Position numbers and translations under genes: made by a program. The notes under the pieces were generated by a model, which made no database searches, was not told where the DNA came from, and saw nothing but the letters and a program-made list of their open reading frames with translations. From Candidatus Bathyarchaeia archaeon (GTDB taxonomy: Bacteria; Patescibacteriota; Microgenomatia; PFEM01; JAFGMK01): 64,000 bases of DNA. Location of the stretch: positions 314,961 to 378,960 of the forward strand of contig DATKWK010000017.1 of NCBI GenBank assembly GCA_035529595.1. Reading direction: 5' to 3'. Positions 1 through 64,000 of the stretch are shown piece by piece. Numbering within the stretch: the first letter of the stretch is position 1; every line of letters begins with the position of its first letter.

Positions 1-85
1 GGAAATGAAATTCTAAATCTGTCCCGTCAACCCCGTCTGATGGACAAACTTAGAATTTTTTTTGTTTAGGGCAAATTAAAAGGGT

Positions 86-337
86 TTAACTATTATTCTC
101 TCTTTTCTTACTACCTCTCAAAACCGATAAAAGTATAACCGACGACAACAATCCGGCTGTAATTATTAATCCTTTACCAATTATCCTGTCGCAATCGATG
201 ATCACCGCAGCACAAGATAGACCTTCAGGACAAAGTGGTGTGCAGTTTCCTATACCCGGATTTAACGCTCCCGTTTTGAGTGCTATTCCCGCTGCCAATA
301 GAAACAAAGCCAAAATTGTCCAGATATATTTACTCAT
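86..337 (-). CDS. small Cys-rich membrane protein, hypothetical
   Basis: 83-aa ORF with two hydrophobic helices flanking a CTPLCPEGLSC...DCD motif. No family recognised. Confidence 0.3.
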   Translation of the reverse strand: MSKYIWTILALFLLAAGIALKTGALNPGIGNCTPLCPEGLSCAAVIIDCDRIIGKGLIITAGLLSSVILLSVLRGSKKRENNS

Positions 338-392
338 AAAACATCAAGTAAAATCCTCCTTCAGAACAATTGACTGAAACTCAAATTGAGCT

Positions 393-596
393 TTACTTTT
401 TATTTGGACATTCGGTTTCAGGCATTGGCGCACTCGGATAGCCATGCCTGACCCACTGCCCGTTAACACAAATCCAATCGTCTTCAGGCCCGCCGATGGC
501 AAACCTGACAGACAGCCACCCTAGTAATAAAATCGAAAAAATAAACAGGACTTTTTTCAGTTTCAATATTTTTCTTTTCCCGGTTTTTTTCGCCAT
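393..596 (-). CDS. GGPED-motif small signal-anchored secreted protein (paralog 1 of 3)
   Basis: N-terminal Lys-rich plus hydrophobic helix, then the conserved block GGPEDDWICVNGQWVRHGYP. The same block occurs in the 6280 and 27791 ORFs. Confidence 0.5.
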   Translation of the reverse strand: MAKKTGKRKILKLKKVLFIFSILLLGWLSVRFAIGGPEDDWICVNGQWVRHGYPSAPMPETECPNKK

Positions 597-600
597 AAAT

Positions 601-1026
601 TTAATAGAGACAGCCTTTTATCGGCACAGTCTTAATAATGAGATCGTACATTTGTTGATAGTTCTGGCTGAGAAGATTTTCTTGCCAGTCAAAGTAGCCA
701 TTGGCCTTTTTTAATTCCTCTTTTACCTCTGCCTCATTCAGATTGCCCCTTTTTATACACATCGGGGGCAGGTTTGGACGGGTCTGTTTTGTCTCTACGC
801 AGCGGGTGATTGTTTTAGACGCTATGGTTGAGGCGACTTTTTGACGAAGGCTCTTTAGCTGAACAAGAGTATTATTCCGCATGCTTAAGGCAGAACTAGT
901 GTAACTGGTCAAATCTTCTTCGAAGGTCCGGGGAGAATCGACAGTAATTTCCGTCTCATAAACTTTGTAAGAATCTCCAGAACCAACGTAGACTTTTTTC
1001 TTTTTCTCCGCCTTCCGAACCATCAA
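601..1026 (-). CDS. hypothetical protein (possibly the C-terminal part of the same gene)
   Basis: 141-aa ORF. It has no independent in-frame start downstream of the overlap. Confidence 0.3.
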   Translation of the reverse strand: MMVRKAEKKKKVYVGSGDSYKVYETEITVDSPRTFEEDLTSYTSSALSMRNNTLVQLKSLRQKVASTIASKTITRCVETKQTRPNLPPMCIKRGNLNEAEVKEELKKANGYFDWQENLLSQNYQQMYDLIIKTVPIKGCLY

Positions 1027-1423
1027 ATTTAAGGAAGTTTATTTGAAATCTATCGTTGGTAACCGTTGGCGCTGAGTTGTCGGCAAAACTGAAATTTACT
1101 CCCCAACCAGGCTGGGCCGGTAAAAAGTCAACCTCTAAACCGACACCGTAAACTTCCGGAAGCGTATATTCTGTCGTAAAAAGCGTAACTTGATACTTAT
1201 CTCTATTACCACTCTTGCACCCCAAGCCATTGCACCAGGATGCTTGATAAAAATTACCGACCTCAGAATAATCTTGGTAATTTTTCCAGGAAGATTTATT
1301 CCAGTTTCTTATGTATTGATCTAAAGTTTGTATCCTTTCTTTATCCTCTTTAGACTGAAAGACGAGGTTATTCCAGCCGCTAAATAGTTGGGTTTTTTGA
1401 TTGGTTTTCTGCCGCAGGTTCAC
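956..1423 (-). CDS. hypothetical protein (possibly the N-terminal part of a frameshifted gene)
   Basis: 155-aa ORF. Overlaps the next ORF by 71 nt in another frame, across an A/T homopolymer run near 990-1010. Confidence 0.35.
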   Translation of the reverse strand: MNLRQKTNQKTQLFSGWNNLVFQSKEDKERIQTLDQYIRNWNKSSWKNYQDYSEVGNFYQASWCNGLGCKSGNRDKYQVTLFTTEYTLPEVYGVGLEVDFLPAQPGWGVNFSFADNSAPTVTNDRFQINFLKFDGSEGGEKEKSLRWFWRFLQSL

Positions 1424-1533
1424 GGCTTGGGTCTTGGATACTAAAAAAATAGACTAGTAAGAAAAAGTGTGTTAGTATTTCCATACTATGGGACAGGTCG
1501 AGAGTGGGATAGATAGGGGCCCTGATTTTAGTA
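1411..1533. repeat. left copy of a ~123-bp inverted repeat (promoter plus 5' end of the NUDIX gene)
   Basis: About 85% identical to the reverse complement of 62588-62712, with a 72-nt core near 95%. Contains TAGACT-17-TAGTAT and the ATG of the 1488 gene. Confidence 0.8.
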
Positions 1534-2144
1534 AAGAAGTCTTAACTCCTATCGGGGCAGCCGGTATTCTGGTTGTGAGGCAGGGGCCTGGTGAAACAAG
1601 ATTTCTCTTAGGACAAAGATTAGGTCCATTGGAACATTTGCGCTATAGTCCTCCGGGAGGAAGATTCGAACCAGAGGAAGCAGAAGATCCCAGAAAATGT
1701 GCCGTTAGGGAACTGGTGGATGAAACAGGAATTGACGCTTCTCCTGAAGAACTAATTCAAGTTTACGAAGGTAGGCAGGTTTTTACGGAGAGTCGAGCTG
1801 TTTTTTTATATTTTGGTTATATTCTTATCTGGCAGGATAGAATGGGGGAACCGCAAAACAGAGAGCCGGATATACATAGAGATTGGCAATGGTTAAGCAG
1901 ACGTCAAATACAGGAATTAAGGGAGGCAGATCTAGCCGCTGCCGCGGTGGAGCTCTTAAATGCTTATGATAAATTTGAAATTAATCAATTGAGCAAGGCA
2001 GCTTTACCGGAAAGACTGCCTCTGAGGCATGACGTTATTGTTCCAAGATTGTTTACTGGAACAGATGATACAAGTCGTAATGATCTAGGTCTTTCAACTA
2101 CAATGAAAGATTTGGAAGAAAGAATTTCTCGCCGTCGTCCGTAA
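1488..2144 (+). CDS. NUDIX hydrolase
   Basis: Nudix-box-like GGRFEPEEAEDPRKCAVRELVDETGI. The promoter sits only ~9 nt upstream of the ATG, so the mRNA is probably leaderless. Confidence 0.55.
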   Translation: MGQVESGIDRGPDFSKEVLTPIGAAGILVVRQGPGETRFLLGQRLGPLEHLRYSPPGGRFEPEEAEDPRKCAVRELVDETGIDASPEELIQVYEGRQVFTESRAVFLYFGYILIWQDRMGEPQNREPDIHRDWQWLSRRQIQELREADLAAAAVELLNAYDKFEINQLSKAALPERLPLRHDVIVPRLFTGTDDTSRNDLGLSTTMKDLEERISRRRP

Positions 2145-2285
2145 AAGGTGCAAACTGACGTCTATTTCTATTATTGAGAGTATATTTAATCGCTTAGGAT
2201 CAGATTTATTTTGCAAACCTTGTTATACTAAGATTAGTTAATTGAATAGAAATATTGTGTCTCAACAAAAGGAGGTGCAAATATT

Positions 2286-2528
2286 ATGCCGCGCAAGAAG
2301 AAAGAAGTTTTTAAAATTAACGGTGACGAATTGCTAAAAAAGGTTAGACAACTAATAAGAGAAGGCAATGTCAGAAGAATTTCCATCAAAAACAAAGAAG
2401 ACGAGGTTATCGCCGAGTTTCCCCTGACTTTTGGGGTAATTGGCGCCGTTGTCGCCCCGGTTTTGGCTGCGATCGGTGCCATTGCCGCCTTGGTAGGCGA
2501 ATGTACGATGTCCGTTGAAAGAGACTGA
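2286..2528 (+). CDS. DUF4342 family protein
   Basis: MPRKKKEVFKINGDELLKKVRQLIREGNVRRISIKN... followed by a Gly/Ala-rich C-terminal helix, typical of DUF4342. RBS aaggagg at 2269. Confidence 0.6.
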   Translation: MPRKKKEVFKINGDELLKKVRQLIREGNVRRISIKNKEDEVIAEFPLTFGVIGAVVAPVLAAIGAIAALVGECTMSVERD

Positions 2529-2622
2529 TAGTATCCCGAAAGAGTTTAAATAATATTTCATTGGATGCTGCTGAAGGAGGTGAGGAAAAACGGAAAATAC
2601 CAGTCAACAATTATGGCAGTTC

Positions 2623-2850
2623 TTGAATAATCCGCAATTTGTTATCCCGCTTATTGTTTGGGCTGTTTTTTGGGAAGGTTTCGCTCTCTGGAAAGCAGCC
2701 ACAAAACGCCAGTTGGTTTGGTTTATTATTTTATTGATTACCAATTCACTGGGACTACTGGAAATTACTTACGTCTTTTTCTTAAACCGTTGGGATATTG
2801 ATAACGGAAAACTGCTGGTTCTTTTGGAAAAGAAATTTAAGAAAAAATAA
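2623..2850 (+). CDS. small two-helix membrane protein, hypothetical
   Basis: 75 aa with two TM helices and a WKAATKRQ loop. Confidence 0.4.
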   Translation: MNNPQFVIPLIVWAVFWEGFALWKAATKRQLVWFIILLITNSLGLLEITYVFFLNRWDIDNGKLLVLLEKKFKKK

Positions 2851-2861
2851 GATTAATCTGT

Positions 2862-3599
2862 TTATCGCTTTATTTCAAGTTTTCTGCTGCCTTCGCGGAA
2901 GCTTAAACCGGACATATCATCTTTATTTTCTCTGAGAAACTTGCTTACGTTTTCAGGGTCTTTTTGAGACATTTCCCGCAAGGTCCATCCGATTGCTTTC
3001 CGGATAAAAAACTTTGCTCGCTTGTTTTGCAGTTTGTTTTTGTATTTTTTGTCTATCCAATCTTCATTGAATTGAGATTTAGCTAGCCTAAAAAATAAGT
3101 TTCTGCTCCCCTTATTGATCCCTTCCCGGAATAATAATAACTGTGCCAAAAGAGCCGATCTTCTGATCCAAAAATCATCGTCTTTTATCCATTCTTCCAA
3201 AATTTTGTAGGCGCTTTTGTCTTTTGCTAAAATTTCCGGCATTACGGGAATGATAAAGCCATCCAGAAGGGCCCAGCCTTTGCATTCTCTGGCCCATTTT
3301 TCTATCCAGGTTAAATCTGATTTATTCATTTTCTGTTTATGAAGCTCCACGATCTCCAAGGCGAAGCTTTTTTCTTCAAAGGAATCTTGGTCCCAGAACT
3401 TTTGGGCTAATTCTAAGGCTGTTTTCTTGGAAAGATTCTTGAGTTTACTTCGGTATTTCTTTAAATGTGCTCTTCTTTTCCCTGTGGGGATGCCGTAATG
3501 AACCAGATCCGAATATAAATATTTTTTCGCCTTTTCTGCTCGTAGAGGATCTTGATTCTGCTTAAGAAAAATCCGATATCTTTTTAGAATGTTGGACAT
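2862..3599 (-). CDS. DNA alkylation repair protein, AlkD/AlkC-like HEAT-repeat family
   Basis: 245 aa with helical-repeat composition and motifs WIRRSALLAQL and IRKAIGWTLREMS typical of PF08713. Confidence 0.65.
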   Translation of the reverse strand: MSNILKRYRIFLKQNQDPLRAEKAKKYLYSDLVHYGIPTGKRRAHLKKYRSKLKNLSKKTALELAQKFWDQDSFEEKSFALEIVELHKQKMNKSDLTWIEKWARECKGWALLDGFIIPVMPEILAKDKSAYKILEEWIKDDDFWIRRSALLAQLLLFREGINKGSRNLFFRLAKSQFNEDWIDKKYKNKLQNKRAKFFIRKAIGWTLREMSQKDPENVSKFLRENKDDMSGLSFREGSRKLEIKR

Positions 3600-3786
3600 T
3601 AATCTTTAAGCTGATTTTGGTAATTATTGTTATTATTATAAGCAAACAGACTTTTCTTTAGTAGATGAGGACAAAAGACGCGTGGTGTCCATCCCCGGGG
3701 TGAATAAATTTGTCAAAGAGTGTGAGTAAAACTACGCAGAATCGATAATTTTTTACCGGAAGGAGCATTTTTGATAAAATAAATTC

Positions 3787-4314
3787 ATGTTTAACAATCA
3801 GGCCATACAACCTAAATTTCTCTATCACGCTTCTCAAAATAGAAATATAAAAATTCTAAAGCCTAGGGCTAAAAGCATTAGGAGTTCGGATGAAGGTCCG
3901 GTCGTTTTTGCATCACCCGATAAAGCTTATGCCTCAATGTTTTTGGTTCCCAGTGATGACTGTTGGACTAGTAAAGGACAATTTGATGGGTGGTACTACC
4001 AAGCCATCTCTGAAGAGGAACGATACAGGAAGTTGGATAAAGGCGGAGCTATCTATACTTTTAAATCAAATACTTTTAAGTCAGACCCGACAAGAGGCAT
4101 GAGAGAAAAAGAGTGGATAAGTAAAGAACCGGTTAAACCAGTTAAAAAGGAAATATATGAATCCGGTCTTGATGCAATGATGCAATTAGGAGTAAAGGTA
4201 GTTTTTATCAGTCCGGCAGTTTTCTCCAGGTTTAGACAAATGCTTAGAAGAGGATTAATAAAAGAAGCCTTCAAACTGATTTTTTCTCCCGATTTGACTT
4301 CGAATTTACTGTAA
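3787..4314 (+). CDS. hypothetical protein with H-Y-E ADP-ribosyltransferase-like motifs (tentative)
   Basis: N-terminal PKFLYHAS resembles the (L/Y)YHGT NAD-binding motif of Tpt1/KptA and DT-like ARTs. Later GWYYQAISEEERY supplies YY and acidic residues. Recalled from memory, weak. Confidence 0.3.
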   Translation: MFNNQAIQPKFLYHASQNRNIKILKPRAKSIRSSDEGPVVFASPDKAYASMFLVPSDDCWTSKGQFDGWYYQAISEEERYRKLDKGGAIYTFKSNTFKSDPTRGMREKEWISKEPVKPVKKEIYESGLDAMMQLGVKVVFISPAVFSRFRQMLRRGLIKEAFKLIFSPDLTSNLL

Positions 4315-4601
4315 CTAATTTACCGGAATTTTTACCCTTTTGTCATTCTAACTTTGACGGCTATCGGAGAAAGAAGTTAGCGAAGCGTAAAAACATGCGC
4401 TTCGATAATAATCCTAACGTTCCAGAAATATTATAGGTTTACATCTTAAGTTTTTGATTAGGAAATACTGGTTACTTCTTTGGCAATTTATGTTTTTCAA
4501 GCTTATTCGTTTTCTATGTTAAAATAAAAAGTACGAATTTAAAAATACGACAATTACCGACATTACCCGGCTTAATCAATTGATTTTTATTATAGAGAGC
4601 C

Positions 4602-5093
4602 TTGTTAATTCAGATGAAAACTGCTGCTTCCATTTTAAAGGTGATTTATAAAGAGTTGGTAAAAAAACACCAACAGGGGGTGTCTTTTATAATTTTTCTC
4701 TTTTTCTTGATTAGTTTTGTCCTCTCCAGAACTTGGACTTATCTTGCCTTGAGAAATATCGTCCCTGAATCTTTAACCGAAAATATTAACGGTGTCCATA
4801 TTCACCATTTCGCTTATGGAATTCTTCTAACCAGTGTTCTTGGTTATCTGGCCTTAAGTTTACCACATCGATACTTAGAAAAATGGAGAATCGAACTGGG
4901 AATATTGTATGGCATTAGCCTGGGTTTGACTTTTGATGAATTTGGAATGTGGCTGAGGTTGCGGGATGATTACCCGAGTCGTTTAAGCTATGACGCGGTC
5001 ACTATTATCGGCATTATTTTTGTCAATATCGTCTATTTTAGCGGCCTTTGGCGAAAATTGATTAAGAAAATTTATCAATGGTATTTTATCTGA
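4602..5093 (+). CDS. integral membrane protein, hypothetical
   Basis: 163 aa with 4-5 TM helices. TTG at 4602, and ATG at 4614 is the more likely start. Confidence 0.4.
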   Translation: MLIQMKTAASILKVIYKELVKKHQQGVSFIIFLFFLISFVLSRTWTYLALRNIVPESLTENINGVHIHHFAYGILLTSVLGYLALSLPHRYLEKWRIELGILYGISLGLTFDEFGMWLRLRDDYPSRLSYDAVTIIGIIFVNIVYFSGLWRKLIKKIYQWYFI

Positions 5094-5165
5094 TGACTTA
5101 GGCGATAGGAAGAAAGTCTGTAAGGTGACTAAGAACCAACCTTTTTCTATGATAAGATGATTTTA

Positions 5166-5693
5166 ATGAAAGTTGCTGTCGGTTCACTCAATCCGGTTAA
5201 AATTAAAGCTGCCAAAATGGCGTTTATAAAGGTGTTTGGTGATTGTCGAGTTATTGGCGTTTCCGTTTCTTCGGGTGTTTCCGATACTCCGCTAACCATT
5301 GAGGAGGCCATCAGGGGTGCTAAGAATCGGGCAAGAAGGGCAATTAGGAAGACTGAAGCTGATTTTGGAGTTGGTCTTGAGGGTACCTTTGAACCTACCA
5401 GTCTGGGTAATTTTCTCTGCGGTTTTGTGGCTATAGTTGATAACAAAAACAGATGGGGATTTGCTAAGGGCAGCGGTTTTCTTATGCCTGAAAAAATTGT
5501 CAATGAAGTAAAAACGGGTAAAGAATTAGGTTGTATTATGGACAAAATTACCGGGATTAAAAAAATTAAGCAGCATCAAGGCGCTACCGGATATTTCACC
5601 AAAAACTTGATCTCGAGAACTCAAAGTTTTGAACAGACTCTTATATATGCTCTTTCCAGATTCATTAGGTCGGAAATGTACGAATCAGATTAA
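5166..5693 (+). CDS. yjjX: inosine/xanthosine triphosphatase (non-canonical purine NTP phosphatase, DUF84/YjjX family)
   Basis: MKVAVGSLNPVKIKAAKMAF N-terminus and overall DUF84 pattern. Confidence 0.6.
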   Translation: MKVAVGSLNPVKIKAAKMAFIKVFGDCRVIGVSVSSGVSDTPLTIEEAIRGAKNRARRAIRKTEADFGVGLEGTFEPTSLGNFLCGFVAIVDNKNRWGFAKGSGFLMPEKIVNEVKTGKELGCIMDKITGIKKIKQHQGATGYFTKNLISRTQSFEQTLIYALSRFIRSEMYESD

Positions 5694-5717
5694 CTTTTTT
5701 TAAAATAGTGCTGGTAG

Positions 5718-6236
5718 ATGTTAAAAATTAAGCCGCCGAATTTCCGATTTTGCCCGTTTTGTGCCAAAAAACTTCAGGTTAGATCGGAAGAGGAAAGAAA
5801 AAGAAAATATTGCTCTTTATGTAGTTGGACTTATTATCCTCATGCCGGTAGTGCAGCAGCAGCGATTATTATTAGAGATAGAAAAGTGCTGATGGTCAAA
5901 AGAAGGCGAGAGCCTTATAAAGATTACTGGATGTTTCCTGCCGGTTTTATTGAATTTGGCGAACATCCTTTAGAAGCTTTAAAAAGAGAGATTAACGAGG
6001 AAACCGGTCTCCGGGCCAAAAAAGCAAGTTTACTAGATATTATTCAATCTATAGACGATGGCCGCAGTCCCGGCCATTTCATTTTTTTTTATCAAGTAAC
6101 AACCACCGGAGTTACGCTTAAAACTGATAAAGAAGAGAATCAAGATATAGCTTGGATAGAAATCGACAGACCGCCTGAAAAAATTGGCTGGCAAGCGCAT
6201 AGACTAATGCTTAAGCGTCTGCAAGAAAAAGCATAG
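5718..6236 (+). CDS. NUDIX hydrolase with N-terminal zinc ribbon (NudC-like)
   Basis: CPFC...CSLC ribbon followed by the canonical Nudix box GFIEFGEHPLEALKREINEETGL. Confidence 0.7.
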   Translation: MLKIKPPNFRFCPFCAKKLQVRSEEERKRKYCSLCSWTYYPHAGSAAAAIIIRDRKVLMVKRRREPYKDYWMFPAGFIEFGEHPLEALKREINEETGLRAKKASLLDIIQSIDDGRSPGHFIFFYQVTTTGVTLKTDKEENQDIAWIEIDRPPEKIGWQAHRLMLKRLQEKA

Positions 6237-6279
6237 ACAGTAATTTACTATACTAAATTGTTTTATTAGGTATTAGTGT

Positions 6280-6504
6280 ATGATTAAACCGGTGAAAAAA
6301 ACTTCAAATATTGCTTTGTGTGTCGTTTTTGTTACTGTAGCGGCTTGGGGGATATTAAGATTCATCTTCGGCGGTCCTGAAGATACTTGGCTTTGCCAAA
6401 ACGGTCAATGGATAAAACACGGTAATCCGGCTAAACCGCCTCCGGACACCGGTTGCGGCGAAGCTTCTTCTCAGAAAGCCGCTGAGGAGTCTAAATCCTG
6501 CTGA
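6280..6504 (+). CDS. GGPED-motif small signal-anchored secreted protein (paralog 2 of 3)
   Basis: TM helix then GGPEDTWLCQNGQWIKHGNPAKPPPDTGCGE. Confidence 0.5.
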   Translation: MIKPVKKTSNIALCVVFVTVAAWGILRFIFGGPEDTWLCQNGQWIKHGNPAKPPPDTGCGEASSQKAAEESKSC

Positions 6505-6553
6505 CACCTCCGGGGTGCACACCTATTGACACCTTGGTACATGAAAAAAATAA

Positions 6554-6572
6554 TCTCTCAGTTGTTTCTCAG
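6554..6572 (+). promoter_or_regulatory. tandem direct repeat TCTCTCAG / TTTCTCAG (11-bp register), candidate response-regulator box
   Basis: Located 9-27 nt upstream of the -10 TATAAT (6581-6586) of the RR/HK operon. The same repeat is found at 8980/8991 and 33502/33512. Confidence 0.35.
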
Positions 6573-6597
6573 TAAATTGCTATAATATGCTCGCAAT

Positions 6598-7281
6598 ATG
6601 AGGATCCTGATTGTAGAAGACGAACACAAAATTGCCAATTCCATTAAAAAAGGACTGGAACAGGAGTCTTATGCGGTTGATACGGCTTATGACGGTGAGC
6701 ATGGTTTTGATCTGGCAGTTTCCGAGGAGTACGATGTTATTATTTTGGATTTAATGTTGCCCAAAATGGATGGAATGGAAATTTGCCGGAAACTTAGACA
6801 AAATGAAGGTATTCACACTCCCATTTTAATGCTGACAGCCAAAGGCCAACTAAATGATAAGATTAACGGTTTGAATGTCGGTGCCGACGATTACTTAGTT
6901 AAACCTTTTGCTTTTACTGAATTATTGGCCAGAATTAGAGCTTTAACCAGGAGGCCGAAGAGCAGCTTAAGTCCGGTTTTAGTAACGGATAACCTGAGTC
7001 TTAATACCTTAACCTTTGAAGTACAGCGGGGCGGAAAACAAATAAAATTATCAAGAAAAGAATTTGCCTTATTGGAATATCTCTTGAGGTATAAAGGCAA
7101 AATCTTGACTAAGGATCGAATAATCAATCATGTTTGGAACTATGATGCTGATATTCTTCCTAATACGGTTGAGGTTTATATCGGTTATTTAAGAAATAAA
7201 ATTGACAAACCCTTTCGAGGCCAAAAGCCTCTTATTCAAACAGTAAGGGGTTTCGGCTATAAGATAGGAGACAAAGATTAA
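6598..7281 (+). CDS. OmpR-family response regulator
   Basis: Receiver domain (ILIVEDEHKIANSIKKGL...DLMLPKMDG...K) plus winged-helix C-terminus (LTRRP...KEFALLEYL...VRGFGYKI). Confidence 0.85.
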   Translation: MRILIVEDEHKIANSIKKGLEQESYAVDTAYDGEHGFDLAVSEEYDVIILDLMLPKMDGMEICRKLRQNEGIHTPILMLTAKGQLNDKINGLNVGADDYLVKPFAFTELLARIRALTRRPKSSLSPVLVTDNLSLNTLTFEVQRGGKQIKLSRKEFALLEYLLRYKGKILTKDRIINHVWNYDADILPNTVEVYIGYLRNKIDKPFRGQKPLIQTVRGFGYKIGDKD

Positions 7282-8309
7282 TGTTTAAATCGGCGCGGAT
7301 AAAATTAACTGGCTGGTATCTTTTGATTATTATGCTTGTCAGCCTGCTTTTCAGTGGCATAATTTATACTGCTATTTCAAAAGAATTAGAACGTGGTTTT
7401 AGACAAGCCGAAATGCATTTTAGGATGGGTGAGCCAGCTATTCCATTATTCAGGCAATCTTGGCGTTTAGAAAATGCCAGCCCGCAATTGATTGAAGAGT
7501 TGGAACTGGCTAAAAAAAGACTGGTTCTAAATTTATTATCAATTAATGGAGCAATACTGGGTTTCTCGGCTATTGCTGGTTATCTCTTGGCCGGAAAGAC
7601 GCTTCAACCAATTGAAACGGTTCTTGAAGAACAAAAAAGATTTGTTGCTGATGCCTCACATGAGCTGCGGACACCTCTGACTGCCCTTAAGACCGCAATT
7701 GAAGTTACCCTCAGGGAAAAAGATATAAGTCCTAAGGAAGCCAGGTCGGTTTTAAAAAGCAACCTTGAGGATGTTAATAATTTAGAAAATTTAGCCAATA
7801 ACCTTTTGAATTTAGCCCAGTATCAAGACAACGGTCATAATCTTATTTTTCAGGATGTCAATATTGCCGCAGTAGTCAGAAATGCCTACCGGAAGATTCT
7901 GCCTCTGGCAAAGAAAAAGAATATCAAAATAAAACTTGAAGTCGAGAAGCAAGCGGTTTTTGCAAACCAGGACAGTCTGGAGAAGATGTTGGTTAATTTT
8001 TTGGACAATGCCATTAAATATACCCCTGAAGGTGGTAAAGTTTCCATAACAGCAAAGCAGGGCAAGAAAAACCTGGTTATTAAGATTAAAGATTCGGGAG
8101 TCGGCATTCCCAAGAAAGACCTGTCTCATATTTTCGACCGGTTTTACCGGGCCGAACAGTCGCGTTCGAAGGATAAAATTTCCGGTTTTGGCTTGGGACT
8201 ATCGCTGGCCAAAAGAATTATTGAAATTCACAAAGGAAGCGTGTCTGTTGCCAGTACTTTGGGTAAGGGAACTGCTTTTACCGTTAAACTTCCCTTTAGA
8301 CATTCTTAA
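7281..8309 (+). CDS. sensor histidine kinase
   Basis: Two TM helices, H-box ASHELRTPLTALK, and N/G1/G2 boxes (NLLDNAIKYT, DSGVGI, GFGLGLSLAKRI). Start overlaps the RR stop. Confidence 0.85.
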   Translation: MFKSARIKLTGWYLLIIMLVSLLFSGIIYTAISKELERGFRQAEMHFRMGEPAIPLFRQSWRLENASPQLIEELELAKKRLVLNLLSINGAILGFSAIAGYLLAGKTLQPIETVLEEQKRFVADASHELRTPLTALKTAIEVTLREKDISPKEARSVLKSNLEDVNNLENLANNLLNLAQYQDNGHNLIFQDVNIAAVVRNAYRKILPLAKKKNIKIKLEVEKQAVFANQDSLEKMLVNFLDNAIKYTPEGGKVSITAKQGKKNLVIKIKDSGVGIPKKDLSHIFDRFYRAEQSRSKDKISGFGLGLSLAKRIIEIHKGSVSVASTLGKGTAFTVKLPFRHS

Positions 8310-8466
8310 TCTCCTTTAAGCATTTTTTCAGCTGAATTGTTTTCACTACTGACTAATGTCAAAAATACTTCCTTTCTCAAATAGAGAACTACCTATTAAG
8401 CTTTTTCTCAGATTACTGGCTTATACTGCCGGTTTAGAATTATTGGGAAGGAGGTGAAATAGAAAG

Positions 8467-8925
8467 ATGCAAAATCAAAAATCAAAAACTAAAAAATTAC
8501 TGGTGATTTTCGGCCTGGCCTGTAGTTTATTGCTACTGCTTGGTATTTTCCGTAGGGGAAAGACAGCTGTTCAGGCAGCTGCTCCGAACCAGTCGTTTAT
8601 TGACCGACTCGTAGAGCGCTTTGGTCTTAACAAAGACGAAGTTACGACTGTTATGGACGAGATGCGCACTGAGCGCCAACAGCAAAGGCAAGCTTATATG
8701 GAATCCAGATTTAATCAAGCAGTTAGTGACGAAATAATTACTACTGACCAAAAGCAAGCCTTACTCAAAAAGTATACCGAAATGGAGGACAGGCATAATC
8801 AGGAACGGGAAGAGATGAGAAAGTGGGTGGAAGAAAGCGGCATTGACTTTGATAAGCTTGCTCCTTATGGAGTTGGATTCGGCGGTAAAGGCTTCGGCCG
8901 GGGACATCATTTCGTTGGTTTCTAA
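8467..8925 (+). CDS. secreted LTXXQ-motif protein, CpxP/Spy-like (tentative)
   Basis: Signal peptide, helical Gln/Glu-rich body with repeats (VTTVMDEMRTERQQ, IITTDQKQALLKK), and a Gly-rich tail. Sits right after the TCS, as cpxP does with cpxRA. Confidence 0.35.
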   Translation: MQNQKSKTKKLLVIFGLACSLLLLLGIFRRGKTAVQAAAPNQSFIDRLVERFGLNKDEVTTVMDEMRTERQQQRQAYMESRFNQAVSDEIITTDQKQALLKKYTEMEDRHNQEREEMRKWVEESGIDFDKLAPYGVGFGGKGFGRGHHFVGF

Positions 8926-8979
8926 TCGCTGGTTCGCTATTTATCAAAAAACACTTCCTGTTCTATAATAGGGAGTGTT

Positions 8980-8999
8980 TTTTCTCAGCCTTTTCTCAG
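8980..8999 (+). promoter_or_regulatory. tandem direct repeat TTTTCTCAG x2 (11-bp spacing), candidate response-regulator box
   Basis: Lies between a -10-like TATAAT at 8963 and a second TATAAT at 9025, upstream of the HlyD/ABC operon. A single copy at 8403-8411 precedes the CpxP-like gene. Confidence 0.35.
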
Positions 9000-9064
9000 A
9001 TATTAGCAATAGAATTGCCCCGGAGTATAATAGATTAAAGATTTTACAAAAAAGGGATATTTTT

Positions 9065-10291
9065 ATGGTTAATTTTAAAAAATTAATTAATAGCCGGAAA
9101 AAAATCATTATTTTGGTGATTCTTTTATTAATTGGCGGGTTTGCTGCTTGGCGCATTTTAGGAAAGAGGGAAGATAAAACTCAATATCAGACAGTCCAAG
9201 TTGAGCGCGGTATGATCATTTCTTCAGTTTCTGCCTCCGGTCAGGTATTAAGCGTCAATATCATGAGCGCTAATACTAAGGCCTCAGGGATTGTTAAAAA
9301 GGTTTATGTCAAGGACGGCGATCAGGTTAAAAAAGGTGACAAAATCCTTGAAATAGATCTTGATTTTCAGGGAGAACAAAAGAACACCCAAGCTTGGTCT
9401 TCTTATTTATCGGCTAAAAATAGTCTGGAATCGACCAAGGTGACTCTTTATAGTCTTGATTCAGCGATGTGGGCTGCTAATAGAAAGTTAATTAATGACG
9501 CGGTTGCTCGTGGTTTGACGGTTGACGATCCGACCTACATTCAGCAGCATGATGACTGGTTAGCCGCAGAAGCAAAATATATCAACCAAAAAGCGGCGAT
9601 TAATCAATCTCAAGTGGCTCTTTCCAATAGCTGGTTAAGCTATAAACTAACTTCGCCGGTAATTACCGCTCCAACCGACGGTGTGGTTACCAGTCTGATG
9701 TATACCGAAGGGATGAGTATCGGTTCCCTGGATACGGGTTCGGCTGAATCAAACCAGAAAATCGCTACGATTCAGACCGAAGGTTTGCCGGTTATTTCGG
9801 TTAATCTCTCCGAGATTGATGTTTCCCGGGTCACGTTGGGTAAAAAAGCAACGATTATTTTAGACAGTATTGCCGATAAAACCTTTACCGGGGAAGTTAA
9901 GGGCGTTGACCGGATTGGTCAGACGGCCAGTGGTGTTACCCAATACCCGGCGATTATAAAACTTGATTCTTCCTCAGTAGAGATTTTACCGAATATGAAA
10001 GTTACGACTAATATTGTTCTTGACCGGAAGGATGATGTTTTGCTGGTACCTTCAAGTGCGGTTCAGAGTCAGAACGGCCAAAATTATGTCCAGGTGATTT
10101 TAGATGACCAACCGCAATCTGTTTTGGTAACCACGGGTTTGACTTCTGATACTCAGACAGAAATTATCTCCGGTGTGAAAGAGGGGGATAAGGTTATTTC
10201 CGGAAGCGTTTCTTCTTCCAGCCAGCAGCAGAACGGCGGATCGCCTTTTGGATCTTCCGGAATGGGCGGTATGATGAGAATAGTCCATTAG
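9065..10291 (+). CDS. efflux transporter periplasmic adaptor subunit (HlyD/MacA family)
   Basis: N-terminal TM anchor, biotinyl-lipoyl-like hairpin (KVYVKDGDQVKKGDKILEID), beta-barrel and MP domains. ATG at 9065 is preferred over the upstream ORF start. Confidence 0.75.
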   Translation: MVNFKKLINSRKKIIILVILLLIGGFAAWRILGKREDKTQYQTVQVERGMIISSVSASGQVLSVNIMSANTKASGIVKKVYVKDGDQVKKGDKILEIDLDFQGEQKNTQAWSSYLSAKNSLESTKVTLYSLDSAMWAANRKLINDAVARGLTVDDPTYIQQHDDWLAAEAKYINQKAAINQSQVALSNSWLSYKLTSPVITAPTDGVVTSLMYTEGMSIGSLDTGSAESNQKIATIQTEGLPVISVNLSEIDVSRVTLGKKATIILDSIADKTFTGEVKGVDRIGQTASGVTQYPAIIKLDSSSVEILPNMKVTTNIVLDRKDDVLLVPSSAVQSQNGQNYVQVILDDQPQSVLVTTGLTSDTQTEIISGVKEGDKVISGSVSSSSQQQNGGSPFGSSGMGGMMRIVH

Positions 10292-10307
10292 CAATTCAGG
10301 AGAAAGT

Positions 10308-11015
10308 ATGATTAAAGTTTCTCATCTTACCAAGATTTACCAGACTGGCGAAGTTGAAGTCAGGGCTTTGGATGATGTCAGTTTTGAGATAAAAAAAGGC
10401 GAATTTGTAGCGGTCATGGGGCCTTCCGGTTCGGGCAAATCAACCTTAATGCATTTGCTCGGCGCTTTGGATGTTCCTACGAGTGGCGAATATCGGTTAA
10501 GTGGAGAGAATATCGCCGATCTTAATGATGATCAGCTAGCTGAAATCAGAAATAGGAGGATTGGTTTTGTCTTTCAAACTTACAATTTGCTTCCAAGAAC
10601 CACCGCTCTGAAAAATGTGACCGTGCCGATGATTTACGGTGATGTTCCTAAAGAAGAAAGAGAAGTAAGAGCCAAGAAACTCTTAGAGATGGTCGGCTTA
10701 GGAGATCGGCTTTTCCATAACCCCAATCAGCTTTCCGGTGGCCAACAGCAGCGGGTAGCGATTGCCCGGGCTTTAGCAATGGACCCGAGCATTATTCTGG
10801 CTGATGAACCGACCGGCAATATTGCCACCAAGCAGGCTGAAGAAATAATGCTGATTCTAGAAAGTTTAAACCGGCAGGGACATACCATTGTGATGATTAC
10901 CCATGAATCGGAAATAGCCGAGCATGCCAAAAGAATCATTCACGTCAGGGATGGCCGGATAATTGAGGATAAAAAGAACGGCCGACGGCGAATCTTGTTG
11001 AAGAAAACAGAATAG
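10308..11015 (+). CDS. ABC transporter ATP-binding protein (MacB-type)
   Basis: Walker [10 protein letters not shown], signature [15 protein letters not shown], Walker B ILADEPTG. Confidence 0.9.
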
Positions 11016-11036
11016 CTATACCGGAGGATTTGAGAT

Positions 11037-12260
11037 ATGGATTATCAGGAATTAACCTTGGAAAGCTTTGGAACGCTGGCCTTAAATAAAGTCAGAACTG
11101 GTCTGGCGATGTTAGGTGTCATTATTGGCATCGGCAGTGTAATTGCTCTGATATCTTTAGGTCAGGCCTCGCAAAAGTCGGTCGAAAATCAGATTAAGTC
11201 GTTAGGTTCAAATTTATTAACTATCAGTCCGGGAGCAAGAGTCAGCGAAGGAGTGCGGGGAGCGTTTGGGGGTGTGACTACCTTGAGCTATGATGATGCT
11301 AAAGCAATTAAAAATTCTTCCCAAGTTACCACGGTAAAAGAAGTCTCGGCCGAATTCCGAAGAAATAGCCAGGTCATCGCCGGTCGGAACAATACCAATA
11401 CTCAAGTATCCGGAGTTACCCCCGAATATTCAGCTATCAGGAATATTAACCTAACCTCGGGTTTATTTATCAGCGAGCAGAATCTGACAGGTATGAATCG
11501 AGTGGCCGTTTTAGGACCCCAAGTTGCTGCCGATTTGTTTGGGGAGGGCGTTAATCCGGTTGGTAAAACGATTCGAATTGACGGTACTGCTTTTAATGTC
11601 ATCGGCCTGACTGAAAGTAAAGGCGGCAGCGGACCGATGAACGATGACGATAAAATCTATGTTCCCTTAACTACTGCTCAAAAATTTATTTTTGGGGTGA
11701 ATTACGTCAATTCGATCTACGTTGAGGCTAAAAGCGAGAAGGTCATGGATCAAGCTCGTAATGAGATCGGCTATTTGCTTTTGGAAAGGCATAAACTGAC
11801 TGATCCAACGCTGGCTGACTTTTCGATTATGTCCCAGGAGGATATTCTCAGTACCGTTTCCCAGGTAACCGGAACCTTTACTACCTTACTATCAGGAATC
11901 GCGGCGATTTCTCTGGTTGTCGGCGGAATCGGAATCATGAATATTATGCTGGTGACGGTAACCGAACGGACTCGGGAGATTGGCCTTCGTAAAGCCTTGG
12001 GTGCCAAAAAGAAATGGATTACCGCCCAATTTTTGTTTGAAGCAGCTATAATAACCCTGGTTGGCGGATTGGTCGGCATTATCGTCGGAATTGGGGTTTC
12101 CTTTTTAATCTCCAAATCAATGGGTTTGCCACCGACGCTGTCTTTGTCCTCGATACTGCTGGCTTTTAGCGTTTCCGTAGCCATCGGGGTTTTGTTCGGC
12201 TGGTATCCGGCTCGCAAGGCGGCTGCGCTTGAACCAATCGAAGCCTTACGGTACGAATAG
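11037..12260 (+). CDS. ABC transporter permease (FtsX/MacB family with periplasmic domain)
   Basis: One N-terminal TM, a ~230-aa periplasmic domain, then three C-terminal TM helices (FtsX fold). 407 aa. Confidence 0.8.
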   Translation: MDYQELTLESFGTLALNKVRTGLAMLGVIIGIGSVIALISLGQASQKSVENQIKSLGSNLLTISPGARVSEGVRGAFGGVTTLSYDDAKAIKNSSQVTTVKEVSAEFRRNSQVIAGRNNTNTQVSGVTPEYSAIRNINLTSGLFISEQNLTGMNRVAVLGPQVAADLFGEGVNPVGKTIRIDGTAFNVIGLTESKGGSGPMNDDDKIYVPLTTAQKFIFGVNYVNSIYVEAKSEKVMDQARNEIGYLLLERHKLTDPTLADFSIMSQEDILSTVSQVTGTFTTLLSGIAAISLVVGGIGIMNIMLVTVTERTREIGLRKALGAKKKWITAQFLFEAAIITLVGGLVGIIVGIGVSFLISKSMGLPPTLSLSSILLAFSVSVAIGVLFGWYPARKAAALEPIEALRYE

Positions 12261-12302
12261 AAAATTTAAAGATGGGTGACAAAAAAAGGGGAGGTGATTA
12301 AA

Positions 12303-12782
12303 ATGTCCCAAACGGGAACTGAAAATGCTAAACCAAAAGGTTTGATAAAAACCATGAATTTTATAATGGTGTTTTTGGCAATTGCGATGGCTGTTGGCGG
12401 ATTTTTTGCCGGTATGAAATATCAACAAAGCCGAAGACCATCAATTGCTGACTTTCCCGGTAACGGCCGGTTTGGCCAAAGAGGATTGAATAACGATAAC
12501 GGGCAAAACCAGCAGCGTCCGGCCGGTTCGGCAATGGTCAGGGGAGAAATCATTAAGAAAGACGAGTCAACTATTACCGTTAAACTGGCGGATGACAGCA
12601 GTAAAATTGTATTTCTTTCTGAAAATACGGCCATCAACAAAGCAACTGAGGGTTCGGCTGATGATTTGGTCAGTGGTGGAGAGGTGATGGTTTTTGGAAA
12701 TACCAACTCTGACGGCAGCATCTCAGCCAGCCAAATTCAATTGAATTTCGGGTTGGAAAGCAACTTTAATCAGACTGATTAA
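12303..12782 (+). CDS. membrane-anchored hypothetical protein
   Basis: Strong RBS aaggggaggtg 6 nt before the ATG at 12303. One TM helix, then a Gly/Asn/Gln-rich low-complexity region. Confidence 0.4.
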   Translation: MSQTGTENAKPKGLIKTMNFIMVFLAIAMAVGGFFAGMKYQQSRRPSIADFPGNGRFGQRGLNNDNGQNQQRPAGSAMVRGEIIKKDESTITVKLADDSSKIVFLSENTAINKATEGSADDLVSGGEVMVFGNTNSDGSISASQIQLNFGLESNFNQTD

Positions 12783-13146
12783 GATCCGCTTAGTATTTCT
12801 AGTGTTTTGATTTCAACTTTTTCACTGGTTTTTCAAGATAAGTAATATCTGACACGCCGGGTATATTGTCGGTTAACACTCCAGGTTAACAGTAGTAATT
12901 ATCGTCCTCTGTAAGAGTTCAGTATTACTGACACAGATAGCCTTAAGACACCCCCGAGGTGAAATATTAAGACACCTCGGAGTGGAGGGATTCTAAACTG
13001 TTACCTATTGTATTTTCTCTGGTGAATTCGATTATGTTAAAATGTATTTATGAAGCTGGTTCTTTACAGCGAGATTTTAGCTGGAAATTATGCGATCGAC
13101 GAAGACGCTCAGGAAAAGAGTTTAATATCGTTTAGCTGATAGTTTT

Positions 13147-13698
13147 ATGCAACTATTATTGCTGCCGGGAAATAGTTTCCACAACAAAGAATGGATCGAG
13201 GCGATCAAAGCTGTTCTTGAAGATAATTTCGACCTGGTAAAGATCCAATACTATCATCACTGGGAGACAGGTAAAGGCATGATTGATTTTGACTTTGAAC
13301 TTGAGGAACTGGTAAAAACCGCCGAAGATCTAAAAGATTATCTTATTTTTGGTAAATCGGCCGGAGTCCTACTGGCGCTCCGGGCGATTTATGAGAAAAA
13401 AATTGTTCCTCGAAAGTGTATTTTTGTCGGTAGTGCTGTTTGGTGGGGCAAAGGACTGGGATTGCCGCTTGATTTGTGGCTAAAAAACTTGACTGTTCCG
13501 GCTTTGTTTATCCAAAAAAGTTATGATCCGGCGATCCCTTTCAAGGAGCTTGAAAAACTCCTAAAAGTATTAAAACTAAAAAATTTCCAGTTGGCTGAAG
13601 TCCCTGGTAATGACCATGTTTACCGAGAACTTCATCAGCTTAAAAGTATCGTTCTTCCTTTTCTGAATATTACTTCAGAATATGCCGAGCAAGCATAA
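13147..13698 (+). CDS. alpha/beta-fold serine hydrolase (YdeN/RBBP9-like)
   Basis: GxSxG-type nucleophile elbow FGKSAG, a late His (NDHVY), and about 180 aa. Confidence 0.45.
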   Translation: MQLLLLPGNSFHNKEWIEAIKAVLEDNFDLVKIQYYHHWETGKGMIDFDFELEELVKTAEDLKDYLIFGKSAGVLLALRAIYEKKIVPRKCIFVGSAVWWGKGLGLPLDLWLKNLTVPALFIQKSYDPAIPFKELEKLLKVLKLKNFQLAEVPGNDHVYRELHQLKSIVLPFLNITSEYAEQA

Positions 13699-13719
13699 AG
13701 TTAGTTTTTTGATATAAAT

Positions 13720-14391
13720 ATGAAAAAATCAATCGAAATTGAGCTAAAATTTGAGATCTTGGATCCATCGCAGATCGAACATTTTTTAGAATCTTTAAAG
13801 TTCGTTTTAAAAAAAAGAATCGTTGATGTTTATTTGGATACGCCAGACGCTAATTTATTTAAACAAGGCATTTTCATCAGAATCCGTAATAATAAAAAAC
13901 TGGATTTTAAGTTTAACCCTAAACACTTCGGTGGGCACGGAAGTTATTGCCTGCACGATCATTGCCAGGAACTGTCTTTCGCTTTACCTTTAAAAACTGA
14001 TGCCGTCGCCGCAGCCAACCGAATATGTTCGGTTTTAGGTCTTAAAAAAATAATCGATCCCAATTTGGCCGGATTAAAGCAGGCGAATCATTTAATTGAA
14101 TCGGTGGTTATTGATAAGTTGAGGAGGAGTTATCAAGATAGTAAATTTAGTTATGATTTAGATGATGTTAAAAATTTAGGTCTTTTTTTGGAAATAGAAT
14201 CTTTAGTTTCGACTGATGAGAATATTGAAAAAATAAAAAAAGAAATGATTACTAGATTGAAAAATTTAAAAATTAAACATCTCAATGTTGGTTATAATGA
14301 AATTTATTGGCGAAAACATAATTTTAATCTTTATCTTCAGGGACTTTATCTGCTTGAGGAAGATTACCAAAAATATCGCCAAGGAAAATAG
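13720..14391 (+). CDS. CYTH-domain protein (triphosphate tunnel metalloenzyme, CyaB/ThTPase-like)
   Basis: N-terminal IEIELKF, which is the ExExK signature, with alternating charged beta-strands. Confidence 0.55.
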   Translation: MKKSIEIELKFEILDPSQIEHFLESLKFVLKKRIVDVYLDTPDANLFKQGIFIRIRNNKKLDFKFNPKHFGGHGSYCLHDHCQELSFALPLKTDAVAAANRICSVLGLKKIIDPNLAGLKQANHLIESVVIDKLRRSYQDSKFSYDLDDVKNLGLFLEIESLVSTDENIEKIKKEMITRLKNLKIKHLNVGYNEIYWRKHNFNLYLQGLYLLEEDYQKYRQGK

Positions 14392-14426
14392 CTTCTTCGT
14401 ATCCGAATGATATTTGATGCAATATT

Positions 14427-15176
14427 ATGATGATTACTATTTCTACCATCCATGACCCGCAAGGTATATTTCTGCCTTTAATTGGGAAGGTAAAACAGGA
14501 TTTAGAGGTTAATTTTTGTGGTACTGTAGTTGCCTATACAGCGGAAACTTCAATTACGGTTATTAAGACTTTAGAAAAGTTTAAATTAAACCCAATTTTA
14601 GGCGGTCTTTGGGGAGAAGCCAGAAAAAAAGCTTTATCTGAGGCTTTGAAATCAACTAGTGATTTTATCTTTGTTTGTGATTTTGACAAAATCCTGCATT
14701 GGCTGCTGACCGCCAAGAGTGAATTAAAAACACTTTTAAAAGTGAATCCCGAAGCTGATTATCTGATTTTGGGAAGAAGTGGCAGAACGATGGCCACTTA
14801 TCCCTTATCTTGGGTAAAAACCGAATCAATTACCAGTCACCTTATCAGTAAGATTCTTGGTTTTCCGGTTGATGCTTTGACTGCTGCTGCCATTTTAAAT
14901 CGTCGAAGTGGAGAAAAAATCGCCAGAAGTTCATGTGAAGCAAGTTGGGGTTCTTGTATCGAATGGCCGTTGATTGTTCATGCAGCAGAGCTTGATATTT
15001 CTTATCAGGAAGCTAAAGGTCTGACTTGGGAAGATCCGGATCGTTTCCGTCAAGAGATAAAAAATTGTGCTAGTCTAAACAAGTGGCAGCAGGAAAAATA
15101 CGACTCGTTTAGTGAATGGGAAAGAAGAATATCTATATTAGAGCAACAGTGGCAAGTGGTCAATAGATTTTCCTAA
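14427..15176 (+). CDS. hypothetical protein
   Basis: 249-aa ORF in coding-like context. No family recognised. Confidence 0.35.
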   Translation: MMITISTIHDPQGIFLPLIGKVKQDLEVNFCGTVVAYTAETSITVIKTLEKFKLNPILGGLWGEARKKALSEALKSTSDFIFVCDFDKILHWLLTAKSELKTLLKVNPEADYLILGRSGRTMATYPLSWVKTESITSHLISKILGFPVDALTAAAILNRRSGEKIARSSCEASWGSCIEWPLIVHAAELDISYQEAKGLTWEDPDRFRQEIKNCASLNKWQQEKYDSFSEWERRISILEQQWQVVNRFS

Positions 15177-15182
15177 TAAAAA

Positions 15183-16184
15183 ATGCGTCTAGACTATTTG
15201 AAAGAGATTTTTAAAAATCAACCTTCTTATCGCCTGAAACAAATCAAGCAGGCAATTTTTAAGGACTTGGTTGAAAATTGGTCCCAAGTCACGACTTTAC
15301 CGTTATCTCTAAGAGCAGAACTCAACCAAAAAACTCCTTTAACAACCGAAGGAACGATTTTTGCGGCCCAAAACAGTCAAGTTATCAAAGCCTTAATTAC
15401 CTTGAGCGATGGAGAAAAAATCGAAACGGTGTTAATGCGCTATGCAAACGGACGCAATACCGTTTGTCTTTCATCCCAAGTCGGCTGTTCGTTGAAATGT
15501 GTGTTTTGTGCTACCGGGAAAATGGGTTTTAAAAGGAATTTAACGTCTTGGGAAATTGTTTTACAAGCTTTATTTTTCGCCCGTTTCTTGAAGAAAAATG
15601 ATCCAAACTCTAAAGGTGTAACCAATGTCGTCTTTATGGGAATGGGTGAGCCGTTTTTAAATTACGAGAACGTCTTGGAATCAATCCGGGTTTTAAATGA
15701 TAAAGATGGTTTCAATTTAGGTATCCGTCATATCTCAATCTCCACTGTCGGTATCACTAAAGGGATTCGTAAACTTGCCGGTGAAAATCTGGGTATTAAT
15801 TTAGCTATTTCCCTTCACGCTCCAACTGACCAGTTGCGCCAAGAATTAATACCTGTCAACCAAAAATATCCCTTAAAAAAAGTTCTTTCTGCGGTTGAGG
15901 ATTATATCAGTAAAACCCATCGTAAAGTCATGTTTGAGTACGTCATGATAAAGGGGGTTAATGATTCTGATGAAGATGCTTACCGACTGGCTATTCTCGT
16001 TAAGGGAAAATTAGCGATGGTCAATCTAATTGCTTATAATCCAACCGGTATTTTCAAACCCTCTTCATCGGACCGAATCCGAAACTTCAGAAATATTCTT
16101 GAGCAAAAGGGAATTGCGGTTACACAACGCTTCCGCTTCGGACGCCGTATCAGGGCTGCCTGCGGTCAATTGGCGGTAAAATAG
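15183..16184 (+). CDS. rlmN: 23S rRNA (adenine2503-C2)/tRNA methyltransferase, radical SAM
   Basis: CxxxCxxC radical-SAM motif (CSLKCVFCATG), MGMGEP, and C-terminal Cys. Length and order match RlmN. Confidence 0.85.
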   Translation: MRLDYLKEIFKNQPSYRLKQIKQAIFKDLVENWSQVTTLPLSLRAELNQKTPLTTEGTIFAAQNSQVIKALITLSDGEKIETVLMRYANGRNTVCLSSQVGCSLKCVFCATGKMGFKRNLTSWEIVLQALFFARFLKKNDPNSKGVTNVVFMGMGEPFLNYENVLESIRVLNDKDGFNLGIRHISISTVGITKGIRKLAGENLGINLAISLHAPTDQLRQELIPVNQKYPLKKVLSAVEDYISKTHRKVMFEYVMIKGVNDSDEDAYRLAILVKGKLAMVNLIAYNPTGIFKPSSSDRIRNFRNILEQKGIAVTQRFRFGRRIRAACGQLAVK

Positions 16185-16221
16185 TACTTGACAGTTCTTC
16201 TTAAAAACTATAATTTTAACT

Positions 16222-16352
16222 AATTGTCCAGAGTGGCGATGAGGGAGCTAGCCCGTTTGAGTCGCCCAGCAACCGAATTCCGACCTAAAGTCGTATATTA
16301 CGGTGCTAACTCTAGCCCGAAGAGGGAAAGACATGGTCTATTTAGGACAAAA
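16222..16352 (+). ncRNA. SAM-I (S-box) riboswitch aptamer, candidate
   Basis: Follows a TTGACA-N17-TATAAT promoter (16187-16215). P1 is UUGUCC (16225-16230) paired with GGACAA (16345-16350). Internal GAUGAGGGA, GCUAGCCC, GCCCAGCAACC and GGUGCUAAC match conserved SAM-I blocks. Lies immediately 5' of metK. Confidence 0.55.
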
Positions 16353-16365
16353 GAATGTTAGAAAC

Positions 16366-16391
16366 TGGCCTCTCTTCGGGGAGGTTTTTTT
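16366..16391 (+). terminator. intrinsic terminator (riboswitch expression platform)
   Basis: GGCCUCUC-UUCG-GGGAGG hairpin with a UUCG tetraloop followed by U7. Located 45 nt upstream of the metK ATG. Confidence 0.6.
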
Positions 16392-16435
16392 AATATCGGA
16401 GCTGCTGATTATTTTTAACTCTATTAGGAGGATTC

Positions 16436-17548
16436 ATGAATTACTCTGTCTTTGCTTCCGAGTCGGTTTGTGCCGGTCATCCGGATAAAATTTGCGATCA
16501 GATTTCTGATGCGGTTTTGGACGCGGCTTATCAACAAGATTCTAATTCTCACACCGGAATTGAGTGTTTGGTGACCACCGATCGGGTGGTTGTCTCTGGT
16601 GAAGTTAAAACAGCGGCTAAAATAGACTATGAAACAATCGCCCGTAAAATCGTTAAGGATTTAGGTTACGATCAGCCTCTTTATCATTTTGATTACCACA
16701 CTGCTCGAGTAGACATTCTCGTGCACCAGCAATCACCGGATATATCCCTGGGTGTTGACCCCGGAGGTGCTGGTGATCAGGGAATGATGTTTGGCTATGC
16801 CTGTCGTGAGACAGATGAACTGATGCCGATGCCGATTATGATTGCCCATGCCTTAGTGGAGAAAATGGACGAGCTTAAAAGCGCCGAACTGCCCTATTTA
16901 CGCCCGGACGGTAAAAGCGAGGTCGTCGTCAGCTACGATAATGGTCGGCCAATTGCGGTTGAGGCAGTAGTTTTAGCCGTTCCGCATGATCCCAAGATCG
17001 AGAACAAACAGGCTAAGAATGATTTATATCATCAGGCGGTGATACCGGTTTTAGAACGGTTTCATCAAAAACCGGTCAAGCCGAACAAGGTGGTTCTTAA
17101 TGGCACCGGTAAATGGGAGATTGGTGGCCCGCATTCGGATATGGGCGAAACGGGACGAAAAATTATCGTTGATTCTTACGGGGGCATGGCTCGGGTTGGT
17201 GGTGGTTGTTTTTCCGGTAAGGATGTTACTAAAGTAGATCGCAGTGGTGCTTATGGGGCTCGATACCTTGCCAAAAATATTGTTGCTGCCGGCTTGGCTG
17301 ATAGATGTGAAGTTCAGGTGGCTTACGTCATTGGCCATCGGGAACCGATAGCCAGGGCAATTGAAACTTTTGGGACTGCCAAAGAATCACAGAGGATAAT
17401 TGAAAATTATGCTTGGCGATTACTGGATATGTCAGTTGCCGGAATCATAAACGGTTTGAATCTGCGGCAACCGATATATAACAAAACTGCCCGTTACGGT
17501 CATTTTGGCCATCCGGAGTATCCCTGGGAGCAAATTGTTTCCGTATGA
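16436..17548 (+). CDS. metK: S-adenosylmethionine synthetase
   Basis: SESVCAGHPDKICDQISDAVLDA and GGAGDQGMMFGYA hallmarks. RBS taggagga. Confidence 0.95.
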   Translation: MNYSVFASESVCAGHPDKICDQISDAVLDAAYQQDSNSHTGIECLVTTDRVVVSGEVKTAAKIDYETIARKIVKDLGYDQPLYHFDYHTARVDILVHQQSPDISLGVDPGGAGDQGMMFGYACRETDELMPMPIMIAHALVEKMDELKSAELPYLRPDGKSEVVVSYDNGRPIAVEAVVLAVPHDPKIENKQAKNDLYHQAVIPVLERFHQKPVKPNKVVLNGTGKWEIGGPHSDMGETGRKIIVDSYGGMARVGGGCFSGKDVTKVDRSGAYGARYLAKNIVAAGLADRCEVQVAYVIGHREPIARAIETFGTAKESQRIIENYAWRLLDMSVAGIINGLNLRQPIYNKTARYGHFGHPEYPWEQIVSV

Positions 17549-17562
17549 GAAAACAATTTTGC

Positions 17563-18879
17563 CTAATTTAGCCTGCCCATCAGCATCGGGGAGTTAAGCC
17601 GCTTCCTGTCGGTTTCTCCTTTAAGAAGATCCTTTTTTCTTGCCGGTATGTCTCCGCGGTCGCTTTGATGTTGGGGCGTTTTACAAGCAAGGCAACTGGT
17701 TCCTAAGTAAATAGTGTGTTTACCGTATTTTCCGCTTAAAAGATCAAGACTTTGGTAGATTTTAGTCATTCTTTCAAAAGTAAAAGGTTTTTCAAATAGG
17801 CTGATTTGAACTTGGTGATCTTCCATTAATTTAGTCAGAACGACACCGGTCAGACGATAAAAAAGACAAGGTTTATAAATCTGGTTGATGACCAGATTAA
17901 GGCTTTTGATAATTTCGTTCGGGAAAGCCGTCGGCCGGGTAAACTTTACCCCGACTCCCAAAGTTTCAAATGTCTGAGTTCTTAGCAGGAAGATTGCCTC
18001 CCGGGCTAGCAGATGGTGACGCCGGGCCTTGATGCAGGCGTTCTCAATGTTTTTTGAAAGCTGGCTGAGGACAAAATCACGATTATCCGAAGGCGGAGTA
18101 AAAGTTTTGAATTTTTGAATTGAGGCCCAGGTTTCTTTCTCTTCGATTTCCAGAGGGAAGATGAACTGGCCGTTTAATTCCTGCCAGATTTCCCAAATCG
18201 GTTTGGTAAATCTTTTTTTGATCCAACTTTCTTCCTTGCGCGCCAATTCCAGGGCAGTGAAAACGCCCAGTTTGGCAAGATAAGCGCTTGTTTGGCTGCC
18301 GATACCCCAAATTTTATCGACCGGTAATTTCTCCAAAAAAAGATGAATTTTTCTGCCGGGGATAACCGTTAGACCGGCCGGTTTCTGCCAGTTGCTGGCA
18401 ATTTTGGCGACCACTTTATTTGGTCCGAGGCCAATTGAAAAAGTAAAACCAAGTTCTTCCTTCAGCCTCTTTTGAATCTCAGTTACTATTTGGATATAGT
18501 TCATCCGCAGCGGCTGGCGTAAGCCGGTCAGGTCGGCGAAGCATTCGTCAATGCTATACTCCTCAACCTCTGGCGTAAACCGGCGGACAATCGCAAAAAA
18601 TCTTTGGGAAAGAAGACTGTAAGTTTCATAATCGGAAGGCAAAAAGATGGCTTGGGGGCAAATCTTTTTAATTTCTGAAAATCTCATTGCTCGGATGACG
18701 CCGGCGGCTTTAGCTTCATAGCTTAAAGAAGCGGCAATTCCCCGTTCCCTGCCGGTGACTACCGGCTTGCCTTTCAGTTGGGGGTGACGCGATTGTTCAC
18801 AGGAAGCAAAAAAAGCATCACCATCAATATGAATAATCGCTCGGGGGAAGGAAGAGACAGTTAAAGGTTGGTTGTTCAT
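17563..18879 (-). CDS. Y-family DNA polymerase (DinB/UmuC-like)
   Basis: N-terminal IIHIDGDAFFASCEQ and 438 aa overall. Overlaps the lexA stop (ATGA), consistent with an operon. Confidence 0.85.
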   Translation of the reverse strand: MNNQPLTVSSFPRAIIHIDGDAFFASCEQSRHPQLKGKPVVTGRERGIAASLSYEAKAAGVIRAMRFSEIKKICPQAIFLPSDYETYSLLSQRFFAIVRRFTPEVEEYSIDECFADLTGLRQPLRMNYIQIVTEIQKRLKEELGFTFSIGLGPNKVVAKIASNWQKPAGLTVIPGRKIHLFLEKLPVDKIWGIGSQTSAYLAKLGVFTALELARKEESWIKKRFTKPIWEIWQELNGQFIFPLEIEEKETWASIQKFKTFTPPSDNRDFVLSQLSKNIENACIKARRHHLLAREAIFLLRTQTFETLGVGVKFTRPTAFPNEIIKSLNLVINQIYKPCLFYRLTGVVLTKLMEDHQVQISLFEKPFTFERMTKIYQSLDLLSGKYGKHTIYLGTSCLACKTPQHQSDRGDIPARKKDLLKGETDRKRLNSPMLMGRLN

Positions 18880-19448
18880 TAGTATTTTCTGATCACTGCT
18901 TTGACTACCGCCGTGATGTTAAGTTCTTCTTTAGGAACAATGGCCTGGTATTTTTTGTTGGCTGGTGCCAGATAGGCTTTTCCCTGTTTTCTTTGGAAAT
19001 ATTTAATTGTCCATTCCCGGTCGACTTCGGCGATAACGATATCGCCGTCTTTCGGTTCACAGCCTCGCTGGGCCAGCACCAGATCGCCCGGCATAATACC
19101 AGCTTCAATCATTGAGTCGCCGGTGACTTTTAAGATATAGGTCGCTTGACTGTTTTCGACCAGGTAGCTTTCAAGGCTGATGGTGTCGGTCAGTTCTTCT
19201 TCGGCTGGCGAGGGGAAACCGGCTTCGATAGTTCCCAAAAGGGGAACTTGGCCGAAAAGACGGCCGGGAAGGATTTTGCCACTTTTATCTTTTTCGATCA
19301 GGCCAAGACTAATCAGTTTTTTAACCAGTTTATAAACGGCATTTTTTGACCGGAAACCAGCTAAATTCATAATCTCCCGGTAGCTGGGCATTCTTTGGTG
19401 CTTTCGGTAGAAGTCGGCGATTTGAAGATAGTATTTGTTTTTAATCAT
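18879..19448 (-). CDS. lexA: LexA repressor (winged-HTH plus S24 peptidase)
   Basis: N-terminal DNA-binding domain (MPSYREIMNLAGFRSKNAVYKLVKKL). C-terminus carries GDSM and the catalytic Lys. The ATG at 19446 is preferred over the GTG at 19478, which lies inside the operator. Confidence 0.85.
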   Translation of the reverse strand: MIKNKYYLQIADFYRKHQRMPSYREIMNLAGFRSKNAVYKLVKKLISLGLIEKDKSGKILPGRLFGQVPLLGTIEAGFPSPAEEELTDTISLESYLVENSQATYILKVTGDSMIEAGIMPGDLVLAQRGCEPKDGDIVIAEVDREWTIKYFQRKQGKAYLAPANKKYQAIVPKEELNITAVVKAVIRKY

Positions 19449-19462
19449 AGATTGTAGTTTAA

Positions 19463-19478
19463 GTGAACGATTGTTCAC
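19463..19478 (-). promoter_or_regulatory. Cheo-type SOS box GTGAAC-AATC-GTTCAC
   Basis: Perfect palindrome matching GAAC-N4-GTTC, 15 nt upstream of the lexA ATG. Flanked by TTGACA and TACAAT, which ends 2 nt before the ATG (leaderless). Confidence 0.6.
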
Positions 19479-19525
19479 TTGTCAAGAGGTTATTTACTGA
19501 AAAAAATCTATTTTTCGTTTAGGAG

Positions 19526-20023
19526 TTAAATTCTGCCTTGGTTTAGGATAGAAAGTAAGGTTCTTTGAATAGTGATTTGCTCTTCTTCCGTTGGTTGTTT
19601 TTCATTGGCTGCTTGGCCGTAAAGAATTATCTTAGTATATAAATTATCTGCGCCGCCTGGAAAACCCTTATCTTCATAAGTAAACTTTCCCAATTTAGTT
19701 GTGAATTCCTTCAGTTGATTAAATAATTCGGTCTCGACTTGGAAATCTTTCTGTTTTCCGGTAACATCGTCTAGATTTGAGGCGGTTCCGTTGCTGTAAA
19801 TAACCAGGTGGTCACGAAAACCAGCGAATCCGCCAACGGAATGATATTCGGCTAACTTGCTAATTTGAGGCGTAGGGGGAGTCGGTAAGGGTAGTCTGGT
19901 AGACTTTCGATATACAAATAGAGTAATAAATCCACCGATCAATAAAATTAAACCTATAATGATAGCCGCTAAACGTTTCTTTATTGTTCGCTCCTGAAAC
20001 GAAACTTTATTAGATGATAGCAC
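19526..20023 (-). CDS. membrane-anchored hypothetical protein
   Basis: 165 aa with an N-terminal TM helix then a Pro-rich linker. Confidence 0.35.
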   Translation of the reverse strand: MLSSNKVSFQERTIKKRLAAIIIGLILLIGGFITLFVYRKSTRLPLPTPPTPQISKLAEYHSVGGFAGFRDHLVIYSNGTASNLDDVTGKQKDFQVETELFNQLKEFTTKLGKFTYEDKGFPGGADNLYTKIILYGQAANEKQPTEEEQITIQRTLLSILNQGRI

Positions 20024-20086
20024 AAACTATTTAGTATTAAAACGTAAAGAAATGAAACATCTTCGTAGGTGATATAATTTGGAATT

Positions 20087-20485
20087 ATGATCGACCTTTT
20101 AGAACAAGAAGAGTTTTGTGGAGAACCGCCTTCATTAAGGGAATTAGGCCTAGAGAGACTTGGGATTGCTGATGGTATATTAAAAGTTGATCTTCGTGAT
20201 CCAGAAAGTGGTGCCGAATATACTGTTTCTTCATTGTTAATTGAACCCCGGGAAATGAAAGCTGGCAGAGATAAATATGTAACAATTGGCCTATGGGAAA
20301 ATAAGAACGGAGAAGAGCTTCCAGTTGGTCAAGTTAGTTTTTGTTTACCAACAGCAGCTAAACTTGCTACCTGTGATAGGTCATCGTTTTTTTTGATGAA
20401 GGATAGCGTCCCTCTTCCGGATAGATTTGACAGACTAAGACAAGCCCTCAAAACGGCTTACGGAAAAGATGACGCTAGGGCGTAA
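20087..20485 (+). CDS. hypothetical protein
   Basis: 132-aa ORF. The next ORF begins 6 nt later in another frame. Confidence 0.3.
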   Translation: MIDLLEQEEFCGEPPSLRELGLERLGIADGILKVDLRDPESGAEYTVSSLLIEPREMKAGRDKYVTIGLWENKNGEELPVGQVSFCLPTAAKLATCDRSSFFLMKDSVPLPDRFDRLRQALKTAYGKDDARA

Positions 20486-20490
20486 ATATT

Positions 20491-20835
20491 TTGCATTTAT
20501 ATCAAAGAAAAGGATTAGGTAAATTGTTATGGGCATTAGGCTTGGGAACTTTAGAATTAATGGGGTATAAAGCTTGTAGAATTTTCCAGGATGAGACTGT
20601 CATGGCAAATAGAATTTATGGATATAAAAGAGGAGAAAATGGGGAATATACTGATCGGGTAGAAAGTTTCTATGAAAGATATGGAGCAGAATTACAAAAC
20701 TTTCCTATGAAACGTATTAGATATGGTACTAAGCAAACAGAGGTTGTTGATCATTATGATCCAGTAGCTCTAACTCACTTAACCGCTGAACAAGAAGCAA
20801 TAATTACAAGATTTATTAAAAAAAACAATAAATAA
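20491..20835 (+). CDS. hypothetical protein with GNAT motif-A-like segment
   Basis: TTG start. LYQRKGLGKLL resembles the acetyl-CoA-binding Q/RxxGxG motif of GNATs. Confidence 0.3.
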   Translation: MHLYQRKGLGKLLWALGLGTLELMGYKACRIFQDETVMANRIYGYKRGENGEYTDRVESFYERYGAELQNFPMKRIRYGTKQTEVVDHYDPVALTHLTAEQEAIITRFIKKNNK

Positions 20836-20979
20836 TATTTATTTTTGCCGGGACTAGTAAACTATATTAGAGCTTAGTTCATGGGAAAGGGTTCTGACTT
20901 AAGCCTTTTAATTGCTTGCTTTCAAACTTTGTTATAATTGCAGTTACTTGAACAAAACAAAAAATAGTTTTTTAAAGTG

Positions 20980-21558
20980 ATGGCAAGAAGGCCGCTTTCT
21001 AAACAACCGATTCCTGAAAATGCCAAAAGGGTTTTCCAGGGTAAAATCTTTGCTGTTTATCAATGGGAACAAAAACTTTTTGACGGTACAAAAACAATTT
21101 TTGAGAAAATAAAAAGGCCAGACACGGTAAATGTTTTTCCGGTGACCAATAAAGGGAAAATTATTTTGTCCAAGCAAAGACAACCAGGTGATCAGCCTTT
21201 TGTCGGTTGCTTGGGCGGAAGAATAGACAAAAACGAGACTCCTTTGCAGGCAGCTAAAAGAGAGCTTTTAGAAGAAGGCGGTTTTAAGGCTAAAAAGTTT
21301 ATTCTTTGGGAAGCATCCCATCTTTTGGAAAAGATTGATTGGGTGATCTACAACTTTATTGCTAAAGATTTAATAAAGGTTGATAAAACCATTACTGATC
21401 CGGGTGAAAAGATTGAACTTTTTTCAGTTACCTTTGATCAATTTTTAAAAATTATCACTCAGGACAACTTTAGAGACATTGAAATTGCCTTAAAACTTCT
21501 TAAAATAAAAGAAAACCCAAATGAGCTTGAGAAAGTACGTCAGTTTTTTGAGGGGTAA
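20980..21558 (+). CDS. NUDIX hydrolase (ADP-ribose pyrophosphatase-like)
   Basis: Nudix box GRIDKNETPLQAAKRELLEEGGF. Confidence 0.65.
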   Translation: MARRPLSKQPIPENAKRVFQGKIFAVYQWEQKLFDGTKTIFEKIKRPDTVNVFPVTNKGKIILSKQRQPGDQPFVGCLGGRIDKNETPLQAAKRELLEEGGFKAKKFILWEASHLLEKIDWVIYNFIAKDLIKVDKTITDPGEKIELFSVTFDQFLKIITQDNFRDIEIALKLLKIKENPNELEKVRQFFEG

Positions 21559-21651
21559 ATATTTGAAGAATAAATATTGTTTATACTCAAAAACAAATTT
21601 CTTTCTTGATACTATGATTTGTGTCATGATATCAAATAATAAGCGGAATCA

Positions 21652-22134
21652 ATGATGCTAATTAAAATAAAAAAACCAAAATTAGAAGATCTATCTGAAA
21701 TAATTGAACTATGGAAAAAACAATATGCTTTTCATTATGATTTGGATTCCAAATATTACGTATCTAATTCTCCTTCGTTAACAAAAAAATTCAGAAGATA
21801 TCTTAAAAAAGCGATCGTTAAATCTCAGCCAAATATCTTGGTTGCTCAGGTCAAAGAAGAAATTATCGGTTTTATTACTTTCAGTGTGGATTCTGATGAT
21901 TATCTTGATGCCAGGATTAAAAAATTTGGTCATATAATAGAACTTTTTGTCACTGAAGAATACCGACAACAAGGTGTAGGAAAAAAACTTTCACAGGCGA
22001 CGGAAAATTATTTTTCCCGAGCGGGTATAAAATATCTTATAGTGCAATCATCTTCTTTTAATAAACTGGCAATCAATTTCTATCGGCAAATTGGTTTTGT
22101 TAATCGCCAAGTTTTGTTTTTTAAAAAGATTTAA
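21652..22134 (+). CDS. GNAT family N-acetyltransferase
   Basis: ELFVTEEYRQQGVGKKL motif A and C-terminal FYRQIGF. Confidence 0.75.
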   Translation: MMLIKIKKPKLEDLSEIIELWKKQYAFHYDLDSKYYVSNSPSLTKKFRRYLKKAIVKSQPNILVAQVKEEIIGFITFSVDSDDYLDARIKKFGHIIELFVTEEYRQQGVGKKLSQATENYFSRAGIKYLIVQSSSFNKLAINFYRQIGFVNRQVLFFKKI

Positions 22135-22136
22135 GG

Positions 22137-22907
22137 ATGTCAAAAAAACCGAAAATAATCAGATGCTATCTGGGTTATAAAGAAAAGCTTGATCAGTTAA
22201 GTTTTGAATATGATCCCCAGGGCTTAAGGCCGAGTTGGATTCATATTAAGGATCCCAAATTTAAGGCTCGGTTTTTCTCCATAATGACAAAAACCGATTC
22301 CGAAGTGCTTTACAAAAGGTTCACCGGAAATTTCTACTATCCGGTTGACTTGAAAATCAATGAAAAAGAAATAAAGCGTTTTTACCAGAAGTTCGCCTCT
22401 GTTTATGATCAAAACACCGCCAGGAACAATCAACCGATGGCTGAGTTTTTACTTACAAAAATTAAAAAACTTAAAGTCAGCCGCAAGGCAAAAGTACTTG
22501 ATCTTGGCGCCGGCACTGGGATATTTAGCGATTTGGCCTCTCAAAATGGATCTACTGATTTGACTCTTTTGGACAATTCCGAGGCCATGCTTGATATTGC
22601 CCGAACGAAGTCTTCACTTGAAAGAGCAAAATTTATTTTGGGTGATATTCGTGAACAAAAATTTAATCAGACTTTTGACTTGATTGTTAGCATCATGATG
22701 TTTGATGTAATTGACGATAGAGAACTTCCCAAAATACTTGAAAATTTAAAGAAACATCTTGAAAAAGGCGGTTATATTTTACTGATTGAAGATAAACAGA
22801 GAGCTGTTTATAAAAAATATTTTAGGACAATTGAAGAAGGTATCTTTTATATCTCCAAAAAAGATAATTTTACCAAATACTGTTTCATCGGGGGAAAAAC
22901 GGATTAA
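22137..22907 (+). CDS. class I SAM-dependent methyltransferase
   Basis: Motif I VLDLGAGTGIFS, acidic motif II, and post-I LIEDK. Confidence 0.7.
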   Translation: MSKKPKIIRCYLGYKEKLDQLSFEYDPQGLRPSWIHIKDPKFKARFFSIMTKTDSEVLYKRFTGNFYYPVDLKINEKEIKRFYQKFASVYDQNTARNNQPMAEFLLTKIKKLKVSRKAKVLDLGAGTGIFSDLASQNGSTDLTLLDNSEAMLDIARTKSSLERAKFILGDIREQKFNQTFDLIVSIMMFDVIDDRELPKILENLKKHLEKGGYILLIEDKQRAVYKKYFRTIEEGIFYISKKDNFTKYCFIGGKTD

Positions 22908-22908
22908 G

Positions 22909-24015
22909 TTATTTTTTCTCTTCTTGTAATTTCTCCATCAAAATCGAATAGAAGCGAAGGTTGTGGATTGTTGCCAGTCTGGCAGCGGTTATTTCCTTGA
23001 TTCGAAAAAGATGAGCCAGATAAGCCCGGGAGTAATTTCGGCAGAGCAGGCAATCGCAAGCGCGGCTGACCCGTTGGTCATCTTGGAAATATTTTTCTTT
23101 ATCTGGCGTAAAGAAAGAGTAAAATTTTGGGTTTCTGATGTTTATTTTCTCAATCGAGTCAGCTTCATAGACATAGAGCCGTCGGTGGCGCGCGTCCCGG
23201 GTTGGCAAAACACAATCGAAGATATGGAAACCTAAATCAACACAGCCGACAATTTCTTCTGGTTTCCCGACACCCAGGCCGTACAAAAAATAACCCTTTG
23301 GGGAATTATCGGCGATCGTTTCGGCAACAGGGTAGTTAAATTCCCCTGTTTGGGTAATCGGCCAACCGCCATAACCGAAGCCGTCAAAACCAATTTCCGC
23401 CAATCGCTGTGTACATTCTTTTCTTAAATCAAGATAGTCTCCTCCTTGAACTACGGCTAAAAGGTAGGGGCGATTATTTCCCGTTAGCCCCTTTTTTTGG
23501 CAACACTTCAAAAATTCCTGTTTTGATCGCTTGGCCCAGATAATTGTCCGCTCAACAGTTTCATTGGCTTCTTGGTGACTTGCTTTAGGTGGGGTGAAAT
23601 CGTCAAGAACAACCAGCATATCCGGATCGAGTGTCATTTGGAAGCGGATCGATTTTTCGGGTGTAAAAAGGATTTTTTTATCTCCTTGCGGATGGAAAAT
23701 TGCCCCTTTGTCGGTAACATTTCCCCTCTTACCCCCCTTTTTGGCCAAAGTCATGACTTGAAAGCCGCCGGAGTCGGAAATTACCGCTCCTTTCCAGGAC
23801 ATAAAGCCGCGAATACCTTGGTGTTTTTTGATCACTTTAGGGCCAAGATTACGGTAAAGATGATAAGTATTGACTAAGATACCCGGTGTCTTGGTTTCTT
23901 CGATATCGCGCGAATCCAGGGTCTTGATTACTGCCTGGGTCGCATCAGGGAAAAAAACGGGCAAAGGCATTTTCCGGTCGCGGCTTTTAAAAAAAATTCT
24001 TTCTTGATTCTCCAT
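22909..24015 (-). CDS. tgt: queuine tRNA-ribosyltransferase
   Basis: MPLPVFFPDAT, DSGGFQ, and C-terminal zinc site CDCLLC...H. Start refined to MENQERI at 24015, since the longer ORF adds an atypical N-terminal extension. Confidence 0.85.
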   Translation of the reverse strand: MENQERIFFKSRDRKMPLPVFFPDATQAVIKTLDSRDIEETKTPGILVNTYHLYRNLGPKVIKKHQGIRGFMSWKGAVISDSGGFQVMTLAKKGGKRGNVTDKGAIFHPQGDKKILFTPEKSIRFQMTLDPDMLVVLDDFTPPKASHQEANETVERTIIWAKRSKQEFLKCCQKKGLTGNNRPYLLAVVQGGDYLDLRKECTQRLAEIGFDGFGYGGWPITQTGEFNYPVAETIADNSPKGYFLYGLGVGKPEEIVGCVDLGFHIFDCVLPTRDARHRRLYVYEADSIEKINIRNPKFYSFFTPDKEKYFQDDQRVSRACDCLLCRNYSRAYLAHLFRIKEITAARLATIHNLRFYSILMEKLQEEKK

Positions 24016-24108
24016 AAGGATATTATAATAAAACACTGGATGTAATCCAAGGATTTTACAATGATAGCTTTTTTTGACTAATATTGTTAAAATAGTTGCT
24101 GGGTAACA

Positions 24109-24423
24109 ATGGTTGAAAACGAAACACCAATTCCAGAAACCGGCAGACAGGCTTCTTTGCAGGTTCATAATGCCTGGAGAGCAGAACGGTTTTTTGCTGC
24201 TTCGGCGGCTGCAAGTATTGGCTTGGCCGGTGAGGGTATGCTAACGATAATCTGTGACCAGATGTTTACCGATATGGCCAGAAATGTTATTTCCGGTGTT
24301 GAAATTACCCACACGGGAGGCTGGATCGGAATGGGATTATATGTTATGAGTTTATTGGCTGGTAGCACTGCTTTGGCGGCGGCGCTTTATCTTCATGGGA
24401 AAGAAAGTAGGCAAACTCGATGA
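24109..24423 (+). CDS. small hydrophobic protein, hypothetical
   Basis: 104-aa Ala/Gly-rich ORF. Weak support only. Confidence 0.25.
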   Translation: MVENETPIPETGRQASLQVHNAWRAERFFAASAAASIGLAGEGMLTIICDQMFTDMARNVISGVEITHTGGWIGMGLYVMSLLAGSTALAAALYLHGKESRQTR

Positions 24424-24800
24424 AGTTATCACTTCCTAACCTTAACCAATTTTTTGATGAAGTCGATCCGGAAAAGACGATTGACCGGGCAAAAGCCCTA
24501 ACCGATATCAGTTTAGTGGTAATTTTACAGGCCTTAGTTGAGGTTCGGGGAAAATTATCAGAGAATAGAAAAGCCGAGCTGGATCAGATTCTCCAGAATG
24601 ATAAGGGTTTGGATATGGACAAAATTTATACTTGGTTTAAGCGGATCAGGAAAAGAAAAGATCTTTTTACTGCCATAAATAATCAGATTGAAAAAGTCAG
24701 GATTGATTATATGCAAACTCATTTAAAAGCCATGCCGGCAGAAAAGAGAAAAAAGGTGATTGACCGGTTTCCTGCCCTAGAAAGTTTTGCCTCAGTTTAA
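24420..24800 (+). CDS. hypothetical protein
   Basis: 126-aa helical, charged ORF. Its ATG overlaps the upstream stop. Confidence 0.35.
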   Translation: MKLSLPNLNQFFDEVDPEKTIDRAKALTDISLVVILQALVEVRGKLSENRKAELDQILQNDKGLDMDKIYTWFKRIRKRKDLFTAINNQIEKVRIDYMQTHLKAMPAEKRKKVIDRFPALESFASV

Positions 24801-24869
24801 AATATTTTTCTTCTCTCTGATGAAATTAAAAGTTAAAGATCTGACAGAAATCAGTATTTTTTTAACTTA

Positions 24870-25688
24870 ATGAGAGGTATTACCCAAGATTTCTCAATCA
24901 AAGAAGTAGGCCAAGTCTTAGATCGCTTTTGCTGCGAATTTTGGTTTGCCCCAGCCGATAGTTTCCTAAGAGCTGCCGAAGCTTTATTGTGGTCCAGGCA
25001 AAAATTGACACGTCCGATTTTGGATATCGGTTGCGGCGACGGCCGATACAGTCGGTTATTGCTCCAGCACCAGCCTGAAATTGACATCGGTCTGGATATA
25101 AATGCCCAAGAAGTCGAGATTGCCAAAACCAGCGGTTTATACCGTCAAGTTGTCGTTGCCGATGCCGTTAAAATGCCCCTTGATGATAATTTTTTTGCCA
25201 CGGTTATCAGTAATTGCACCTTTGAGCATATTAAAGATGATCTGAAAGCGGTAAAGGAGGTTTCGCGAGTCTTGAAAGCGGGCGGGATTTTTTTGTTCAC
25301 CGTTCCTGCAGAAAGGTTATCGAAAAATCTGCAAGAAATTATCGGCAATGATTTAAAGTTTACCTTGTTTAATCAAAGAGTCAGTCATTTTCACTACCGG
25401 AGTCTATCTGAGTGGCAAAAAATCCTGAAGCAAAATCACCTAAAAGTAATCAGCCATCAGTCTTATTTGTCCCAAAAAGCGCTTATTTTTTGGTATCGTC
25501 TTTTCCGGTTAGCGACCTTAAAACTCCGGGGCCGTGAACTTTGGTCGTATCTGAAAGATTCGCGGTACGGCCGGTTATTACCTAGTGAATTGATTGGTCT
25601 TTGGGAAACTAAGTATCTAACTCGTTATTATCAGGAAATGTTTTCCAAAGATGGCAACTGGCTTTTTATCATTGCCAAAAAAAACTAA
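24870..25688 (+). CDS. class I SAM-dependent methyltransferase
   Basis: ILDIGCGDGRYS motif I and VLKAGGIFLFTVP. Confidence 0.7.
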   Translation: MRGITQDFSIKEVGQVLDRFCCEFWFAPADSFLRAAEALLWSRQKLTRPILDIGCGDGRYSRLLLQHQPEIDIGLDINAQEVEIAKTSGLYRQVVVADAVKMPLDDNFFATVISNCTFEHIKDDLKAVKEVSRVLKAGGIFLFTVPAERLSKNLQEIIGNDLKFTLFNQRVSHFHYRSLSEWQKILKQNHLKVISHQSYLSQKALIFWYRLFRLATLKLRGRELWSYLKDSRYGRLLPSELIGLWETKYLTRYYQEMFSKDGNWLFIIAKKN

Positions 25689-26789
25689 ATGAAAATTGCC
25701 GTTTTTCACAATCTGCCGCCTGGTGGCGCCAAAAGAGTTTTATACGAAGAAATTAGATTGCTAACCGTAAAAAACGAACTTCATCTTTTTGAATTGGAAT
25801 TAACCGATGAAAGTTTCTTGGATGTCAGGCCTTTCTGTGAAAAAATCTACTCCTTTCCTTTTGAAATAAATTCCTGCCTGCCTGGTTTTCTGGCGCGTTT
25901 AGAGAAGGATTACCGGAATTTTGTCTCTCTGGCAGCGCTTCATAAAAAAATTGCCAGGCAAATCGATCAAGGGAAATTTAATTTCTGCTTAGTTCATCCT
26001 GATCAGCTGACCCAAGCCCCTTTTTTATTAAAATTTTTAATCACCCCGTCGATTTATTTTTGCCAGGAACTGTTACGGATTGTCTATGAGAAAGAATTAG
26101 CTTTTGAAAAAACCGGAAATCGATTTAAAAATAGTTATGAAGAATTGACCAGGGGAATCAGAAAAAACATTGATAAAAATAACGCCTCTTCAGCAACCAG
26201 AATATTAACGTCTTCAAGGTATATCCAAGAAAAAGTAAAAAAAGCTTACAAGAAGAAAGCCGAGGTTTGTTCTTTGGGAGTTGATACCGGTCTTTTTAAG
26301 CCTTATCCGGTTAAAAGTAAAGATCAGGTTTTATTTATCGGCGGCAATGATAAAATCAGCGGTTTTGATTTTGCCCAAAATGTTTTCAGGTTAGCTGCCC
26401 TGCCGGGACTGCGGTTTAAACGGATTATTTTTTCCAAAGATTTTCGCGATCAAGATTTAGTCAAGGAATACTCCCGGAGTCTGGTAACTTTATGTACCGG
26501 TGTAAATGAGCCTTTTGGTTTAGTTGCCTTAGAGTCAATGGCTTGCCGGACACCGGTTTTGGCCGTTAACGAAGGCGGTTACCGGGAGACTGTTATTAAT
26601 GGAAAGACAGGTTTTTTACACAATAGAGACCCGGGAGAATTCGCTCAAAAAATCAAACTATTTGCCCGAAACCCTTCATTGGTTAGAAAAATAGGATTTG
26701 AAGGCCGGAAACAGGTAATCAAAAAATGGACTTGGCAAAATCATGTCCAGCGCCTGACTTCGTTAATGAAAAAGTTTGATTCTGAATAA
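25689..26789 (+). CDS. glycosyltransferase family 4
   Basis: C-terminal GT-B signature EPFGLVALESMACRTPVLAVNEGGYRETV...GFL. Confidence 0.8.
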   Translation: MKIAVFHNLPPGGAKRVLYEEIRLLTVKNELHLFELELTDESFLDVRPFCEKIYSFPFEINSCLPGFLARLEKDYRNFVSLAALHKKIARQIDQGKFNFCLVHPDQLTQAPFLLKFLITPSIYFCQELLRIVYEKELAFEKTGNRFKNSYEELTRGIRKNIDKNNASSATRILTSSRYIQEKVKKAYKKKAEVCSLGVDTGLFKPYPVKSKDQVLFIGGNDKISGFDFAQNVFRLAALPGLRFKRIIFSKDFRDQDLVKEYSRSLVTLCTGVNEPFGLVALESMACRTPVLAVNEGGYRETVINGKTGFLHNRDPGEFAQKIKLFARNPSLVRKIGFEGRKQVIKKWTWQNHVQRLTSLMKKFDSE

Positions 26790-26798
26790 GGGGGATTT

Positions 26799-27512
26799 TC
26801 ACTTCCTTCCTGTTTCTAACTTTCTTTTCGTTTCCCTGAGAGCGATTTTTGGCAGGGATTCTTGATTTTCCTCGAGGTAAGCGGTTACTTCAGCCCGAAA
26901 ATACTTAATCATACTTCTCAGCAGCCAGGAGATAGCTTTAGTGATCAGGATACTTTCTCCGGCTTTTAAATTGTCAATAACCGAGAAAGCCAGTTGGCTA
27001 AATCTTTCATCAGTTGATTGCCGGACTGGAGCAGTTAATAAAACCAGACTGGCTCTTTGTTTATTCGGATTTTCATCTTTTGCCAATTTAATGATCGTTC
27101 TTTTTCACGCTGGCCAATTACTAAGCATGTCTTGGGCTGAGAAAACAGATTGGCAGATCGAATCCACCTGTGACCAGCCACTTAAGTTATCCAACCAGCT
27201 ATCCAGACAGCCAGGACTAATCTTAGCCATCAATTTGGGGTAGCGTTGAAGCAGCATCCCGGCAAAACATTTTTCAGTGCTGTAAAAACCTCTATTTGAG
27301 AGATTAATAAGTAATAGTAGTTTGCTTAAACCTAAATCTTGGTACTTAGAAGCAAACTCCCGGGCAATTTTTCTCATCATCGGATTAGGAATATTCAACG
27401 AAGGACTGCTGCCCCCGCCATAGTCAGAGCCAAAAAATTTACTGGGACTGCCTCGATTTGATTTTAATTGGTCAAGAATTTCTCGGTAATATTTTTCCAC
27501 GATTTGTTTCAT
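26799..27512 (-). pseudogene. AlkD-like DNA alkylation repair paralog interrupted by an in-frame TGA
   Basis: ORFs 27105-27512 and 26799-27086 are in the same frame, separated by one TGA (27105-27107). Both halves align with the N- and C-halves of the 2862-3599 protein, for example ITKAISWLLRSM against IRKAIGWTLREM. Confidence 0.55.
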
Positions 27513-27790
27513 TTATTACTCACTACGGTTGGAGTTTGTAAGTGGTAAGCAGATTTTTGTTTTCCTTCCATATTTTAACCTAAACTGCCGTTTTTCACAA
27601 AGATTTCTGATCTTCTGGAGCTTTTTTGGCCCCAATCTGATGTTTTTTACCGCCGATTTAAAAGTTTCTTAATTCAAGTCAATATTATAAAATAATGATT
27701 AATTATTCAGCCGAAAACCCGTTTAGTAATTTTTAAGATCTCTCTATAGCGGGGAAGTGTTATCGTAGAAGAAAGAAAGACTAGTTTCGT

Positions 27791-28534
27791 ATGATAAAAT
27801 TCTCTTTAATGAAAAAATCACTAATTGGCGCCTCGATTATTTTTCTTGTTGCTGTTACTATTTTGGGATTGATACGCTTTGTGATCGGCGGACCGGAAGA
27901 TGATTGGCTTTGTGTTGACGGACAATGGGTAAAACACGGAAACCCACGCCATCTGGTGCCAAGAATCGGCTGTGGCGAAGCAGAGCCAGAGGAGCTGGCT
28001 AAGATTCCGCCCGCAGATGATGAACAACTAATCGGTGGGGATCAGGATGAGCATGGCTGTTTGATTGCTGCCGGTTATAGTTGGTGCGAGGTAAAACAAA
28101 AATGTTTACGCGAGTGGGAGGAGCCCTGTGAGCTGGAAGAAGTTTTTAATTTTTTCACCGCTCTTAAAGATAACGTTTTCATCAACTTTTCCGGTATCGG
28201 GATAATCGAGTTTAAATGGAATATTAAAGGGGAAAAAGTCGGCAAAGAAACAAAAATTAAGACTCTTAATTTGTCCGGGAAAGCGATTAGCGCTAGCGAA
28301 GTTTTGGAGGAAAAGATAAACGAAATTTGTGATTATTTTGAGAAAGAGGGTTTTGCGGTTAGCGTTTATAATATTGCTGCTGGAACCGTAACTGGTACCA
28401 TCGGTTATCAAAAAGATAATCTGGTTTGTTTGATTAGCAATGTCATGAGCGGTTTTGACTTTAGCGACCCCCAGGCTATTCCGACACCAAGCGGTAATGT
28501 TGATATTGAAGTCAGCTGCGGTCTCCTCGAGTAG
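27791..28534 (+). CDS. GGPED-motif secreted protein, long form (paralog 3 of 3) with extra Cys-rich and C-terminal domains
   Basis: TM helix, then GGPEDDWLCVDGQWVKHGNPRHLVPRIGCGE, then GGDQDEHGCLIAAGYSWCEVKQKCLREWEEPCE (DUF333-like Cys pattern), then a ~140-aa domain. Confidence 0.5.
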   Translation: MIKFSLMKKSLIGASIIFLVAVTILGLIRFVIGGPEDDWLCVDGQWVKHGNPRHLVPRIGCGEAEPEELAKIPPADDEQLIGGDQDEHGCLIAAGYSWCEVKQKCLREWEEPCELEEVFNFFTALKDNVFINFSGIGIIEFKWNIKGEKVGKETKIKTLNLSGKAISASEVLEEKINEICDYFEKEGFAVSVYNIAAGTVTGTIGYQKDNLVCLISNVMSGFDFSDPQAIPTPSGNVDIEVSCGLLE

Positions 28535-28586
28535 CTGTTTTCTGTCGCCTCTGGTTTATTATCGAGGTTAATGATCTTAGTTTCTT

Positions 28587-29846
28587 TTAATGCCGGCAAC
28601 TGGCTTTCCAAAAGTTGGTCAGATAACCAAACTCCAAACTATTAATAATTTGATCTGACACAATATCAATCGAACCATTATTAGATAAATAAAAGCCCGT
28701 AAAAGTAATCGCATCATCAGTATCTATTTGGTCATTCTGTCCAAAACAAATAGGTCTTATTGGCGGTAAACAGTCGTCTGGGTTTAAACAGGGATTGTCG
28801 GTACTAAGAAGTTTGGATCTTATCCCCAAGGTAATACTCGATAGTTTTTGGTAGCCGTCTTGACTGCCTTGGCTGCTAATACCCGCAATGGCCATTTTTT
28901 GAGGCGAATCCTCTTCAAAAACCCGGATAATCGCCGAATGACTAGAAACATACCCTGGAACATAGATATATGGCTTACCCGTGGAATCGGGATTATCCCA
29001 ATAACCGGAGGAGTGGACAAACCAGCCCATACCGTATGGTCCTGGTTTGATTTGTGTCCACATTAAATCGCGGTGAAAACGGCTGATCAATTGGTCGTTT
29101 AATAACCCCGCCGCGTAAAGGGCTAAATGAGCGGCGTTAGTTTTAATTCCCCCACTGCCATACCAGCTGGCATTGGGATTCGTGGTTATCGCGATGTCTA
29201 GTTTCGGATTAAGATATTCATCCAAAAGTTGCTGATATGTCTCCCGGTCATAACGGCCTTCAAAGTTATTACAAGTTCCATATGAATGGCAAGTTACCTT
29301 GGCAAGATGCCAAAGGGTAAGATTAAAACCGTTATTGCAATATTGATAGGCTTCTCCTGGCGCTTGTCTTAAATCGTAGGTCTGTGGTGGTTCGCCGGTT
29401 TCATTGCAGCCAATGATTCCTGAACGGTTACTAAGTAAGTGGCGCAGGGTTACCGGGACAGGATTGCCGTTAAGATTAAAAGTATAGCCGGAGGGCGAAA
29501 CGTCATCATCTAAGTCGACAATTCCTTTTTCTTCCAAAATCATAGTTAATGCCGTGAGGATCGCTTTCGATACCGAGGCAATACCGCTTTCTCGCTCGGC
29601 CGCACAACCGTAGCCTCTAGCATAGACTAAGTTGCCGCCGTAGATGACGCCGATTGATGTTTGGTCATAACCGATGTCTTCAACTGCCTCGTCTATCGCT
29701 GAGGCAATTTCCGGCTTTAACTTTGACGTTGCCGTTGACGGTACGGTCGCTGATGCCGGTAAAGGAAAGATGAGAATTAGCAAACTAGTTTTGATTAAAA
29801 AGAAAGTTACCAAGGGCCGAAGACACTTTTGGAGTTTTTTAACCAT
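28587..29846 (-). CDS. serine hydrolase, beta-lactamase/PBP-like family
   Basis: Signal peptide, S-x-x-K motif (SVSKAI), 419 aa. Confidence 0.65.
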   Translation of the reverse strand: MVKKLQKCLRPLVTFFLIKTSLLILIFPLPASATVPSTATSKLKPEIASAIDEAVEDIGYDQTSIGVIYGGNLVYARGYGCAAERESGIASVSKAILTALTMILEEKGIVDLDDDVSPSGYTFNLNGNPVPVTLRHLLSNRSGIIGCNETGEPPQTYDLRQAPGEAYQYCNNGFNLTLWHLAKVTCHSYGTCNNFEGRYDRETYQQLLDEYLNPKLDIAITTNPNASWYGSGGIKTNAAHLALYAAGLLNDQLISRFHRDLMWTQIKPGPYGMGWFVHSSGYWDNPDSTGKPYIYVPGYVSSHSAIIRVFEEDSPQKMAIAGISSQGSQDGYQKLSSITLGIRSKLLSTDNPCLNPDDCLPPIRPICFGQNDQIDTDDAITFTGFYLSNNGSIDIVSDQIINSLEFGYLTNFWKASCRH

Positions 29847-30098
29847 TTTCTTATTTTATCATCTTCTCCTATATCTGAGGTAATATAGCGAATTTCGCAC
29901 TTTACTTTCATTCTAAAATAACTTGACCACTAGTGATATATTTAAAGCTTTTTCGAAATGACTGATTGACTGACGTATAATTCTTACTTGCCTGGTAACT
30001 AGCCCTGGGGCTTCAATAGAATATTCTTGGCGATTTTGAAAATTTATTAATTTAAGTTAGAATTTTGATAAGGCTATCGGGAAAGGAGGTGATATAGG

Positions 30099-30695
30099 AT
30101 GAAGAAGATAATAATGATAACCTTAGCGGCATTAATACTTGTTCCCTCTTTTGTATCTGCTCAGGGGACCCAGCAGCAAAAAAGAATTCAAGACCCGTCT
30201 ACTCACGAAAGCGGTACGTCGGTTCCCCAAGGTAATCAGGTCCAGAATCAGGTCCAAGTCCAAACCCAAAATCAAGGAGAAGCCACTCAACTTCAGGTCG
30301 CCACCCAGCAGATGGAACAGCTAATGGAAATGGAGGGTTTGGAGGAAGGGGTTAGCAATCAGGTAAGAACTATTGCTCAAGAACAAGTCCAATCCCAAAT
30401 CCAGATCCAAACTCAAATTAGCCGGCTTGAGTCAAGATCCGGTTTGAGGAAGAGACTTTTTGGGCCGGATTATGGTGCGATTAAGAATCTCAAACAACAA
30501 ATGGATCAGAACGAGCTGAGAATCCAACGGCTCGAACAGCTCCAAAATCAAGTGACTAATCGGGCCGATGAAGCGCAACTGCAGGAAGCGACTCAGGCTT
30601 TGGTTGAGCAAAATACGAACTTGGAGGAGCAGATACAAGCGGAAGAGCAGGTCAGAAGTATTTTTGGCTGGCTGGTTAAGCTCTTTATTATATAG
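30099..30695 (+). CDS. secreted Gln-rich coiled-coil protein, hypothetical
   Basis: RBS ggaggtg, signal peptide, and long Q/E-rich heptad-like repeats. Confidence 0.4.
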   Translation: MKKIIMITLAALILVPSFVSAQGTQQQKRIQDPSTHESGTSVPQGNQVQNQVQVQTQNQGEATQLQVATQQMEQLMEMEGLEEGVSNQVRTIAQEQVQSQIQIQTQISRLESRSGLRKRLFGPDYGAIKNLKQQMDQNELRIQRLEQLQNQVTNRADEAQLQEATQALVEQNTNLEEQIQAEEQVRSIFGWLVKLFII

Positions 30696-30724
30696 TGATA
30701 ATCCAATCAGAGGAGGTGATTTTT

Positions 30725-30997
30725 TTGAGCGGAAAAAAACATTTTACTGCTGATGAAGCTAAGGAAATCGGCGGGCAGCTGGGGATTAAGTGGGATAAGT
30801 TTGATGTTGACCAGTTTAGGAGAGGAATGGATGTCGAGCTAGAGCACGGTTTGGCTGATCCGCACACGAATGTCAGCAACGACGACCCACTGGTCACCGG
30901 GAAAATTGCCCTGGCCCATCTGAATGAATTTCCCGATTACTACACCAGGCTTGAAAAGATGGAAAAAGAAGCCGATAACTTTTGGGGTAAAAGTTAA
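30725..30997 (+). CDS. hypothetical protein
   Basis: RBS gaggaggtg 6 nt before the TTG at 30725. Conserved-looking VELEHGLADPH segment. Confidence 0.4.
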   Translation: MSGKKHFTADEAKEIGGQLGIKWDKFDVDQFRRGMDVELEHGLADPHTNVSNDDPLVTGKIALAHLNEFPDYYTRLEKMEKEADNFWGKS

Positions 30998-30999
30998 AA

Positions 31000-31588
31000 A
31001 AAGAGCGGTTTTAATCCAGGTAAAGTGGCAGGCTTCGTATCAATTTTGAAACTTCTTTAGCTTTCTTAATGTGTTGGAGTGCTTTTTCATTAACGACATG
31101 AGTTAATTTATTGTCGGGGTACTTCTTTTCAAGTCCGAGTAATATTTGATCAAGCTGTTCGTAAGTAAGCCCCATGGCCTTTTCCCATGGTTGGTTGCCA
31201 TAGATGTCTCCGGATGATTTTTTTTGAGTTATCTCTTGAGGAACGCCAATGCTGATTGCCAGCTCTTTTATTTGCGATTTATATAAGTGTCTTAGAATGG
31301 CTATATCACAGGCGCCGTCGCTATGAGGGTCAAAGAGACCAATCGAGTATTCCGATTTGTCAAGAGTACCAATACCGCGTAATTATGAAGCCAGGCATAA
31401 ATAATATAAATGCACCATTCTCGCTCTTGCCTTAGTAAGCGAAAAGGCGTTCATTTTATACATTTCCTTACTTCTGAGTTTGAATAATAATGGCAGCTCT
31501 TCCAATCCGTACATTTCTTAGATAGTCTTCAACCTGCTCTTCACTTGGAATGCGCCCTGAAGCTTCAGACGTAGTCAGACACCATTGA
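31000..31588 (-). pseudogene. nadE: NAD+ synthetase (nadE) remnant
   Basis: A stop-bounded reading frame absent from the provided ORF list translates to RGIGTLDKSEYSIGLFDPHSDGACDIAILRHLYK...GDIYGNQPWEKAMGLTYEQLDQ, matching the NadE C-terminal half. Upstream fragments (FSLTKARARM, EEQVEDYL) lie in other frames and the PP-loop SGGxDS region is absent. Confidence 0.5.
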
Positions 31589-32551
31589 CTAGGGAAGTAT
31601 AAATGCTTCTTGGAGGTCTGGTACAAGATCTATATCTTGGGCAGTAAGTGTAAATTGTCCTAGCACTTTTCCGGTAGTGGTGGTGTTTTTTACATCAAGA
31701 TAGAGTAGAAGGTTTGCTTCTTCGTCAACACAGAAATCGAATATCCGATATTCATCTTTTACTATTTTGCACTTCGTAGAGTAGCCGGCAATCTCACGTT
31801 TACCGTTTTGCTCTTGGGCTCGTTCAAGATTTGTAATTTCAGGTAGAAGCTTACTTAAGATACGGGAATCTAGGAGACTGTTGAGAAACTCGGTAAGGGG
31901 AATCGGTGTTTGGATTTCTGCTTCAAGAAATTTTGGTAAAGCTTGATAGCATTCTGGTGGTTCGGCTGCGGTAACATTACAACTAGAATAACCGCTACCG
32001 TCAAATAAGTAAATTGTTTTGTATTCGATATTTTCCCGGTTTGTATTGAAATCAACTCGCCATCTAAAGGGATCAGGGGCAACGTATACTACTAGGGAAT
32101 TGGAAGATGACGGGCTTGCGACAGAGTCAAAAAAGGTATAGTTGGTTTTTGCTGGACTCTTTACCCATTTTTCTGCGAAACGTTCGGCTTCTTTTAAAAA
32201 TGCCCTGGGAGGCTCGGGAACTATTCCTCCTGTCATTTCACCGGTTGCCGGTCTGGCGAAACGAGAGGCCATCTTCACAAATTCAGAAAGGGCAGATAAT
32301 GTGGCCGGAGCTGGTGGTGCGGGAGTTGATGGTGTTTGGGGGTTTTGTTTCCCTAGCCGTTGGTTTTGAGAAACTGCAAAACCAATTAACCCTAGAAGGA
32401 TTAAAAATAAGGCTATTATTCCAGCCATCAAGCTAGACTTTTTTATGGGAACCTTAGGATTTTGAGTATCAAATTGAGGGTTTTCTTGAAGAGCAGTTTG
32501 AGTTTCAGTCAGCCTAGTCTTACTGTCATTTAGTCTTGTTTCTTGTTCCAT
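31589..32551 (-). CDS. membrane-anchored hypothetical protein with Pro-rich linker
   Basis: 320 aa with a TM helix followed by PQTPSTPAPPAPA. Confidence 0.4.
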   Translation of the reverse strand: MEQETRLNDSKTRLTETQTALQENPQFDTQNPKVPIKKSSLMAGIIALFLILLGLIGFAVSQNQRLGKQNPQTPSTPAPPAPATLSALSEFVKMASRFARPATGEMTGGIVPEPPRAFLKEAERFAEKWVKSPAKTNYTFFDSVASPSSSNSLVVYVAPDPFRWRVDFNTNRENIEYKTIYLFDGSGYSSCNVTAAEPPECYQALPKFLEAEIQTPIPLTEFLNSLLDSRILSKLLPEITNLERAQEQNGKREIAGYSTKCKIVKDEYRIFDFCVDEEANLLLYLDVKNTTTTGKVLGQFTLTAQDIDLVPDLQEAFILP

Positions 32552-32701
32552 AGCCTATTCTACTGTAGCATAATCTTTTTGCTCATACCAGAACTATGTC
32601 TTAAAAGCTGAAAATCTACTGGTGGTCATTCGCAAGATTTGCTAAAGTTTAAGCTAGTTGAAAGTCCATGAAAAATTGCTGTTCTAAAAAATAATGTAGG
32701 T

Positions 32702-33000
32702 ATGAACAAAGTAAAAGTTTTAATTGAGGGCTATGCCAGAGAGATAAAAGATGGTTTCGTCGCTTCGTCGACGACTGTCTTGATTAAGAGTAACGGGAAA
32801 CGAATCGTTGTGGATCCGGGAATAAACAGGAAATTGCTGCTTGCAAAACTTAGAAAAGAGGGTTTGAAATTAGAAGATATTGATTTTGTTTATATGACCC
32901 ATTACCACTTGTGAAGAACGAGAAGTTACTGATCGGAAGTCGCAAGAGGATCTTGAAAATTGCGGATTGGATTATCCCCGGTCACGGAAGAATGTTTAGG
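32702..33000 (+). pseudogene. MBL-fold metallo-hydrolase remnant
   Basis: The N-terminal 70 aa end at THYHL* (truncated HxHxDH motif). 3 nt after the stop, in frame +1, comes KRILKIADWIIPGHGRMFRNK*, the C-terminal His motif. The ~150-aa core is missing. Confidence 0.55.
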
Positions 33001-33028
33001 AATAAATAAAACAAAGGATCATCAAATT

Positions 33029-33277
33029 ATGAGTATCTGGACTAAAAATATTTTGCGTTTTAAACTGGTAAGAGTTTCAATCGCTATTGGAGTGATTACG
33101 CTGCTAATATTTTATCTGATTGATTATAACTCTGTTGAAAATAAATGCAGACGCCAGATAAATAAATCAAGCTCTTATTTGCCGATACGATCCTCAAATA
33201 AATTACAGGAGTTGCAACTTGATACGGTAAAAAATCAACTAGAAGAGGAATGTATTAATAATAACGGCGTGCGCTAA
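33029..33277 (+). CDS. small membrane protein, hypothetical
   Basis: ATG at 33029 (MSIWTKN...). The longer ORF start overlaps the MBL remnant. Confidence 0.3.
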   Translation: MSIWTKNILRFKLVRVSIAIGVITLLIFYLIDYNSVENKCRRQINKSSSYLPIRSSNKLQELQLDTVKNQLEEECINNNGVR

Positions 33278-33296
33278 TTGATATAAAAATAATTTT

Positions 33297-33557
33297 ATGG
33301 ATAAGTTTCTCAATTCTTATTGGTTTATTCTGGAAGAAACGTGGTCTCAGCTTTCTTTCCTAATTAATAAAAAGCCATCAGAGGAATATGAGTATAGTTT
33401 TTTTGCTGTCAACAAGAATGGTGGTTACCAGTCTTCAGTAATCTATAAGCAAAATGAGATATTTAATTATTGGGTTCCGGAACGTATGCAGCCTTGTGAA
33501 TTTTCTCAGGCTTTCTCAGGAAAGTATCCCGAGATAGTGAAATTAACAAATCCTTGA
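33297..33557 (+). CDS. hypothetical protein
   Basis: 86-aa ORF. Contains the tandem TTTCTCAGG repeat at 33502-33520, so it may not be a real gene. Confidence 0.25.
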   Translation: MDKFLNSYWFILEETWSQLSFLINKKPSEEYEYSFFAVNKNGGYQSSVIYKQNEIFNYWVPERMQPCEFSQAFSGKYPEIVKLTNP

Positions 33558-33629
33558 TGGTTTTTTAGTGGCGGAACTTTTTTATCTCTTTAAAACCCTG
33601 TTAGATTTTTATTCTGATAAAATCGAAAT

Positions 33630-34139
33630 ATGAAAATACTTGTATTTACAGAAGGCACTATTTTAATGCATTCGTCTGCCAAAAGCTTGATTAGAGAGCA
33701 GAGAGTTGAACAATCGAAAGCAAGATCGGAATTGTTGCCTACCCGCTTTTTTATGGAAGAGATTCCCAATGGTAATGCAGTTAAAAAATTAAAGGTTTGG
33801 AAAAATCAAGGTGCAGAGATTTTTTATCTGACCTCAAGAACTACACAAAAACAAATAGGTGATATCAAAAATATTCTTAAAAAATATCACTTTCCAGATA
33901 ATAAAAACTTGTTTTTTCGTAAAAAGGGAGAACAATATAAAGATGTAGCTGAGAAACTAATGCCTGATATTTTAATAGAGGATGACTGTGAGAGTATTGG
34001 TGGTATGTCAGAAATGACTTATCCACACATCCGAAAAGATTTAAAATCTAAGATAAAATCAATTGTTGTCAAAGAATTTGGGGGAGTAGGCCACTTACCA
34101 AGTGATTTAGAAGAACTGCAAAATTATGATTCGAAATAA
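33630..34139 (+). CDS. hypothetical protein (HAD-like features)
   Basis: 169 aa. N-terminal ILVFTEGT and alternating beta/alpha pattern. Confidence 0.3.
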   Translation: MKILVFTEGTILMHSSAKSLIREQRVEQSKARSELLPTRFFMEEIPNGNAVKKLKVWKNQGAEIFYLTSRTTQKQIGDIKNILKKYHFPDNKNLFFRKKGEQYKDVAEKLMPDILIEDDCESIGGMSEMTYPHIRKDLKSKIKSIVVKEFGGVGHLPSDLEELQNYDSK

Positions 34140-34524
34140 AGCGTATAAAACATGAAGAGTTGTTCTCTCAATAAATTTCATTATTTTTCTTACTCATTTT
34201 CTAAAAGATATCACTCAAGACGTATCAAAAATTTCTGCCACTTTTTTGGCTAACTTACCTAGTCCTAGATTTTAATTATTAAAGTAATTTACGATGGAAA
34301 AAATTAATTTGGACTTATCACAATAGAATCGGTTTGTAAAAAACGATGATTGTTAATAAGATTAGACTCTGATCAAAATCTATAATAGAAATTTAATCCC
34401 GAAACGGAGATCCCGACGCTTCGGGATGGAAAGTTTATATGTTAAGGGGAGTCAGTTCTAAAAATCGTCCTAGGCAACGTAGCTCATAGGATAGGATTTA
34501 ACTTTTTGTTATACTTCCGTTAAG

Positions 34525-35259
34525 ATGAGTTTTATCCCACTTAGTGAAACCAAAAATATACTCCGAAGAATTGGAAAGTATTGGATAGTTTTTACAGGTG
34601 ACTCAATTACCAGCTGCGAGTGGGTTCACCCGAATTGGAGAGATATTGTTATTTATGTCCTTCGAGAAGAATTGACTGTATTTTTAAAAGGCGATTGGAA
34701 AACTTCTGAATGGGAAGTAAAAGGCTTTAATTTTGCCTATGACGGAGCAACAACAAAAGATATCTTAGAAAAAATTGATAACATTCTCTTGATTAAACCT
34801 CAGCTTGTAATTGGACTTATGGGTGGAAACGACCCTGTTTTAGGAGTCAGTATTAATGAATCTATCAATAACATCCAAAAGATTTCAACGTTAGTTACGA
34901 ATTTAGGTTCAAAACTTATTTGGTGTACTTCTACACCGGCCGGGAAGGGTTCAATGAAAAATCCAGAATATGAACCATACTCTAAGGCTTTCATGGAAAT
35001 TCCCGACAAAAGAAATTTTTTTAAGGTGGATATGTTTAATCTCTATCAAAATTTTCCTACGGACAAATTTTTTACTTTTTTATCTGAGGAAAATCCGGTG
35101 GAAGGAATCAAGGAGGGCGAACCTGATTTACAACATCCCAACCAGCTAGGTAATGCTTATATCGCAAAGGTTATTCTCGAAAAAGTATTCGGAATTATTT
35201 TTGACCCTGAAAAATACATTAAAGAAACTTTTCAAGGTAAAAAGTACCCTGGTTATTAA
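34525..35259 (+). CDS. SGNH/GDSL hydrolase
   Basis: Block I FTGDSIT, block III GGNDP, block V DLQHPN. Confidence 0.75.
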   Translation: MSFIPLSETKNILRRIGKYWIVFTGDSITSCEWVHPNWRDIVIYVLREELTVFLKGDWKTSEWEVKGFNFAYDGATTKDILEKIDNILLIKPQLVIGLMGGNDPVLGVSINESINNIQKISTLVTNLGSKLIWCTSTPAGKGSMKNPEYEPYSKAFMEIPDKRNFFKVDMFNLYQNFPTDKFFTFLSEENPVEGIKEGEPDLQHPNQLGNAYIAKVILEKVFGIIFDPEKYIKETFQGKKYPGY

Positions 35260-35516
35260 GAATCCGGAAATCGTCCCACTCTGCAAAGTTCAAACCAGTA
35301 TGTAAAGCGAGCTGATAAGCGAATATTTTGCTGGAAAGATGTTTTGTAGTATAATTACTAACATGTTTGGATCGCTCTCTACAATTAAATACCCAGCTAT
35401 GCTCGTTGGTAACGAGATTTTTTTGCTGGTTTCGTAGAGAGAAGATTAAAAAACCAAATAGAAGTTAAGAAGAAACGAGACCAGCCAAAAAGGCTGGTTT
35501 TTTGGTTATAGTAATT

Positions 35517-36737
35517 ATGGCTATGCTGAGTAAAATTTCAAACGATAAAATAAAAAGTACCGTTTGGCGCTATTATCTCTTTTGTTTCCTGAAAAATTTT
35601 GCCTTTTTTTCAGCGGTACTGGTGCCTTTCTTTACCCAGTGGGGACAGATTTCTCTGACTCAGGTACAGGTTCTTCAATCTTGGTTTATGTTTTGGATAT
35701 TTCTATTGGAGGTACCGACCGGGGCAATCGCCGATTATCTGGGCCGTAAGCATTCTCTTGCCTTGGGAGCAATAATTGCAACTGTTGCCGCTCTGGTTTA
35801 TGGGAGTGTTCCTCGGTTTGCCGTATTCTTGCTGGGGGAGTTTCTTTTTGCAATGTCGGCGGCGCTAATTTCCGGAGCGGATAGTGCCTTACTTTACGAT
35901 ACGTTGAAAGAAGCCGGTAAAGAAGATGAGAGTAAAAAGATATTTGGAAGAGCCCATACTTTTCATTTGCTGGGAGTCTTTATTTCCGCGCCTTTAGGCA
36001 GTCTGATTGCGTCACACTTTAAACTGAACGCGCCCATGCTCTTTTCAGCGATTCCAATGATACTGGCAGCTCTGATAGCTTGGAGTATAAAAGAACCTGT
36101 TGTTCGCGGAAAGACTTCGGAGTCAAAACGCTACCTTGATATAGCCAAGAAAGGATTTTCCTACTTTCGTAACCACAAAACTCTGCGGCTACTGGCTTTT
36201 GATGCCATAATTGTTGCCTCTGCCGCCTATTTTGTTATTTGGCTATATCAGCCATTGTTCATAAGCATGAAAGTTCCGGTTGTTTATTTTGGTTGGTTTC
36301 ATGCTTCGTTGGTGGGAATAGAAATGCTTATAGCCAGTAACTTTGTTCGTTTAGAGAAACTGTTTGGTTCAGGGAAAGCATATTTGAGATTTACCGCGGT
36401 TATCACGAGCGTTGCTTTTCTCATAACAGCTGCTTTCCCCAATATCGTTACCGTTATTCTGCTAATCGTCTTGGCTGGAGGATTCGGTCTTACCAGGCTT
36501 GAGTTAATGTCTGCTTATATGAACAGATTTATACCTTCCGAGCAAAGGGCGACTGTTCTTTCTTCGATCTCTATGTTCAGGAGATTCACTTTAGTGTTTC
36601 TAAACCCGGTCATCGGTTTTACGGCCGATCATTCGTTAAGATTTGCTCTTATAGTAGTTGGTTTATTGCCTTGGTTGGTATTTCTTTTTTCCCCTCTGGA
36701 ACAAGAGGTATTCGAACCGGCTAAGAAAAGGACATAG
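35517..36737 (+). CDS. MFS transporter
   Basis: About 12 TM helices. ATG at 35517 is preferred over the upstream TTG. Confidence 0.75.
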   Translation: MAMLSKISNDKIKSTVWRYYLFCFLKNFAFFSAVLVPFFTQWGQISLTQVQVLQSWFMFWIFLLEVPTGAIADYLGRKHSLALGAIIATVAALVYGSVPRFAVFLLGEFLFAMSAALISGADSALLYDTLKEAGKEDESKKIFGRAHTFHLLGVFISAPLGSLIASHFKLNAPMLFSAIPMILAALIAWSIKEPVVRGKTSESKRYLDIAKKGFSYFRNHKTLRLLAFDAIIVASAAYFVIWLYQPLFISMKVPVVYFGWFHASLVGIEMLIASNFVRLEKLFGSGKAYLRFTAVITSVAFLITAAFPNIVTVILLIVLAGGFGLTRLELMSAYMNRFIPSEQRATVLSSISMFRRFTLVFLNPVIGFTADHSLRFALIVVGLLPWLVFLFSPLEQEVFEPAKKRT

Positions 36738-36765
36738 GATTTATTCTATATGCTACAATTTGGCC

Positions 36766-37266
36766 ATGAAGATTCGCTATATTGTCTGTGGGATCATCCA
36801 AAACGGAACTAAAATTGTCCTCGGAAAGAAGGCAAAAGGTGAATTTCCGTATCCTGATGTTTGGCATACAGCCGGAGGCGGGGCTGAAGATATCAAGCTG
36901 GCAAAAAGACTCTATGAAGTCGGTGATTATGATAATAAATATTTCCATAGTGAGCTCCGGAGAGAACTTAAGGAAGAGTTAAATATTGAAGTTACCAACA
37001 TTAAATGTATCGTCCCACAATATCGCTCCCAGGTCCGCCAAGATAAAACCGAGAATAAAAAGCGCGTAATGACCCACTACTATTTTTTAGAATATCTCTG
37101 TGACTACGCCGGCGGTGAATTGAGACCAGGAGATGATTTGGCAGAAGCTGAATGGTTTGAAAAAAGTAAACTGGTCTTAGTTCGCCTCACGCCCCCAAGT
37201 AAAGATCTTTATCGGGAATTAGGCTGGATTAAGGGCAAGTGCCTGCTGGAGAGCCTTATATTTTAA
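36766..37266 (+). CDS. NUDIX-like hydrolase, divergent
   Basis: WHTAGGGAEDIK...RRELKEELNI resembles a Nudix box with an insertion. Start taken at ATG 36766, because the upstream ORF extension overlaps the MFS gene. Confidence 0.4.
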   Translation: MKIRYIVCGIIQNGTKIVLGKKAKGEFPYPDVWHTAGGGAEDIKLAKRLYEVGDYDNKYFHSELRRELKEELNIEVTNIKCIVPQYRSQVRQDKTENKKRVMTHYYFLEYLCDYAGGELRPGDDLAEAEWFEKSKLVLVRLTPPSKDLYRELGWIKGKCLLESLIF

Positions 37267-37883
37267 GCCAGTACTTGGCCAAGAATAAAATCGAGATTTC
37301 CGGGCTGCTCTCCGGAAAGGCAGCTTGGTTAGGGAGCGAATATCCCTGGCCATTCGTAGAAACGGATTTTCAGATTAGAGTTGACTCCGAGTTAAAGTAT
37401 CCCAAAATAGCAGCTTACGCGATATTGGGCTTGGCTGCTTTTCTCCTCTGGGCGTCAATCCACGGTACTTATCTTGCGGTACAGCTTTTTAACAAGTTCT
37501 CAAGTTTTTAAAATCCCTTATAAATTCTGTCCATTACTTTACCCGTTCCATCTACGCGGCATTCAAAAAAGCCCGGATAATAGGTGGTACAATGGTACTC
37601 AGATTAATGGGGATTAGGGACTGAAAAATACAGTACTGAAACTTTTTTCGATGTATAAGAAATAATCTACACTGTATATCCTTTGGGGAATTTTACCACA
37701 TAAGTGATGTCCGATAATTAAGATTACTAAGAAGACACAAAACTCGACCTTCATAGCCGCTATCTGCAATTGAATATGTTTATTTAAAGGAGTCTGGATT
37801 TCGGCTATAATCAGCGTACGGAATTAAAATGAAAAGGCTGTTTTTTAATCTCAACTGTTAACAATAAAGTGCTAAAAAATCAA

Positions 37884-38852
37884 ATGAAAATTGCTAAAAC
37901 CAAAACTATTAGAATCGTTCCCAAGGCACCTTTCGATTTTGATTCTACCTTTCATAAGCCGGATCATTTCACTTCAGGTGATAATCACTGGGTGCCGGGT
38001 ATCCGTTGGCAGACTTACTATTGGCAAGGTAGAAAATTAGGCTTGAAATTTGAAGATAAGGGGGAAGTTAATTCACCTGAAATTATGGTTACTATTTATG
38101 TTAATTTTAAACCGGAGAATAAACTCGTAAGTTCTCTAATAGAAGAGCTTAAATATCGGTATAATCTTGATTTAAACCTGTCCGGCTTTTATAAAGCTTT
38201 TGCCCACGACAAAACTCTTGGCCCGGTTATTAAGCGCTGGCGGGGAATGCGGCCCGGTCATTCCAATTCCCTTTACGAATATCTGATTATCGGTATTGTT
38301 CTCCAGAATGCTACCGTCAAGCGCTCAATTCAGATGTTCCAAGCGCTTTTGGAAAATTACGGCACCCTACTTGAGTTTGACGGCCAAAAACTCTGGTGTT
38401 TCTGGCGGCCAGGCGGCCTAAAGAATGTAACCGAGGAGGAGCTAAGAAGTTTAAAAATTGGCTACCGGGCTAAGTTCATTAAACGGATCGATGACTATTT
38501 TACCAGTGGTAAAATTGACGAACTGGATTTGAGGAAAAAAGACCGGGAAATCCAAATGGAAGAACTGCTTGAATTATACGGTGTTGGACCGGCGACGGTC
38601 TGGTATCTGCTTTTCGATGTTTTTCATCACTGGAACTTTTTTAATCATATTTCTCCTTGGGAACAAAAGATTTATTCTAAATTGTTTTTTAATAGAGACC
38701 CGGAAAATCCTGTTCCGGTTAAAAAGATACTTAAATACTTTAAGAAATTTGGTAACTTTAAACGGCTGGCCGTTCATTATATCTGGGAAGATTTATGGTG
38801 GAAACGAAAAGAAAAGCATCTACCCTGGCTGGAAAAACTGATCAGGATTTAA
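37884..38852 (+). CDS. HhH-GPD superfamily DNA glycosylase (AlkA/OGG-like), putative
   Basis: Helix-hairpin-helix LLELYGVGPATVWYLL followed by an Asp. 320 aa. Confidence 0.45.
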   Translation: MKIAKTKTIRIVPKAPFDFDSTFHKPDHFTSGDNHWVPGIRWQTYYWQGRKLGLKFEDKGEVNSPEIMVTIYVNFKPENKLVSSLIEELKYRYNLDLNLSGFYKAFAHDKTLGPVIKRWRGMRPGHSNSLYEYLIIGIVLQNATVKRSIQMFQALLENYGTLLEFDGQKLWCFWRPGGLKNVTEEELRSLKIGYRAKFIKRIDDYFTSGKIDELDLRKKDREIQMEELLELYGVGPATVWYLLFDVFHHWNFFNHISPWEQKIYSKLFFNRDPENPVPVKKILKYFKKFGNFKRLAVHYIWEDLWWKRKEKHLPWLEKLIRI

Positions 38853-38924
38853 AAGCAGCAGTATACTGAAATTAGATAATGGCCTAAAATTAGATTAATT
38901 GATGGTCTTTGGCCAAGAATAATC

Positions 38925-39371
38925 ATGACAAAAAAAAGCGTTAAAATCATATTGATCCTTTTTTTCGCCATCGCTTTGGTAGCTTCTATTGCGGGAGTGG
39001 ATTTCAACCCGGGGGCGGTTCCTGAAGAGATATTCAGACAATGGAAGGGAAAACCTACCATGCCGATGTCTAAAGGGAATTATCTTATCAGTCCTCCTGG
39101 ACTTTATGCTATTAAATTTGACAAGTTTTTATTTCTGCCTCTTGGTTTTTTTGATGGCTACTGGAAACTAAGTAGCGGTGTCAGTTTTTCCTTATGGTTT
39201 ATGTGGCTAAACGTTATTGAATTTCTGTCAGTTATTGCATGGTGGATGATACTATCTATCGGAATTTACCAAATTATTAAGAGATTGCTTGATACCAAGG
39301 TTGTTGTCCCCCCAAGGCGCGACATACTGCTAAGAAAATTTCGTGCTAAAATAGCTGGTAGGAGGCAATAA
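38925..39371 (+). CDS. membrane protein, hypothetical
   Basis: 148 aa with a signal/TM helix and two further helices. Confidence 0.35.
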   Translation: MTKKSVKIILILFFAIALVASIAGVDFNPGAVPEEIFRQWKGKPTMPMSKGNYLISPPGLYAIKFDKFLFLPLGFFDGYWKLSSGVSFSLWFMWLNVIEFLSVIAWWMILSIGIYQIIKRLLDTKVVVPPRRDILLRKFRAKIAGRRQ

Positions 39372-39375
39372 TCAT

Positions 39376-39879
39376 ATGGACAAGAAATATCTCTTTACTG
39401 CTTTAGTTTTGCTTTTTCTGGCGATTCTTGCGGGTGTAATATTTTGGTTTTCCATTAAGTCAAAGCCTGCTTCAATCGAATCACCTGTTCTAACAGCTAG
39501 TCCGATGCCGACACTGATCCCAACGATCGAGCCGACAGTCCTACCTAGTCTGACAGCAACTATCTCGTCTGAAAAACCGGAAGAATCGGCTCTTGAGCAA
39601 ATAAAGCAGGCTTTTGCCCAGAAGTATGAAAAGCCTATTAGTGAAATCGAAGTCACGATCAGTAAAGATACGGGCATCTACGCCAGCGGTGGAATTAAAT
39701 TTGCCGGTGAGATTGGCGGAGCCATGTGGTTGGCCTATGACGAAGACGGAAATTGGCAGTTGGTTTTTGATGGTCAAGGAACAGTACCCTGTTCAGCGGT
39801 TGATCCTTATGATTTTCCGATCGAGATAGTGCCGGAATGCTGGGATGAAGAAGCAGGCAAGCTGGTTACTCGCAGTTAA
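39376..39879 (+). CDS. membrane-anchored secreted protein with Pro/Thr-rich linker
   Basis: TM helix, then PMPTLIPTIEPTVLPSLT, then a globular domain. Confidence 0.4.
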   Translation: MDKKYLFTALVLLFLAILAGVIFWFSIKSKPASIESPVLTASPMPTLIPTIEPTVLPSLTATISSEKPEESALEQIKQAFAQKYEKPISEIEVTISKDTGIYASGGIKFAGEIGGAMWLAYDEDGNWQLVFDGQGTVPCSAVDPYDFPIEIVPECWDEEAGKLVTRS

Positions 39880-39930
39880 ATTCTGCCATTTGTTATTATT
39901 ATTTAACTTTCAACTTTTTAAGGAGGTTGT

Positions 39931-41250
39931 ATGGAAAAGAAACGTGTGGTTATCATTGGCGCTGCCGGTCGTGACTTTCATAATTTCAACACCGTTTATC
40001 GGGATAATAATGATTTTGAAGTCGTTGCTTTTACTGCCGCCCAGATCCCGGATATCGCCGGGAGAAAATATCCGGCCAGTCTTGCCGGGTGCTTATATCC
40101 GAAAGGGATTCCTATTCTTGATGAGAATGATTTGGAGAAAGTTATTATGAAGTATAATGTTGACGAATGCGTTTTGTCATATAGTGATCTCTCTTATGAT
40201 AACGTCATGCATCTTGGTTCGCGGGTAATGGCTGCCGGAGCTAAGTTTTCCCTGCTTGGGCCGAAACAAACGATGCTTAAAAGCAGTAAACCGGTTGTTG
40301 CCGTCCTGGCGGTCCGGACCGGTTGCGGTAAAAGTCAGACTTCAAGAAGGGTGGTGGAAATCCTCAAGGAAGCCGGAAAGAAAGTAGTTTCCATCCGCCA
40401 TCCAATGCCTTATGGTGATTTGGAGAAACAAAAAGTCCAGCGGTACGCTGAGATTAAAGATCTGGAAAAATACGATTGTACGATTGAGGAGATGGAAGAA
40501 TATGAGCCGCATATTGCTATGCAGAGCGTTATTTATGCCGGTGTTGATTACGAAGCGATTTTGCGTTTGGCAGAGAGGGAGGCTGATGTAATCGTTTGGG
40601 ACGGTGGCAATAACGATATGTCTTTTTACCGGCCTGATTTAACGATTGTTGTCGCTGATCCGCTTCGTGCCGGCCACGAGATGGCTTATTATCCGGGAGA
40701 AGTTAATTTTCGGTTAGCAGACGTGATCATTATCAATAAAATTGATGCGGCCAGTCCTGGTGACGTCAAAATTGTAGAAGATAACGCCAGAAAAGTTAAT
40801 CCGAAAGCTGAAATTATTAAGGCAGAATCAGTGCTGACAGTGGGAAAACCTGATCTGATTAAAGGGAAAAGAGTATTGGTAATCGAAGACGGCCCGACTT
40901 TGACTCATGGCGAAATGAAACTCGGTGCCGGTATAGTTGCCAGCCAAAGAAATGGCGCCAGGGAACTAGTCGACCCGCGTAAGTTCGCTGTTGGAAAGAT
41001 CAAAATGACTTACGAGCATTATCCGAATATCGGTACTCTTCTGCCGGCAATGGGTTATGGGCAGGAACAAATAAGAGATCTTGAGGAAACCATCAACCGG
41101 GTTGATTGCGATGCTGTGGTTATTGGCACACCAATCAATTTGGGCCGGTTTATTAAGATTAATAAACCGTTTACCAGGGTCAGTTACGAATTATCAGAGA
41201 AAGCTAAAATAGAATTGAAAAACTATATGGAGGAGAAAAAGTTAATCTAG
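39931..41250 (+). CDS. P-loop protein of the cyclic 2,3-diphosphoglycerate synthetase / DUF1611-like family (tentative)
   Basis: N-terminal Rossmann-like VVIIGAAGRDFH and central P-loop VRTGCGKSQT. The 439-aa length matches cDPGS-like proteins. Family assignment from memory. Confidence 0.4.
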   Translation: MEKKRVVIIGAAGRDFHNFNTVYRDNNDFEVVAFTAAQIPDIAGRKYPASLAGCLYPKGIPILDENDLEKVIMKYNVDECVLSYSDLSYDNVMHLGSRVMAAGAKFSLLGPKQTMLKSSKPVVAVLAVRTGCGKSQTSRRVVEILKEAGKKVVSIRHPMPYGDLEKQKVQRYAEIKDLEKYDCTIEEMEEYEPHIAMQSVIYAGVDYEAILRLAEREADVIVWDGGNNDMSFYRPDLTIVVADPLRAGHEMAYYPGEVNFRLADVIIINKIDAASPGDVKIVEDNARKVNPKAEIIKAESVLTVGKPDLIKGKRVLVIEDGPTLTHGEMKLGAGIVASQRNGARELVDPRKFAVGKIKMTYEHYPNIGTLLPAMGYGQEQIRDLEETINRVDCDAVVIGTPINLGRFIKINKPFTRVSYELSEKAKIELKNYMEEKKLI

Positions 41251-41335
41251 AATATTGGCTGGTATGGCCTTCCGGTGGTAGATATTTTGAGACATCTAGT
41301 TTCCTATAAATATAAGAGTAATTCTATGTTTAAAT

Positions 41336-42154
41336 ATGGTTGAATTAACAGCTGGTGATAATTTATCAGAGTCAGGAGACTTTAGCCGTAAAAAGACAGC
41401 TTATTGTCAACATTTTGCCCTCTCGCATAAAGACGTGTTTCGAATTCATCAGGAGGCTGGCCTTTTAGGTTTGAAGAAAAGAGGAAGCCGTGAGTTTCGC
41501 AATGTTGCTGAACACTGTTTAGTTGCCGGTATTTTTGCTGATATTCTTTGCGAGTTAGCCGGTATGGGTCAAACAGAAAGAAATCGAGTCGTTAAGGCGG
41601 CAATTTTACATGACTGGAACAAGAGAGATGAAGTTAATAAATTGTCAAGGATATTAATTGATAAAAGCAAAATGAAAGGATATGCCAGATTATCTCTTCG
41701 AGATATCGAAGAGATTAAAACAACTCAAGCCGAATTTTTGAGAGGAAATGGTGTAGAAGCTGAAATTATTCGTTTGTCTCAGGCTAATATTCCGGAGACG
41801 GATGAAGGCCCTCAAACATTGACAGAAAAAATCGTCTGGTTTGTCGACGCCATGCTTTATGATACTGAGCCGGTAGCAGTTAGCCAAAGAATGAGTCAGT
41901 CTCAAAAACCAACCTGGGATTATACAGAAAATATTAGAATTGCTCGGAACCAGAGAATTAGTGAAGCGTATCGGGCAAGATATCGTGGTCGATCGCTTCT
42001 TGAAGTTCAACAGGCCCTAGCACCAAAGGTCAGTGCTGATATTGCCGAGGCGGTCGGTTATCAAGGCGAACCGGCTTTTTTACCAGAGTTTTTAAGAGAA
42101 CAATTTGTCCAGCGGGTCATGGGTTTTTCTGACGAAGCTAAAGCCGAAGGATAA
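41336..42154 (+). CDS. HD-domain phosphohydrolase family protein
   Basis: H...HD...D pattern (AEHCLVAG, AAILHDWNK, WFVDAM). Confidence 0.45.
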   Translation: MVELTAGDNLSESGDFSRKKTAYCQHFALSHKDVFRIHQEAGLLGLKKRGSREFRNVAEHCLVAGIFADILCELAGMGQTERNRVVKAAILHDWNKRDEVNKLSRILIDKSKMKGYARLSLRDIEEIKTTQAEFLRGNGVEAEIIRLSQANIPETDEGPQTLTEKIVWFVDAMLYDTEPVAVSQRMSQSQKPTWDYTENIRIARNQRISEAYRARYRGRSLLEVQQALAPKVSADIAEAVGYQGEPAFLPEFLREQFVQRVMGFSDEAKAEG

Positions 42155-42202
42155 GTATTCAGAAATAATTGAACTGAAAGAAAATTAGGCAATTAGACGA
42201 TT

Positions 42203-43327
42203 ATGAATATTAAGGGTAAACACTATCGAACAATTTGGCTGAAAGACGATAAAACTGTCCAAATAATCGATCAACGGTTTCTTCCTCATCAATTTATCAT
42301 CGAAGAATTGAAGGACGTCGATGAAGTTGCCCGGGCAATAAAGGAAATGCATGTCAGGGGAGCCGGGTTGATCGGGGCAACCGCCGGTTTTGGAGTTTAT
42401 CTCGCCGCCATAACTGCACCGAGGAAAGATTTTGACCGGTTTCTTCAGCTTGCCTCAAAAAGATTGATTGCTACCCGGCCGACAGCGGCCAATCTTAGAT
42501 GGGCGGTTGACAGGCAGCTTAGAAATATAGCTCTTGGTAAGACGGTTCAAGAAAAGATAATAATTGCCAAAAAAAACGCTACTGAAATTGCTGACGAAGA
42601 TGCGATGTTTTGCCGGAGGATCGGTGATTACGGCTTGAAAATTATCAAAAAAATAAGCAAGAAGAAGAAAGGACCGGTTAATATCCTGACTCACTGCAAC
42701 GCCGGCTGGTTGGCATTTGTTGATTACGGTTCGGCAACAGCGCCAATTTATCGGGCTTTTGATAGCGGGATTAAGGTGCATGTTTGGGTAGACGAGACCC
42801 GGCCCAGAAACCAAGGATCCAGATTAACCGCTTGGGAACTTCAGAAACACGGTGTACCCTATACCGTGATTGCCGATAATGTCGGTGGTCATTTAATGCA
42901 GCACGGACGGGTCGATCTGGTTATTGTCGGAACTGACAGGACAACCTATACCGGGGATGTTGCCAACAAAATCGGAACCTATCTTAAGGCTTTAGCAGCC
43001 AAAGACAACCGGATTCCTTTTTATGTAGCTCTTCCGTCGTCAACTTTTGATTGGAAAATAAAAGACGGAGTTAAGGATATTCCGATTGAGGAGAGAGGTT
43101 CAGAAGAGGTTAAATATATTCAAGGCTTATGTGAGGGGTCTATTAAAGAGGTTCTTTTGACCCCCAAAGAAAGTCATACGGCGAATTACGCTTTCGATGT
43201 GACGCCGGCCCGTCTTATTACCGGTTTAATTACCGAAAGGGGAATTTGTAAACCCAACAAACAAAGTATCTTGAAACTATATCCTGAATTTAAAAAAGTA
43301 GTAAAAGAAGATCTGAAAAATGAATAA
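42203..43327 (+). CDS. mtnA: eIF-2B-related sugar-phosphate isomerase (methylthioribose-1-phosphate / ribose-1,5-bisphosphate isomerase family)
   Basis: VQIIDQRFLP...MHVRGAGLIGATAGFGVYLAA and C-terminal PFYVALP...FDVTPA match the MtnA/e2b2 family. Confidence 0.8.
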   Translation: MNIKGKHYRTIWLKDDKTVQIIDQRFLPHQFIIEELKDVDEVARAIKEMHVRGAGLIGATAGFGVYLAAITAPRKDFDRFLQLASKRLIATRPTAANLRWAVDRQLRNIALGKTVQEKIIIAKKNATEIADEDAMFCRRIGDYGLKIIKKISKKKKGPVNILTHCNAGWLAFVDYGSATAPIYRAFDSGIKVHVWVDETRPRNQGSRLTAWELQKHGVPYTVIADNVGGHLMQHGRVDLVIVGTDRTTYTGDVANKIGTYLKALAAKDNRIPFYVALPSSTFDWKIKDGVKDIPIEERGSEEVKYIQGLCEGSIKEVLLTPKESHTANYAFDVTPARLITGLITERGICKPNKQSILKLYPEFKKVVKEDLKNE

Positions 43328-44309
43328 GGTCTATTTCTTAAAAGGTTTTAGTCGATTAGAATCAGTATCCAAAAAACTACTAGCAGGCTTTTATCGTCCG
43401 AAATCAAAGATATTGGTCAAACTGCACTTTGGCGAGCCGGGCAATCAGACCGCTTTTTTCCCCAAGGATATTAAGCCGATTGTAAATGCTTTAAAATCTC
43501 TCAAGCTTAAACCGATATTGATTGATACCCCGGTGGTCTATAATTCACTCCGAAATACGGTTGAAGGTTATACTAACGTACTCAGACAAAGAGGTTTTGA
43601 CAAGCTGGCGCCATTTGTTATTTCTGATCAGTTTATTAAGGTTAAAACCAAAGATTTTACCGCCGAAGTTTGCCGGGAGTTGGTTGAGGCAAATGGAGTT
43701 TTAGTTGTTTCCCACGTCAAGGGACATGGTTGTTCCGGATTTGGTGGTGCCATTAAAAACCTGGGTATGGGCGGTGTCAGTAAAAAAACCAAGGGAATAG
43801 AGCATGACTTAAGTAAGCCTAAGTTTGTTTCCGCATGCCGGGGTTGCGGAACTTGTGCCTCAGTTTGTCCGGCTGGGGCAATCAAGATGTTAAACGATAA
43901 AGCGGAGATTGATCTTAAGCGATGTTATGGTTGTTCCCTATGTGGAATAGTTTGTCCCTATAAATGTTTAGCACCCAAAAAAAGGAGTTTCGATGATCTA
44001 TTAGCTCAGGGAGCAGCGGCGGTAATCAATCATTTACCCCCAAAAACCTTTTATGTTAACGTGATTAAAAATGTTACCAAAGATTGTGATTGTGCCACTG
44101 ATTCAGGTAAAATTGTCGCTGGCGATTTAGGTGTTTTATTTTCCGAAAACCCGGTCGCCATCGATAAAGCCAGCATTGACTTACTGCGCCAAGCCAATAA
44201 ACGAGAAGTTTTCGAAGAAATCACCCACAAAAATCCTCTTTTGCACGTCAACTATACTGCTGGTTATATTGGTAATAACTTAAGTTATTCGCTGCTTTTA
44301 GTCTCCTAA
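43320..44309 (+). CDS. DUF362 domain protein with 2x[4Fe-4S] ferredoxin insert
   Basis: CRGCGTCASVCP and CYGCSLCGIVCP cluster motifs. Overlaps the upstream stop. Confidence 0.65.
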   Translation: MNKVYFLKGFSRLESVSKKLLAGFYRPKSKILVKLHFGEPGNQTAFFPKDIKPIVNALKSLKLKPILIDTPVVYNSLRNTVEGYTNVLRQRGFDKLAPFVISDQFIKVKTKDFTAEVCRELVEANGVLVVSHVKGHGCSGFGGAIKNLGMGGVSKKTKGIEHDLSKPKFVSACRGCGTCASVCPAGAIKMLNDKAEIDLKRCYGCSLCGIVCPYKCLAPKKRSFDDLLAQGAAAVINHLPPKTFYVNVIKNVTKDCDCATDSGKIVAGDLGVLFSENPVAIDKASIDLLRQANKREVFEEITHKNPLLHVNYTAGYIGNNLSYSLLLVS

Positions 44310-45088
44310 TGCTTATTTGTTAAACGGGCTGTGATAAAAATAAGTCCCTCATAGCCTTGATCGTATTCATTAGGAACACTACAAATTTTTATGTCACGAT
44401 AACCCAATTTGGAAAGACAGTTCTTCATGTATACCTCGTTAACTGGAAAACCGGCAAAAAAGGCGTTGCCTGACCGCCAGAAAGTGGCGTTTTTGCAGAC
44501 AAATTGGAGCAGCCAGCCTCCGGGTTTAAGTAAAAAAGTAATACTGCTCATATAGCTCTTAAATTCCTGGTCCCGGGAAGCGACAGCCTCGGTTACACCG
44601 CCGATGTAGACAACATCAAATGGTGGGTAGACTTGCGGGAAAAGCGGATTTTTTAGGCGGATGTCGCAAAAATTCAGTTTTAGGATGGAATTTATAACGC
44701 GCAGTTTCAGATGTTTGCGATTTATCCGGGTTTGACTTTTTCCCTCTAGTTTAAGAACGTAATTCAAAAATTTATCCCAATCGTAGGCAACGGGCTGATT
44801 TTCTAGCCATTTTTTCACCTCTACCAGATTTCTGTCAAGAAAATCAGTAAAAACGATTTTATTACCATAGTTGCTGGCGCTCAGAAGATGATAGATAGTT
44901 GGTCCGCCGCCGATTTCTAAAACTCTTTTTGGGCCGCCAATTTTTTTATACGCTTTGTGGATAAATTCAAGCAGAGCCTGATTTTCCGACCCGATCTCGG
45001 CATAGTACTCTTTTAAATACTCGTGCACTGAGAAGTATTTTCGGAAATTGCGTGTTTTTGTTTTCATTGTTGACAGATTGTAAACCAT
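44306..45088 (-). CDS. NNMT/PNMT/TEMT-family (PF01234-like) small-molecule N-methyltransferase
   Basis: FSVHEYLKEYY, IGGGPTIYHLLSA, FTDFLDRNLVEVKKWLENQPVAYDW, and LKPGGWL parallel the human NNMT blocks ([55 protein letters not shown]), recalled from memory. Confidence 0.75.
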   Translation of the reverse strand: MVYNLSTMKTKTRNFRKYFSVHEYLKEYYAEIGSENQALLEFIHKAYKKIGGPKRVLEIGGGPTIYHLLSASNYGNKIVFTDFLDRNLVEVKKWLENQPVAYDWDKFLNYVLKLEGKSQTRINRKHLKLRVINSILKLNFCDIRLKNPLFPQVYPPFDVVYIGGVTEAVASRDQEFKSYMSSITFLLKPGGWLLQFVCKNATFWRSGNAFFAGFPVNEVYMKNCLSKLGYRDIKICSVPNEYDQGYEGLIFITARLTNKH

Positions 45089-45094
45089 AATGTT

Positions 45095-45925
45095 ATGATA
45101 GTCACGTTGATGTCCGATAAATCAGACAACCTGATTAGCCTGATTATGCCTCTTGGTATTAATCAAGATGAGGCGAGAGTTTACTTGTATTTGCTTGAAA
45201 AAGGGACAAAAACAGCCCTCCAGTTAAGTCGCGACCTCCATATTGCCAGGACAAGAGTGTATCGGATATTGGACAAGTTGATTGAAAAGGGCTTAGTCAG
45301 TCAAAAACTTGAAGATACGGGAAAAAGATTTTTAGCTAATTCATACCATCAACTGAATTTATTATTAAAACAGCGAGAGCATGAAGTCCAGGCTCTTAGG
45401 GAATCTATACCAGTAATATTTAAGGAGCTTGAGAAGTTAGCCGCTTCTGGTAAAGAACCGTCTCACGTTCTCTATTACAGTGGCGTTAAAGGATTAAAAC
45501 AGGTAACCTGGAATTCTCTGAAAGCTAAAGACGAGCTTTTAATTTACGAAATTGCTGATATGGCAGCCTTTTTGAATTATGGCTTTTGCGAAAAAGTCCG
45601 TGAAGAATATGTAAGAAGAAAAATCTATATTCGAGAACTTACTAATTTAAGCCACCTGCCTGCCTGGACTAAGATAAAGGACTTGGTAAAAAATTATTGG
45701 CAAGTGCGGTATATTGACTCGAGAGAACTCCCGATAAAGTTTGAGGTTCTGGTTTATAACGATGTCTATGCTATGTATAATTATCAGGAAGATGATATAT
45801 TCTGTATTGAAGTTTATAACCGAGATTTAGCTGATATGCAAAAACGGCTTTTTAATTTTGCCTGGAAACGTGCCCTTAAAATAAAGATTTTAAATAATGA
45901 AGGAGAAGCACAGTTAACTAATTAA
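45095..45925 (+). CDS. TrmB-family transcriptional regulator
   Basis: N-terminal wHTH PLGINQDEARVYLYLLEKGTKTALQLSRDLHIARTRVYRILDKLIEKGLV and a ~170-aa C-terminal effector domain. Divergent from the NNMT-like gene, with starts 6-40 bp apart. Confidence 0.7.
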   Translation: MIVTLMSDKSDNLISLIMPLGINQDEARVYLYLLEKGTKTALQLSRDLHIARTRVYRILDKLIEKGLVSQKLEDTGKRFLANSYHQLNLLLKQREHEVQALRESIPVIFKELEKLAASGKEPSHVLYYSGVKGLKQVTWNSLKAKDELLIYEIADMAAFLNYGFCEKVREEYVRRKIYIRELTNLSHLPAWTKIKDLVKNYWQVRYIDSRELPIKFEVLVYNDVYAMYNYQEDDIFCIEVYNRDLADMQKRLFNFAWKRALKIKILNNEGEAQLTN

Positions 45926-46063
45926 CTGCTGATCCATAATTCGTTCGGATCGGAAATTTGATGTCCTTCCTCAAAACTCTTCCCAGCTTTTATAAACTTG
46001 CATTCATTACACAATTGTGTAATAATAAGAAAATTCAAAAGTAACCCAGTCTGAAGATATAAA

Positions 46064-46480
46064 ATGTTAAGACCAAATTCGTTATACCCGGAACTAGTTG
46101 TAGGAGCACTTATTTTTAATCCTAAAGGCCAGATATTATTAATGAAGTCCAGGAAATGGAGAAACCAATACGTGATACCGGGTGGTCACCTTGATCTGGG
46201 AGAGAAAGTTGAACAGGCTCTGAAAAGAGAAATTAAAGAAGAAACCAGTTTAAATATTTACAGTTTGAAATTTCTCAATTTTCGAGAGGCGGTTTTTGAT
46301 AAGCATGGTTGGAATAATAGACATTTAATTTTTTTTAACTATATTGCTAAGACTGGTTCTCTGGATGTAAAACTCAATTCTGAAGCCCAAGAATATTGTT
46401 GGGTAAGTTTAGATGAGGCACTGAGGTTACCATTATTGACTTATACCAGAAAAACAATCGAAGATTATAAATCTAGTTAG
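46064..46480 (+). CDS. NUDIX hydrolase
   Basis: Nudix box GHLDLGEKVEQALKREIKEETSL. Confidence 0.7.
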   Translation: MLRPNSLYPELVVGALIFNPKGQILLMKSRKWRNQYVIPGGHLDLGEKVEQALKREIKEETSLNIYSLKFLNFREAVFDKHGWNNRHLIFFNYIAKTGSLDVKLNSEAQEYCWVSLDEALRLPLLTYTRKTIEDYKSS

Positions 46481-46495
46481 ATTATTATTAAAGCT

Positions 46496-48679
46496 ATGAT
46501 TCGTAATCAAGTATTACTGACACCGGAACTGGTTTCCGAAATAAAAAAAATTGCCAGAAAACAGGGGCTTTCACAATCAGAGGTTATTAGGAAGCTCCTC
46601 GGTCGGGCCTTGGCTTTCGATGAAGGTGGTAATTTTAAAAAGGCGGCGACTCTAAGTGCTACCGGTATTTATGATTTATCTACTTTTGATTTTAAGAATC
46701 CGCGAATTGATGGTTTTAAGGAAATATTTTCTGTTGGTGGAAAAACTCCGGAGATTAAAATTGTTGGCGATGAAGTTTTTAGACACTACTTCAAATTCAA
46801 AAAATTTCCGTCAGGATTTGAATACCAGGTAGTGAAATTAAGCACTGATCTTAAGAAATTCTCGCTTAATAAAAAATTAGTTGTTCGGCGAGCCTACGTC
46901 GTTCCCGGCCTTGCAAATCCACCCGGGCCGAGGTTTTTAGGTTTAGATACGCATAAAGTGACTAAGGCAATAAAGAAAATTTTTGGTTTTGCTATTGAGC
47001 ACGAATATCATCTGGCGGAGAATTCTCAAATTTGTGCCTTTTTTTATCCCTTTGATGATCCGAGGCCAGTAGCCTCGTTACTAGAGTCGGATTTAATCCT
47101 ACCTTATGGCGGATATGCGGCTCCCTTGAACCGGCTAGCCTCGCGGGTTGAAGTTTTTGCAGTTTGGGGTAACAACGAAGGCGTTCAATCGTTCGACACA
47201 ATTGATAGGTATATTGTTGATGCTGAAAGAGACATTATCTCCGAAAAAGAAATTCCCCAAAAAACATTGATGTTTTGTACTACCAAAAAGTCTCAATCAG
47301 AAAAAATTGCCGTTCCTCAAAATAGGCAATTCGAACAAGTTTTAAGTGATAGCGAGATTCTCGAAGTAGGCAGAGTAGTTAAAGAATTGACCGCTAAATA
47401 CGGTTTGCGGCGAGTGGAATTTTCTTTCGACGGAAAAGAAACGATTACTTTTAATGAGTCCGTTCCTTATGAAATTGCTCCTCAAAAATTAGAAAGCATT
47501 GACCGACGCGGATTTATTAAAATTATCTCCTCAGAAAAAGATATTGAGGTATTAAGGAAACTCAAACTCAAACAGGTTGCCAAAGTTATTGTTTATATTG
47601 ATAAGGCTATTGTTGAAAATCGTGCTTATGATATTTTAAACAGTGTTGCCGGCTTGCCTAATAAATTTACAGTTTTATACCCCGGTCTTTCCGCTACCGC
47701 CCATGCGATGAGGATTCTTAATGATTTTGGCCATACGGCAATCGTCGTTGGCAACCGGATTTTTAAAGAAGGCGAAGAGGTGATTATCAGAGCTAAGGAT
47801 ACACAGATTGAGATTAAGGTGATTTCAAGAAAAAGCCTTAAGAATCTGATGGTTCATCTTTATGACGCAAAATTATACGGTAAAGAGCTGGTGGGCGGTA
47901 AGGCCACTAACCTTTCACTGCTTAAATCCAAGGGATTTAATGTGCCTCATGGTTGGGTTTTGACAACCTCTTTTTTCGATCAAATCGTTTCCCGGTCAAT
48001 TGACAGTCATAGCTTACGGCAATTAGAGCAAGGTCAACTTTATCACAGTAGCTTTGTTAAAAAACTTTCAGAATTCAATTTTGATATTCCTCAGGCGTGG
48101 TGGATTAAGTTCAAAAAGGCCGGTCAATTTTCTCCTAAAAAAAAGTATGCCGTTCGTTCCTCAGCTACGGTTGAAGATCAGCTAGAACACTCTTTTGCCG
48201 GTCAGTTTAAAACTTTTTTGAATGTCGGGGGGAACCGAATAACAACAAATGTTTCAGCGGTCATAAAAAGTACTTTTAGCGATCGAGTCGCCCAATATCT
48301 TTCCGCCCTGAAAAGATCCTGGTCGATAAAGATGGCGGTAATTATCCAGGAGATGGTCGAAGCGGAAAAGTCAGGCGTCATTTTTGGTAAAGACATTCAG
48401 ACCGGCAATGAAGACTTATTAATAATTGACACCGCTCCCGGCTTGGGTGAAGGAGTGGTTGAAGGAACTGCGAAAACGCAAAGAATTATCTATTCACGAA
48501 GTAAAGATGCTATTCTTGACCAAAATCAATCTCCAAAATTTCTCTCACGAATAGAAATTGACTCTCTGGTTGAAATGGCTTTAAGCGTCGAAAGAATGAT
48601 GGGTGAAACTCAAGATATTGAATGGGCGATTGATAAAAAGAACAATATTTGGTTAATCCAAACTAGAAGCCTGCGATAG
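46496..48679 (+). CDS. PEP-utilising-enzyme-like phosphotransferase with permuted domain order
   Basis: C-terminal ~290 aa match the PPDK_N ATP-binding domain (GGKATNLSLL, VRSSATVEDQLEHSFAGQFKTFLNV, MAVIIQEMVEAEKSGVIFG). The preceding segment GLSATAHAMRILNDFGHTAIVVGNR...GEEVIIRA resembles the phospho-His swivel domain. N-terminus is RHH-like. No TIM-barrel PEP/pyruvate domain. Confidence 0.55.
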   Translation: MIRNQVLLTPELVSEIKKIARKQGLSQSEVIRKLLGRALAFDEGGNFKKAATLSATGIYDLSTFDFKNPRIDGFKEIFSVGGKTPEIKIVGDEVFRHYFKFKKFPSGFEYQVVKLSTDLKKFSLNKKLVVRRAYVVPGLANPPGPRFLGLDTHKVTKAIKKIFGFAIEHEYHLAENSQICAFFYPFDDPRPVASLLESDLILPYGGYAAPLNRLASRVEVFAVWGNNEGVQSFDTIDRYIVDAERDIISEKEIPQKTLMFCTTKKSQSEKIAVPQNRQFEQVLSDSEILEVGRVVKELTAKYGLRRVEFSFDGKETITFNESVPYEIAPQKLESIDRRGFIKIISSEKDIEVLRKLKLKQVAKVIVYIDKAIVENRAYDILNSVAGLPNKFTVLYPGLSATAHAMRILNDFGHTAIVVGNRIFKEGEEVIIRAKDTQIEIKVISRKSLKNLMVHLYDAKLYGKELVGGKATNLSLLKSKGFNVPHGWVLTTSFFDQIVSRSIDSHSLRQLEQGQLYHSSFVKKLSEFNFDIPQAWWIKFKKAGQFSPKKKYAVRSSATVEDQLEHSFAGQFKTFLNVGGNRITTNVSAVIKSTFSDRVAQYLSALKRSWSIKMAVIIQEMVEAEKSGVIFGKDIQTGNEDLLIIDTAPGLGEGVVEGTAKTQRIIYSRSKDAILDQNQSPKFLSRIEIDSLVEMALSVERMMGETQDIEWAIDKKNNIWLIQTRSLR

Positions 48680-48770
48680 GTAATTTTGACGTTCCTAACA
48701 GCAAGAACTGCATTTTCCCCATTATTAGGAAAAAAATACTTTATACATTCCACATAACTATTCTACATAG

Positions 48771-48927
48771 CTGAGACTGTTGAATAACTGCCTGTCATTC
48801 TGAGTGGGTCAAAATTTAGACCCTGAAGAATCCAGGTACGAAGTACCGTTGATTACGCTTCGCTAGATCCTTCAGTCGAAGCTTCGACCTCAGGATGACA
48901 ATTGTAAAAACGATATTCAACAGTCTT
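48771..48927. repeat. ~155-bp nested palindromic element (MITE-like or structured RNA)
   Basis: 12-bp perfect terminal inverted repeats gactgttgaata / tattcaacagtc, second-tier tgtcattctgag / ctcaggatgaca, internal hairpins GGGTC-N8-GACCC, GGTAC-gaa-GTACC and GTCGAA-gc-TTCGAC. Flanked by near-identical 8-mers acatagct / atatagct. Confidence 0.45.
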
Positions 48928-48977
48928 ATATAGCTAGCTCTTGACAGAACGTTAATTTATAGATTAATGTAACCTGC

Positions 48978-48992
48978 ACCTATGGTATAGGT
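48978..48992 (+). promoter_or_regulatory. palindrome ACCTAT-GGT-ATAGGT, candidate CsoR operator
   Basis: Lies between the TTGACA-N17 promoter (48931-48966) and the RBS of csoR. Resembles TACC/GGTA-type CsoR boxes. Confidence 0.3.
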
Positions 48993-49011
48993 AATAAGAA
49001 AGGAGAAATTT

Positions 49012-49299
49012 ATGGAAAACAAGAAAACGGAAAGCAAAAAACAAGCTTCACTTCTGAATTTTAAAAAAGCCCGAAGCCATATCGGTAAGATTATCAAGAT
49101 GATTGAAAAAGACGCTTACTGTGTTGATATTATGCAGCAAAATTTGGCGGTTATCGGTTTATTGAGATCCGCTCATCAGAAACTGATGGAAAATCATTTA
49201 AATACCTGCTTTATCAAAGCCCTGGATTCAAGAAATACGCAAAAAAAGGAAAAAATGGTTCAGGAGATATTAAAAGTAGCCAGCTTATTTAACCGGTAA
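49012..49299 (+). CDS. csoR: CsoR/RcnR-family metal-sensing transcriptional repressor
   Basis: ARSHIGKIIKMIEKDAYCVDIMQQ...AHQKLMENHLNTC carries the C-H-C metal ligands in DUF156 spacing. Confidence 0.7.
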   Translation: MENKKTESKKQASLLNFKKARSHIGKIIKMIEKDAYCVDIMQQNLAVIGLLRSAHQKLMENHLNTCFIKALDSRNTQKKEKMVQEILKVASLFNR

Positions 49300-49305
49300 A
49301 TAATA

Positions 49306-50691
49306 GTGAAACCTAAAAAACCATTATCTTTAAAAGAGCAAACCTTTTTGGTTAAGAATCTGCATTGTTCTTCTTGTGAGTTGTTAATAGAAAAAAGACT
49401 CCTAAACCAAGAAAATGTGATTCGCGTTAAAGCTTCAGTAAAAGACGGCTTAGTAAAGATTAACTACCAAGGTAACGGACTTAAAATTCAAGATTTAAAT
49501 CGGCTTTTCAAAAACGAGAATTATCTTTTCTCGTATCCATCAATTGGCAGCCAAGTTAGTAAGCCTCCGAGACTGAAAGATGCTTTATCGGCGATAATGA
49601 CCGCTCTTTTGATTATCATCGGTTTTGTGCTGATTAATCAATCAGGTTTGTTGGCTTCAGTGGAAATTAAAAAGACCTCATCTTTACCGGTTTTTTTTCT
49701 TTTTGGGCTTCTGGCCGGAGTTTCAAGTTGCGCTGCTTTGGTTGGTGGTCTTGTCTTATCCATGAGCAGGCAATGGTCTTGGGCTTATTCAGGAAAGGAG
49801 TCAGTTTTAACTCGACTCGAACCTCACCTGCTTTTTAACTCCGGGCGATTAGTTTCATATGGATTATTGGGGGCACTTCTGGGCAGTATCGGGAGCATCT
49901 TTAAGCCTTCACCTTTTTTTTCCTCGATTTTAGTCATTGGAACCAGTCTGTTAATGATTATATTAGCTCTCCAGATGTTGGGGATAAGAACCTTTCGACG
50001 AATTCAGATCGCTTTACCCCGGTCCGTCACCGGCTTTATCACTAACGAGGGGAATTTTAAAGCCCGTTATCTACCCTTTGTAATGGGTGCTTTAACTTTT
50101 TTTCTACCCTGTGGTTTTACCCTGACCGCACAGGGCTTAGCAACTATAAGCGGCAGCCCGATGCAAGGGGGATTGATTATGTTTCTGTTTGCCTTGGGTA
50201 CCTTGCCTTCACTTCTGCTAATAAGCCTTTCCGGTATTGCTTTTGTACAAAAACCTTCCCGGTCTGGTCTCTATCTTAAGATAGCCGGAGTGGTGGTCCT
50301 TTTTTTTGCTTTCTTTAATCTGAATTCTCAGTTGAATACGTTAGGCTTACCTTCCCTGAGTGATTTTAGGACAAAAAAGAGTAATGCTTCGCAATCAATA
50401 GAGCAGAACATACAGGTCATTGAAATGGCAGCGTCTGCTTATGGTTATGATCCCAGTTATTTTAAAGTTAAAGTTGGTATTCCCGTGAGATGGGAGATTA
50501 CTGACAAAGGAACCAGTGGTTGTACCAGTGCGGTGATCGCCAAAAACCTGTTTGACGGGCAGATAAATCTGATTCATGGCCAGACTAGCGTTAAAGAGTT
50601 TATCCCCGAAAAACCGGGACGTTATAAGTTCAATTGCTGGATGGGAATGGTATCCGGAATAATTGAAATTGAAGGGTGGGAGCTGGAATGA
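49306..50691 (+). CDS. HMA-domain / polytopic permease / cupredoxin-like fusion protein (copper homeostasis, putative)
   Basis: N-terminal HMA CxxC (LHCSSCE), about 8 TM helices with SSCA motif (TauE/CcdA-like), and a C-terminal beta domain ending in GRYKFNCWMGMVSGIIEI. Confidence 0.45.
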   Translation: MKPKKPLSLKEQTFLVKNLHCSSCELLIEKRLLNQENVIRVKASVKDGLVKINYQGNGLKIQDLNRLFKNENYLFSYPSIGSQVSKPPRLKDALSAIMTALLIIIGFVLINQSGLLASVEIKKTSSLPVFFLFGLLAGVSSCAALVGGLVLSMSRQWSWAYSGKESVLTRLEPHLLFNSGRLVSYGLLGALLGSIGSIFKPSPFFSSILVIGTSLLMIILALQMLGIRTFRRIQIALPRSVTGFITNEGNFKARYLPFVMGALTFFLPCGFTLTAQGLATISGSPMQGGLIMFLFALGTLPSLLLISLSGIAFVQKPSRSGLYLKIAGVVVLFFAFFNLNSQLNTLGLPSLSDFRTKKSNASQSIEQNIQVIEMAASAYGYDPSYFKVKVGIPVRWEITDKGTSGCTSAVIAKNLFDGQINLIHGQTSVKEFIPEKPGRYKFNCWMGMVSGIIEIEGWELE

Positions 50692-51770
50692 AAAACAGAA
50701 AAAGGAAGATCGTTGTTGGCATGTCCGGAGGAGTCGATTCTTCGATGGCTCTAGTTTTGTTAAAACAGCAGGGTTGGCAGCCGGTAGGCGTTTCTCTAAA
50801 GTTGCCGGTCTGGCAGGAAGCGCCGGGTTTATCGGTTGAAAATATTTACAGCTCCAACCGGTCTTTGCAGATTGCTGCCAGGATTTGTCGAAACGTAAAC
50901 GTTCCCCATCACATAATCGATGTCCGGTCTGAGTTTAAAAAGACGGTCATTGGTTATTTTATTTCTGAACTTAAAAATAACAAAACTCCTAATCCCTGTG
51001 TCATTTGTAATCGCCATTTGAAGTTTAAGAAACTGCTTGAATTTGCTGAAAAAGAGAAAGCAGACTTTATTGCTACTGGCCATTACGCTCGGATAAGAAA
51101 AAACCAGCAAACCGGTAAATATGAACTGCTGAAGGCAAAAGATAAAACTAAGGACCAAACATATGCTCTCTGCTTTTTACCTCAGGAATGGTTGGGTAAA
51201 ATTGTTTTCCCCCTCGGAAATTATGCTAAAAAAGAGGTTTATCAGATAGCTAAATCCTCGGGGTTTGAATTTTTCCTGAAACGAAAACAAAGTCAGGATT
51301 TTTGTTTCGCGACCGGGTTGTCTTTGTTGTCTTTCTTGAAAAAAGAAATCGGAGAAAAAAGCGGTGACATAATAGATAATGAAGGAAATGTTTTAGGTCA
51401 ACATTCGGGTTTGCATTTTTATACCATCGGACAAAGGAGACGATTAGGTCTTTCGGGTGGTCCTTACTTTGTCAAAGGTATTGATTCGGAAAAGAATATC
51501 TTGATTGTGACTAAAAACGAAAAAGAGGTAACGCAACGAGAACTTAAACTTTACCCATTTCATTTTATCAGCGGACGTTCGCTTCCAAAAAAGCAACCTG
51601 TAATGGCAAAAGTTCGCTACCGCCAAGTATTGAGTAAGGCGCTTCTCTATCCGCCTGAAAAGAACAAACTGCGTTTGGTCTTTGGCCGACCACAAAGAGC
51701 AGTTACTTCTGGTCAGTTTGCCGTCTTTTATCAGAGTGAAGTTTGCCTGGGAGGAGGAGTGATTTTATGA
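50688..51770 (+). CDS. mnmA: tRNA-specific 2-thiouridylase
   Basis: PP-loop [12 protein letters not shown] and the [10 protein letters not shown] Cys region. ATG overlaps the upstream TGA, and its own stop overlaps the copA ATG. Confidence 0.85.
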
Positions 51771-54058
51771 AGAAGAAAATAGATTTGGACATTTCCGGTA
51801 TGCATTGCAGCGGTTGTGTCGTTAGTATTGAGACTCTTCTGAAGAAACAAGAGGGTATCTATTCAGCCAGCGTCAATTTTGCTTCCGAAAGGGCAATAAT
51901 CGAGTTTGATCCGCGAAGAATCACTCTAAAAAGGATCAAAGAAATGGTTAAGAAGATAGGTTACGAAGCCGAAGAATCGGGAGAAGATCATCAAGAAGCG
52001 GAAAGTAAAAAAATCAAGAAATTAAGAGATACTTTTCTTGGTTCATTACTCCTTGGTTTACCTCTTTTTTACCTAAGCATGGGAGATATGCTTAGCCTGC
52101 CAAGGCTACCGATCTCTACCAGCACGAATACCCTGATTCAATTTTTGTTGACAGCAGGAATTATGATTCAAAACGTACGCCTTTATATATCCGGACTTAA
52201 GAAACTAAGGCAAAAGAATCCTGACATGGATTCTTTGGTGTCGATGGGAACATTAGCTGCCTTTGTTTACAGTTTAATTGCTTCAATCAGCGTCTTTTTC
52301 GGACCGGCAAAGATAAAGGAAACTCATCTTTATTTTGAAAGCGCTGGTTTTATCTTAATCTTTATTTCTTTGGGAAAATATTTGGAGGCTATTACCAAGG
52401 AGAAAACAAGTGAAGCGGTCAAAAAACTTATCGGACTAAGACCTAAAGAAGCAACAGTAATCAGGGGAGGTGAACAAATGAAAATTCCGATATCAGCAGT
52501 ATTAACCGGCGATTTGCTTCTGGTAAAACCCGGCGAGAAGATACCGGTTGACGGTGTTGTTGTCAGCGGTTATTCGGCAGTAGATGAGAAAGCCTTTACC
52601 GGTGAGAGTCTTCCGGTTGAGAAGAAAACCGGTGATGAAGTTATCGGCGCCACAATAAATATGACTGGCATCTTAAAAATCAAAGCCCGGCATATAGGTA
52701 AAAAAATGATGCTTTCTCAAATCATTAAGATAGTCGAAGAAGCGATCGGCTCTAAAGCGCCGATCCAGCTTTTGGCAGATAAAATTTCGTACTACTTCGT
52801 TCCGGTGGTAATGGTAATCGCTTTTTTGGCCTTTTTTTTCTGGTTAATCGTCGGTCAATCATTGGAGTTTGCTTTAACGGTGTTTATTGCGGTTTTGATT
52901 ATTGCCTGTCCTTGTTCTTTAGGATTGGCGATGCCAACAGCAATTATGATGGGCGCGGGATTAGCTGCCCAACGGGGGATTTTAATCAGGAAACCCCAGG
53001 CCTTGGAAATGGCGGAAAAGGTTAATTTGGTGGTGTTTGACAAAACCGGTACCCTAACTTTGGGCAAACCAACCGTCACTGATGTTCTGTCCGTGGCCAA
53101 ACTGAAACTTAAAAGTTCATCAATAAATTCGAAACTGTCTGAAGATCAACTTGATGTTTTGCAGGCCACTGCCTCACTGGAAAAAAACTCGCAGCACCCA
53201 TTGACTCACGCAATTTTAAAAAAAGCCAACCAAGAAAATTTGAAGTTATTTAAGGTTGAAAGTTTCACCACAATTCCCGGCCAAGGAATAACAGGAAACC
53301 TGGAGTCAAAAACTCCAGGTGTTAAACTCAAACTGCTTTTGGGAAATAGAAAATTAATGGCAGAAAATCAGGTCCTGATCAAACCAGCCGGAAATAGAGC
53401 AATCGGTCAATTAGAAAATCAAGGAAAGACAGTCATGATTTTAGCAGTAAATCGACGTCTGGCCGGATTAATCGCCGTGGCTGATATTGTGAAGGATCAG
53501 GCTCAGGAGACCCTGGATCTACTTAGAAGATTAGGTAAGAAAATAGTAATTATTACCGGTGATAACCGCCGTGTTGCTGATGTAATCGCACATAAGTTAG
53601 GAGTTGATCAAGTCTTATCAGAGGTTTTACCTCAAGAAAAGTCAAAAGAGATTAAGAAATTACAGCAACAAGGCCATACCGTAGCTATGGTCGGTGACGG
53701 TATCAATGATGCTCCGGCTTTAGCTCAGGCTGATTTGGGAATAGCCTTGGGGTCCGGTACCGACGTGGCTATCGAAACAGGTGATATTATCCTGGTGAAA
53801 GACGATTTACTTGATGTAGTTAAAGCTATTGATTTGAGCCGGTACACCTTAAAGAAAATTAAGCAGAATCTTTTTTGGGCTTTTTCCTACAATATTATTG
53901 GTATTCCGATCGCTGCCGGTATTTTGTATCCGACTACCGGTTGGCTCTTGGAGCCGATGATTGCGGCGGCAGCAATGGCTTTTTCTTCAGTCAGCGTTGT
54001 AGTCAATTCGTTACTGATGAAAAGGTATCGATTATCTAAGCCTGGTACACTTCCTTAA
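51767..54058 (+). CDS. copA: copper-translocating P1B-type ATPase
   Basis: HMA GMHCSGC, CPC motif, [20 protein letters not shown] ggaggagg before ATG 51767. Confidence 0.9.
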
Positions 54059-54156
54059 AATATTTAGGTTATTCGTTCTTTATGTTTTGAGCCAAGTGAA
54101 TTTTTTTGAATCAGACCACCGGAATCGTTTTGTTTCGTGTCGATTTCTGGTTATGA

Positions 54157-54684
54157 TCAATTGCCAATATTATATCTAATATTCCATGAACATCCGGCAT
54201 CCATTGTACAGGTGTGAAGGTTAATCGTCTTGCCAACTTTGATCTCTATTTCGTGGTAACCGCACTGATTTAGGTCAATTCCAGATTTTTCATTTTCTCC
54301 CTTCAATCCAAGATTACCGGTTGACAGAATGATCGAATCCTTTTTTGGTTCAATCACTGTTAATTCGTGGCCTTCCCAACCCTCAAGCTTGATTTTTTGG
54401 TTATTTTTGAGAATTGTTATTTTACTTTCAATTTCCTGCGGTTGTTCTTCAGTCCATCCGGTCCAGGGAGAGGCAATAATTTTTAAATAGCCAAATGAGG
54501 GTGTAATTTTTGTTCCGATATCAACGCATCCCTCGGCAACTGTTTCGTTAAATACCAACGTTTGCCCCAGTCGGCACTTTCCAAAACCGGCTGTTCGGTA
54601 AAGCAAAACGAATGCCACGGTCATGGCAAGTAATACTATTAAGATGAAAACCTTTTCGGGTCTTATTTTACTCATTTTCATCAT
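54157..54684 (-). CDS. secreted hypothetical protein
   Basis: 175 aa with a signal-anchor and beta-rich body. Confidence 0.35.
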   Translation of the reverse strand: MMKMSKIRPEKVFILIVLLAMTVAFVLLYRTAGFGKCRLGQTLVFNETVAEGCVDIGTKITPSFGYLKIIASPWTGWTEEQPQEIESKITILKNNQKIKLEGWEGHELTVIEPKKDSIILSTGNLGLKGENEKSGIDLNQCGYHEIEIKVGKTINLHTCTMDAGCSWNIRYNIGN

Positions 54685-54962
54685 AATATTCTGAGGCAGC
54701 TAATTTGTCAATTAAAACCGTAGTTGTATTGGAATAAAAATCTGATGCTTTTTATTATCTGCATTTTTTTGAATTTTATTCAGAATGGCAAGGAAAAACT
54801 ACCAAATTGCTATAGTACATACTATTACCATGCAATGAAAGATTACGGGTTGAAATAAATGTTAGCGATCTTTCCTGGCCCTGTGTTCAAATTAGTCCTT
54901 CTGATGAGGTCTTGAAAACTACAGAAAAAATTAATATAGTTGCACCGATATTAGTTTGAATA

Positions 54963-55205
54963 ATGAAAAAAATAAAACTGGGTAAATACCGGCATTACAA
55001 GGGTAATTTTTATGAAGTGATTGGTATTGCCCGCCATAGTGAAACATTAGAGCAAATGGTTGTTTATCGCGACCTTTATAAGACTGATGAGTTTGGCGAC
55101 AATGCCTTGTGGGTGAGGCCATTAAAGATGTTTATGGGAAAGGCAGAAGTTAACGGTAAAAAGGTATCAAGATTCAAATATATCGGCAGCTCTTCCTGCT
55201 CCTAG
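54963..55205 (+). CDS. DUF1653 family protein
   Basis: GKYRHYKGNFYEVIGIARHSETLEQMVVYRDLY matches the DUF1653 signature. Confidence 0.6.
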   Translation: MKKIKLGKYRHYKGNFYEVIGIARHSETLEQMVVYRDLYKTDEFGDNALWVRPLKMFMGKAEVNGKKVSRFKYIGSSSCS

Positions 55206-55253
55206 GGGATTTAATCTAATTTTTTGGGTAACTTCATAGTAGAATTTTCTTGT

Positions 55254-56267
55254 TCAGCGAACGAATTGGTCTGGATCAGTTACGTAAAGCCACCAATTAT
55301 TTAAAACATTATTTTTTTTGCCCTGCCTGTTTGGAATGTGTCCCAACCACCAAGTCAGATATCCGTATGCCGTACAATCCCAAGCTCTACAATTAAAACT
55401 CGTCTTTTTTTGTAAGAGATTGGGGTAGTTATGGAAGTCGTCGCAGAAAGATTCAATCGGGTTAGTATTTGACCTATCGTAATTGACCGTGGCATTAGGA
55501 GGGACGTGAACTGTTCCGCAATGGTCGCCATCGGTGAATTTCCGCCAATCTTGACGTACTTCTGGTATTTGAATCATGGTATATTCAAAACGGTGTCCTA
55601 AGTCTTCGAGCATCTCAGTTAAACTTCTTTCATAGCTAAAGCCCATTATTGTATAAGTTTTACCGCCGCAATCGGGAAGGTTTTCTTGATTACTGTTGAT
55701 TCTTGGTCCTTTAACTGACCATTCCCAAAAGCCAAACCAAGGTCCTCCGAAAGTCCAGACTTCGCTTATCTTCCCTAATCTAATGTCCTCACACAGAGAG
55801 AGATCATCAAAAAATGCTTTATAATCGATTATTTCTCGACAGTCAGCATCAGTTTCATAAAGACATTTAGCGTAGGACTGGGCATCGGGAATAAAGCCGT
55901 TTTTTTTGATAGGGAATTTATTAAAGTTGATTCTCTTTACGATTTGATAGTTTATAGTGTTATCACTGACCGATCTGACTGTTTTAAGGTACTGATTTGC
56001 CAGCTCTTCCGGATTGTGCCAGTTGTATTTTGAAATTGTACCGATGCCGTTTGTATCTTTTGGGTTAATTATTACCAGAACAACATTTTTAAAAATAGTA
56101 TTAGGGAAAGCTTGTTTGTTATTGGTTTCTTCGGGTGAAGGAATAGTCGTTGGAATGGATTCTGGATTCTGGTTGACAATCAACCTGTTCAAATAAGGGA
56201 AGATTAATACTAAGCTGACCAGCAGGCTTGATAGTATAAGAATTAATAAACAACGTTTAGAGTGCAT
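55254..56267 (-). CDS. secreted hypothetical protein (Cys-rich C-terminal region)
   Basis: 337 aa with a signal peptide and multiple Cys in the C-terminal third. Confidence 0.4.
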   Translation of the reverse strand: MHSKRCLLILILSSLLVSLVLIFPYLNRLIVNQNPESIPTTIPSPEETNNKQAFPNTIFKNVVLVIINPKDTNGIGTISKYNWHNPEELANQYLKTVRSVSDNTINYQIVKRINFNKFPIKKNGFIPDAQSYAKCLYETDADCREIIDYKAFFDDLSLCEDIRLGKISEVWTFGGPWFGFWEWSVKGPRINSNQENLPDCGGKTYTIMGFSYERSLTEMLEDLGHRFEYTMIQIPEVRQDWRKFTDGDHCGTVHVPPNATVNYDRSNTNPIESFCDDFHNYPNLLQKKTSFNCRAWDCTAYGYLTWWLGHIPNRQGKKNNVLNNWWLYVTDPDQFVR

Positions 56268-56527
56268 AGCTTATTATATGATCGGAAGTGCCGGAAATAA
56301 AGCAAGGTATTTTATGTGGGATAGCTTGCGAGTAATGGTTTACAGGCGAACATTTTTTTTGATTGGAACTTATCTTGTAGAGAAAGTTTTGTTAGAATAT
56401 AAATAAGTTTGGTAAAATAGCTATTAAAGATAATTATCGAGATATTGAGATTACCCTTAAACTCCCTAAGGAGAAAGAAAATCCCAAGGAAGCGGAAAAA
56501 TCCGCCGTTATCAAGACGGACAAGATA

Positions 56528-56899
56528 ATGAAGAAGAGAATAATAAAATCTAAAGTCAACTTAAAAGAGTATCAACAGCTTTGTAGGCTAACAGCTAAAA
56601 AGTTTGCCGATAAAGACAAGGAAATTTCCGATTGGGGGTTAGGGGTGGCCGGCGAAGCCGGCGATTTAGCAGGTTGTATCAAAAAAACTATTTATCACGA
56701 GAATGATCAAAGACAAGGAATCAGAGAGAATATCGGTGATACGATGTGGTATCTAACGATGATCTGTAATTTTTTTGGTTGGCAACTTGAAGAGATATTG
56801 GCAGAAAACATCAAAAAACTAAGGCAGCGTTATCCGAAGGGTTTTACTCATAAAGATGCCCGTCGGCATGGAACCAGAATCGATTGGAACGAAAAATAA
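56528..56899 (+). CDS. MazG-like nucleotide pyrophosphohydrolase
   Basis: EAGDLAGCIKK...IGDTMWYLTMICNFFGWQLEEIL...KLRQRY is the all-alpha NTP-PPase pattern. Confidence 0.6.
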   Translation: MKKRIIKSKVNLKEYQQLCRLTAKKFADKDKEISDWGLGVAGEAGDLAGCIKKTIYHENDQRQGIRENIGDTMWYLTMICNFFGWQLEEILAENIKKLRQRYPKGFTHKDARRHGTRIDWNEK

Positions 56900-56994
56900 T
56901 TGATTTTGGTGTTAGATTCAGACAGGGTAGATCTTGGGGTTTGACTTCTTCTTTGGCATCGACTAACTGCGCTACTTGTGTTAAATCTGAAGAG

Positions 56995-57513
56995 ATGCAT
57001 GATCTATTTAAAAAAAGACGAAGTGTCAGAAAATATACGTCGCATCCAGTAAGTGATCGCCAAATTAAAGAGATTCTTTTAGCGGCGATGATAGCTCCTT
57101 CTGCAAATAATTTGCATCCGGTTGAATTTCTAGTTATTAAAGATAAGAAAAAATTAAAAAAGCTTTCCCAATGTGGCCTGTGGCAGCAATTTATCAAAAA
57201 TGCCCCGGTGGCGATTGTTGTGATTAGCAATCCGGTCAAAAGCAAGAATTTTTGGCTAATCGATGCCAGTATTGCTGCAGCCTATATTTATTTAGAAGCT
57301 ACCAACCAAGGATTGGCTACCTGCTGGGCAAATATCTATAAGGGTAAAACCGAGGATAGCCAAGATCGGGAAGCTTACGTCAGAAAAATATTAAGAATAC
57401 CAGTTGAAAAACGAGTGGTTTGTGTTATGCCGGTCGGTTATCCTGATGAGACAGCCAAAGAACACGATCGGGCGGATTACGATGAGAAAACTGTTCATTG
57501 GGAAAGATGGTAA
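56995..57513 (+). CDS. nitroreductase family protein
   Basis: RRSVRKY...PSANNLHP...GLATCW. ATG at 56995 is preferred over the upstream TTG. Confidence 0.75.
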   Translation: MHDLFKKRRSVRKYTSHPVSDRQIKEILLAAMIAPSANNLHPVEFLVIKDKKKLKKLSQCGLWQQFIKNAPVAIVVISNPVKSKNFWLIDASIAAAYIYLEATNQGLATCWANIYKGKTEDSQDREAYVRKILRIPVEKRVVCVMPVGYPDETAKEHDRADYDEKTVHWERW

Positions 57514-57631
57514 AGTTATCCGGTTAGTAAGTCGTGATATCTGTAATTATAACAACGTTTTTATATTCTCTATCAGACTTTTCTCCTCTCAACTGAGTTG
57601 ATTAGATGTAATCTGTAAGTGTAATTTTTGG

Positions 57632-58282
57632 TTGATTGTTCTCAATATATGCTATAATCAGCCTCAAAATATGAACGAACTGGCCGAAATAATTAAATCG
57701 ATTTTCGAGTCACGGTATCTTAAAAGAGTGGAAAGGTCAGGGACTTCTCTTTTTCTGGGAAACGAGATCCAAGAATCGGTGGTGGAACACTCCTTCTTTA
57801 CTTGTCTTTGGGCTTTAGTCATTTCCCATCTGAATCCCTCTTTAGACCTCAGTAAGCTGCTGACTATGTGTCTAATTCATGACCTTGAAGAAGTCCGTAT
57901 CGGTGATCTTAATCAGATTAATAGATCCTATTTTACCCAAGATCCTGAAATCAAAGCTTTTTCCGATATGTGGAAACGGAGTCAGTTAGGGAAGAAACTG
58001 ACAGGAATCCATAAAGAGCGTCATGCGGTATCAACTCCTGAAAGCCAGGCGGCTTATGATGCTGATGTGCTTTCAGAACTGATTCTTGAAAAAGAATATT
58101 TGGAAAAAGGGGTTAAAGAAGCCAAAGAATGGATTGAGTTTACGATAAGGCGGTTAAAAACCAAAGAAGGTAAAAAGATTGCCGCTGAAATCAATAGGCA
58201 TCATTTGGCAGAGTGGTGGGAAGAAGCCAAAAACGCAATCAGAAAACGTCACGGTTTAAAACCGGTTTCTTACAGGAAATAG
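57632..58282 (+). CDS. HD-domain hydrolase (YfbR-like 5'-deoxynucleotidase family)
   Basis: EHSFFTCLWALVISHL...LIHDLEEVRIGDLN. Confidence 0.6.
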   Translation: MIVLNICYNQPQNMNELAEIIKSIFESRYLKRVERSGTSLFLGNEIQESVVEHSFFTCLWALVISHLNPSLDLSKLLTMCLIHDLEEVRIGDLNQINRSYFTQDPEIKAFSDMWKRSQLGKKLTGIHKERHAVSTPESQAAYDADVLSELILEKEYLEKGVKEAKEWIEFTIRRLKTKEGKKIAAEINRHHLAEWWEEAKNAIRKRHGLKPVSYRK

Positions 58283-58350
58283 TCTCGCTTCGCCAATATA
58301 AGTCAAGTAAAACTTAGCTGCCGATAAACTAACTGATTTCAAGTTTCTAT

Positions 58351-58782
58351 CTATTGTGCCTTGGGAGTTTTTTTGGTTTTCCTGATCGAGATAACCAGAT
58401 AGGCTGTTGTCCCGATAACCAGAAGAAGGATATTAGCGATAATAAATAAGTTGCCCAGGGGAAAGAAAGAAAAAGCACTTCCGGAGAAACCTCCATAGAC
58501 ACCTGGAGCTTTTTCACGGCTACTGTCTAGGTTCAGTATTTGTACACCAAACGGATTCAGTATTCCTCTGCCGCTCAGAGGAGCGAATTGATCCGTTGGT
58601 GATAGATTAAACCAGCCTTCTTCCGGAGCCGGTTGGGATACAACCGGACTTTCCTGATAACGGCGTTCGCTTTCAGACTGGCGTCTAAGTTCTTCCATTT
58701 GCTGCTGGTTAATCAAGGCAATCAAAGCCGAATACGGAGTGACGATATGGGCTTGTTCCGCAAAAGCTTGGGCATTATCCAA
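58351..58782 (-). CDS. membrane-anchored hypothetical protein
   Basis: 143 aa with a C-terminal TM helix. Confidence 0.3.
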   Translation of the reverse strand: MDNAQAFAEQAHIVTPYSALIALINQQQMEELRRQSESERRYQESPVVSQPAPEEGWFNLSPTDQFAPLSGRGILNPFGVQILNLDSSREKAPGVYGGFSGSAFSFFPLGNLFIIANILLLVIGTTAYLVISIRKTKKTPKAQ

Positions 58783-59188
58783 AAAGACAAGATTTTGGGT
58801 TTGGGAATCTTGGTATTTTCTAAACTGATTCAGAAGGTATGCTTGTCTGGCAAGATAGGAGAAGAGATTACTGTCGTCTATCGTCAGTACAGGCCACTCA
58901 GGCGTGGAAGCGCTAATTGCTTCTATAGATTGTTCTTGAGAATAATACTCCAGTAGGCTCCGGTAGTGAGTTCGGTAACATCCGTGTTTTCACGCAGCTA
59001 AGTCGTTACCAGGTAATGACTGATTGCTTGAGGTAGACTATCAACTATTTGGCCGCCATTTTTTATCGACTGGGAAGTAAACTCTTGGCGGTAAGGTGGA
59101 ATTAAGTTGCTGTTGTGGAGCAAGCTAAGGTTTAATTTAACCTAAAATCTCCCAGTTTCCTGGGGTGTGAACCTAAACCACCCTTAGG

Positions 59189-59461
59189 GTGGAACTTTTA
59201 AAGTTTGGCAAGATTTTAAACAGCAGACCTTCGGGTCATGAAGCTGCATTGAGAGTCAAGCAGATAATCAATGGTCAAGGAAAAGAAGTAAAAACTATTG
59301 TGCTTGATATGGAAGATATAGATGTGTTGACACCATCTTTTGCTGACGAGTTTATAAGAGGTGTAAAAGATTTATATCCTAAAGTTAAAGTGGAATTAAA
59401 GGGTTATCAAAGCAATCCCGTGCTTCAGCAGACACTTCAAACCATCGGTCTGTTAGATTAA
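59189..59461 (+). CDS. STAS-like domain protein (DUF4325-like)
   Basis: LNSRPSGHEAALRVKQII...VLDMEDIDVLTPSFADEFI. Confidence 0.4.
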   Translation: MELLKFGKILNSRPSGHEAALRVKQIINGQGKEVKTIVLDMEDIDVLTPSFADEFIRGVKDLYPKVKVELKGYQSNPVLQQTLQTIGLLD

Positions 59462-59519
59462 AAAAGCCATTTTGAAGGAATTTGCACTTTTTTCCTGAAG
59501 ATTGTTGATGAATATTTTT

Positions 59520-59582
59520 ATATCCTCTAAACTAAAATCAAACTCTAACTTATGGTTGCAGAATAAGTCCTTTAGGGGGAGC
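59520..59582 (+). repeat. ~63-nt intergenic repeat ending in GAATAAGTCCTTTAGGGGGAGC (copy A)
   Basis: About 80% identical to 60579-60640, with a 22-nt exact core. Confidence 0.6.
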
Positions 59583-59642
59583 TAAAAAATCGCCAATCAG
59601 GCAGTTTTTTGGTAGAATAGAGAAAGATATTAAATAAACAAA

Positions 59643-59909
59643 ATGCCCTACATAGCAATATCTACTGTCGTATTAGCCATTATTACAGTAGTCGTAATTT
59701 ATATAGTAAAAAGTAGGATGAGATATATGGGGCAAGAGACGAAAAAAGAAAATAAACTAATGTTCTGGATCGGAATAGTAATTGTAGCAATAGCAGTGAT
59801 ATTTTTCTTAACAGCGAAAGAAGAATTTGAGAATAAGATGTGGGCTGTTCCTATTTGGATAATGGGGATAGGATTAATAGCGGGTTCACGATATAGATTT
59901 CTGAAGTAA
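59643..59909 (+). CDS. small membrane protein, hypothetical
   Basis: 88 aa with three TM helices. Confidence 0.35.
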   Translation: MPYIAISTVVLAIITVVVIYIVKSRMRYMGQETKKENKLMFWIGIVIVAIAVIFFLTAKEEFENKMWAVPIWIMGIGLIAGSRYRFLK

Positions 59910-59939
59910 TAAGTTTTCTTTAAGACTATTCACTAAAAA

Positions 59940-59970
59940 GGTCCGAACATCGTCCGTCAGGGGGAGCTTG
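59940..59970 (+). repeat. CGTCCGTCAGGGGGAGCT motif (copy B)
   Basis: Shares about 26/31 nt with 62496-62524, and the AGGGGGAGC core with copies A and C. Confidence 0.45.
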
Positions 59971-59996
59971 TAGCCTCAAAATGATATACTTCAGGT

Positions 59997-60527
59997 ATGA
60001 AGCTGTTTCGTTTTAGCCCAATAAAAGATAAAACTCAGTTATTTAAAGCAATTGAATATATTCATTTTGAATCATTTAGACTGTGCAAACAAAATCTTGG
60101 TTATTATTTACCAGTTGCTGGAAATGTAGGTGTCTTTTGCCATTACGAGGATGAATTTGAGCGATTGATCAAGATTAGAAAAGAGCTAACAGATCTATAT
60201 GATAATTGGAACCAGAAATATTTTCGTCTTCATAAACCAATCGTTATTCCTGCTAAAAATGACATACCAGAGACAACTTATACCTATCTTTATATCCGCA
60301 AACCTGACCCTAGCCATCATCATGTCGGTGATGTAGATTTTTATCTAGAACCCAACAAATACAGAGAATTAAAAGGATCTTTATTATCCGGAAAGATTAT
60401 GAAGGGAGTAAGAATATTTGAAAGACCCGATCTTGACTTGATTAGACTTTATGATTCAGATAGCGATATTAGTGCCTTTGTCGGTAAAAAGAAAATAACA
60501 GAGGATGTAAGAGAAGGACAAATTTAG
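59997..60527 (+). CDS. hypothetical protein
   Basis: 176-aa ORF. No family recognised. Confidence 0.35.
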   Translation: MKLFRFSPIKDKTQLFKAIEYIHFESFRLCKQNLGYYLPVAGNVGVFCHYEDEFERLIKIRKELTDLYDNWNQKYFRLHKPIVIPAKNDIPETTYTYLYIRKPDPSHHHVGDVDFYLEPNKYRELKGSLLSGKIMKGVRIFERPDLDLIRLYDSDSDISAFVGKKKITEDVREGQI

Positions 60528-60578
60528 GAAGCAAGGTTTAATTGGGGTTCTAATTTAAGGTTATTAATAACTGTCTGA

Positions 60579-60640
60579 ATATCCTTAATATTAAATCCAA
60601 ATTCTATCTTAGGTTGATGAATAAGTCCTTTAGGGGGAGC
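60579..60640 (+). repeat. ~62-nt intergenic repeat ending in GAATAAGTCCTTTAGGGGGAGC (copy C)
   Basis: Followed by a GGGGGCC-gttt-GGCCCC hairpin and a TTGACT-N17-TATAAT promoter for the 60784 gene. Confidence 0.6.
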
Positions 60641-60783
60641 AAAATTCTGGGGGCCGTTTGGCCCCAAAATTCTGCTCTGTGTGGTTTTGGAGAGAACCTC
60701 TGGTTCGCCGTGTCCGGGAAAAAAAGTTGCACTTGACTTTAGAATGTAGGGAACTATAATCGCGGTTTTGCTATAATTAAAAT

Positions 60784-62454
60784 ATGAAAACTAAACTAAT
60801 CTTAGTTTTTGTTTTAGTTCTTTCTCTTTTTCTCCGAGTTTATAAACTTGACAGCTTGGAATTATTTGGGGATGAGATCGATGTCGGTTATCATACATAC
60901 TCACTTCTAAAAACTGGCCGAGATTATCGAGGCCATCTTTTGCCTTTTTACTTCCAGTCTTTAGCAGAGTGGAGGGCGCCACTCTTGATGTATGTCTCAG
61001 TTCCTTTTGTTGCCATTTTTGGACTTAATGAATGGGGGGTTAGACTGCCAACTGTCTTTTTTGGAGTATTAAGTATTTTTTTACTTTTTAAGCTAGTGAA
61101 GATTTTGTCTAAAAGTAATTCTTTAGCTTTGTGGTCGGCTTTTGTTTTGGCAATTACCCCGTGGCACCTTCATTATTCTCGAGCTGCATTTGAAGTAACC
61201 CTATTGTTAGCTTTAATTTTGGGAGGAACGATTGTTTTTTTGAAAGGGAAATGGTCTTGGTCGGCCTTATTGTTTAGTTTAAGTTTTTACACTTATAATA
61301 CGGCTAATCTTTTTGTTCCCTTGTTCCTGCTCACCTTATTATTGTTGGCTTGGAAGTCAAAGAAGGCCGAATTTTCAAAGAAGAAACTGATTCGGGCAGG
61401 CTTGGTTTTTCTGGTAGCTTCTTTGCCTATTGTCTTGACTATTGCCAGAGGGCAGGGATCGGCCAGGTTTAGACAAATTAGTATTTTTAGTGATCAAAAA
61501 ACAGTTGGAAAGATTGTTTACAAACGGACGACGGGGATCAGTCAAGGTCAAGAAAGATTTTTTCATAATAAATTACTCGCTTGGGGAAACAATTTCTTGA
61601 GCAACTATTCTGGATTTGTCTCCCCTCAGTTTCTCTTTTTTACTGGTGATCCTAACCCTCGTCACAACCAGCCTGGGTTTGGCCAGTTTTTACTCGTGTT
61701 AGCGCCTTTTTTTGTTCTCGGATTAGAAGAGTGGGGAAGGTTTAGAGATAGGTTTTTTAAAAAAATTATTTTGTTTTGGCTTGTTTTGGGTCCTATCGCT
61801 ACTGCTCTAACTGAGGGAGGAGGTTTCCATGCAACTCGTCTTTTTATAGTTCTCCCCCCGTTGGTAATTCTAACTGCAATTGGGCTTAATTGGTTTTTTA
61901 CAATACTAAAAGGTCGTCTCAGAGCTGCTTTGTTCGTTTTAATTTTAATTAGTTTGGGGTTAAACATGGTTTTGTGGTTCCATAATTACTTGGTCCATTA
62001 TCCAAAGGAAGCAGCAGACTATTGGAATTATGGTTACAAAGAGGCTTTTACTTGGTTGCAAGGTAACGAACAAGTAGAAAGGATCTTTATAAATAATCAT
62101 CATGAACCAGCTCTAACGCGCTACTTATTTTGGAGTCGTTTGTCTCCCTTAGAATTTCAAGGAAACTTCGTAAATGACAGTTCGGTTGATAATCTTTTAC
62201 CGGACTTTGATGGTTTTCAGCTTGGGAATGTCTACTTTGGTGGAATTGATTCTAGTGATAGGGTCAACTGGTTTAAAAATAACTTAGAAAAAGGAGACGT
62301 CTACTTAGCTATTCGCAATCAAGAGGTTCCTTTTGATCAAGATCGGACAAAAGAAACACCTGGGGGGATAGAAATCAAAAAAGTTGTTTATGACCCCTGG
62401 GGGGAACCGTTAATGTATTGGTTAACAAAAGGAACTGAATGGGTCGGTGACTAA
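60784..62454 (+). CDS. GT-C membrane glycosyltransferase (GT39/ArnT/PMT_2-like)
   Basis: About 12 TM helices. The first loop carries FGDEIDVGYHTYSL (DE motif), plus a large C-terminal periplasmic domain. Confidence 0.65.
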   Translation: MKTKLILVFVLVLSLFLRVYKLDSLELFGDEIDVGYHTYSLLKTGRDYRGHLLPFYFQSLAEWRAPLLMYVSVPFVAIFGLNEWGVRLPTVFFGVLSIFLLFKLVKILSKSNSLALWSAFVLAITPWHLHYSRAAFEVTLLLALILGGTIVFLKGKWSWSALLFSLSFYTYNTANLFVPLFLLTLLLLAWKSKKAEFSKKKLIRAGLVFLVASLPIVLTIARGQGSARFRQISIFSDQKTVGKIVYKRTTGISQGQERFFHNKLLAWGNNFLSNYSGFVSPQFLFFTGDPNPRHNQPGFGQFLLVLAPFFVLGLEEWGRFRDRFFKKIILFWLVLGPIATALTEGGGFHATRLFIVLPPLVILTAIGLNWFFTILKGRLRAALFVLILISLGLNMVLWFHNYLVHYPKEAADYWNYGYKEAFTWLQGNEQVERIFINNHHEPALTRYLFWSRLSPLEFQGNFVNDSSVDNLLPDFDGFQLGNVYFGGIDSSDRVNWFKNNLEKGDVYLAIRNQEVPFDQDRTKETPGGIEIKKVVYDPWGEPLMYWLTKGTEWVGD

Positions 62455-62495
62455 TCAAGGGATATTTTCGGCTTAAGTTTTTAAGCGTTTGAGAG

Positions 62496-62524
62496 TTCGG
62501 ATAGCGTCCCACAGGGGGAGCTAG
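62496..62524 (+). repeat. CGTCCCACAGGGGGAGCT motif (copy D)
   Basis: See copy B. Confidence 0.45.
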
Positions 62525-62587
62525 GCGAGACAGAAATAAGATTGTTTTTCCCGAGGTGCAGGAAGGAAACTACCTTGAAGGTGTTAA

Positions 62588-62712
62588 CGGAAAATCCGGG
62601 CCCCGATTTCTTCCGCTCTCTATCTGTCCCATAGTATGGAAATACTAACATAGTTTCTCTTACTAGTCTATTTTTTTTAGTATCCAAGACCCAAGGCATG
62701 AACCTGCTACAT
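62588..62712. repeat. right copy of the ~123-bp inverted repeat (truncated duplicate of the NUDIX promoter and first ~18 codons)
   Basis: Its reverse complement matches 1411-1533. It would encode MGQIESGRNRGPDFPLTPSR* against MGQVESGIDRGPDFSKEVLTP at the left copy. Confidence 0.8.
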
Positions 62713-62764
62713 CTCAGAGGCGTATTCAGAAGTATATTCAAAACTTACAATCTTCGGTCACCAA

Positions 62765-63973
62765 TCAAAAATAACTACTCACTTTTATAATGCTTATTAT
62801 ATTGATATAGGCCAATGGTAAGATAATAAAAACATAATAGATCAACTTTTGGAAACGTTTCCCGATAAAGCGGGAAACCAGCAAAGAAATCGAATAAATC
62901 GAGAGACTATAGTATAAAGCGACAATACCAATAACTGGGAATAAATATCTTCCTGAAGGATGAAAGAAAATAAAATTATCGCGGATTATGGCCGCTAAAA
63001 CAATGGATAAGAATAAACAAAGCAAAGAGAGTGATTTCTTTTGAAAGCCGGTGAGTTTCTTCCGGATTTTAACCAGGTACCAGACTAAAAAAGGAAATAA
63101 TAATAAGGTGAGTTTTCTTAAAGCTGAATAAATCATTACTGGCAGATAAATGGCAAACCAACCGAAAACCCCCCAGAAACTGTGAAAAAATAATACTGAC
63201 CACTGCCTCGGGCTATTTCTAATTAGCTGATTACCAACCAGATCAGGATTGACTTTCTTGAGGGCTTGCCAGCCTAAAATATCACCATCCCCATAAAGCC
63301 TGATATTTCTGGAAAACCAAAGTATATAGAGTAATAGGCCCAAAGTTATTGCAGATAACAAAATCGATTTCCTTTTGGCTTTCTGATGCCAAAAAAGCAA
63401 GCAAATAGATATAAAAACTATAGGAAAAAGAACTATCTTGGTGAAAACAGAGGAAAATAAAAGTAAACACCAAAGAATAAACTCCTTCTTGTTCAGTTGC
63501 CGCTGTAGTCCAATTAATGAAAAATAAATAATGAAGGAGGCAAACAAATTTGATAAGGAATCATTGTTTACAGCAATACTCATGAAGGCATACATTGGAA
63601 TTAATGAAGAAATTAAGGCTGTTCCCTTAGCAATATCTGCCTTTTTAGAAAAGACAAAAAAGGTATACTGATAAATTACTAATACGTTTACTAGAGAAAA
63701 TATCAAGGAGGCTAATCTTAAGAAAAGAAGGTTTCTTGTAAGCATATAAACAGGAGTTAAGAGCAGATAATAAAAAGGGGGGTGATGAGCAAGCCCTAAG
63801 TGCTCTAAGGTAGGTATCTGGTGATTTTCAGCAATATATTTTATGTAGGCTATATGAGCTGGTTCATCTGGCGTTTGTCCAAAAGGAACCAGCCTTAAAT
63901 ATATTAGAGAAATAACTAACATCGGTAAAATAAGAAGAAGATATAATTTCCAGTAATTTTTCAATTTATACAT
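62765..63973 (-). CDS. polytopic membrane protein, possibly GT-C glycosyltransferase (DUF2142-like)
   Basis: 402 aa with more than 10 TM helices. The first loop carries GQTPDEPAHIAYIKY. Confidence 0.35.
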   Translation of the reverse strand: MYKLKNYWKLYLLLILPMLVISLIYLRLVPFGQTPDEPAHIAYIKYIAENHQIPTLEHLGLAHHPPFYYLLLTPVYMLTRNLLFLRLASLIFSLVNVLVIYQYTFFVFSKKADIAKGTALISSLIPMYAFMSIAVNNDSLSNLFASFIIYFSLIGLQRQLNKKEFILWCLLLFSSVFTKIVLFPIVFISICLLFWHQKAKRKSILLSAITLGLLLYILWFSRNIRLYGDGDILGWQALKKVNPDLVGNQLIRNSPRQWSVLFFHSFWGVFGWFAIYLPVMIYSALRKLTLLLFPFLVWYLVKIRKKLTGFQKKSLSLLCLFLSIVLAAIIRDNFIFFHPSGRYLFPVIGIVALYYSLSIYSISLLVSRFIGKRFQKLIYYVFIILPLAYINIISIIKVSSYF

Positions 63974-64000
63974 CTTTTTGTTCCAACCTTGTCTCTAATT

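Follow-up and report, generated by a model that had tools for sequence, protein, structure and literature searches.

Inverted copies of a NUDIX gene start around a 61-kb block: probably a relic, not a switch

Why should the beginning of one NUDIX hydrolase gene occur twice, in opposite orientations, at the two ends of a 61-kb block of genes? The locus belongs to an uncultivated CPR (Microgenomates-like) bacterium without a close sequenced relative. In the initial annotation of the window (the whole stretch of 64,000 nucleotides analysed here), a ~123-bp inverted repeat was described as bracketing the block, and the pair was suggested to be capable of mediating its inversion.

The repeat, its two copies and the shared upstream region

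The inverted repeat was recovered, with its ends refined to 1414-1529 on the + strand and 62707-62591 on the - strand. Across this stretch 103 of 117 columns match, giving an identity of 88% instead of the reported 85% or so, and the sole indel is 1 nt in an A-run (blastn E values: ~4e-37 for a search of 180 kb, 4e-29 for the self-comparison). Past a 9-nt in-frame gap, weaker homology runs on to 1557/62573 (TTAACTCCTATCGGGG on the left, TTAACACCT-TCAAGG on the right). The innermost ~72 nt (1426-1496) contain 3 mismatches and 1 indel, an identity of ~94% that lies close to the figure of about 95% given earlier. Exact runs common to both copies measure 24, 20 and 27 nt, none being longer. Differences are spread over the upstream 74 nt (5 mismatches and 1 indel) and the coding part (8 mismatches in 42 nt). 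The first ~18 codons had been described as shared; 14 are shared contiguously, and only 3 more follow beyond a 3-codon deletion. Both junctions were reproduced at 100% identity in independent Logan assemblies, the left in L002 and the right in L004, so the repeat is not a chimera. The two copies also differ at 12% of positions, and the earlier concern that the right copy might be an assembly chimera or a collapsed repeat can be dismissed. The existence of the inverted repeat is confirmed.

The left copy (1414..1529, +) comprises 74 nt upstream of the start codon and NUDIX codons 1-14, or codons 1-23 if the weaker extension is included. It opens an intact 218-aa NUDIX hydrolase gene (1488..2144, +; Pfam PF00293, E 2e-13, residues 24-147), in whose product the Nudix box occupies residues 57-82. 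An N-terminal extension of ~20 aa also occurs in family members of 33-48% identity, in support of a start at the ATG at 1488. The peptide motif at the N-terminus is not conserved across the family. No relative above 48% identity was found in the searched collections. On the other side, a divergent ORF (956..1423, -) has its GTG start, GTGAACCTGC, inside the left repeat copy, and the right copy has a matching ATGAACCTGC start belonging to a 30-codon ORF at 62698-62790 (+). What was duplicated is the upstream region together with the 5' codons, as had been proposed. Comparison of the copies shows the apparent edge of the duplicated unit to be three codons into the divergent ORF, an arbitrary position typical of segmental duplication. 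The 64-kb window contains five NUDIX paralogs, which indicates that the family duplicates readily here. Other short duplicated upstream modules also occur nearby.

The right copy (62591..62707, -), hereafter F5, carries the matching upstream region and 14 codons, and after the 9-nt in-frame deletion it ends with TTAACACCTTCAAGG (62573..62587, -). Its reading frame is an ORF of 20 codons, MGQIESGRNRGPDFPLTPSR, closed by a stop codon (62570..62632, -) and lacking the Nudix box. The earlier description of a truncated copy pointing inward is therefore accurate: it is a 20-codon stump on the - strand at 62.6 kb. It sits between two convergent glycosyltransferase genes. A 556-aa PMT_2 glycosyltransferase (60784..62454, +; Pfam PF13231) converges with the stump and is separated from it by a spacer of 118 nt (62455..62572), whereas a 402-aa PMT_2/DUF2142-like glycosyltransferase (62765..63973, -), whose nearest named homolog is from Candidatus Shapirobacteria at 45% identity, lies on the same strand, with the stump starting 57 nt past its stop. 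With 88% homology over 117 nt, an ORF of 20 codons and an end short of the Nudix box, F5 has the properties of a gene relic.

The stump is inferred to have no present function. A different view is that the right copy has been retained as an active promoter or operator co-regulated with the NUDIX gene, in which case it would drive expression of a peptide of 20 aa or else of an antisense RNA that enters the 556-aa glycosyltransferase gene at its 3' end. The hexamer pair TAGACT-N17-TAGTAT is indeed present in both copies where it had been reported (in the left copy at 1450-1478, with 9 nt to the ATG at 1488), and both have a TGn extended -10 and an identical 11-nt palindrome, CCATACTATGG, over the start codon. 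The upstream 74 nt are 93% conserved, compared with 78-81% for the coding relics, a difference of only marginal significance (p 0.01-0.07). The hexamers, however, match just 8 of 12 consensus positions, which is under the scan threshold, and the sigma-70 scan returned no site in either copy. Assigning a promoter to each copy is plausible but is not above chance by consensus scan. No further copies of the repeat motif were found in the 79 kb examined and, as noted, the peptide motif is not conserved. We regard a retained regulatory role as quite improbable. Such a role would be compatible with an origin as a relic, and the better conservation of the upstream 74 nt leaves room for a kept function of this part of the stump.

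A third NUDIX fragment beside a phosphotransferase gene

A further NUDIX fragment, F3, was found ~2 kb to the left of the window on the + strand (L001 6514-6624, corresponding to window positions -1999..-1889). It matches codons 19-57 of the live gene (1542..1654, +) at 88 of 113 positions (78%), and the alignment has two gaps of 1 nt each. Its score of 60 compares with a maximum of 19 among ~1500 random windows, and the blastn E value is 4.5e-17. Read in the NUDIX frame, F3 contains three stop codons and frameshifts, and it does not reach the Nudix box; it too has the properties of a gene relic.

The two relics complement each other. F5 extends from position -74 to codon 23 and F3 from codon 19 to codon 57, leaving an overlap of ~16 nt, and they lie on opposite strands 64.6 kb apart. 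The live segment homologous to F3 begins with 16 nt (1542-1557) that are likewise matched by the last bases of the right copy, so that TTAACACCTTCAAGG overlaps the F3 start, TTTACACCTTGGAGG. Within this overlap F5 and F3 have three states in common that differ from the live gene, namely A for T, a 1-nt deletion (CCTT vs CCTAT) and A for G; these, like the junction details, amount to very few bases, and polarising them would take an outgroup. No further NUDIX-like sequence was found adjoining either fragment. Since F3 continues where the right copy stops, on the opposite strand, the repeat looks like the scar of a past duplication and rearrangement and not like a working recombination substrate.

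The neighbouring phosphotransferase (APH-like) gene reads 20 codons into F3, and its C-terminus lies ~27 aa beyond that of its homologs P0003 and P0004. When the end of this gene (...GTCAGGG) is joined to the reverse complement of the window up to 62572, the product would end in ...EVSG, followed by an immediate stop. This re-joining suggests that the 118-nt spacer next to the stump once adjoined the phosphotransferase 3' end. The unannotated genes near F3 gave no PHROG matches.

In several ways the fragments resemble the truncated paralogs and pseudogene fragments of other bacteria: they are homologous to an intact neighbour, truncated, interrupted by stops and frameshifts and devoid of the Nudix box, and in one case an unrelated gene is fused by its end to the fragment and reads into it. 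Here, in contrast, they form a complementary pair on opposite strands, 64.6 kb apart. It could be argued that F5 and F3 are independent relics of different partial duplications or dead paralogs, their complementary extents being coincidental and no inversion having taken place. The five NUDIX genes in 64 kb and the short duplicated modules nearby would fit such a history, as would the native look of the present block orientation. Yet for two fragment ends in a gene of 650 nt to lie no more than 16 nt apart would be a coincidence of roughly 5%, and in their overlap F5 and F3 also have two substitutions and a 1-nt deletion in common. We consider independent origins unlikely.

Orientation and content of the 61-kb block

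All contigs carrying a junction, 4-6 for each in the JGI and Logan assemblies, have one orientation only. In the block as in the two flanks, GC skew on the + strand is positive and the genes are co-oriented. The block encodes housekeeping functions (MetK, TGT, MnmA-like and others) and is uniform in composition with its flanks. Integrase, resolvase and transposase families were absent from the Pfam assignments of the 79 kb made up of the window and its flanks, which agrees with the earlier statement that no transposase or integrase is present, and no direct repeats flank the inverted repeat. Gene order, whose comparison had been recommended as a check, is poorly kept in the nearest relatives: no close relatives were found in the searched collections, and L009-L012 have no flanking genes in common with the window. 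In L008 (50% amino acid identity) the phosphotransferase gene and a 249-aa gene have the same relative orientation as here.

These results bear on the proposal that homologous recombination between the repeats toggles the orientation of the block. An exchange within the upstream part would keep the NUDIX gene intact either way. In E. coli the length limit for recombination is ~25 bp, about what the longest exact runs attain. For Bacillus subtilis a minimal processing segment of >40 bp is quoted, and recombination falls log-linearly with divergence (PMC4824099); a repeat of 117 nt and 88% identity, with exact runs of 24 and 27 nt at best, falls short of this and of what efficient RecA-dependent exchange needs. 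Were the block inverted, ~60 kb of genes lying mostly on the + strand would run head-on to replication, and the contigs contain one orientation. The suggested inversion is therefore unsupported, the skew of the block also matching that of its flanks, and we deem a flipping block highly unlikely.

Two known kinds of invertible DNA can be compared with the locus. Flip-flop inversions in E. coli, Staphylococcus and others arise by homologous recombination between long inverted repeats such as rRNA operons, IS elements or prophages, which are nearly identical over hundreds to thousands of bases, and the segment is found in both orientations. The present locus resembles them in having inverted repeats around tens of kilobases and in requiring no site-specific recombinase, but its repeats are 117 nt long, 88% identical and without exact runs above 27 nt, and a single orientation is seen. 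Invertons (fimS/FimBE, hin) consist of short repeats around a small segment with a promoter inside and an adjacent dedicated recombinase. A promoter-like sequence is tied to inverted repeats here too; however, it and the repeat are one and the same, the segment measures 61 kb and no recombinase is present.

Apart from there being a block with inverted repeats at its ends, nothing recommends the remaining readings, that is, the ends of a mobile element or island, an assembly artefact, or a structured RNA gene in two copies. The repeats are the 5' end of a gene, not those of an insertion sequence or composite transposon, and the housekeeping content, the uniform composition and skew and the lack of a transposase, an integrase and flanking direct repeats speak against an element or island. 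The agreement of independent assemblies and the 12% divergence of the copies contradict an artefact. For an RNA gene, there was no Rfam match in the window and the two copies give a weak consensus fold of -12.5 kcal/mol that lacks compensatory pairs. All three are extremely improbable.

A probable dead paralog that may have been split

The account that we favour may well be correct, the chances standing about equal on either side: F5 and F3 would be the two halves of one dead NUDIX paralog (NUDIX'). NUDIX' would have been born by a small segmental duplication reaching from 74 nt before the start codon into the coding region, and would have evolved for a while as a coding gene, gaining a frameshift near codon 22. 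Of the changes in the 14 common codons, 5 are synonymous and 3 non-synonymous (pS 0.59, pN 0.09, Fisher p 0.003), and this synonymous bias indicates that the dead copy was at one time evolving as a coding gene. An inversion-type rearrangement would then have split NUDIX' at codons 19-23. Its 5' stump, made up of the upstream region and 21 codons, would have remained on the - strand at 62.6 kb, behind the gene for the 402-aa glycosyltransferase, F3 (codons 19-57) would have ended up on the + strand 64.6 kb away, fused to the phosphotransferase 3' end, and the remainder would have been deleted. We read the split as having needed at least one inversion-type rearrangement. Because the skew and gene orientation of the block are the same as in its flanks and the orientation of the L008 markers is kept, one recent inversion of the block alone is an unlikely cause, which obliges us to assume two steps; most simply, the block would have flipped and later flipped back with its end points slightly shifted, the order of events being deduced. 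Alternatively, a single, very old inversion could have taken place. Neither the arrangement before the rearrangement nor an intact NUDIX' was found in any genome of the searched collections.

Staggered breaks with fill-in offer another route to inverted copies, in which inversion of the 61-kb block itself would have doubled ~144 nt of the NUDIX 5' region; a full paralog would never have existed and F3 would be an unrelated partial duplication. Inverted breakpoint duplications of this kind have been proposed for many Drosophila inversions, with a median duplication of 321 bp and outgroups showing the other orientation (Ranz et al. 2007, PMC1885836). The likeness is considerable: the copies lie at the exact ends of the block, are inverted and consist of non-repetitive gene sequence, and no mobile element is present; the ~16-nt overlap of F5 and F3 even looks like a small version of such a duplication. 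Here, however, no outgroup has the other orientation and there is a third fragment. The route leaves F3, its start at the end of the stump and the common 1-nt deletion unexplained, the synonymous-biased divergence fits a formerly coding paralog somewhat better, and neither the skew nor the L008 orientation gives any sign that the block was inverted. This origin of the copies strikes us as improbable.

A last possibility would make the pair a kept cassette in two inverted copies, between which rare recombinase-independent exchange still flips the 61-kb block, F3 being the trace of earlier rounds of imprecise flipping. The cassette would consist of the well-conserved 74-nt upstream module and a short leader peptide. 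Each flip would turn the NUDIX gene, along with ~60 others, from co-directional to head-on orientation or back. We hold this reading to be very unlikely. The right copy is most likely a relic and not a switch and, if NUDIX' was split as proposed, for which the balance is even, the F5/F3 pair would mark a rearrangement breakpoint in this genome almost to the base.

The inverted repeat and its two copies

Region reading, a repeat finder and local alignment placed the ends of the inverted repeat at 1414-1529 (+) and 62707-62591 (-). In the local alignment 103 of 117 columns match (88%), with a single 1-nt indel within an A-run, and blastn recovered the pair with E ~4e-37 when 180 kb was searched and 4e-29 in a 79-kb self-comparison; the long inverted repeat reported in the initial annotation is thus real. 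The longest stretches of uninterrupted identity between the copies are 24, 20 and 27 nt. Past a 9-nt in-frame gap homology resumes, with TTAACTCCTATCGGGG on the left against TTAACACCT-TCAAGG on the right, and runs to 1557/62573. The window sits in contig Ga0307380_10000013 (385 kb) of JGI metagenome 3300031539, window position 1 being position 314820 of that record. Each junction recurs, with both its flanks 100% identical, in an independent Logan assembly from another run: the left one in L002, the right one in L004. Because these assemblies agree and the two copies differ by 12%, the assembly chimera or collapsed repeat considered previously is excluded.

The left copy comprises 74 nt 5' of the ATG at 1488 and the first codons of a NUDIX hydrolase gene (1488-2144, +), which is intact and encodes 218 aa (Pfam E 2e-13). 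The ATG at 1488 is supported as the start by distant members of the NUDIX family (33-48% identity), whose N-termini are likewise extended by ~20 residues. A full HMMER scan returned no relative above 48% identity, and the MGQxESG..RGPDF motif was absent from the N-termini of the relatives found. In a word-indexed database the protein matched nothing but itself, and a related-locus search with single NUDIX homologs returned generic NUDIX genes of unrelated phyla and nothing else. Equally, two 20-nt blocks of the repeat core had no exact match in viral, metagenome and species-representative genome collections (the source contig not being among them).

The right copy, hereafter F5 (62591-62707, -), lies where two PMT_2-type glycosyltransferase genes converge with 310 nt between them, one encoding 556 aa (60784-62454, +) and the other 402 aa (62765-63973, -). 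Its coding content is MGQIESGRNRGPDFPLTPSR followed by a stop and nothing more, in line with its earlier description as a truncated duplicate of the gene at the left. The 20-codon ORF at 62570-62632 should therefore be annotated as a gene stump. The outer edge of the repeat lies three codons into a divergent ORF (GTGAACCTGC at 1423, ATGAACCTGC at 62698), which looks like an arbitrary boundary of the kind that segmental duplication leaves. On the minus strand at the left end, two ORFs in different frames, 956-1423 and 601-1026, share 70 nt at the A-rich run GAGAAAAAGAAAAAAG; neither has a Pfam or PHROG match, and the JGI gene call at 601-1423 covers the downstream part only. This stretch looks like one ~270-aa gene with a frameshift near 995-1010, be it a pseudogene, a slippage site or an assembly indel.

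Both copies carry the hexamer pair TAGACT-N17-TAGTAT 9 nt 5' of the ATG, together with a common TGn extended -10. The promoter proposed in the initial annotation is plausible on the strength of this shared arrangement, although the hexamers match the sigma-70 consensus at 8 of 12 positions and a sigma-70 scan reported no promoter in the left or right copy. The 74 nt 5' of the ATG are 93% conserved between the copies, against 78-81% for the coding relics (p 0.07 with the F5 coding part alone, p 0.01 with a further fragment, F3, included), as would be expected if the promoter was constrained while both genes lived. The same conservation leaves a small chance that the region upstream of the stump is still active, in which case transcription from it could run antisense into the 556-aa gene from its 3' end. 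A structured RNA element was rejected, as the window has no Rfam match and the two-sequence consensus fold is weak, with no compensatory pair or covariation. A regulon was likewise rejected, since no copy of the upstream module beyond these two turned up in a sensitive blastn search of the 79 kb examined. Separately, a three-copy family of direct repeats (67-89 nt, 76-91% identity), each ending in AAGTCCTTTAGGGGGAGC, lies at 59498-59586, 60557-60644 and ~4691-4757 of the flanking sequence L003 (window-equivalent 65494-65560). Its copies each precede a plus-strand gene (an 88-aa ORF, the 556-aa glycosyltransferase gene and a 65-aa gene, respectively), so that this neighbourhood holds a second kind of duplicated upstream or 5'-UTR module.

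A third fragment and a proposed split paralog

Searching the left region against flanking DNA of the same contig with blastn revealed a third NUDIX-like fragment, F3, ~2 kb left of the window (L001 6514-6624, window -1999 to -1889, +). F3 aligns with window 1542-1654, that is, NUDIX codons 19-57, at 88 of 113 positions (78%) with two 1-nt gaps. The alignment scored 60 (blastn E 4.5e-17), whereas ~1500 random genomic windows reached 19 at most. The fragment holds three stop codons when the NUDIX frame is applied and is also contained in the independent assembly L002. It is fused to the 3' end of a gene for a 360-aa phosphotransferase (APH-like), the frame of which continues 20 codons into F3; two homologs of this protein stop ~27 residues sooner. 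The C-terminal tail of ~20 aa should therefore be annotated as read-through into a NUDIX pseudogene fragment.

F3 starts where F5 ends: F5 closes with TTAACACCT-TCAAGG and F3 opens with TTTACACCT-TGGAGG, the live gene reading TTAACTCCTATCGGGG. Across their 16-nt overlap both fragments differ from the live gene in the same way (A for T, a 1-nt deletion and A for G), and they lie on opposite strands with 64.6 kb between them. As the three pieces have complementary extents, the simplest account is that a single dead paralog of the live gene, here called NUDIX', would have been split into F5 and F3. Were they instead two independent relics, their ends would have to coincide by chance, for which we estimate roughly 5%.

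The 14 codons common to F5 and the live gene show five synonymous and three non-synonymous differences (pS 0.59, pN 0.09, Fisher p 0.003). This synonymous bias indicates that the dead copy probably evolved as a coding gene for much of its history. NUDIX' would have arisen by duplication, which appears frequent in this family here, since the window holds five NUDIX genes (1488, 5718, 20977, ~36760 and ~46170), and would then have evolved under coding constraint. Because F5 and F3 have the 1-nt deletion in common, a frameshift would seem to have preceded breakage. As the halves lie on opposite strands, the event would have been of the inversion type, breaking the DNA within codons 19-23 and again where the phosphotransferase gene ends. 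Placing the sequence that now adjoins the stump (62572 downward, reverse-complemented) behind the phosphotransferase gene (...GTCAGGG) closes its frame directly (...EVSG-stop). The short overlap of F5 and F3 is like a small-scale version of the duplications that have been described for staggered breaks at inversion breakpoints in Drosophila (PMC1885836). A small G+C-rich hairpin, TATCGGGGCAGCCGGTA, flagged as terminator-like, lies inside the live gene at 1550-1566 (+), coinciding exactly with the position where the dead paralog broke; it may be a fragile site.

Orientation of the block and the proposed inversion

The observations do not fit the idea that the 64.6-kb block was inverted once and recently. 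GC skew is positive on the plus strand throughout the block and both flanks, and the same strand carries most genes in all three (L003 being reversed relative to the window). We checked synteny through homologs of the phosphotransferase (L008) and of the glycosyltransferases (L009-L012). In L008 (50% protein identity), the sole informative relative among the loci compared, one shared gene is informative: the ortholog of the 249-aa gene (window 14427-15176), which is oriented relative to the phosphotransferase gene as it is here. The synteny comparison put forward in the initial annotation gives no sign of a single recent inversion. L009-L012 have no flanking gene in common with the window, and no closer relatives were found in the collections searched. 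A NUDIX gene beside the L008 phosphotransferase gene was considered and rejected, as the following 201-aa gene encodes a membrane protein. Since skew, co-oriented genes and L008 agree, the present orientation looks native. We therefore favour a history in which the block would have flipped and then flipped back with slightly shifted end points, which would have stranded F5 at the opposite end; the alternatives are one inversion of great age or the two independent relics considered above.

A working inversion device is not supported. The gene calls of the examined 79 kb include no integrase, resolvase or transposase family, confirming the earlier observation for the window. The small unannotated minus-strand genes between F3 and the live NUDIX gene gave no PHROG or phage-family match, and the large unannotated ORFs no recombinase-like Pfam match. 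For E. coli the recombination limit is ~25 bp. In Bacillus subtilis the minimal recombination segment is quoted as >40 bp and recombination falls log-linearly with divergence (PMC4824099). With identity runs of at most 27 nt (88% overall), the repeat is below the B. subtilis value and at the E. coli limit. Every contig carrying either junction has one and the same arrangement. The content of the block is ordinary for a chromosome (MetK, TGT, an MnmA-like tRNA-modification gene, a LexA/UmuC-like pair, two-component and efflux systems), and together these results argue against the earlier proposal that the repeats mediate inversion of the 61-kb segment. These chromosomal genes and the uniform composition of the block also led us to reject a genomic island or transposon.

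Genomic neighbourhood and meaning of the probable fossil

Nucleotide house-cleaning enzymes are unusually concentrated in the 64 kb, the five NUDIX genes being accompanied by MazG (56528), HD-domain (HD_3, 57632) and ITPase-like (NTPase_I-T, 5157) genes. Two copper modules, each a CsoR-like repressor and a P-type ATPase, lie in direct orientation at 49012-54058 and at ~1300-3840 of L003 (window-equivalent ~66.4-69 kb); their ATPase genes are ~58% identical in DNA. A 172-nt direct match (6293-6464 against 27810-27981, 63% identity, E 2e-11) joins a 74-aa gene with the 5' part of a 247-aa ORF (27791-28534), and the two are probably paralogs. At NCBI the proteins bear the name 'MAG TPA: Candidatus Bathyarchaeia archaeon'. 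Yet the genes present (PilMNO, pilins, LexA/UmuC-like genes, an OmpR-type two-component system, MacB efflux) are CPR/Patescibacteria-like, and the nearest named homologs are from Candidatus Shapirobacteria. Both indicate a CPR/Patescibacteria bacterium, and the Bathyarchaeia bin label is probably wrong.

The inverted repeat is best read as the 5' end of a live NUDIX gene and the 5' stump of its dead paralog, a fossil whose continuation lies on the other strand outside the window. The feature is ordinary in kind, a gene relic or rearrangement scar in an uncultivated CPR bacterium, and its significance beyond this genome is slight. It shows neatly that gene duplication and rearrangement can leave a long, significant inverted repeat on either side of a large block as a fossil and not a switch. 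From the stump and the continuation it lacks, an old breakpoint would be placed almost to the nucleotide in this uncultivated CPR lineage, where rearrangement history is otherwise invisible because close relatives are unsequenced.

Follow-up and report, generated by a model that had tools for sequence, protein, structure and literature searches.

Gene content of the locus

The window, by which we mean the whole 64-kb stretch of DNA that was analyzed, carries a two-component system followed by a gene for a 152-aa protein and an efflux pump operon (Table 1). [quoted passage not shown] The kinase sequence reads as two predicted membrane helices around an outer loop of ~50 aa, with neither a HAMP nor a PAS domain, and its orthologues are about 60 % identical and syntenic. 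The pump has the parts of a MacB-type tripartite ABC system, namely a permease with a MacB core and an FtsX domain, an ABC ATPase, and a membrane-fusion adaptor. The DUF5666-like gene is usually found downstream of the permease gene, and homologues are so placed in L002, L077, and L079. The order regulator, kinase, 152-aa protein, adaptor, ABC ATPase, and FtsX permease is kept in relatives.

The 152-aa protein had been described as CpxP/Spy-like (LTXXQ, PF07813), a label that we could not uphold because the profile and fold tests all failed. None of seven family members matched Pfam, no profile match to the PDB was obtained, Foldseek returned nothing, and hhalign against Spy gave a probability of 0.25 %. 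The AlphaFold2 model (pLDDT 72.5) is predicted to contain an N-terminal hydrophobic helix and a hairpin (56-87 / 93-124). The hairpin turn carries a conserved literal [LI]T[ETD]xQK, and the start of the first helix a conserved LN..E, which amounts to a resemblance to LTXXQ only. Just 13 word-sharing homologues were found, and the gene follows the kinase gene in L039-L043, L051, and L077-L080.

Table 1. Predicted genes, promoter elements, and repeat sites (positions in the window)
Feature	Position	Strand	Basis or remark
Regulator-kinase promoter site CTCTCAG-ttgt-TTCTCAG (7+4+7)	6555..6572	+	Matrix 20.3 vs null maximum 18.0
-10 region TGcTATAATAT, regulator promoter	6578..6588	+	A6582, T6583, A6584, A6585, T6588 columns invariant
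OmpR/PhoB-family response regulator, 227 aa	6598..7281	+	Response_reg + Trans_reg_C
Histidine kinase, 342 aa	7281..8309	+	HisKA + HATPase_c
Extra site CTTTAAG-catt-TTTTCAG, directly after kinase stop codon	8314..8331	+	Matrix 24.4
152-aa gene promoter site TATTAAG-cttt-TTCTCAG	8394..8411	+	Matrix 24.3; kept in L039, L040, L042, L051, L077-L080
-10 box TATACT, 152-aa gene, 10 nt after site	8422..8427	+	12-sequence alignment A4
152-aa protein: N-terminal membrane/signal helix, helical hairpin, Gly-rich tail	8467..8925	+	Conserved module member
Terminator-like hairpin after 152-aa gene	8946..8983	+	-19.1 kcal/mol, z = -6.8
Pump operon promoter site TTCTCAG-cctt-TTCTCAG	8982..8999	+	Matrix 31.0, window's best; kept in L002, L037-L039, L042, L051, L077-L080
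-10 box TAGAAT, pump operon, 10 nt after site	9010..9015	+	10-nt spacing fixed in all relatives
Pump operon	9065..12260	+	Pfam, NCBIfam, synteny
YknX/HlyD-type adaptor	9065-10291	+	Above RND_mfp cut-off, YknX-type domains
ABC ATPase	10308-11015	+	PF00005 1.9e-35
MacB/FtsX-type permease, 407 aa	11037-12260	+	PF12704 4.4e-48, PF02687 7.4e-23
DUF5666-like secreted protein	12276..12782	+	Weak Pfam match
Tandem pair TTCTCAG-gct-TTCTCAG, 3-bp spacer	33503..33519	+	Doubtful, probably outside regulon

Tandem repeats and the weight matrix

The repeats lie within 1 nt of where the original prediction had placed them. On the + strand, the 8-mer TTTCTCAG occurs at 6565, 8404, 8981, 8992, 33502, and 33512, and the first copy of the pair at 6554 reads TCTCTCAG, with one mismatch to the 8-mer. 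Nine 8-mers were observed in the window against 3.76 expected, the latter value agreeing with an earlier estimate of 2-4 isolated copies. The pairing of copies in phase does exceed chance, as had been proposed: TCTCAG-N(2-5)-TCTCAG occurs three times, as N4/5, against 0.02 expected, and at least three occurrences were seen in 0 of 100 shuffles. The 7-mer TTCTCAG was found 16 times against 9.1 expected. When the four copies in sites of the locus and the two at 33.5 kb are set aside, 10 remain, which is background, and it is therefore only the tandem, in-register copies that are unusual. It had also been argued that a motif equally common elsewhere would speak against an operator, and the isolated copies in the rest of the window occur at chance frequency. 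An Rfam scan and a tRNA scan of the whole window gave no matches, and the repeats therefore do not belong to any known RNA element. In the full-text literature, TTCTCAG or CTGAGAA combined with "response regulator" and "direct repeat" yielded nothing beyond incidental matches to primers or sequences. Of the 12 top-ranked papers for two-component systems in the Candidate Phyla Radiation, none used the term "Candidate Phyla Radiation".

The sites share one conserved architecture: two 7-bp half-sites separated by a 4-bp spacer, and thus in a strict 11-bp register, with a TANNNT -10 box 10 nt further downstream. The half-site consensus is TTCTCAG, the distal half-site being looser and often TYTTAAG/C, so that the operator consensus reads TTCTCAG-N4-TTCTCAG. 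This single element covers two of the three tandem pairs, the site at 8314-8331, and the copy at 8404 that had been taken as single. The latter is in fact paired with TATTAAG (8394-8400), which lies exactly 11 bp before it and is kept as TTAAG(C) in relatives. The degenerate copy at 8371, formerly assigned to the 8404 copy, lies 20 bp from the distal half-site and is out of register.

A weight matrix was trained on 15 orthologous sites, none of them from the window, and 30 shuffles served as the null. It found four sites in the window, with scores of 31.0, 24.4, 24.3, and 20.3, compared with a shuffle maximum of 18.0 and a next best match of 10.9. All four are intergenic, on the + strand, and within this locus. 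The full site at 8314-8331 had escaped the earlier reading of this DNA. Its position equals that of the promoter site of the 152-aa gene in relatives, and the hexamer 10 nt downstream of it (TTCACT) is a poor -10 box.

Conservation in related genomes

The regulator-kinase operon, the 152-aa gene, and the adaptor-ABC-FtsX pump operon are each preceded by the element, and about 13 related genomes have it in these three places too, within surrounding DNA that cannot be aligned. A 7+4+7 site was found in 22 of the 22 promoter regions examined at nine loci with kinases about 60 % identical, and again at the same three positions in four further genomes with regulators 76-79 % identical. Two of the sites deserve comment. 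The site at the regulator promoter of L079 is degenerate, falling under the matrix threshold and being visible only by reading the sequence, and the third site of L080 precedes an unannotated 678-aa gene adjoining the ABC and permease genes. In the alignments, only the half-sites and the -10 box are invariant; at the seven orthologous regulator promoters (alignment A3), the invariant columns of the site are TCAG...TT-TCAG. Conservation of the motif upstream of orthologous operons had been put forward as a check, and with the motif present there the core of the original prediction stands: direct repeats in one helical-turn register appear to form the operator of the adjacent OmpR-family regulator. 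The implied autoregulation and the control of the adaptor-ABC-permease operon are likewise consistent with the sites conserved at both promoters. An HtrA-like protease gene within the module variant of L080 was considered as an extra envelope-stress target and rejected, its upstream region having no site.

The matrix had no matches at ~60 unrelated or distantly related kinase loci. The motif is also absent from loci with kinases only 37 % identical (labelled Omnitrophota and others), which indicates that the operator is specific to a close clade.

Promoter architecture

The 10-nt gap and the TANNNT box are found at all 12 non-redundant target promoters and, with the box read as TAATAT, at seven of seven regulator promoters. 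In alignment A4 (12 sequences), the T, the A, and the final T of TANNNT are invariant and the A at the fourth position nearly so. A -35 box is missing; as read from the sequence, the hexamer located 17 bp upstream is AGCNTT, which is not -35-like. The promoters thus have the PhoB-type layout, with repeats of 11-bp period that end 10 bp before a TANNNT box and no -35 box.

At the regulator promoter, TAATAT (6583-6588) lies 10 nt after the site and 9 nt before the ATG, with no Shine-Dalgarno sequence in between, and therefore the regulator-kinase mRNA is probably leaderless, as judged from the sequence. The distance from the -10 box to the ATG is 6-9 nt in seven of seven orthologues. At the pump promoter, the distance to a second TATAAT-like box varies among relatives (25-31 nt), and an alternative sigma-70-like promoter, TTAGCA-17-TATAAT at 9003-9031, would place the site at about -58 to -37. 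The U-run of the hairpin at 8946-8983 overlaps into the distal half-site of the pump promoter, and equivalent hairpins occur in L051 and L077.

The geometry suggests an activator. It is rather unlikely, in our estimation, that the regulator binds these sites and mainly represses itself and the pump, either by blocking the -35/spacer region or from a position at the +1 of upstream promoters. The sites do overlap the contact region of RNA polymerase, and a dimer in this position could in principle repress instead. Two sigma-70-like sequences would allow the second mode: TTGACA-17-AATAAT (6526-6554) puts the regulator site at about +1, and transcription from TTATCA-17-TATAAT (8941-8969) would start inside or just before the pump site. 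A perfect extended -10 box (TGnTATAAT) also stands before the regulator gene, separated from the site by just 8 nt, and might fire without an activator. However, the upstream sigma-70-like promoters obtained by the consensus scan are not conserved in relatives, and we dropped them as model promoters, although they remain a caveat. Pump and accessory genes beside two-component systems are usually induced. Moreover, the conserved combination of a fixed 10 nt to a non-consensus -10 box and no -35 box is the signature of activator-dependent promoters of the PhoB type (PMC1906773).

The tandem pair at 33.5 kb

It had also been proposed that the pair at 33502/33512 belongs to the regulon. Its copies are spaced by 10 bp, compared with 11 bp at every other site, and it is probably not part of the regulon on account of its 3-bp spacer, its location in a conserved coding region, and its absence from the closest homologue. 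Two perfect 8-mers 10 bp apart on the same strand are very improbable by chance, the pair being one of the three tandem matches against 0.02 expected, and the copies are in different reading frames and so do not encode an amino-acid repeat. On these grounds the pair might be a real extra operator, intragenic or acting on the downstream 169-aa HAD-like gene, but we regard this as unlikely. The sites at orthologous promoters all have a 4-bp spacer, which the related PhoP strictly requires (PMC4832192), and there is no TANNNT box 10 nt downstream of the pair. The pair falls within C-E-F-S-Q-A-F, a motif conserved in one protein family, where it forms the codons F-S-Q-A-F-S-G of an 86-aa ORF; one copy is thus explained by the F-S-Q codons of the conserved coding region. 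The closest homologue (L076) reads TTTTCTCAA, without the second copy, and homologues of the 169-aa gene at three loci have different neighbours and no motif, the motif being absent from L071-L075.

Comparison with known systems

In the pho box of PhoB, a 3-bp linker separates two 8-bp repeats, and a TAN3T/A -10 box follows 10 bp downstream (PMC1906773). The promoters described here share with those of E. coli PhoB the direct repeats of 11-bp period 10 bp before a TAN3T box and the replacement of the -35 element (PMC1906773), as well as a regulator gene that is predicted to be autoregulated. The half-site differs, being TTCTCAG instead of the CTGTCAT type, and the predicted target genes encode a pump and a small secreted protein; phosphate-uptake genes were not found among those examined in and around the locus. 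The scores for PhoB (200.8, cut-off 296.2) and PhoR (196.9, cut-off 334.2) do not support orthology with the Pho regulon.

M. tuberculosis PhoP shares 41 % identity with the regulator. Its site is TCACAGC-N4-TCACAGC, in which the spacer must be exactly 4 bp (PMC4832192; PDB 5ED4). Both systems have 7-bp half-sites and a 4-bp spacer, and TCTCAGC agrees with TCACAGC in six of seven positions, the third being T here and A in PhoP. Equivalents of the base-contacting Asn212, Glu215, Tyr217, and Tyr220 and of Arg237 in the wing are kept in the regulator, whereas Ser216 is replaced by Val and Val213 by Thr. The regulator is no orthologue of PhoP, which controls another regulon in another organism.

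The recognition helix, LPNTVEVY[IM]GYLR, is invariant in 11 motif-carrying orthologues, which bears on whether another factor, such as an alternative sigma factor or a paralogue of the response regulator, reads the motif. We consider this very unlikely. It is true that paralogues of the OmpR family can share similar sites. However, the motif accompanies this regulator-kinase pair in every genome examined, including at the pair's own promoter, the helix does not vary wherever the motif occurs, and the loci with 37 %-identical kinases have no motif. A direct 7+4+7 repeat suits a tandem dimer of winged-helix proteins and not a sigma -35/-10 pair, for which the 10 nt before the -10 box would be too short.

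The E. coli BaeSR system (mdtABCD-baeSR, spy, acrD) resembles the proposed circuit in its logic: the two-component system is autoregulated, and an efflux pump and a small helical protein located outside the cytoplasm are among the products it induces. The systems are not orthologous by score (BaeR 145.1, cut-off 380; BaeS 132, cut-off 603). The BaeR box, TTTTTCTCCATDATTGGC / TCTNCANAA, was not found at the target promoters, where the consensus differs (PMC3799227), and only its T-rich start, TTTTTCTC, resembles the motif (PMC3799227). In addition, the pump is of the ABC/MacB type, not RND, and the small protein has no detectable homology to Spy. The pump is closer to B. subtilis YknXYZ and S. 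pneumoniae Spr0693-0695, with which it shares an adaptor with YknX-type domains, an ABC ATPase that is a protein of its own, and a MacB/FtsX permease of four helices and a periplasmic core domain; it differs from E. coli MacB in that the ATPase and permease are separate proteins. The yknWXYZ operon is controlled by sigma-W, and we know of no description of a pump of the YknXYZ/Spr0693-0695 type with this regulator or operator. In the BceRS-AB antimicrobial-peptide modules, too, the genes for an OmpR-family regulator, a kinase with a minimal sensing domain, and an FtsX-family ABC transporter are neighbours, and the system induces the transporter. Bce permeases, however, cross the membrane with ten helices and lack an adaptor, and the outer loop of Bce kinases is nearly absent, whereas in this locus the permease is a 407-aa MacB-type protein with four helices, an adaptor is encoded as well, and the kinase loop measures ~50 aa.

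The same comparisons concern the signal. In NCBIfam, the regulator scores best against the heavy-metal subfamily TIGR01387 (236.9 bits) and against RppA, its kinase matches TIGR01386, a family of heavy-metal kinases, and the adaptor has weak CusB/CzcB domain matches; the Gly/His-containing tail of the 152-aa protein is loosely ZraP-like. These features would fit a sensor-efflux module for heavy metals (Cus/Cop/Czc-like) in place of a general envelope-stress or antimicrobial one, an alternative that concerns the signal only and not the operator, and which we think improbable. All scores remain below the curated cut-offs for CusRS/CopRS/CzcRS (TIGR01387, 236.9 vs 279.2; TIGR01386, 174 vs 292.55), the pump is of the MacB/FtsX type and neither RND nor P-type, and the copper ATPase cluster at 49-54 kb has no site. 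On gene content, the locus may be an envelope-stress module.

Proposed regulation

We consider it likely that the locus is an OmpR/PhoB-type regulon with positive autoregulation that comprises three local transcription units, in which the 7+4+7 element is the putative operator of the adjacent regulator. The kinase has a small outer loop and presumably responds to a signal of envelope or toxic-compound origin. The phosphorylated regulator would then bind each site as a head-to-tail dimer, the half-sites being one turn apart on one face of the helix because the spacer is exactly 4 bp. Since the -10 box follows each site at 10 nt and no -35 box is present, the dimer is placed at about -42 to -21, where it would replace the -35 element and recruit RNA polymerase in a PhoB-like manner. 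The first unit would be the regulator-kinase operon itself, giving positive feedback from a probably leaderless mRNA. The second would be the monocistronic gene for the small extracytoplasmic helical protein, with its own terminator, and the third the operon of the adaptor-ABC-FtsX (MacB/YknXYZ-type) pump, probably with the DUF5666-like gene. The regulon may extend beyond this module, as the scan covered 64 kb of the genome; in L079, a weak site at 18406, preceding an FMN_bind/ApbE operon, is a first candidate for a further target.

Biological significance

The mechanism is conventional and of a familiar design, and it leaves the understanding of two-component regulation unchanged. Here, however, it is seen cleanly in an uncultivated, probably Patescibacteria, lineage. 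The regulatory networks of uncultivated bacteria with small genomes are almost entirely unmapped, and here a compact and complete circuit has been located, with a sensor and regulator, an operator and promoter geometry, and three target units. Its conservation across many metagenomic genomes makes it testable with purified protein and synthetic DNA, so that no cultivation is needed. The regulator family comprises well over a hundred clusters at 75-85 % identity. The regulator and its site also offer a natural variant of a structurally solved interface, that of PhoP and DNA, with one base change and two substitutions in the helix, and the small, narrowly distributed family of secreted proteins, strictly co-regulated with the pump according to prediction, suggests a function in stress. 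Going further, we tentatively propose, as a possibility on the doubtful side, that the module serves Microgenomates/Patescibacteria-type bacteria as their principal, largely self-contained response to envelope stress. In the same proposal, the 152-aa protein would be a new, lineage-restricted, and non-homologous stand-in for CpxP/Spy, acting as a chaperone or as a feedback partner of the kinase, and the regulator would display a readable switch of specificity with respect to M. tuberculosis PhoP, the change of Ser216 to Val tracking that of A to T at position 3 of the half-site.

Occurrence of the motif and layout of the locus

We conclude that the tandem TTCTCAG repeats are a real and conserved element, predicted to be the operator through which an OmpR/PhoB-type two-component system regulates a local efflux/stress cassette of three units, its own genes among them; binding by the regulator, the direction of control and the signal are what we infer. 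The repeats, originally predicted as sites of an OmpR-type regulator, are present as described 5′ of the regulator gene (aatCTCTCAGttgtTTCTCAGtaaattgcTATAATatgctcgcaatATG), 5′ of the adaptor gene (ttTTCTCAGccttTTCTCAGatattagcaaTAGAAT) and at 33.5 kb (aTTTTCTCAGgcTTTCTCAGg), and the sequence 5′ of the gene for a 152-aa protein reads ctttTTCTCAG. The tandem form TCTCAG-N(2-5)-TCTCAG occurs three times versus 0.02 expected, a number reached in no shuffle. In the 64-kb window the 8-mer TTTCTCAG was observed 9 times versus 3.76 expected, and the 7-mer 16 times versus 9.1; 6 of these 16 belong to tandem or locus sites, and copies outside such sites occur at background frequency.

A weight matrix trained only on 15 sites from outside the window scored above its null (18.0, the best of 30 shuffles) at four positions, all intergenic, on the + strand and within the regulator-kinase-pump locus; the next-best score in the 64 kb was 10.9. 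The 8312 site is new. The copy at 8404, previously considered single, is the second half of a pair, preceded at exactly 11 bp by the degenerate half-site TATTAAG. The TTAAG form of this distal half-site is due to its overlap with the kinase stop codon in relatives. The copy near 8371 that had been named as companion of the 8404 copy is out of register. The matrix gave no match at some 60 further kinase loci, relatives with 37% identity among them, and the copper cluster at 49306-54058 (HMA-DsbD-cupredoxin protein and HMA P-type ATPase, with MnmA between) lacks a TTCTCAG site.

Features of the regulator-kinase-pump locus and the pair at 33.5 kb
Feature	Position	Remark
Site, regulator promoter	6555-6572	matrix position 6553, score 20.3
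OmpR/PhoB-family regulator	6598-7281	
Histidine kinase	7281-8309	342 aa
Additional site	8314-8331	matrix position 8312, score 24.4
Site, 152-aa gene promoter	8394-8411	matrix position 8392, score 24.3
152-aa protein	8467-8925	no family match
Hairpin and U-run	8946-8983	-19.1 kcal/mol, z = -6.8
Site, pump promoter	8982-8999	matrix position 8980, score 31.0
YknX/HlyD-type adaptor	9065-10291	
ABC ATPase	10308-11015	
MacB/FtsX-type permease	11037-12260	
Weak DUF5666 protein	12276-12782	
Split secreted-protein gene	32960-33277, 33297-33557	105 aa and 86 aa, two frames
Doubtful pair	33503-33519	3-bp spacer

The kinase sequence reads as two membrane helices flanking a loop of ~50 aa, with no HAMP or PAS domain. 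None of the tested proteins reached the equivalog cut-offs (PhoB, BaeR, CusR, CpxA and others). A DUF5666-like small secreted protein is regularly encoded just 3′ of the permease gene, as also at the related loci L002 (11319-11654), L077 (15603-16022) and L079 (17510-17932), and is possibly another component of the pump.

Only 13 homologues sharing words with the 152-aa protein were found in 5.8 billion sequences; the cassette copies contain more distant family members. Its structure model (pLDDT 72.5) shows one membrane helix, then a hairpin of two helices (56-87 / 93-124) and a disordered tail rich in Gly; the turn of the hairpin bears the motif [LI]T-x-x-Q-K in literal form. The CpxP/Spy-like label was supported by none of the profile and fold tests run: Pfam, NCBIfam, a PDB profile search, hhalign against Spy, and Foldseek gave no link to CpxP, Spy or ZraP. 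The protein may work like one of these, and its classification as one of them is unsupported.

Conservation in relatives

Scanning genomes and metagenomes with the kinase gave nine loci at which the kinase is ~60% identical and the gene order unchanged. The predicted presence of the motif at orthologous promoters was borne out, two 7-mers separated by 4 nt being found in 22 of the 22 promoter regions examined. In seven aligned regulator promoters only TCAG...TT-TCAG and the -10 box are invariant, and in 12 target promoters only T-AG-N2-TTTTCTCAG-N10-TA-A-T; the rest of the intergenic DNA is unalignable. At L038 (6052-6269) the 152-aa gene is lost, and the operator site (6062) and a Shine-Dalgarno-like remnant are kept between the kinase and adaptor genes.

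Four more assemblies, retrieved through regulators of 76-79% identity and carrying the labels Microgenomates, Patescibacteria or 'Bacillota', retain the cassette, including the 152-aa protein (35-41% identity), with sites 5′ of the regulator gene, 3′ of the kinase stop codon and 5′ of the adaptor gene. In one of them, L080, the third site instead precedes an unannotated 678-aa gene adjoining the ABC and permease genes; in another, L079, the regulator-promoter site is degenerate, falling below the matrix threshold and visible only on reading the sequence. In L080 (10001-18667; GC-richer, label Bacillota), genes for an HtrA-like protease and the 678-aa protein lie between those for the small protein and the permease; the ABC gene is apparently frameshifted. 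L079 (12374-14203) has a methyltransferase and an Amidase_3 gene inserted 5′ of the adaptor gene. Its weak site at 18406-18427 (TTATCAG-ctga-GTCTCAG, 10 nt, TAAAAT; score 13.3, below the null maximum) precedes an FMN_bind/ApbE/Rnf-Nqr-like operon that might be an additional member of the regulon in L079.

The NCBI source name is 'Candidatus Bathyarchaeia archaeon' (window proteins HUW21436.1-HUW21480.1). Because the window content is bacterial in type (MetK, MnmA, DinB, the OmpR-family regulator and sigma-70-type promoters) and close homologues carry the labels Gottesmanbacteria, Microgenomates or Patescibacteria, it is likely that the contig is bacterial (Patescibacteria) and was mis-binned or mislabelled. 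The label of L002, 'uncultured Gammaproteobacteria', is a similar case. No tRNA genes or Rfam families at gathering score were found in the whole window (1-64000).

Promoter geometry

All non-redundant target promoters have TANNNT (TATACT, TAGAAT, TAGAGT, TAAAAT and others) exactly 10 nt past the proximal half-site. The regulator-promoter block TATAATAT contains TATAAT 8 nt and TAATAT 10 nt past the site, and the invariant columns of the regulator promoters (A, T, A, A, then T) match the latter. The hexamer 17 bp 5′ of the -10 box is AGCNTT, and the promoters thus lack a -35 box. In PhoB promoters a pair of 8-bp repeats, joined by a 3-bp linker, stands 10 bp upstream of TAN3T/A (PMC1906773); the promoters described here share this architecture.

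In the regulator promoters the -10 box is only 6-9 nt from the ATG and there is no Shine-Dalgarno sequence (window 6581-6600; related loci L002, L037-L041), so the regulator-kinase mRNA is probably leaderless. A comparable layout, with TAAAAT 6 nt 5′ of the ATG, is seen at the 169-aa gene that starts at 33630. Sigma-70-like promoters specific to the window adjoin two sites; one, near consensus (TTGACA-17-AATAAT, 6526-6554), abuts the regulator site, would start within it and lacks a conserved counterpart in relatives. Basal, activator-independent expression may arise from an extended -10 box at the regulator promoter.

The hairpin ending the 152-aa gene adjoins the pump promoter, its U-run merging with the T-rich beginning of the operator half-site that follows; equivalent terminator hairpins at the related loci L051 (770-793) and L077 (12318-12353) show that this arrangement is conserved. 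Given the sites, the promoter geometry and this hairpin upstream of the pump promoter, the locus is organized as three separate transcription units, each of which has a site of its own.

The pair at 33.5 kb, originally counted in the regulon, probably does not belong with these sites. Its 3-bp spacer is unlike that of all conserved sites, and no TANNNT box stands 10 nt downstream. It encodes F-S-Q-A-F-S-G in the conserved C-terminus (CEFSxAF.KYPEIV) of a ~180-aa secreted protein family. The window copy of this gene, split between two frames, is either frameshifted, a pseudogene or misassembled. In the closest homologue the position reads TTTTCTCAA and the second copy is absent; the downstream 169-aa gene has homologues elsewhere, but these stand beside different genes and lack the motif. 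By position statistics alone the pair is improbable as a coincidence; a lineage-specific or cryptic site is nevertheless an unlikely explanation.

Candidate binding protein and proposed circuit

The regulator shares 41% identity with M. tuberculosis PhoP, which in its crystal structure binds TCACAGC-N4-TCACAGC as a tandem dimer with a strict 4-bp spacer (PMC4832192). The half-site here, TCTCAG(C), departs at position 3 only. PhoP contacts bases through Asn212, Val213, Glu215, Ser216, Tyr217 and Tyr220, with wing Arg237 in the spacer minor groove (PMC4832192); the regulator retains equivalents of Asn212, Glu215, Tyr217, Tyr220 and Arg237, and in it Val213 is replaced by Thr and Ser216 by Val. 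The adenine to which PhoP Ser216 shares a contact through water is thymine in the half-site here, and a contact from Val to the thymine methyl group would be a plausible explanation of the change. All 11 motif-carrying orthologues have an unchanged recognition helix, LPNTVEVY[IM]GYLR. Full-text literature searches found no published description of the TTCTCAG motif.

In the proposed circuit, an envelope signal would activate the kinase to phosphorylate the regulator, which as a head-to-tail dimer would occupy about -42 to -21 by binding the 7+4+7 sites. Repression from these sites is geometrically possible; in the activation that we propose, the bound dimer would substitute for the missing -35 contact and switch on three units: the MacB-type pump operon, the gene for the small secreted protein and, in a positive feedback, the regulator's own, probably leaderless operon. 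The mechanism would be a conventional one, and the circuit, found in an uncultivated lineage, is directly testable.

Follow-up and report, generated by a model that had tools for sequence, protein, structure and literature searches.

Enzymes of the PF01234 family such as NNMT, PNMT and INMT are famous from human pharmacology, and a relative encoded in the 64,000-nucleotide stretch of DNA analyzed here (the 64-kb window) raises the question of what it methylates in its host and how its expression is controlled. The DNA comes from a Beckwithbacteria-like CPR bacterium, and its NCBI label Bathyarchaeia is misleading. In the preliminary description the gene had been taken for an animal-type N-methyltransferase, unusual in bacteria and possibly serving NAD salvage or detoxification, that formed a dedicated, substrate-responsive unit with a divergent TrmB-family regulator.

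Both open reading frames named there are present. The longest one on the minus strand (44306..45088, 260 aa) holds all four blocks shared with NNMT, FSVHEYLKEYY, IGGGPTIYHLLSA, FTDFLDRNLVEVKKWLENQPVAYDWDKF and LKPGGWL, and these are collinear with the blocks of mouse NNMT (2i62) in a phmmer alignment (E=2.5e-28). The corresponding E-values were 3e-27 for human NNMT, 2.9e-28 for human INMT and 2e-22 for PNMT. In the NCBI record HUW21482.1 the protein starts at Met8 (45067), consistent with the N-termini of homologs and with pLDDT values below 50 at residues 1-8. The profile search set beforehand as the check on family membership returned NNMT_PNMT_TEMT (PF01234) with E=4e-40 and a score of 138.1 bits (gathering cutoff 25), over profile positions 7-260 of 261; this match is far above chance level, and the generic methyltransferase families all remained under their own cutoffs. 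The AlphaFold2 (AF2) model has a pLDDT of 91.8 and aligns in Foldseek to NNMT and INMT with a TM-score of about 0.85 (0.82-0.87); it shows the class I methyltransferase fold along with the N-terminal helices and C-terminal hairpin specific to the family. The gene is thus a real, intact methyltransferase with the NNMT/INMT fold, and it shares with mammalian NNMT (2i62, 2iip, 3rod) the length as well as the SAM-binding and catalytic tyrosines and aspartates. As all SAM-binding and catalytic residues are kept (Y20, Y24, Y25, G63, Y69, D85, N90 and D142 in NNMT numbering, and the motif I glycines), the cofactor and catalytic site is, judged by residue identity, intact, and the product is predicted to be an N-methyltransferase that is active, cytosolic and SAM-dependent. 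The gene forms a monocistronic unit whose neighbors encode an HD-domain protein, MtnA, a DUF362-ferredoxin protein, the TrmB-like regulator, a NUDIX protein and a PPDK_N protein.

Table 1. Features of the divergent locus; positions refer to the 64-kb window.
Feature	Position	Strand	Details
N-methyltransferase gene, PF01234 family, prokaryotic GntF-like branch	44306..45067	-	253 aa from Met8
Divergent intergenic region with both predicted promoters	45068..45109	.	42 bp; sequence and start codon support
Promoter-like site, regulator	45070..45099	+	TTGACA-18 nt-TATGAT with TG extension; 11/12 consensus matches
Weaker promoter-like site, methyltransferase	45077..45105	-	GTGACT-17 nt-TACAAT; 9/12 consensus matches; putative function
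Imperfect inverted repeat	45111..45128	.	TGTCCGA-N4-TCAGACA over regulator codons 1-7; candidate autoregulatory operator
TrmBL2-like regulator gene	45110..45925	+	271 aa from Met6; PF01978, AF2 model, Foldseek

The methyltransferase is an ordinary member of a widespread prokaryotic branch of the family, which comprises more than 100 distinct loci in many bacterial phyla and in DPANN archaea. A genome scan with a single peptide motif retrieved 55 species from many phyla and the DPANN archaea, and a metagenome scan yielded 77 loci. Its supposed rarity in bacteria therefore stands in relative terms only, as NCBIfam also holds two bacterial models, GntF (NF041360) and SCO2525 (NF040568). The latter family is bacterial and PF01234-related and has full-length similarity to the window protein, which at 43.9 bits (cutoff 240) falls outside it. 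The closest named relatives, from Saccharibacteria, Woesearchaeota, Opitutales and Desulfonema, are 38-41% identical. Within the branch the window protein belongs to a small subclade that has a remodeled pocket and no linked decarboxylase; the two members with known hosts, the window protein and its counterpart in Ca. Beckwithbacteria RBG_13_42_9, both come from Microgenomates-type CPR bacteria. The literature searched holds no characterized enzyme of the prokaryotic clade besides GntF, and apart from the latter these relatives are essentially unstudied.

The most informative property of this branch is its genomic context: it couples physically to arginine/basic-amino-acid decarboxylases. A decarboxylase is found in the locus in 61 of 113 distinct groups of relatives, in 45 of them within 300 nt, and decarboxylases make up 16.9% of the genes within 300 nt as compared to 1.1% at distances of at least 1.5 kb (odds ratio 19, p=2e-15). 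An unbiased count of Pfam families among 128 same-strand neighbors puts PvlArgDC (13) and AdoMet_dc (10) first, ahead of OKR_DC_1 (3) and Orn_Arg_deC_N (2). Together the linked decarboxylases represent five types from four unrelated protein families: PvlArgDC, AdoMet_dc, OKR_DC_1, SpeA and an ODC-like type. Note that the AdoMet_dc and OKR_DC_1 neighbors are not necessarily arginine decarboxylases. Fusions of methyltransferase and decarboxylase are found in two groups, and AdoMet_dc-PF01234 fusion proteins exist. In one operon the methyltransferase lies between a DHS-like gene and genes for AguB-like and AguA-like proteins, and in an Opitutales genome a SpeA-type decarboxylase adjoins it.

This family-wide linkage points to agmatine or polyamine-type amines as substrates, as for GntF, which N-methylates an arginine-derived guanidino-amine in the guanitoxin pathway of cyanobacteria (PMC10673588); its arginine-derived substrate accords with the clade's linkage to arginine decarboxylases. 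By analogy to GntF, and to INMT/TEMT (2a14) and PNMT, amine-methylating PF01234 enzymes that act on amines derived from decarboxylation, members of the clade would methylate the amine product of the linked decarboxylases, agmatine or a close polyamine-pathway amine. The putrescine N-methyltransferases of plants and the spermidine N-methyltransferases of coca would then be functional analogs in the SAM-dependent N-methylation of polyamine-pathway amines; they derive from spermidine synthase rather than PF01234 and are non-homologous at the family level. Searches by tblastn (E<=1) for a decarboxylase, AdoMetDC, AguA, AguB or the DHS-like gene gave no hit in the 64-kb window or in the RBG_13_42_9 locus, neither of which has any other polyamine gene, and the family-level substrate assignment thus carries over only weakly to this copy. 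In a bacterium with a reduced genome the amine would most likely be scavenged and not self-made, and it may be agmatine- or polyamine-like or a bulkier, hydrophobic amine. Overall, the locus is probably best explained by a GntF-like amine N-methyltransferase that is paired with a regulator and acts on a scavenged amine.

The second component of the locus, the divergent partner, is a winged-helix protein of the TrmB family as described before. The longest plus-strand ORF (45095..45925) has 276 aa; the NCBI start is Met6 (45110), and the initial sequence MSD(K/Q)SDNL is conserved in six lineages. The match to PF01978 (TrmB; E=1e-14, 54.5 bits, cutoff 25.6) covers residues 20-71. In the AF2 model (pLDDT 91.5) a winged helix-turn-helix (about residues 15-76) leads into a long helix (81-111), and the C-terminal part is a PLD-like alpha/beta domain with structural matches to NucT, Nuc and Zucchini, nucleases of the PLD family. 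The best PDB matches in Foldseek are structures of TrmBL2 (5bpi, 5box and 5bpd; E about 1e-14, 263-281 alignment columns). The Pfam sugar-binding domain Regulator_TrmB gave no match at E<=0.01, and with 28 bits for TrmBL1 (cutoff 650) and 15 bits for TrmB (cutoff 600) the protein is far below both NCBIfam models. As modeled, it is hence TrmBL2-like and, in distinction to TrmB and TrmBL1, devoid of the sugar-binding subdomain, so that no ligand is predictable.

The short divergent gap reported earlier is real, but the 6 bp between the longest ORFs are an artifact and the true distance from the Met8 to the Met6 start is about 42 bp. Within it, a consensus scan located two promoter-like sites, which represent consensus matches only. 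The -10 box of the regulator ends 10 nt upstream of the ATG at 45110, predicting a leaderless mRNA or one with a very short leader, and box and ATG spacing are conserved in RBG_13_42_9 and, in part, in four further lineages. The site for the methyltransferase overlaps back-to-back with that of the regulator and would place the start of transcription about 3 nt ahead of the codon for Met8. Both genes would thus be transcribed divergently from overlapping predicted promoters. The inverted repeat at the regulator start codon lies next to the methyltransferase promoter-like site. Its block is near-invariant in the DNA of six regulator lineages, even at synonymous sites (TCC and GAC show no variation), and the proteins of these lineages share only about 50-57% identity with the window regulator. 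The exact repeat is unique within the 64-kb window, where no further sites with up to two mismatches were found. Note that its conservation may also reflect constraint on the protein-coding sequence. The repeat is the probable binding site of the regulator, and its occupancy by the regulator would repress both genes locally.

How specific is this pairing? The notion of a dedicated, substrate-responsive unit found no support, since the subdomain with which TrmB binds its ligand is missing from the regulator, whose family is far commoner than that of the methyltransferase. The same database yielded 176 regulator homologs at 41-57% identity, all named ones from CPR Microgenomates, as compared to 15 for the methyltransferase. 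The divergent partner belongs to other gene families in four of six sampled regulator lineages, among them efflux-type EamA and semi-SWEET transporters. Conversely, this regulator accompanies the methyltransferase in only two of 97 assessable groups; the pairing recurs once, in RBG_13_42_9, and the two paired methyltransferases share only 38% identity and group with a bootstrap value of only 40/100. In Thermococcales, TrmBL2 binds DNA globally in the manner of a chromatin protein and acts as a global repressor; it agrees with the window protein in size and in architecture, from the winged helix through the long helix to the PLD-like domain. It is therefore conceivable, if rather unlikely, that the adjacency is incidental, the regulator being a CPR protein that binds DNA generally or as part of chromatin and happens to lie beside variable accessory genes, and the methyltransferase not being specifically controlled. 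However, the window regulator is only 17-20% identical to TrmBL2 and has a bacterial host. All six sampled lineages retain a divergent partner at 38-64 bp together with the conserved start and inverted repeat, as is typical of local regulators, and the same partner family occurs in two genomes. A close divergent partner in every sampled lineage suggests a local rather than a global mode of action.

A different line of evidence comes from the substrate pocket. Residues typical for the prokaryotic clade are F164, A197, A201, Y204, A213, E167 and E35 (human NNMT numbering). The window protein retains E35, E167 and A201 and has W204, V197 and G213 as well as C198; in place of F164, conserved in 91% of the clade, it has a glycine. 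Judged from the alignment, the pocket of this copy is remodeled with respect to the clade (F164G, Y204W, V197, C198). In the hydrophobic character of V197, C198, A201 and W204 it resembles INMT, which likewise has a valine in position 197 and non-polar residues in 201 and 213 (V/L/C). An enzyme of the TEMT/INMT type that detoxifies non-amine nucleophiles such as thioethers and selenium or tellurium compounds, or xenobiotic heterocycles, would account for this pocket as well as for the missing linked decarboxylase in the subclade. Thioether S-methyltransferase does belong to PF01234, and selenium compounds are among the substrates of INMT (PMC10844679); the efflux-type transporters among the partners of homologous regulators would also fit. 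Nevertheless we consider this improbable, as the closest relatives whose context is informative have links to polyamine or decarboxylase genes and the retained acidic residues E35 and E167 fit a cationic amine substrate.

The initial assignment, a nicotinamide or pyridine N-methyltransferase of animal type that came from metazoa and serves NAD salvage or detoxification under a dedicated, substrate-sensing TrmB, finds far less support. It drew on NNMT as the best match among solved structures, on the four blocks common to NNMT and on the presence of the divergent regulator. However, the identity to NNMT is only 25-28%, and the residues that recognize nicotinamide in human NNMT, D197, S201 and S213, are replaced by V, A and G, as compared to A/A/A in the prokaryotic consensus. 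In a neighbor-joining tree the prokaryotic sequences, with the window protein nested among them, are monophyletic with respect to the animal-like ones in 100/100 bootstraps. Ranked by distance from the window protein, mammalian NNMT is only 166th and INMT 195th of 213, and in an exhaustive search 76 cluster representatives score above the first animal-like one at rank 77. The protein bears the prokaryote-specific signatures E35, N36, F42 and GGG replacing GSG in motif I, in contrast to the animal clade to which INMT, TEMT and PNMT belong. The GC content at the locus is normal. The decayed nadE gene that had been reported elsewhere in the window was not found there, the sole PP-loop signature in the window belonging to an intact MnmA gene. 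Taken together, a metazoan origin and nicotinamide as the substrate appear very improbable.

Another reading, suggested by the name given to the gene by NCBI PGAP, is that of a genuine GntF. The protein does share Pfam family and prokaryotic branch with GntF, and it scores 67.4 bits against the cutoff of 60 of NF041360, a 273-position equivalog model. This is marginal, and the same model yields 70-135 bits for nine of ten diverse clade members from unrelated contexts (Deltaproteobacteria, Opitutales, spirochaetes and Mycobacterium), so that its cutoff takes in the whole clade. With no other gnt-type genes near the locus and a monocistronic, regulator-paired gene in a CPR bacterium rather than a cyanobacterium, a function in the guanitoxin pathway can be practically dismissed, and the name is a misleading over-annotation.

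At the level of the locus the outcome is mostly corrective, with the animal-type enzyme, the GntF name and the Bathyarchaeia label all revised. The link to decarboxylases at the level of the family is the most valuable lead, as so strong and convergent a linkage provides a concrete and cheaply testable substrate hypothesis, the N-methylation of agmatine or polyamines. Decarboxylase-linked relatives include the cultured Desulfonema magnum and Mycobacterium szulgai, and Nocardia alni, also cultured, is equally suited to testing. A wider proposal, which we put forward tentatively and at somewhat less than even confidence, is that the prokaryotic PF01234 branch constitutes a broad family of agmatine/polyamine-pathway N-methyltransferases beside the five types of decarboxylases, that N-methylated agmatine and polyamines are widespread but overlooked metabolites of bacteria and archaea, and that the CPR subclade of the window is derived, modifying amines from host or environment under a local TrmBL2-like repressor. 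If true, this would extend bacterial polyamine metabolism by a new modification, and it would suggest that the amine N-methyltransferases of animals descend from, or parallel, an ancient decarboxylase-coupled module for amine methylation. The TrmBL2-like regulators of CPR bacteria with their conserved palindrome at the start codon in turn offer an entry to the poorly understood regulation of transcription in Patescibacteria.

As evidenced by profile searches and structural modeling, the minus-strand protein of this region belongs to the PF01234 methyltransferases. The PF01234 profile (NNMT_PNMT_TEMT) matched it at positions 7-260 of 261 with 138 bits (E=4e-40, gathering cutoff 25), and the generic methyltransferase models of Pfam all stayed below their own cutoffs, so that the HMM search did not place it in a generic family. 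By sequence, the nearest proteins of known structure were NNMT of mouse and human and INMT of human (E about 1e-28); PNMT came next (1e-22). The four sequence blocks quoted in the preliminary description are all found in the printed alignment. An AlphaFold model calculated with 15 homologs (pLDDT 91.8, pTM 0.89) superposed on NNMT and INMT with TM scores of 0.82-0.87 at 25-28% identity. Both open reading frames are present where they had been described, and the divergent partner contains a TrmB-type winged helix (PF01978, 54.5 bits, cutoff 25.6). The original observation of a PF01234 methyltransferase paired with a TrmB-family regulator is therefore confirmed.

Coordinates of features in the window
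Feature	Position	Strand	Details
Methyltransferase, longest ORF	44306-45088	minus	260 aa
Methyltransferase, HUW21482.1	44306-45067	minus	start at Met8
TrmB-family regulator, longest ORF	45095-45925	plus	276 aa
TrmB-family regulator, HUW21483.1	CDS from 45110	plus	start at Met6; 271 aa
Intergenic gap	45068-45109		42 bp
Predicted regulator promoter	45070-45099		TTGACA, 18 nt, TG-extended TATGAT; 11/12 consensus matches
Predicted methyltransferase promoter, weaker	45105 to 45077	opposite to regulator promoter	9/12 matches
Imperfect inverted repeat	45111-45128		TGTCCGA-N4-TCAGACA, at regulator start
DUF362 and 2x[4Fe-4S] ferredoxin-domain gene	43320-44309		convergent with methyltransferase
PPDK_N gene	46496-48679	same as regulator	727 aa
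Plus-strand gene run	39931-54058	plus	methyltransferase is the sole minus-strand gene
MetK	16436-17548
Tgt	22909-24168
MnmA	50676-51770		intact; SGGVDS

The methyltransferase gene overlaps the 3' end of its convergent DUF362 neighbor by 4 bp. Conserved synteny with locus L061, which holds the closest homolog (61% identity), was considered and rejected, the downstream gene of L061 being unrelated to the DUF362 gene. The PPDK_N gene follows after the regulator gene and a NUDIX gene, and its product combines an N-terminal ribbon-helix-helix-like segment (weak similarity to RHH_1/aCcr1) with only the ATP-grasp domain of the type found in PEP synthase and rifampicin phosphotransferase-like enzymes. 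Scans of the window for tRNAs and Rfam families gave no match. On CPR and unassigned contigs, genes of mobile or accessory type border the close relatives of the methyltransferase (L006:7023-7931, L062:162-440, L068:3466-4123 and 7505-8402), namely a tyrosine recombinase, a CopG antitoxin, a PIN/PhdYeFM toxin-antitoxin pair and AbiEii, which suggests that the gene resides in flexible genome regions.

The metagenome-assembled genome is labeled 'Candidatus Bathyarchaeia archaeon' by NCBI. The content of the window is at odds with this label. Its genes are of bacterial type, with MetK, queuine Tgt, MnmA, DinB, MacAB-type efflux components and a PhoR-like kinase. Wherever a close homolog of MetK (62-72% identity) or of the regulator (44-57%) has a named source, this is Ca. 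Beckwithbacteria, the Microgenomates group or Patescibacteria. The 385-kb contig (JGI Ga0307380_10000013; MAG with NCBI proteins HUW21447-HUW21484) is thus almost certainly part of a Beckwithbacteria-like CPR genome that was wrongly binned with an archaeal one.

The preliminary description had called the enzyme animal-type, and this designation has to be abandoned. When 1.84 billion cluster representatives were searched exhaustively with phmmer, 1,484 relatives passed E<=1e-3 and 66 of them also E<=1e-30. The best shared 43% identity, and the first representative resembling mammalian NNMT or INMT (P0100) occurred only at rank 77. In neighbor-joining trees, where the animal side consisted of two PDB-derived sequences and a few unannotated animal-like representatives, the enzyme was nested within a prokaryotic radiation that was monophyletic with respect to the animal-like sequences in 100 of 100 bootstraps; by distance, NNMT ranked 166 and INMT 195 of 213. 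Neither the phmmer ranking nor the trees nor the GC content (0.408 for the gene, 0.397 for the window) gave any sign of gene transfer from animals. The statement that the family is unusual in bacteria is true only in relative terms, as two bacterial NCBIfam models (GntF and SCO2525) already exist and relatives turned up in 55 species of many phyla when single genomes, one for each species, were scanned for one peptide motif, [ED][FIV]GGGPTIY. These include Saccharibacteria and other Patescibacteria, Woesearchaeota and other archaea, Opitutales, Leptospirales, Spirochaetaceae, Desulfonema magnum, Bdellovibrionota, Cloacimonetes, Myxococcota, Chloroflexota, Gammaproteobacteria, Planctomycetes, Mycobacterium szulgai and Nocardia alni; note that the motif misses the Beckwithbacteria gene (ELGGGPTIY), which was recovered from the regulator side. 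A metagenome scan added 77 further loci. Distant, longer PF01234 relatives (320-370 aa, 22-27% identity) are found in CPR bacteria and Bdellovibrionales (L046-L050, L055-L058), where the operon also encodes a histidine kinase and an OmpR-type response regulator and often includes an AdoMet_dc gene.

PGAP names the protein 'guanitoxin biosynthesis pre-guanitoxin forming N-methyltransferase GntF'. The corresponding model NF041360 does score above its cutoff of 60 bits (67.4 bits), but no gnt-type genes are present among the neighbors. The model yielded 70-135 bits on nine of ten diverse clade members, with the top score on one linked to PvlArgDC (pyruvoyl-dependent arginine decarboxylase). We consider the name an over-annotation, because the 60-bit cutoff takes in the whole clade, including members in contexts unrelated to guanitoxin, and gnt neighbors are missing. 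Membership in the SCO2525 family (NF040568) was rejected at 43.9 bits against a cutoff of 240. We regard the protein as a putative amine N-methyltransferase from the prokaryotic, GntF-like part of PF01234, carried by a CPR bacterium, and not as an animal-type NNMT.

The two genes are indeed divergent, but the 6-bp gap between them is an artefact of the longest open reading frames. The annotated start of the methyltransferase agrees with the N-termini of its homologs, and residues 1-8 of the longer version are disordered in the model. On the other side, the regulator genes of six lineages share the opening codons MSD(K/Q)SDN, which follow a TATAAT-like box at about 10 nt. With these starts the true gap is the one listed in the table, and two predicted promoters overlap within it; transcripts from either would carry almost no leader or none at all. 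Further repeats between the two genes were short and weak only.

The model of the regulator (pLDDT 91.5) has TrmBL2, a chromatin protein of Thermococcales, as its best structural match (E about 1e-14). The protein ends in a PLD-like domain and, unlike TrmB and TrmBL1, is devoid of the sugar-binding subdomain; for these reasons it is a TrmB-family member of the TrmBL2 type. The absence of this subdomain leaves the proposed substrate-responsive unit unsupported, and neither does the unit appear to be a dedicated one, as the divergent partner varies among the six regulator lineages and the pairing with a methyltransferase recurs only once. This recurrence is found with the closest named regulator homolog (57% identity, Ca. 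Beckwithbacteria RBG_13_42_9, locus L068), which is again divergent to a PF01234 gene. From the methyltransferase side, only the window and L068 (L073 has the same sequence) contained the partner regulator among the 97 groups whose loci reach 600 bp or more upstream, and blastp detected no homolog of it in the 55 genome-scan loci, retrieved with the motif that misses the Beckwithbacteria gene. The two regulator-paired methyltransferases share 38% identity, and vertical inheritance of the pair from a shared origin was not upheld, their grouping reaching a bootstrap of 40/100. Other close regulator homologs face an EamA transporter, short-chain dehydrogenases or an 86-aa PQ-loop/semi-SWEET-like protein at distances of 38-64 bp, so that a tight divergent partner is kept in all six lineages while its identity varies. 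CPR TrmBL2-like regulators (about 270 aa, at least 176 homologs; L063-L067, L068, L146-L150 and the window) are each divergent to a small-molecule gene, and they have in common a start-codon DNA block, TGATGTCCGA-N4-TCAGACA.

The imperfect inverted repeat at the start of the regulator gene is near-invariant in the six lineages and exact in the window, L068 and L149/L150. It is a plausible candidate for an autoregulatory operator directly beside the predicted methyltransferase promoter. An alternative explanation is coding constraint on the first seven codons of the regulator, which the lineages share at the protein level; note that the conservation includes synonymous positions. No further copy of the candidate operator was found in the 64-kb window at up to two mismatches, and the seven matches at up to three are within chance expectation. 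Local co-regulation of methyltransferase and regulator is plausible from this arrangement. The TrmBL2-like partner recurs once, and the architecture of predicted promoter and candidate operator is conserved.

By alignment to mouse NNMT, with the numbering checked at D197, the cofactor and catalytic residues Y20, Y24, Y25, G63, Y69, D85, N90 and D142 are all retained. Nicotinamide had been proposed as a substrate, an idea at odds with V, A and G at D197, S201 and S213, which we take from NNMT structures to be the positions that bind the carboxamide; the prokaryotic consensus here is A/A/A, and INMT, an amine methyltransferase, has V/L/C. Conserved residues specific to the prokaryotic members include E35, N36, F42 and, in motif I, GGG instead of GSG. 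F164 is 91% conserved among these members, but is G in L005 and L068 and S in L061, with L062 keeping the phenylalanine; Y204 is replaced by W in all four of these loci, and positions 197, 198 and 213 likewise depart from the clade consensus. The window's enzyme, with the F164G and Y204W changes, looks active but has a remodeled pocket. The decayed nadE reported earlier for the window could not be located. Across six frames a single PP-loop (SGGxDS) occurs, that of the intact MnmA, which has weak NAD_synthase similarity as well (no aligned stretch was reported), and the earlier assignment may be a misreading of this gene. The methyltransferase is not linked to NAD metabolism.

Across the prokaryotic clade a different association emerged. 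All loci were merged into 113 distinct methyltransferase groups at a threshold of at least 95% identity. In an unbiased Pfam census of 128 complete same-strand neighbors within 250 nt, the most frequent families were PvlArgDC, found 13 times, AdoMet_dc, 10 times, OKR_DC_1, three times, and Orn_Arg_deC_N, twice. The decarboxylase-linked members include those of Desulfonema magnum 4be13 (NZ_CP061800.1, at about 2.99 Mb) and Mycobacterium szulgai DSM 44166. Propagating the Pfam-verified seeds by BLAST, on which assignments beyond the seeds rest, over mechanically called ORFs, we found a decarboxylase in the locus of 61 groups and within 300 nt in 45: PvlArgDC in 31 groups, AdoMet_dc in 19, OKR_DC_1 in seven, SpeA-type in three and ODC-like in one. 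Agmatine deiminase (AguA-like) occurred in four groups, deoxyhypusine/homospermidine-synthase-like (DHS-like) proteins in two and a CN-hydrolase (AguB-like) in one; the operon in L072 comprises a DHS-like gene, the methyltransferase, an AguB-like and an AguA-like gene. As an internal control, near and distant genes of the same loci were compared: 33 of the 195 lying within 300 nt of the methyltransferase were decarboxylases, versus 6 of the 570 at 1.5 kb or more (odds ratio 19, Fisher p=2e-15). Two groups contain AdoMet_dc-PF01234 fusion proteins, such as the 370-aa protein of L111. The fusions (L111:2151-3263; L045:7611-8291, also L125-L127; probably P0095 and P0146) carry the AdoMet_dc domain N-terminally, and in L045, where a deoxyhypusine-synthase-like gene adjoins, the methyltransferase part ends after about 100 residues. 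PvlArgDC-linked loci also show a conserved ORF of ~120 aa with no Pfam match directly 3' of the methyltransferase, often overlapping it (for example L018:8768-9139, L076:4726-5088, L079:4741-5103, L097:4741-5106), in a recurrent unit of PvlArgDC, methyltransferase and this ORF, often with a large hybrid histidine kinase upstream.

The convergence of five decarboxylase types, drawn from four unrelated protein families, on one partner is a strong argument that the clade enzyme uses the product of a decarboxylation. By definition, PvlArgDC and SpeA decarboxylate arginine, and arginine decarboxylases exist among some AdoMet_dc paralogs and some OKR_DC_1 enzymes; the conversion of arginine to agmatine is the only activity that all five types could share. 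By analogy, the linkage fits GntF, the sole characterized bacterial member. In the passage on GntF in PMC10673588, this enzyme N-methylates an arginine-derived guanidino-amine. Our literature search for the decarboxylase linkage, decarboxylase-methyltransferase clusters or a bacterial PF01234 polyamine/agmatine methyltransferase found no relevant paper; on bacterial PF01234 and polyamine methylation it yielded only the GntF review passage and a plant spermidine N-methyltransferase.

This evidence carries over only partly to the window's gene. The enzyme groups with that of L061 in 100 of 100 bootstraps, with L062 in 50 and with the Beckwithbacteria gene of L068 in 40; none of these three loci has a linked decarboxylase, and SpeA, OKR, ODC, AdoMetDC, PvlArgDC, AguA, AguB and DHS-like queries found no match in the 64-kb window (tblastn, E<=1). 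The most economical reading is that of an amine N-methyltransferase whose substrate would be an amine scavenged by a CPR cell of poor biosynthetic capacity. TEMT/INMT-like detoxification of non-amine nucleophiles is a serious rival. An aminopropyltransferase using dcSAM, as raised by the AdoMetDC fusions, is improbable because the tyrosines that contact the SAM carboxylate in NNMT structures are conserved. The most interesting outcome, the linkage at the level of the family, lies beyond the window's own copy: convergent association with decarboxylases, including fusions, predicts an uncharacterized agmatine or polyamine N-methylation activity in the prokaryotic branch of PF01234.
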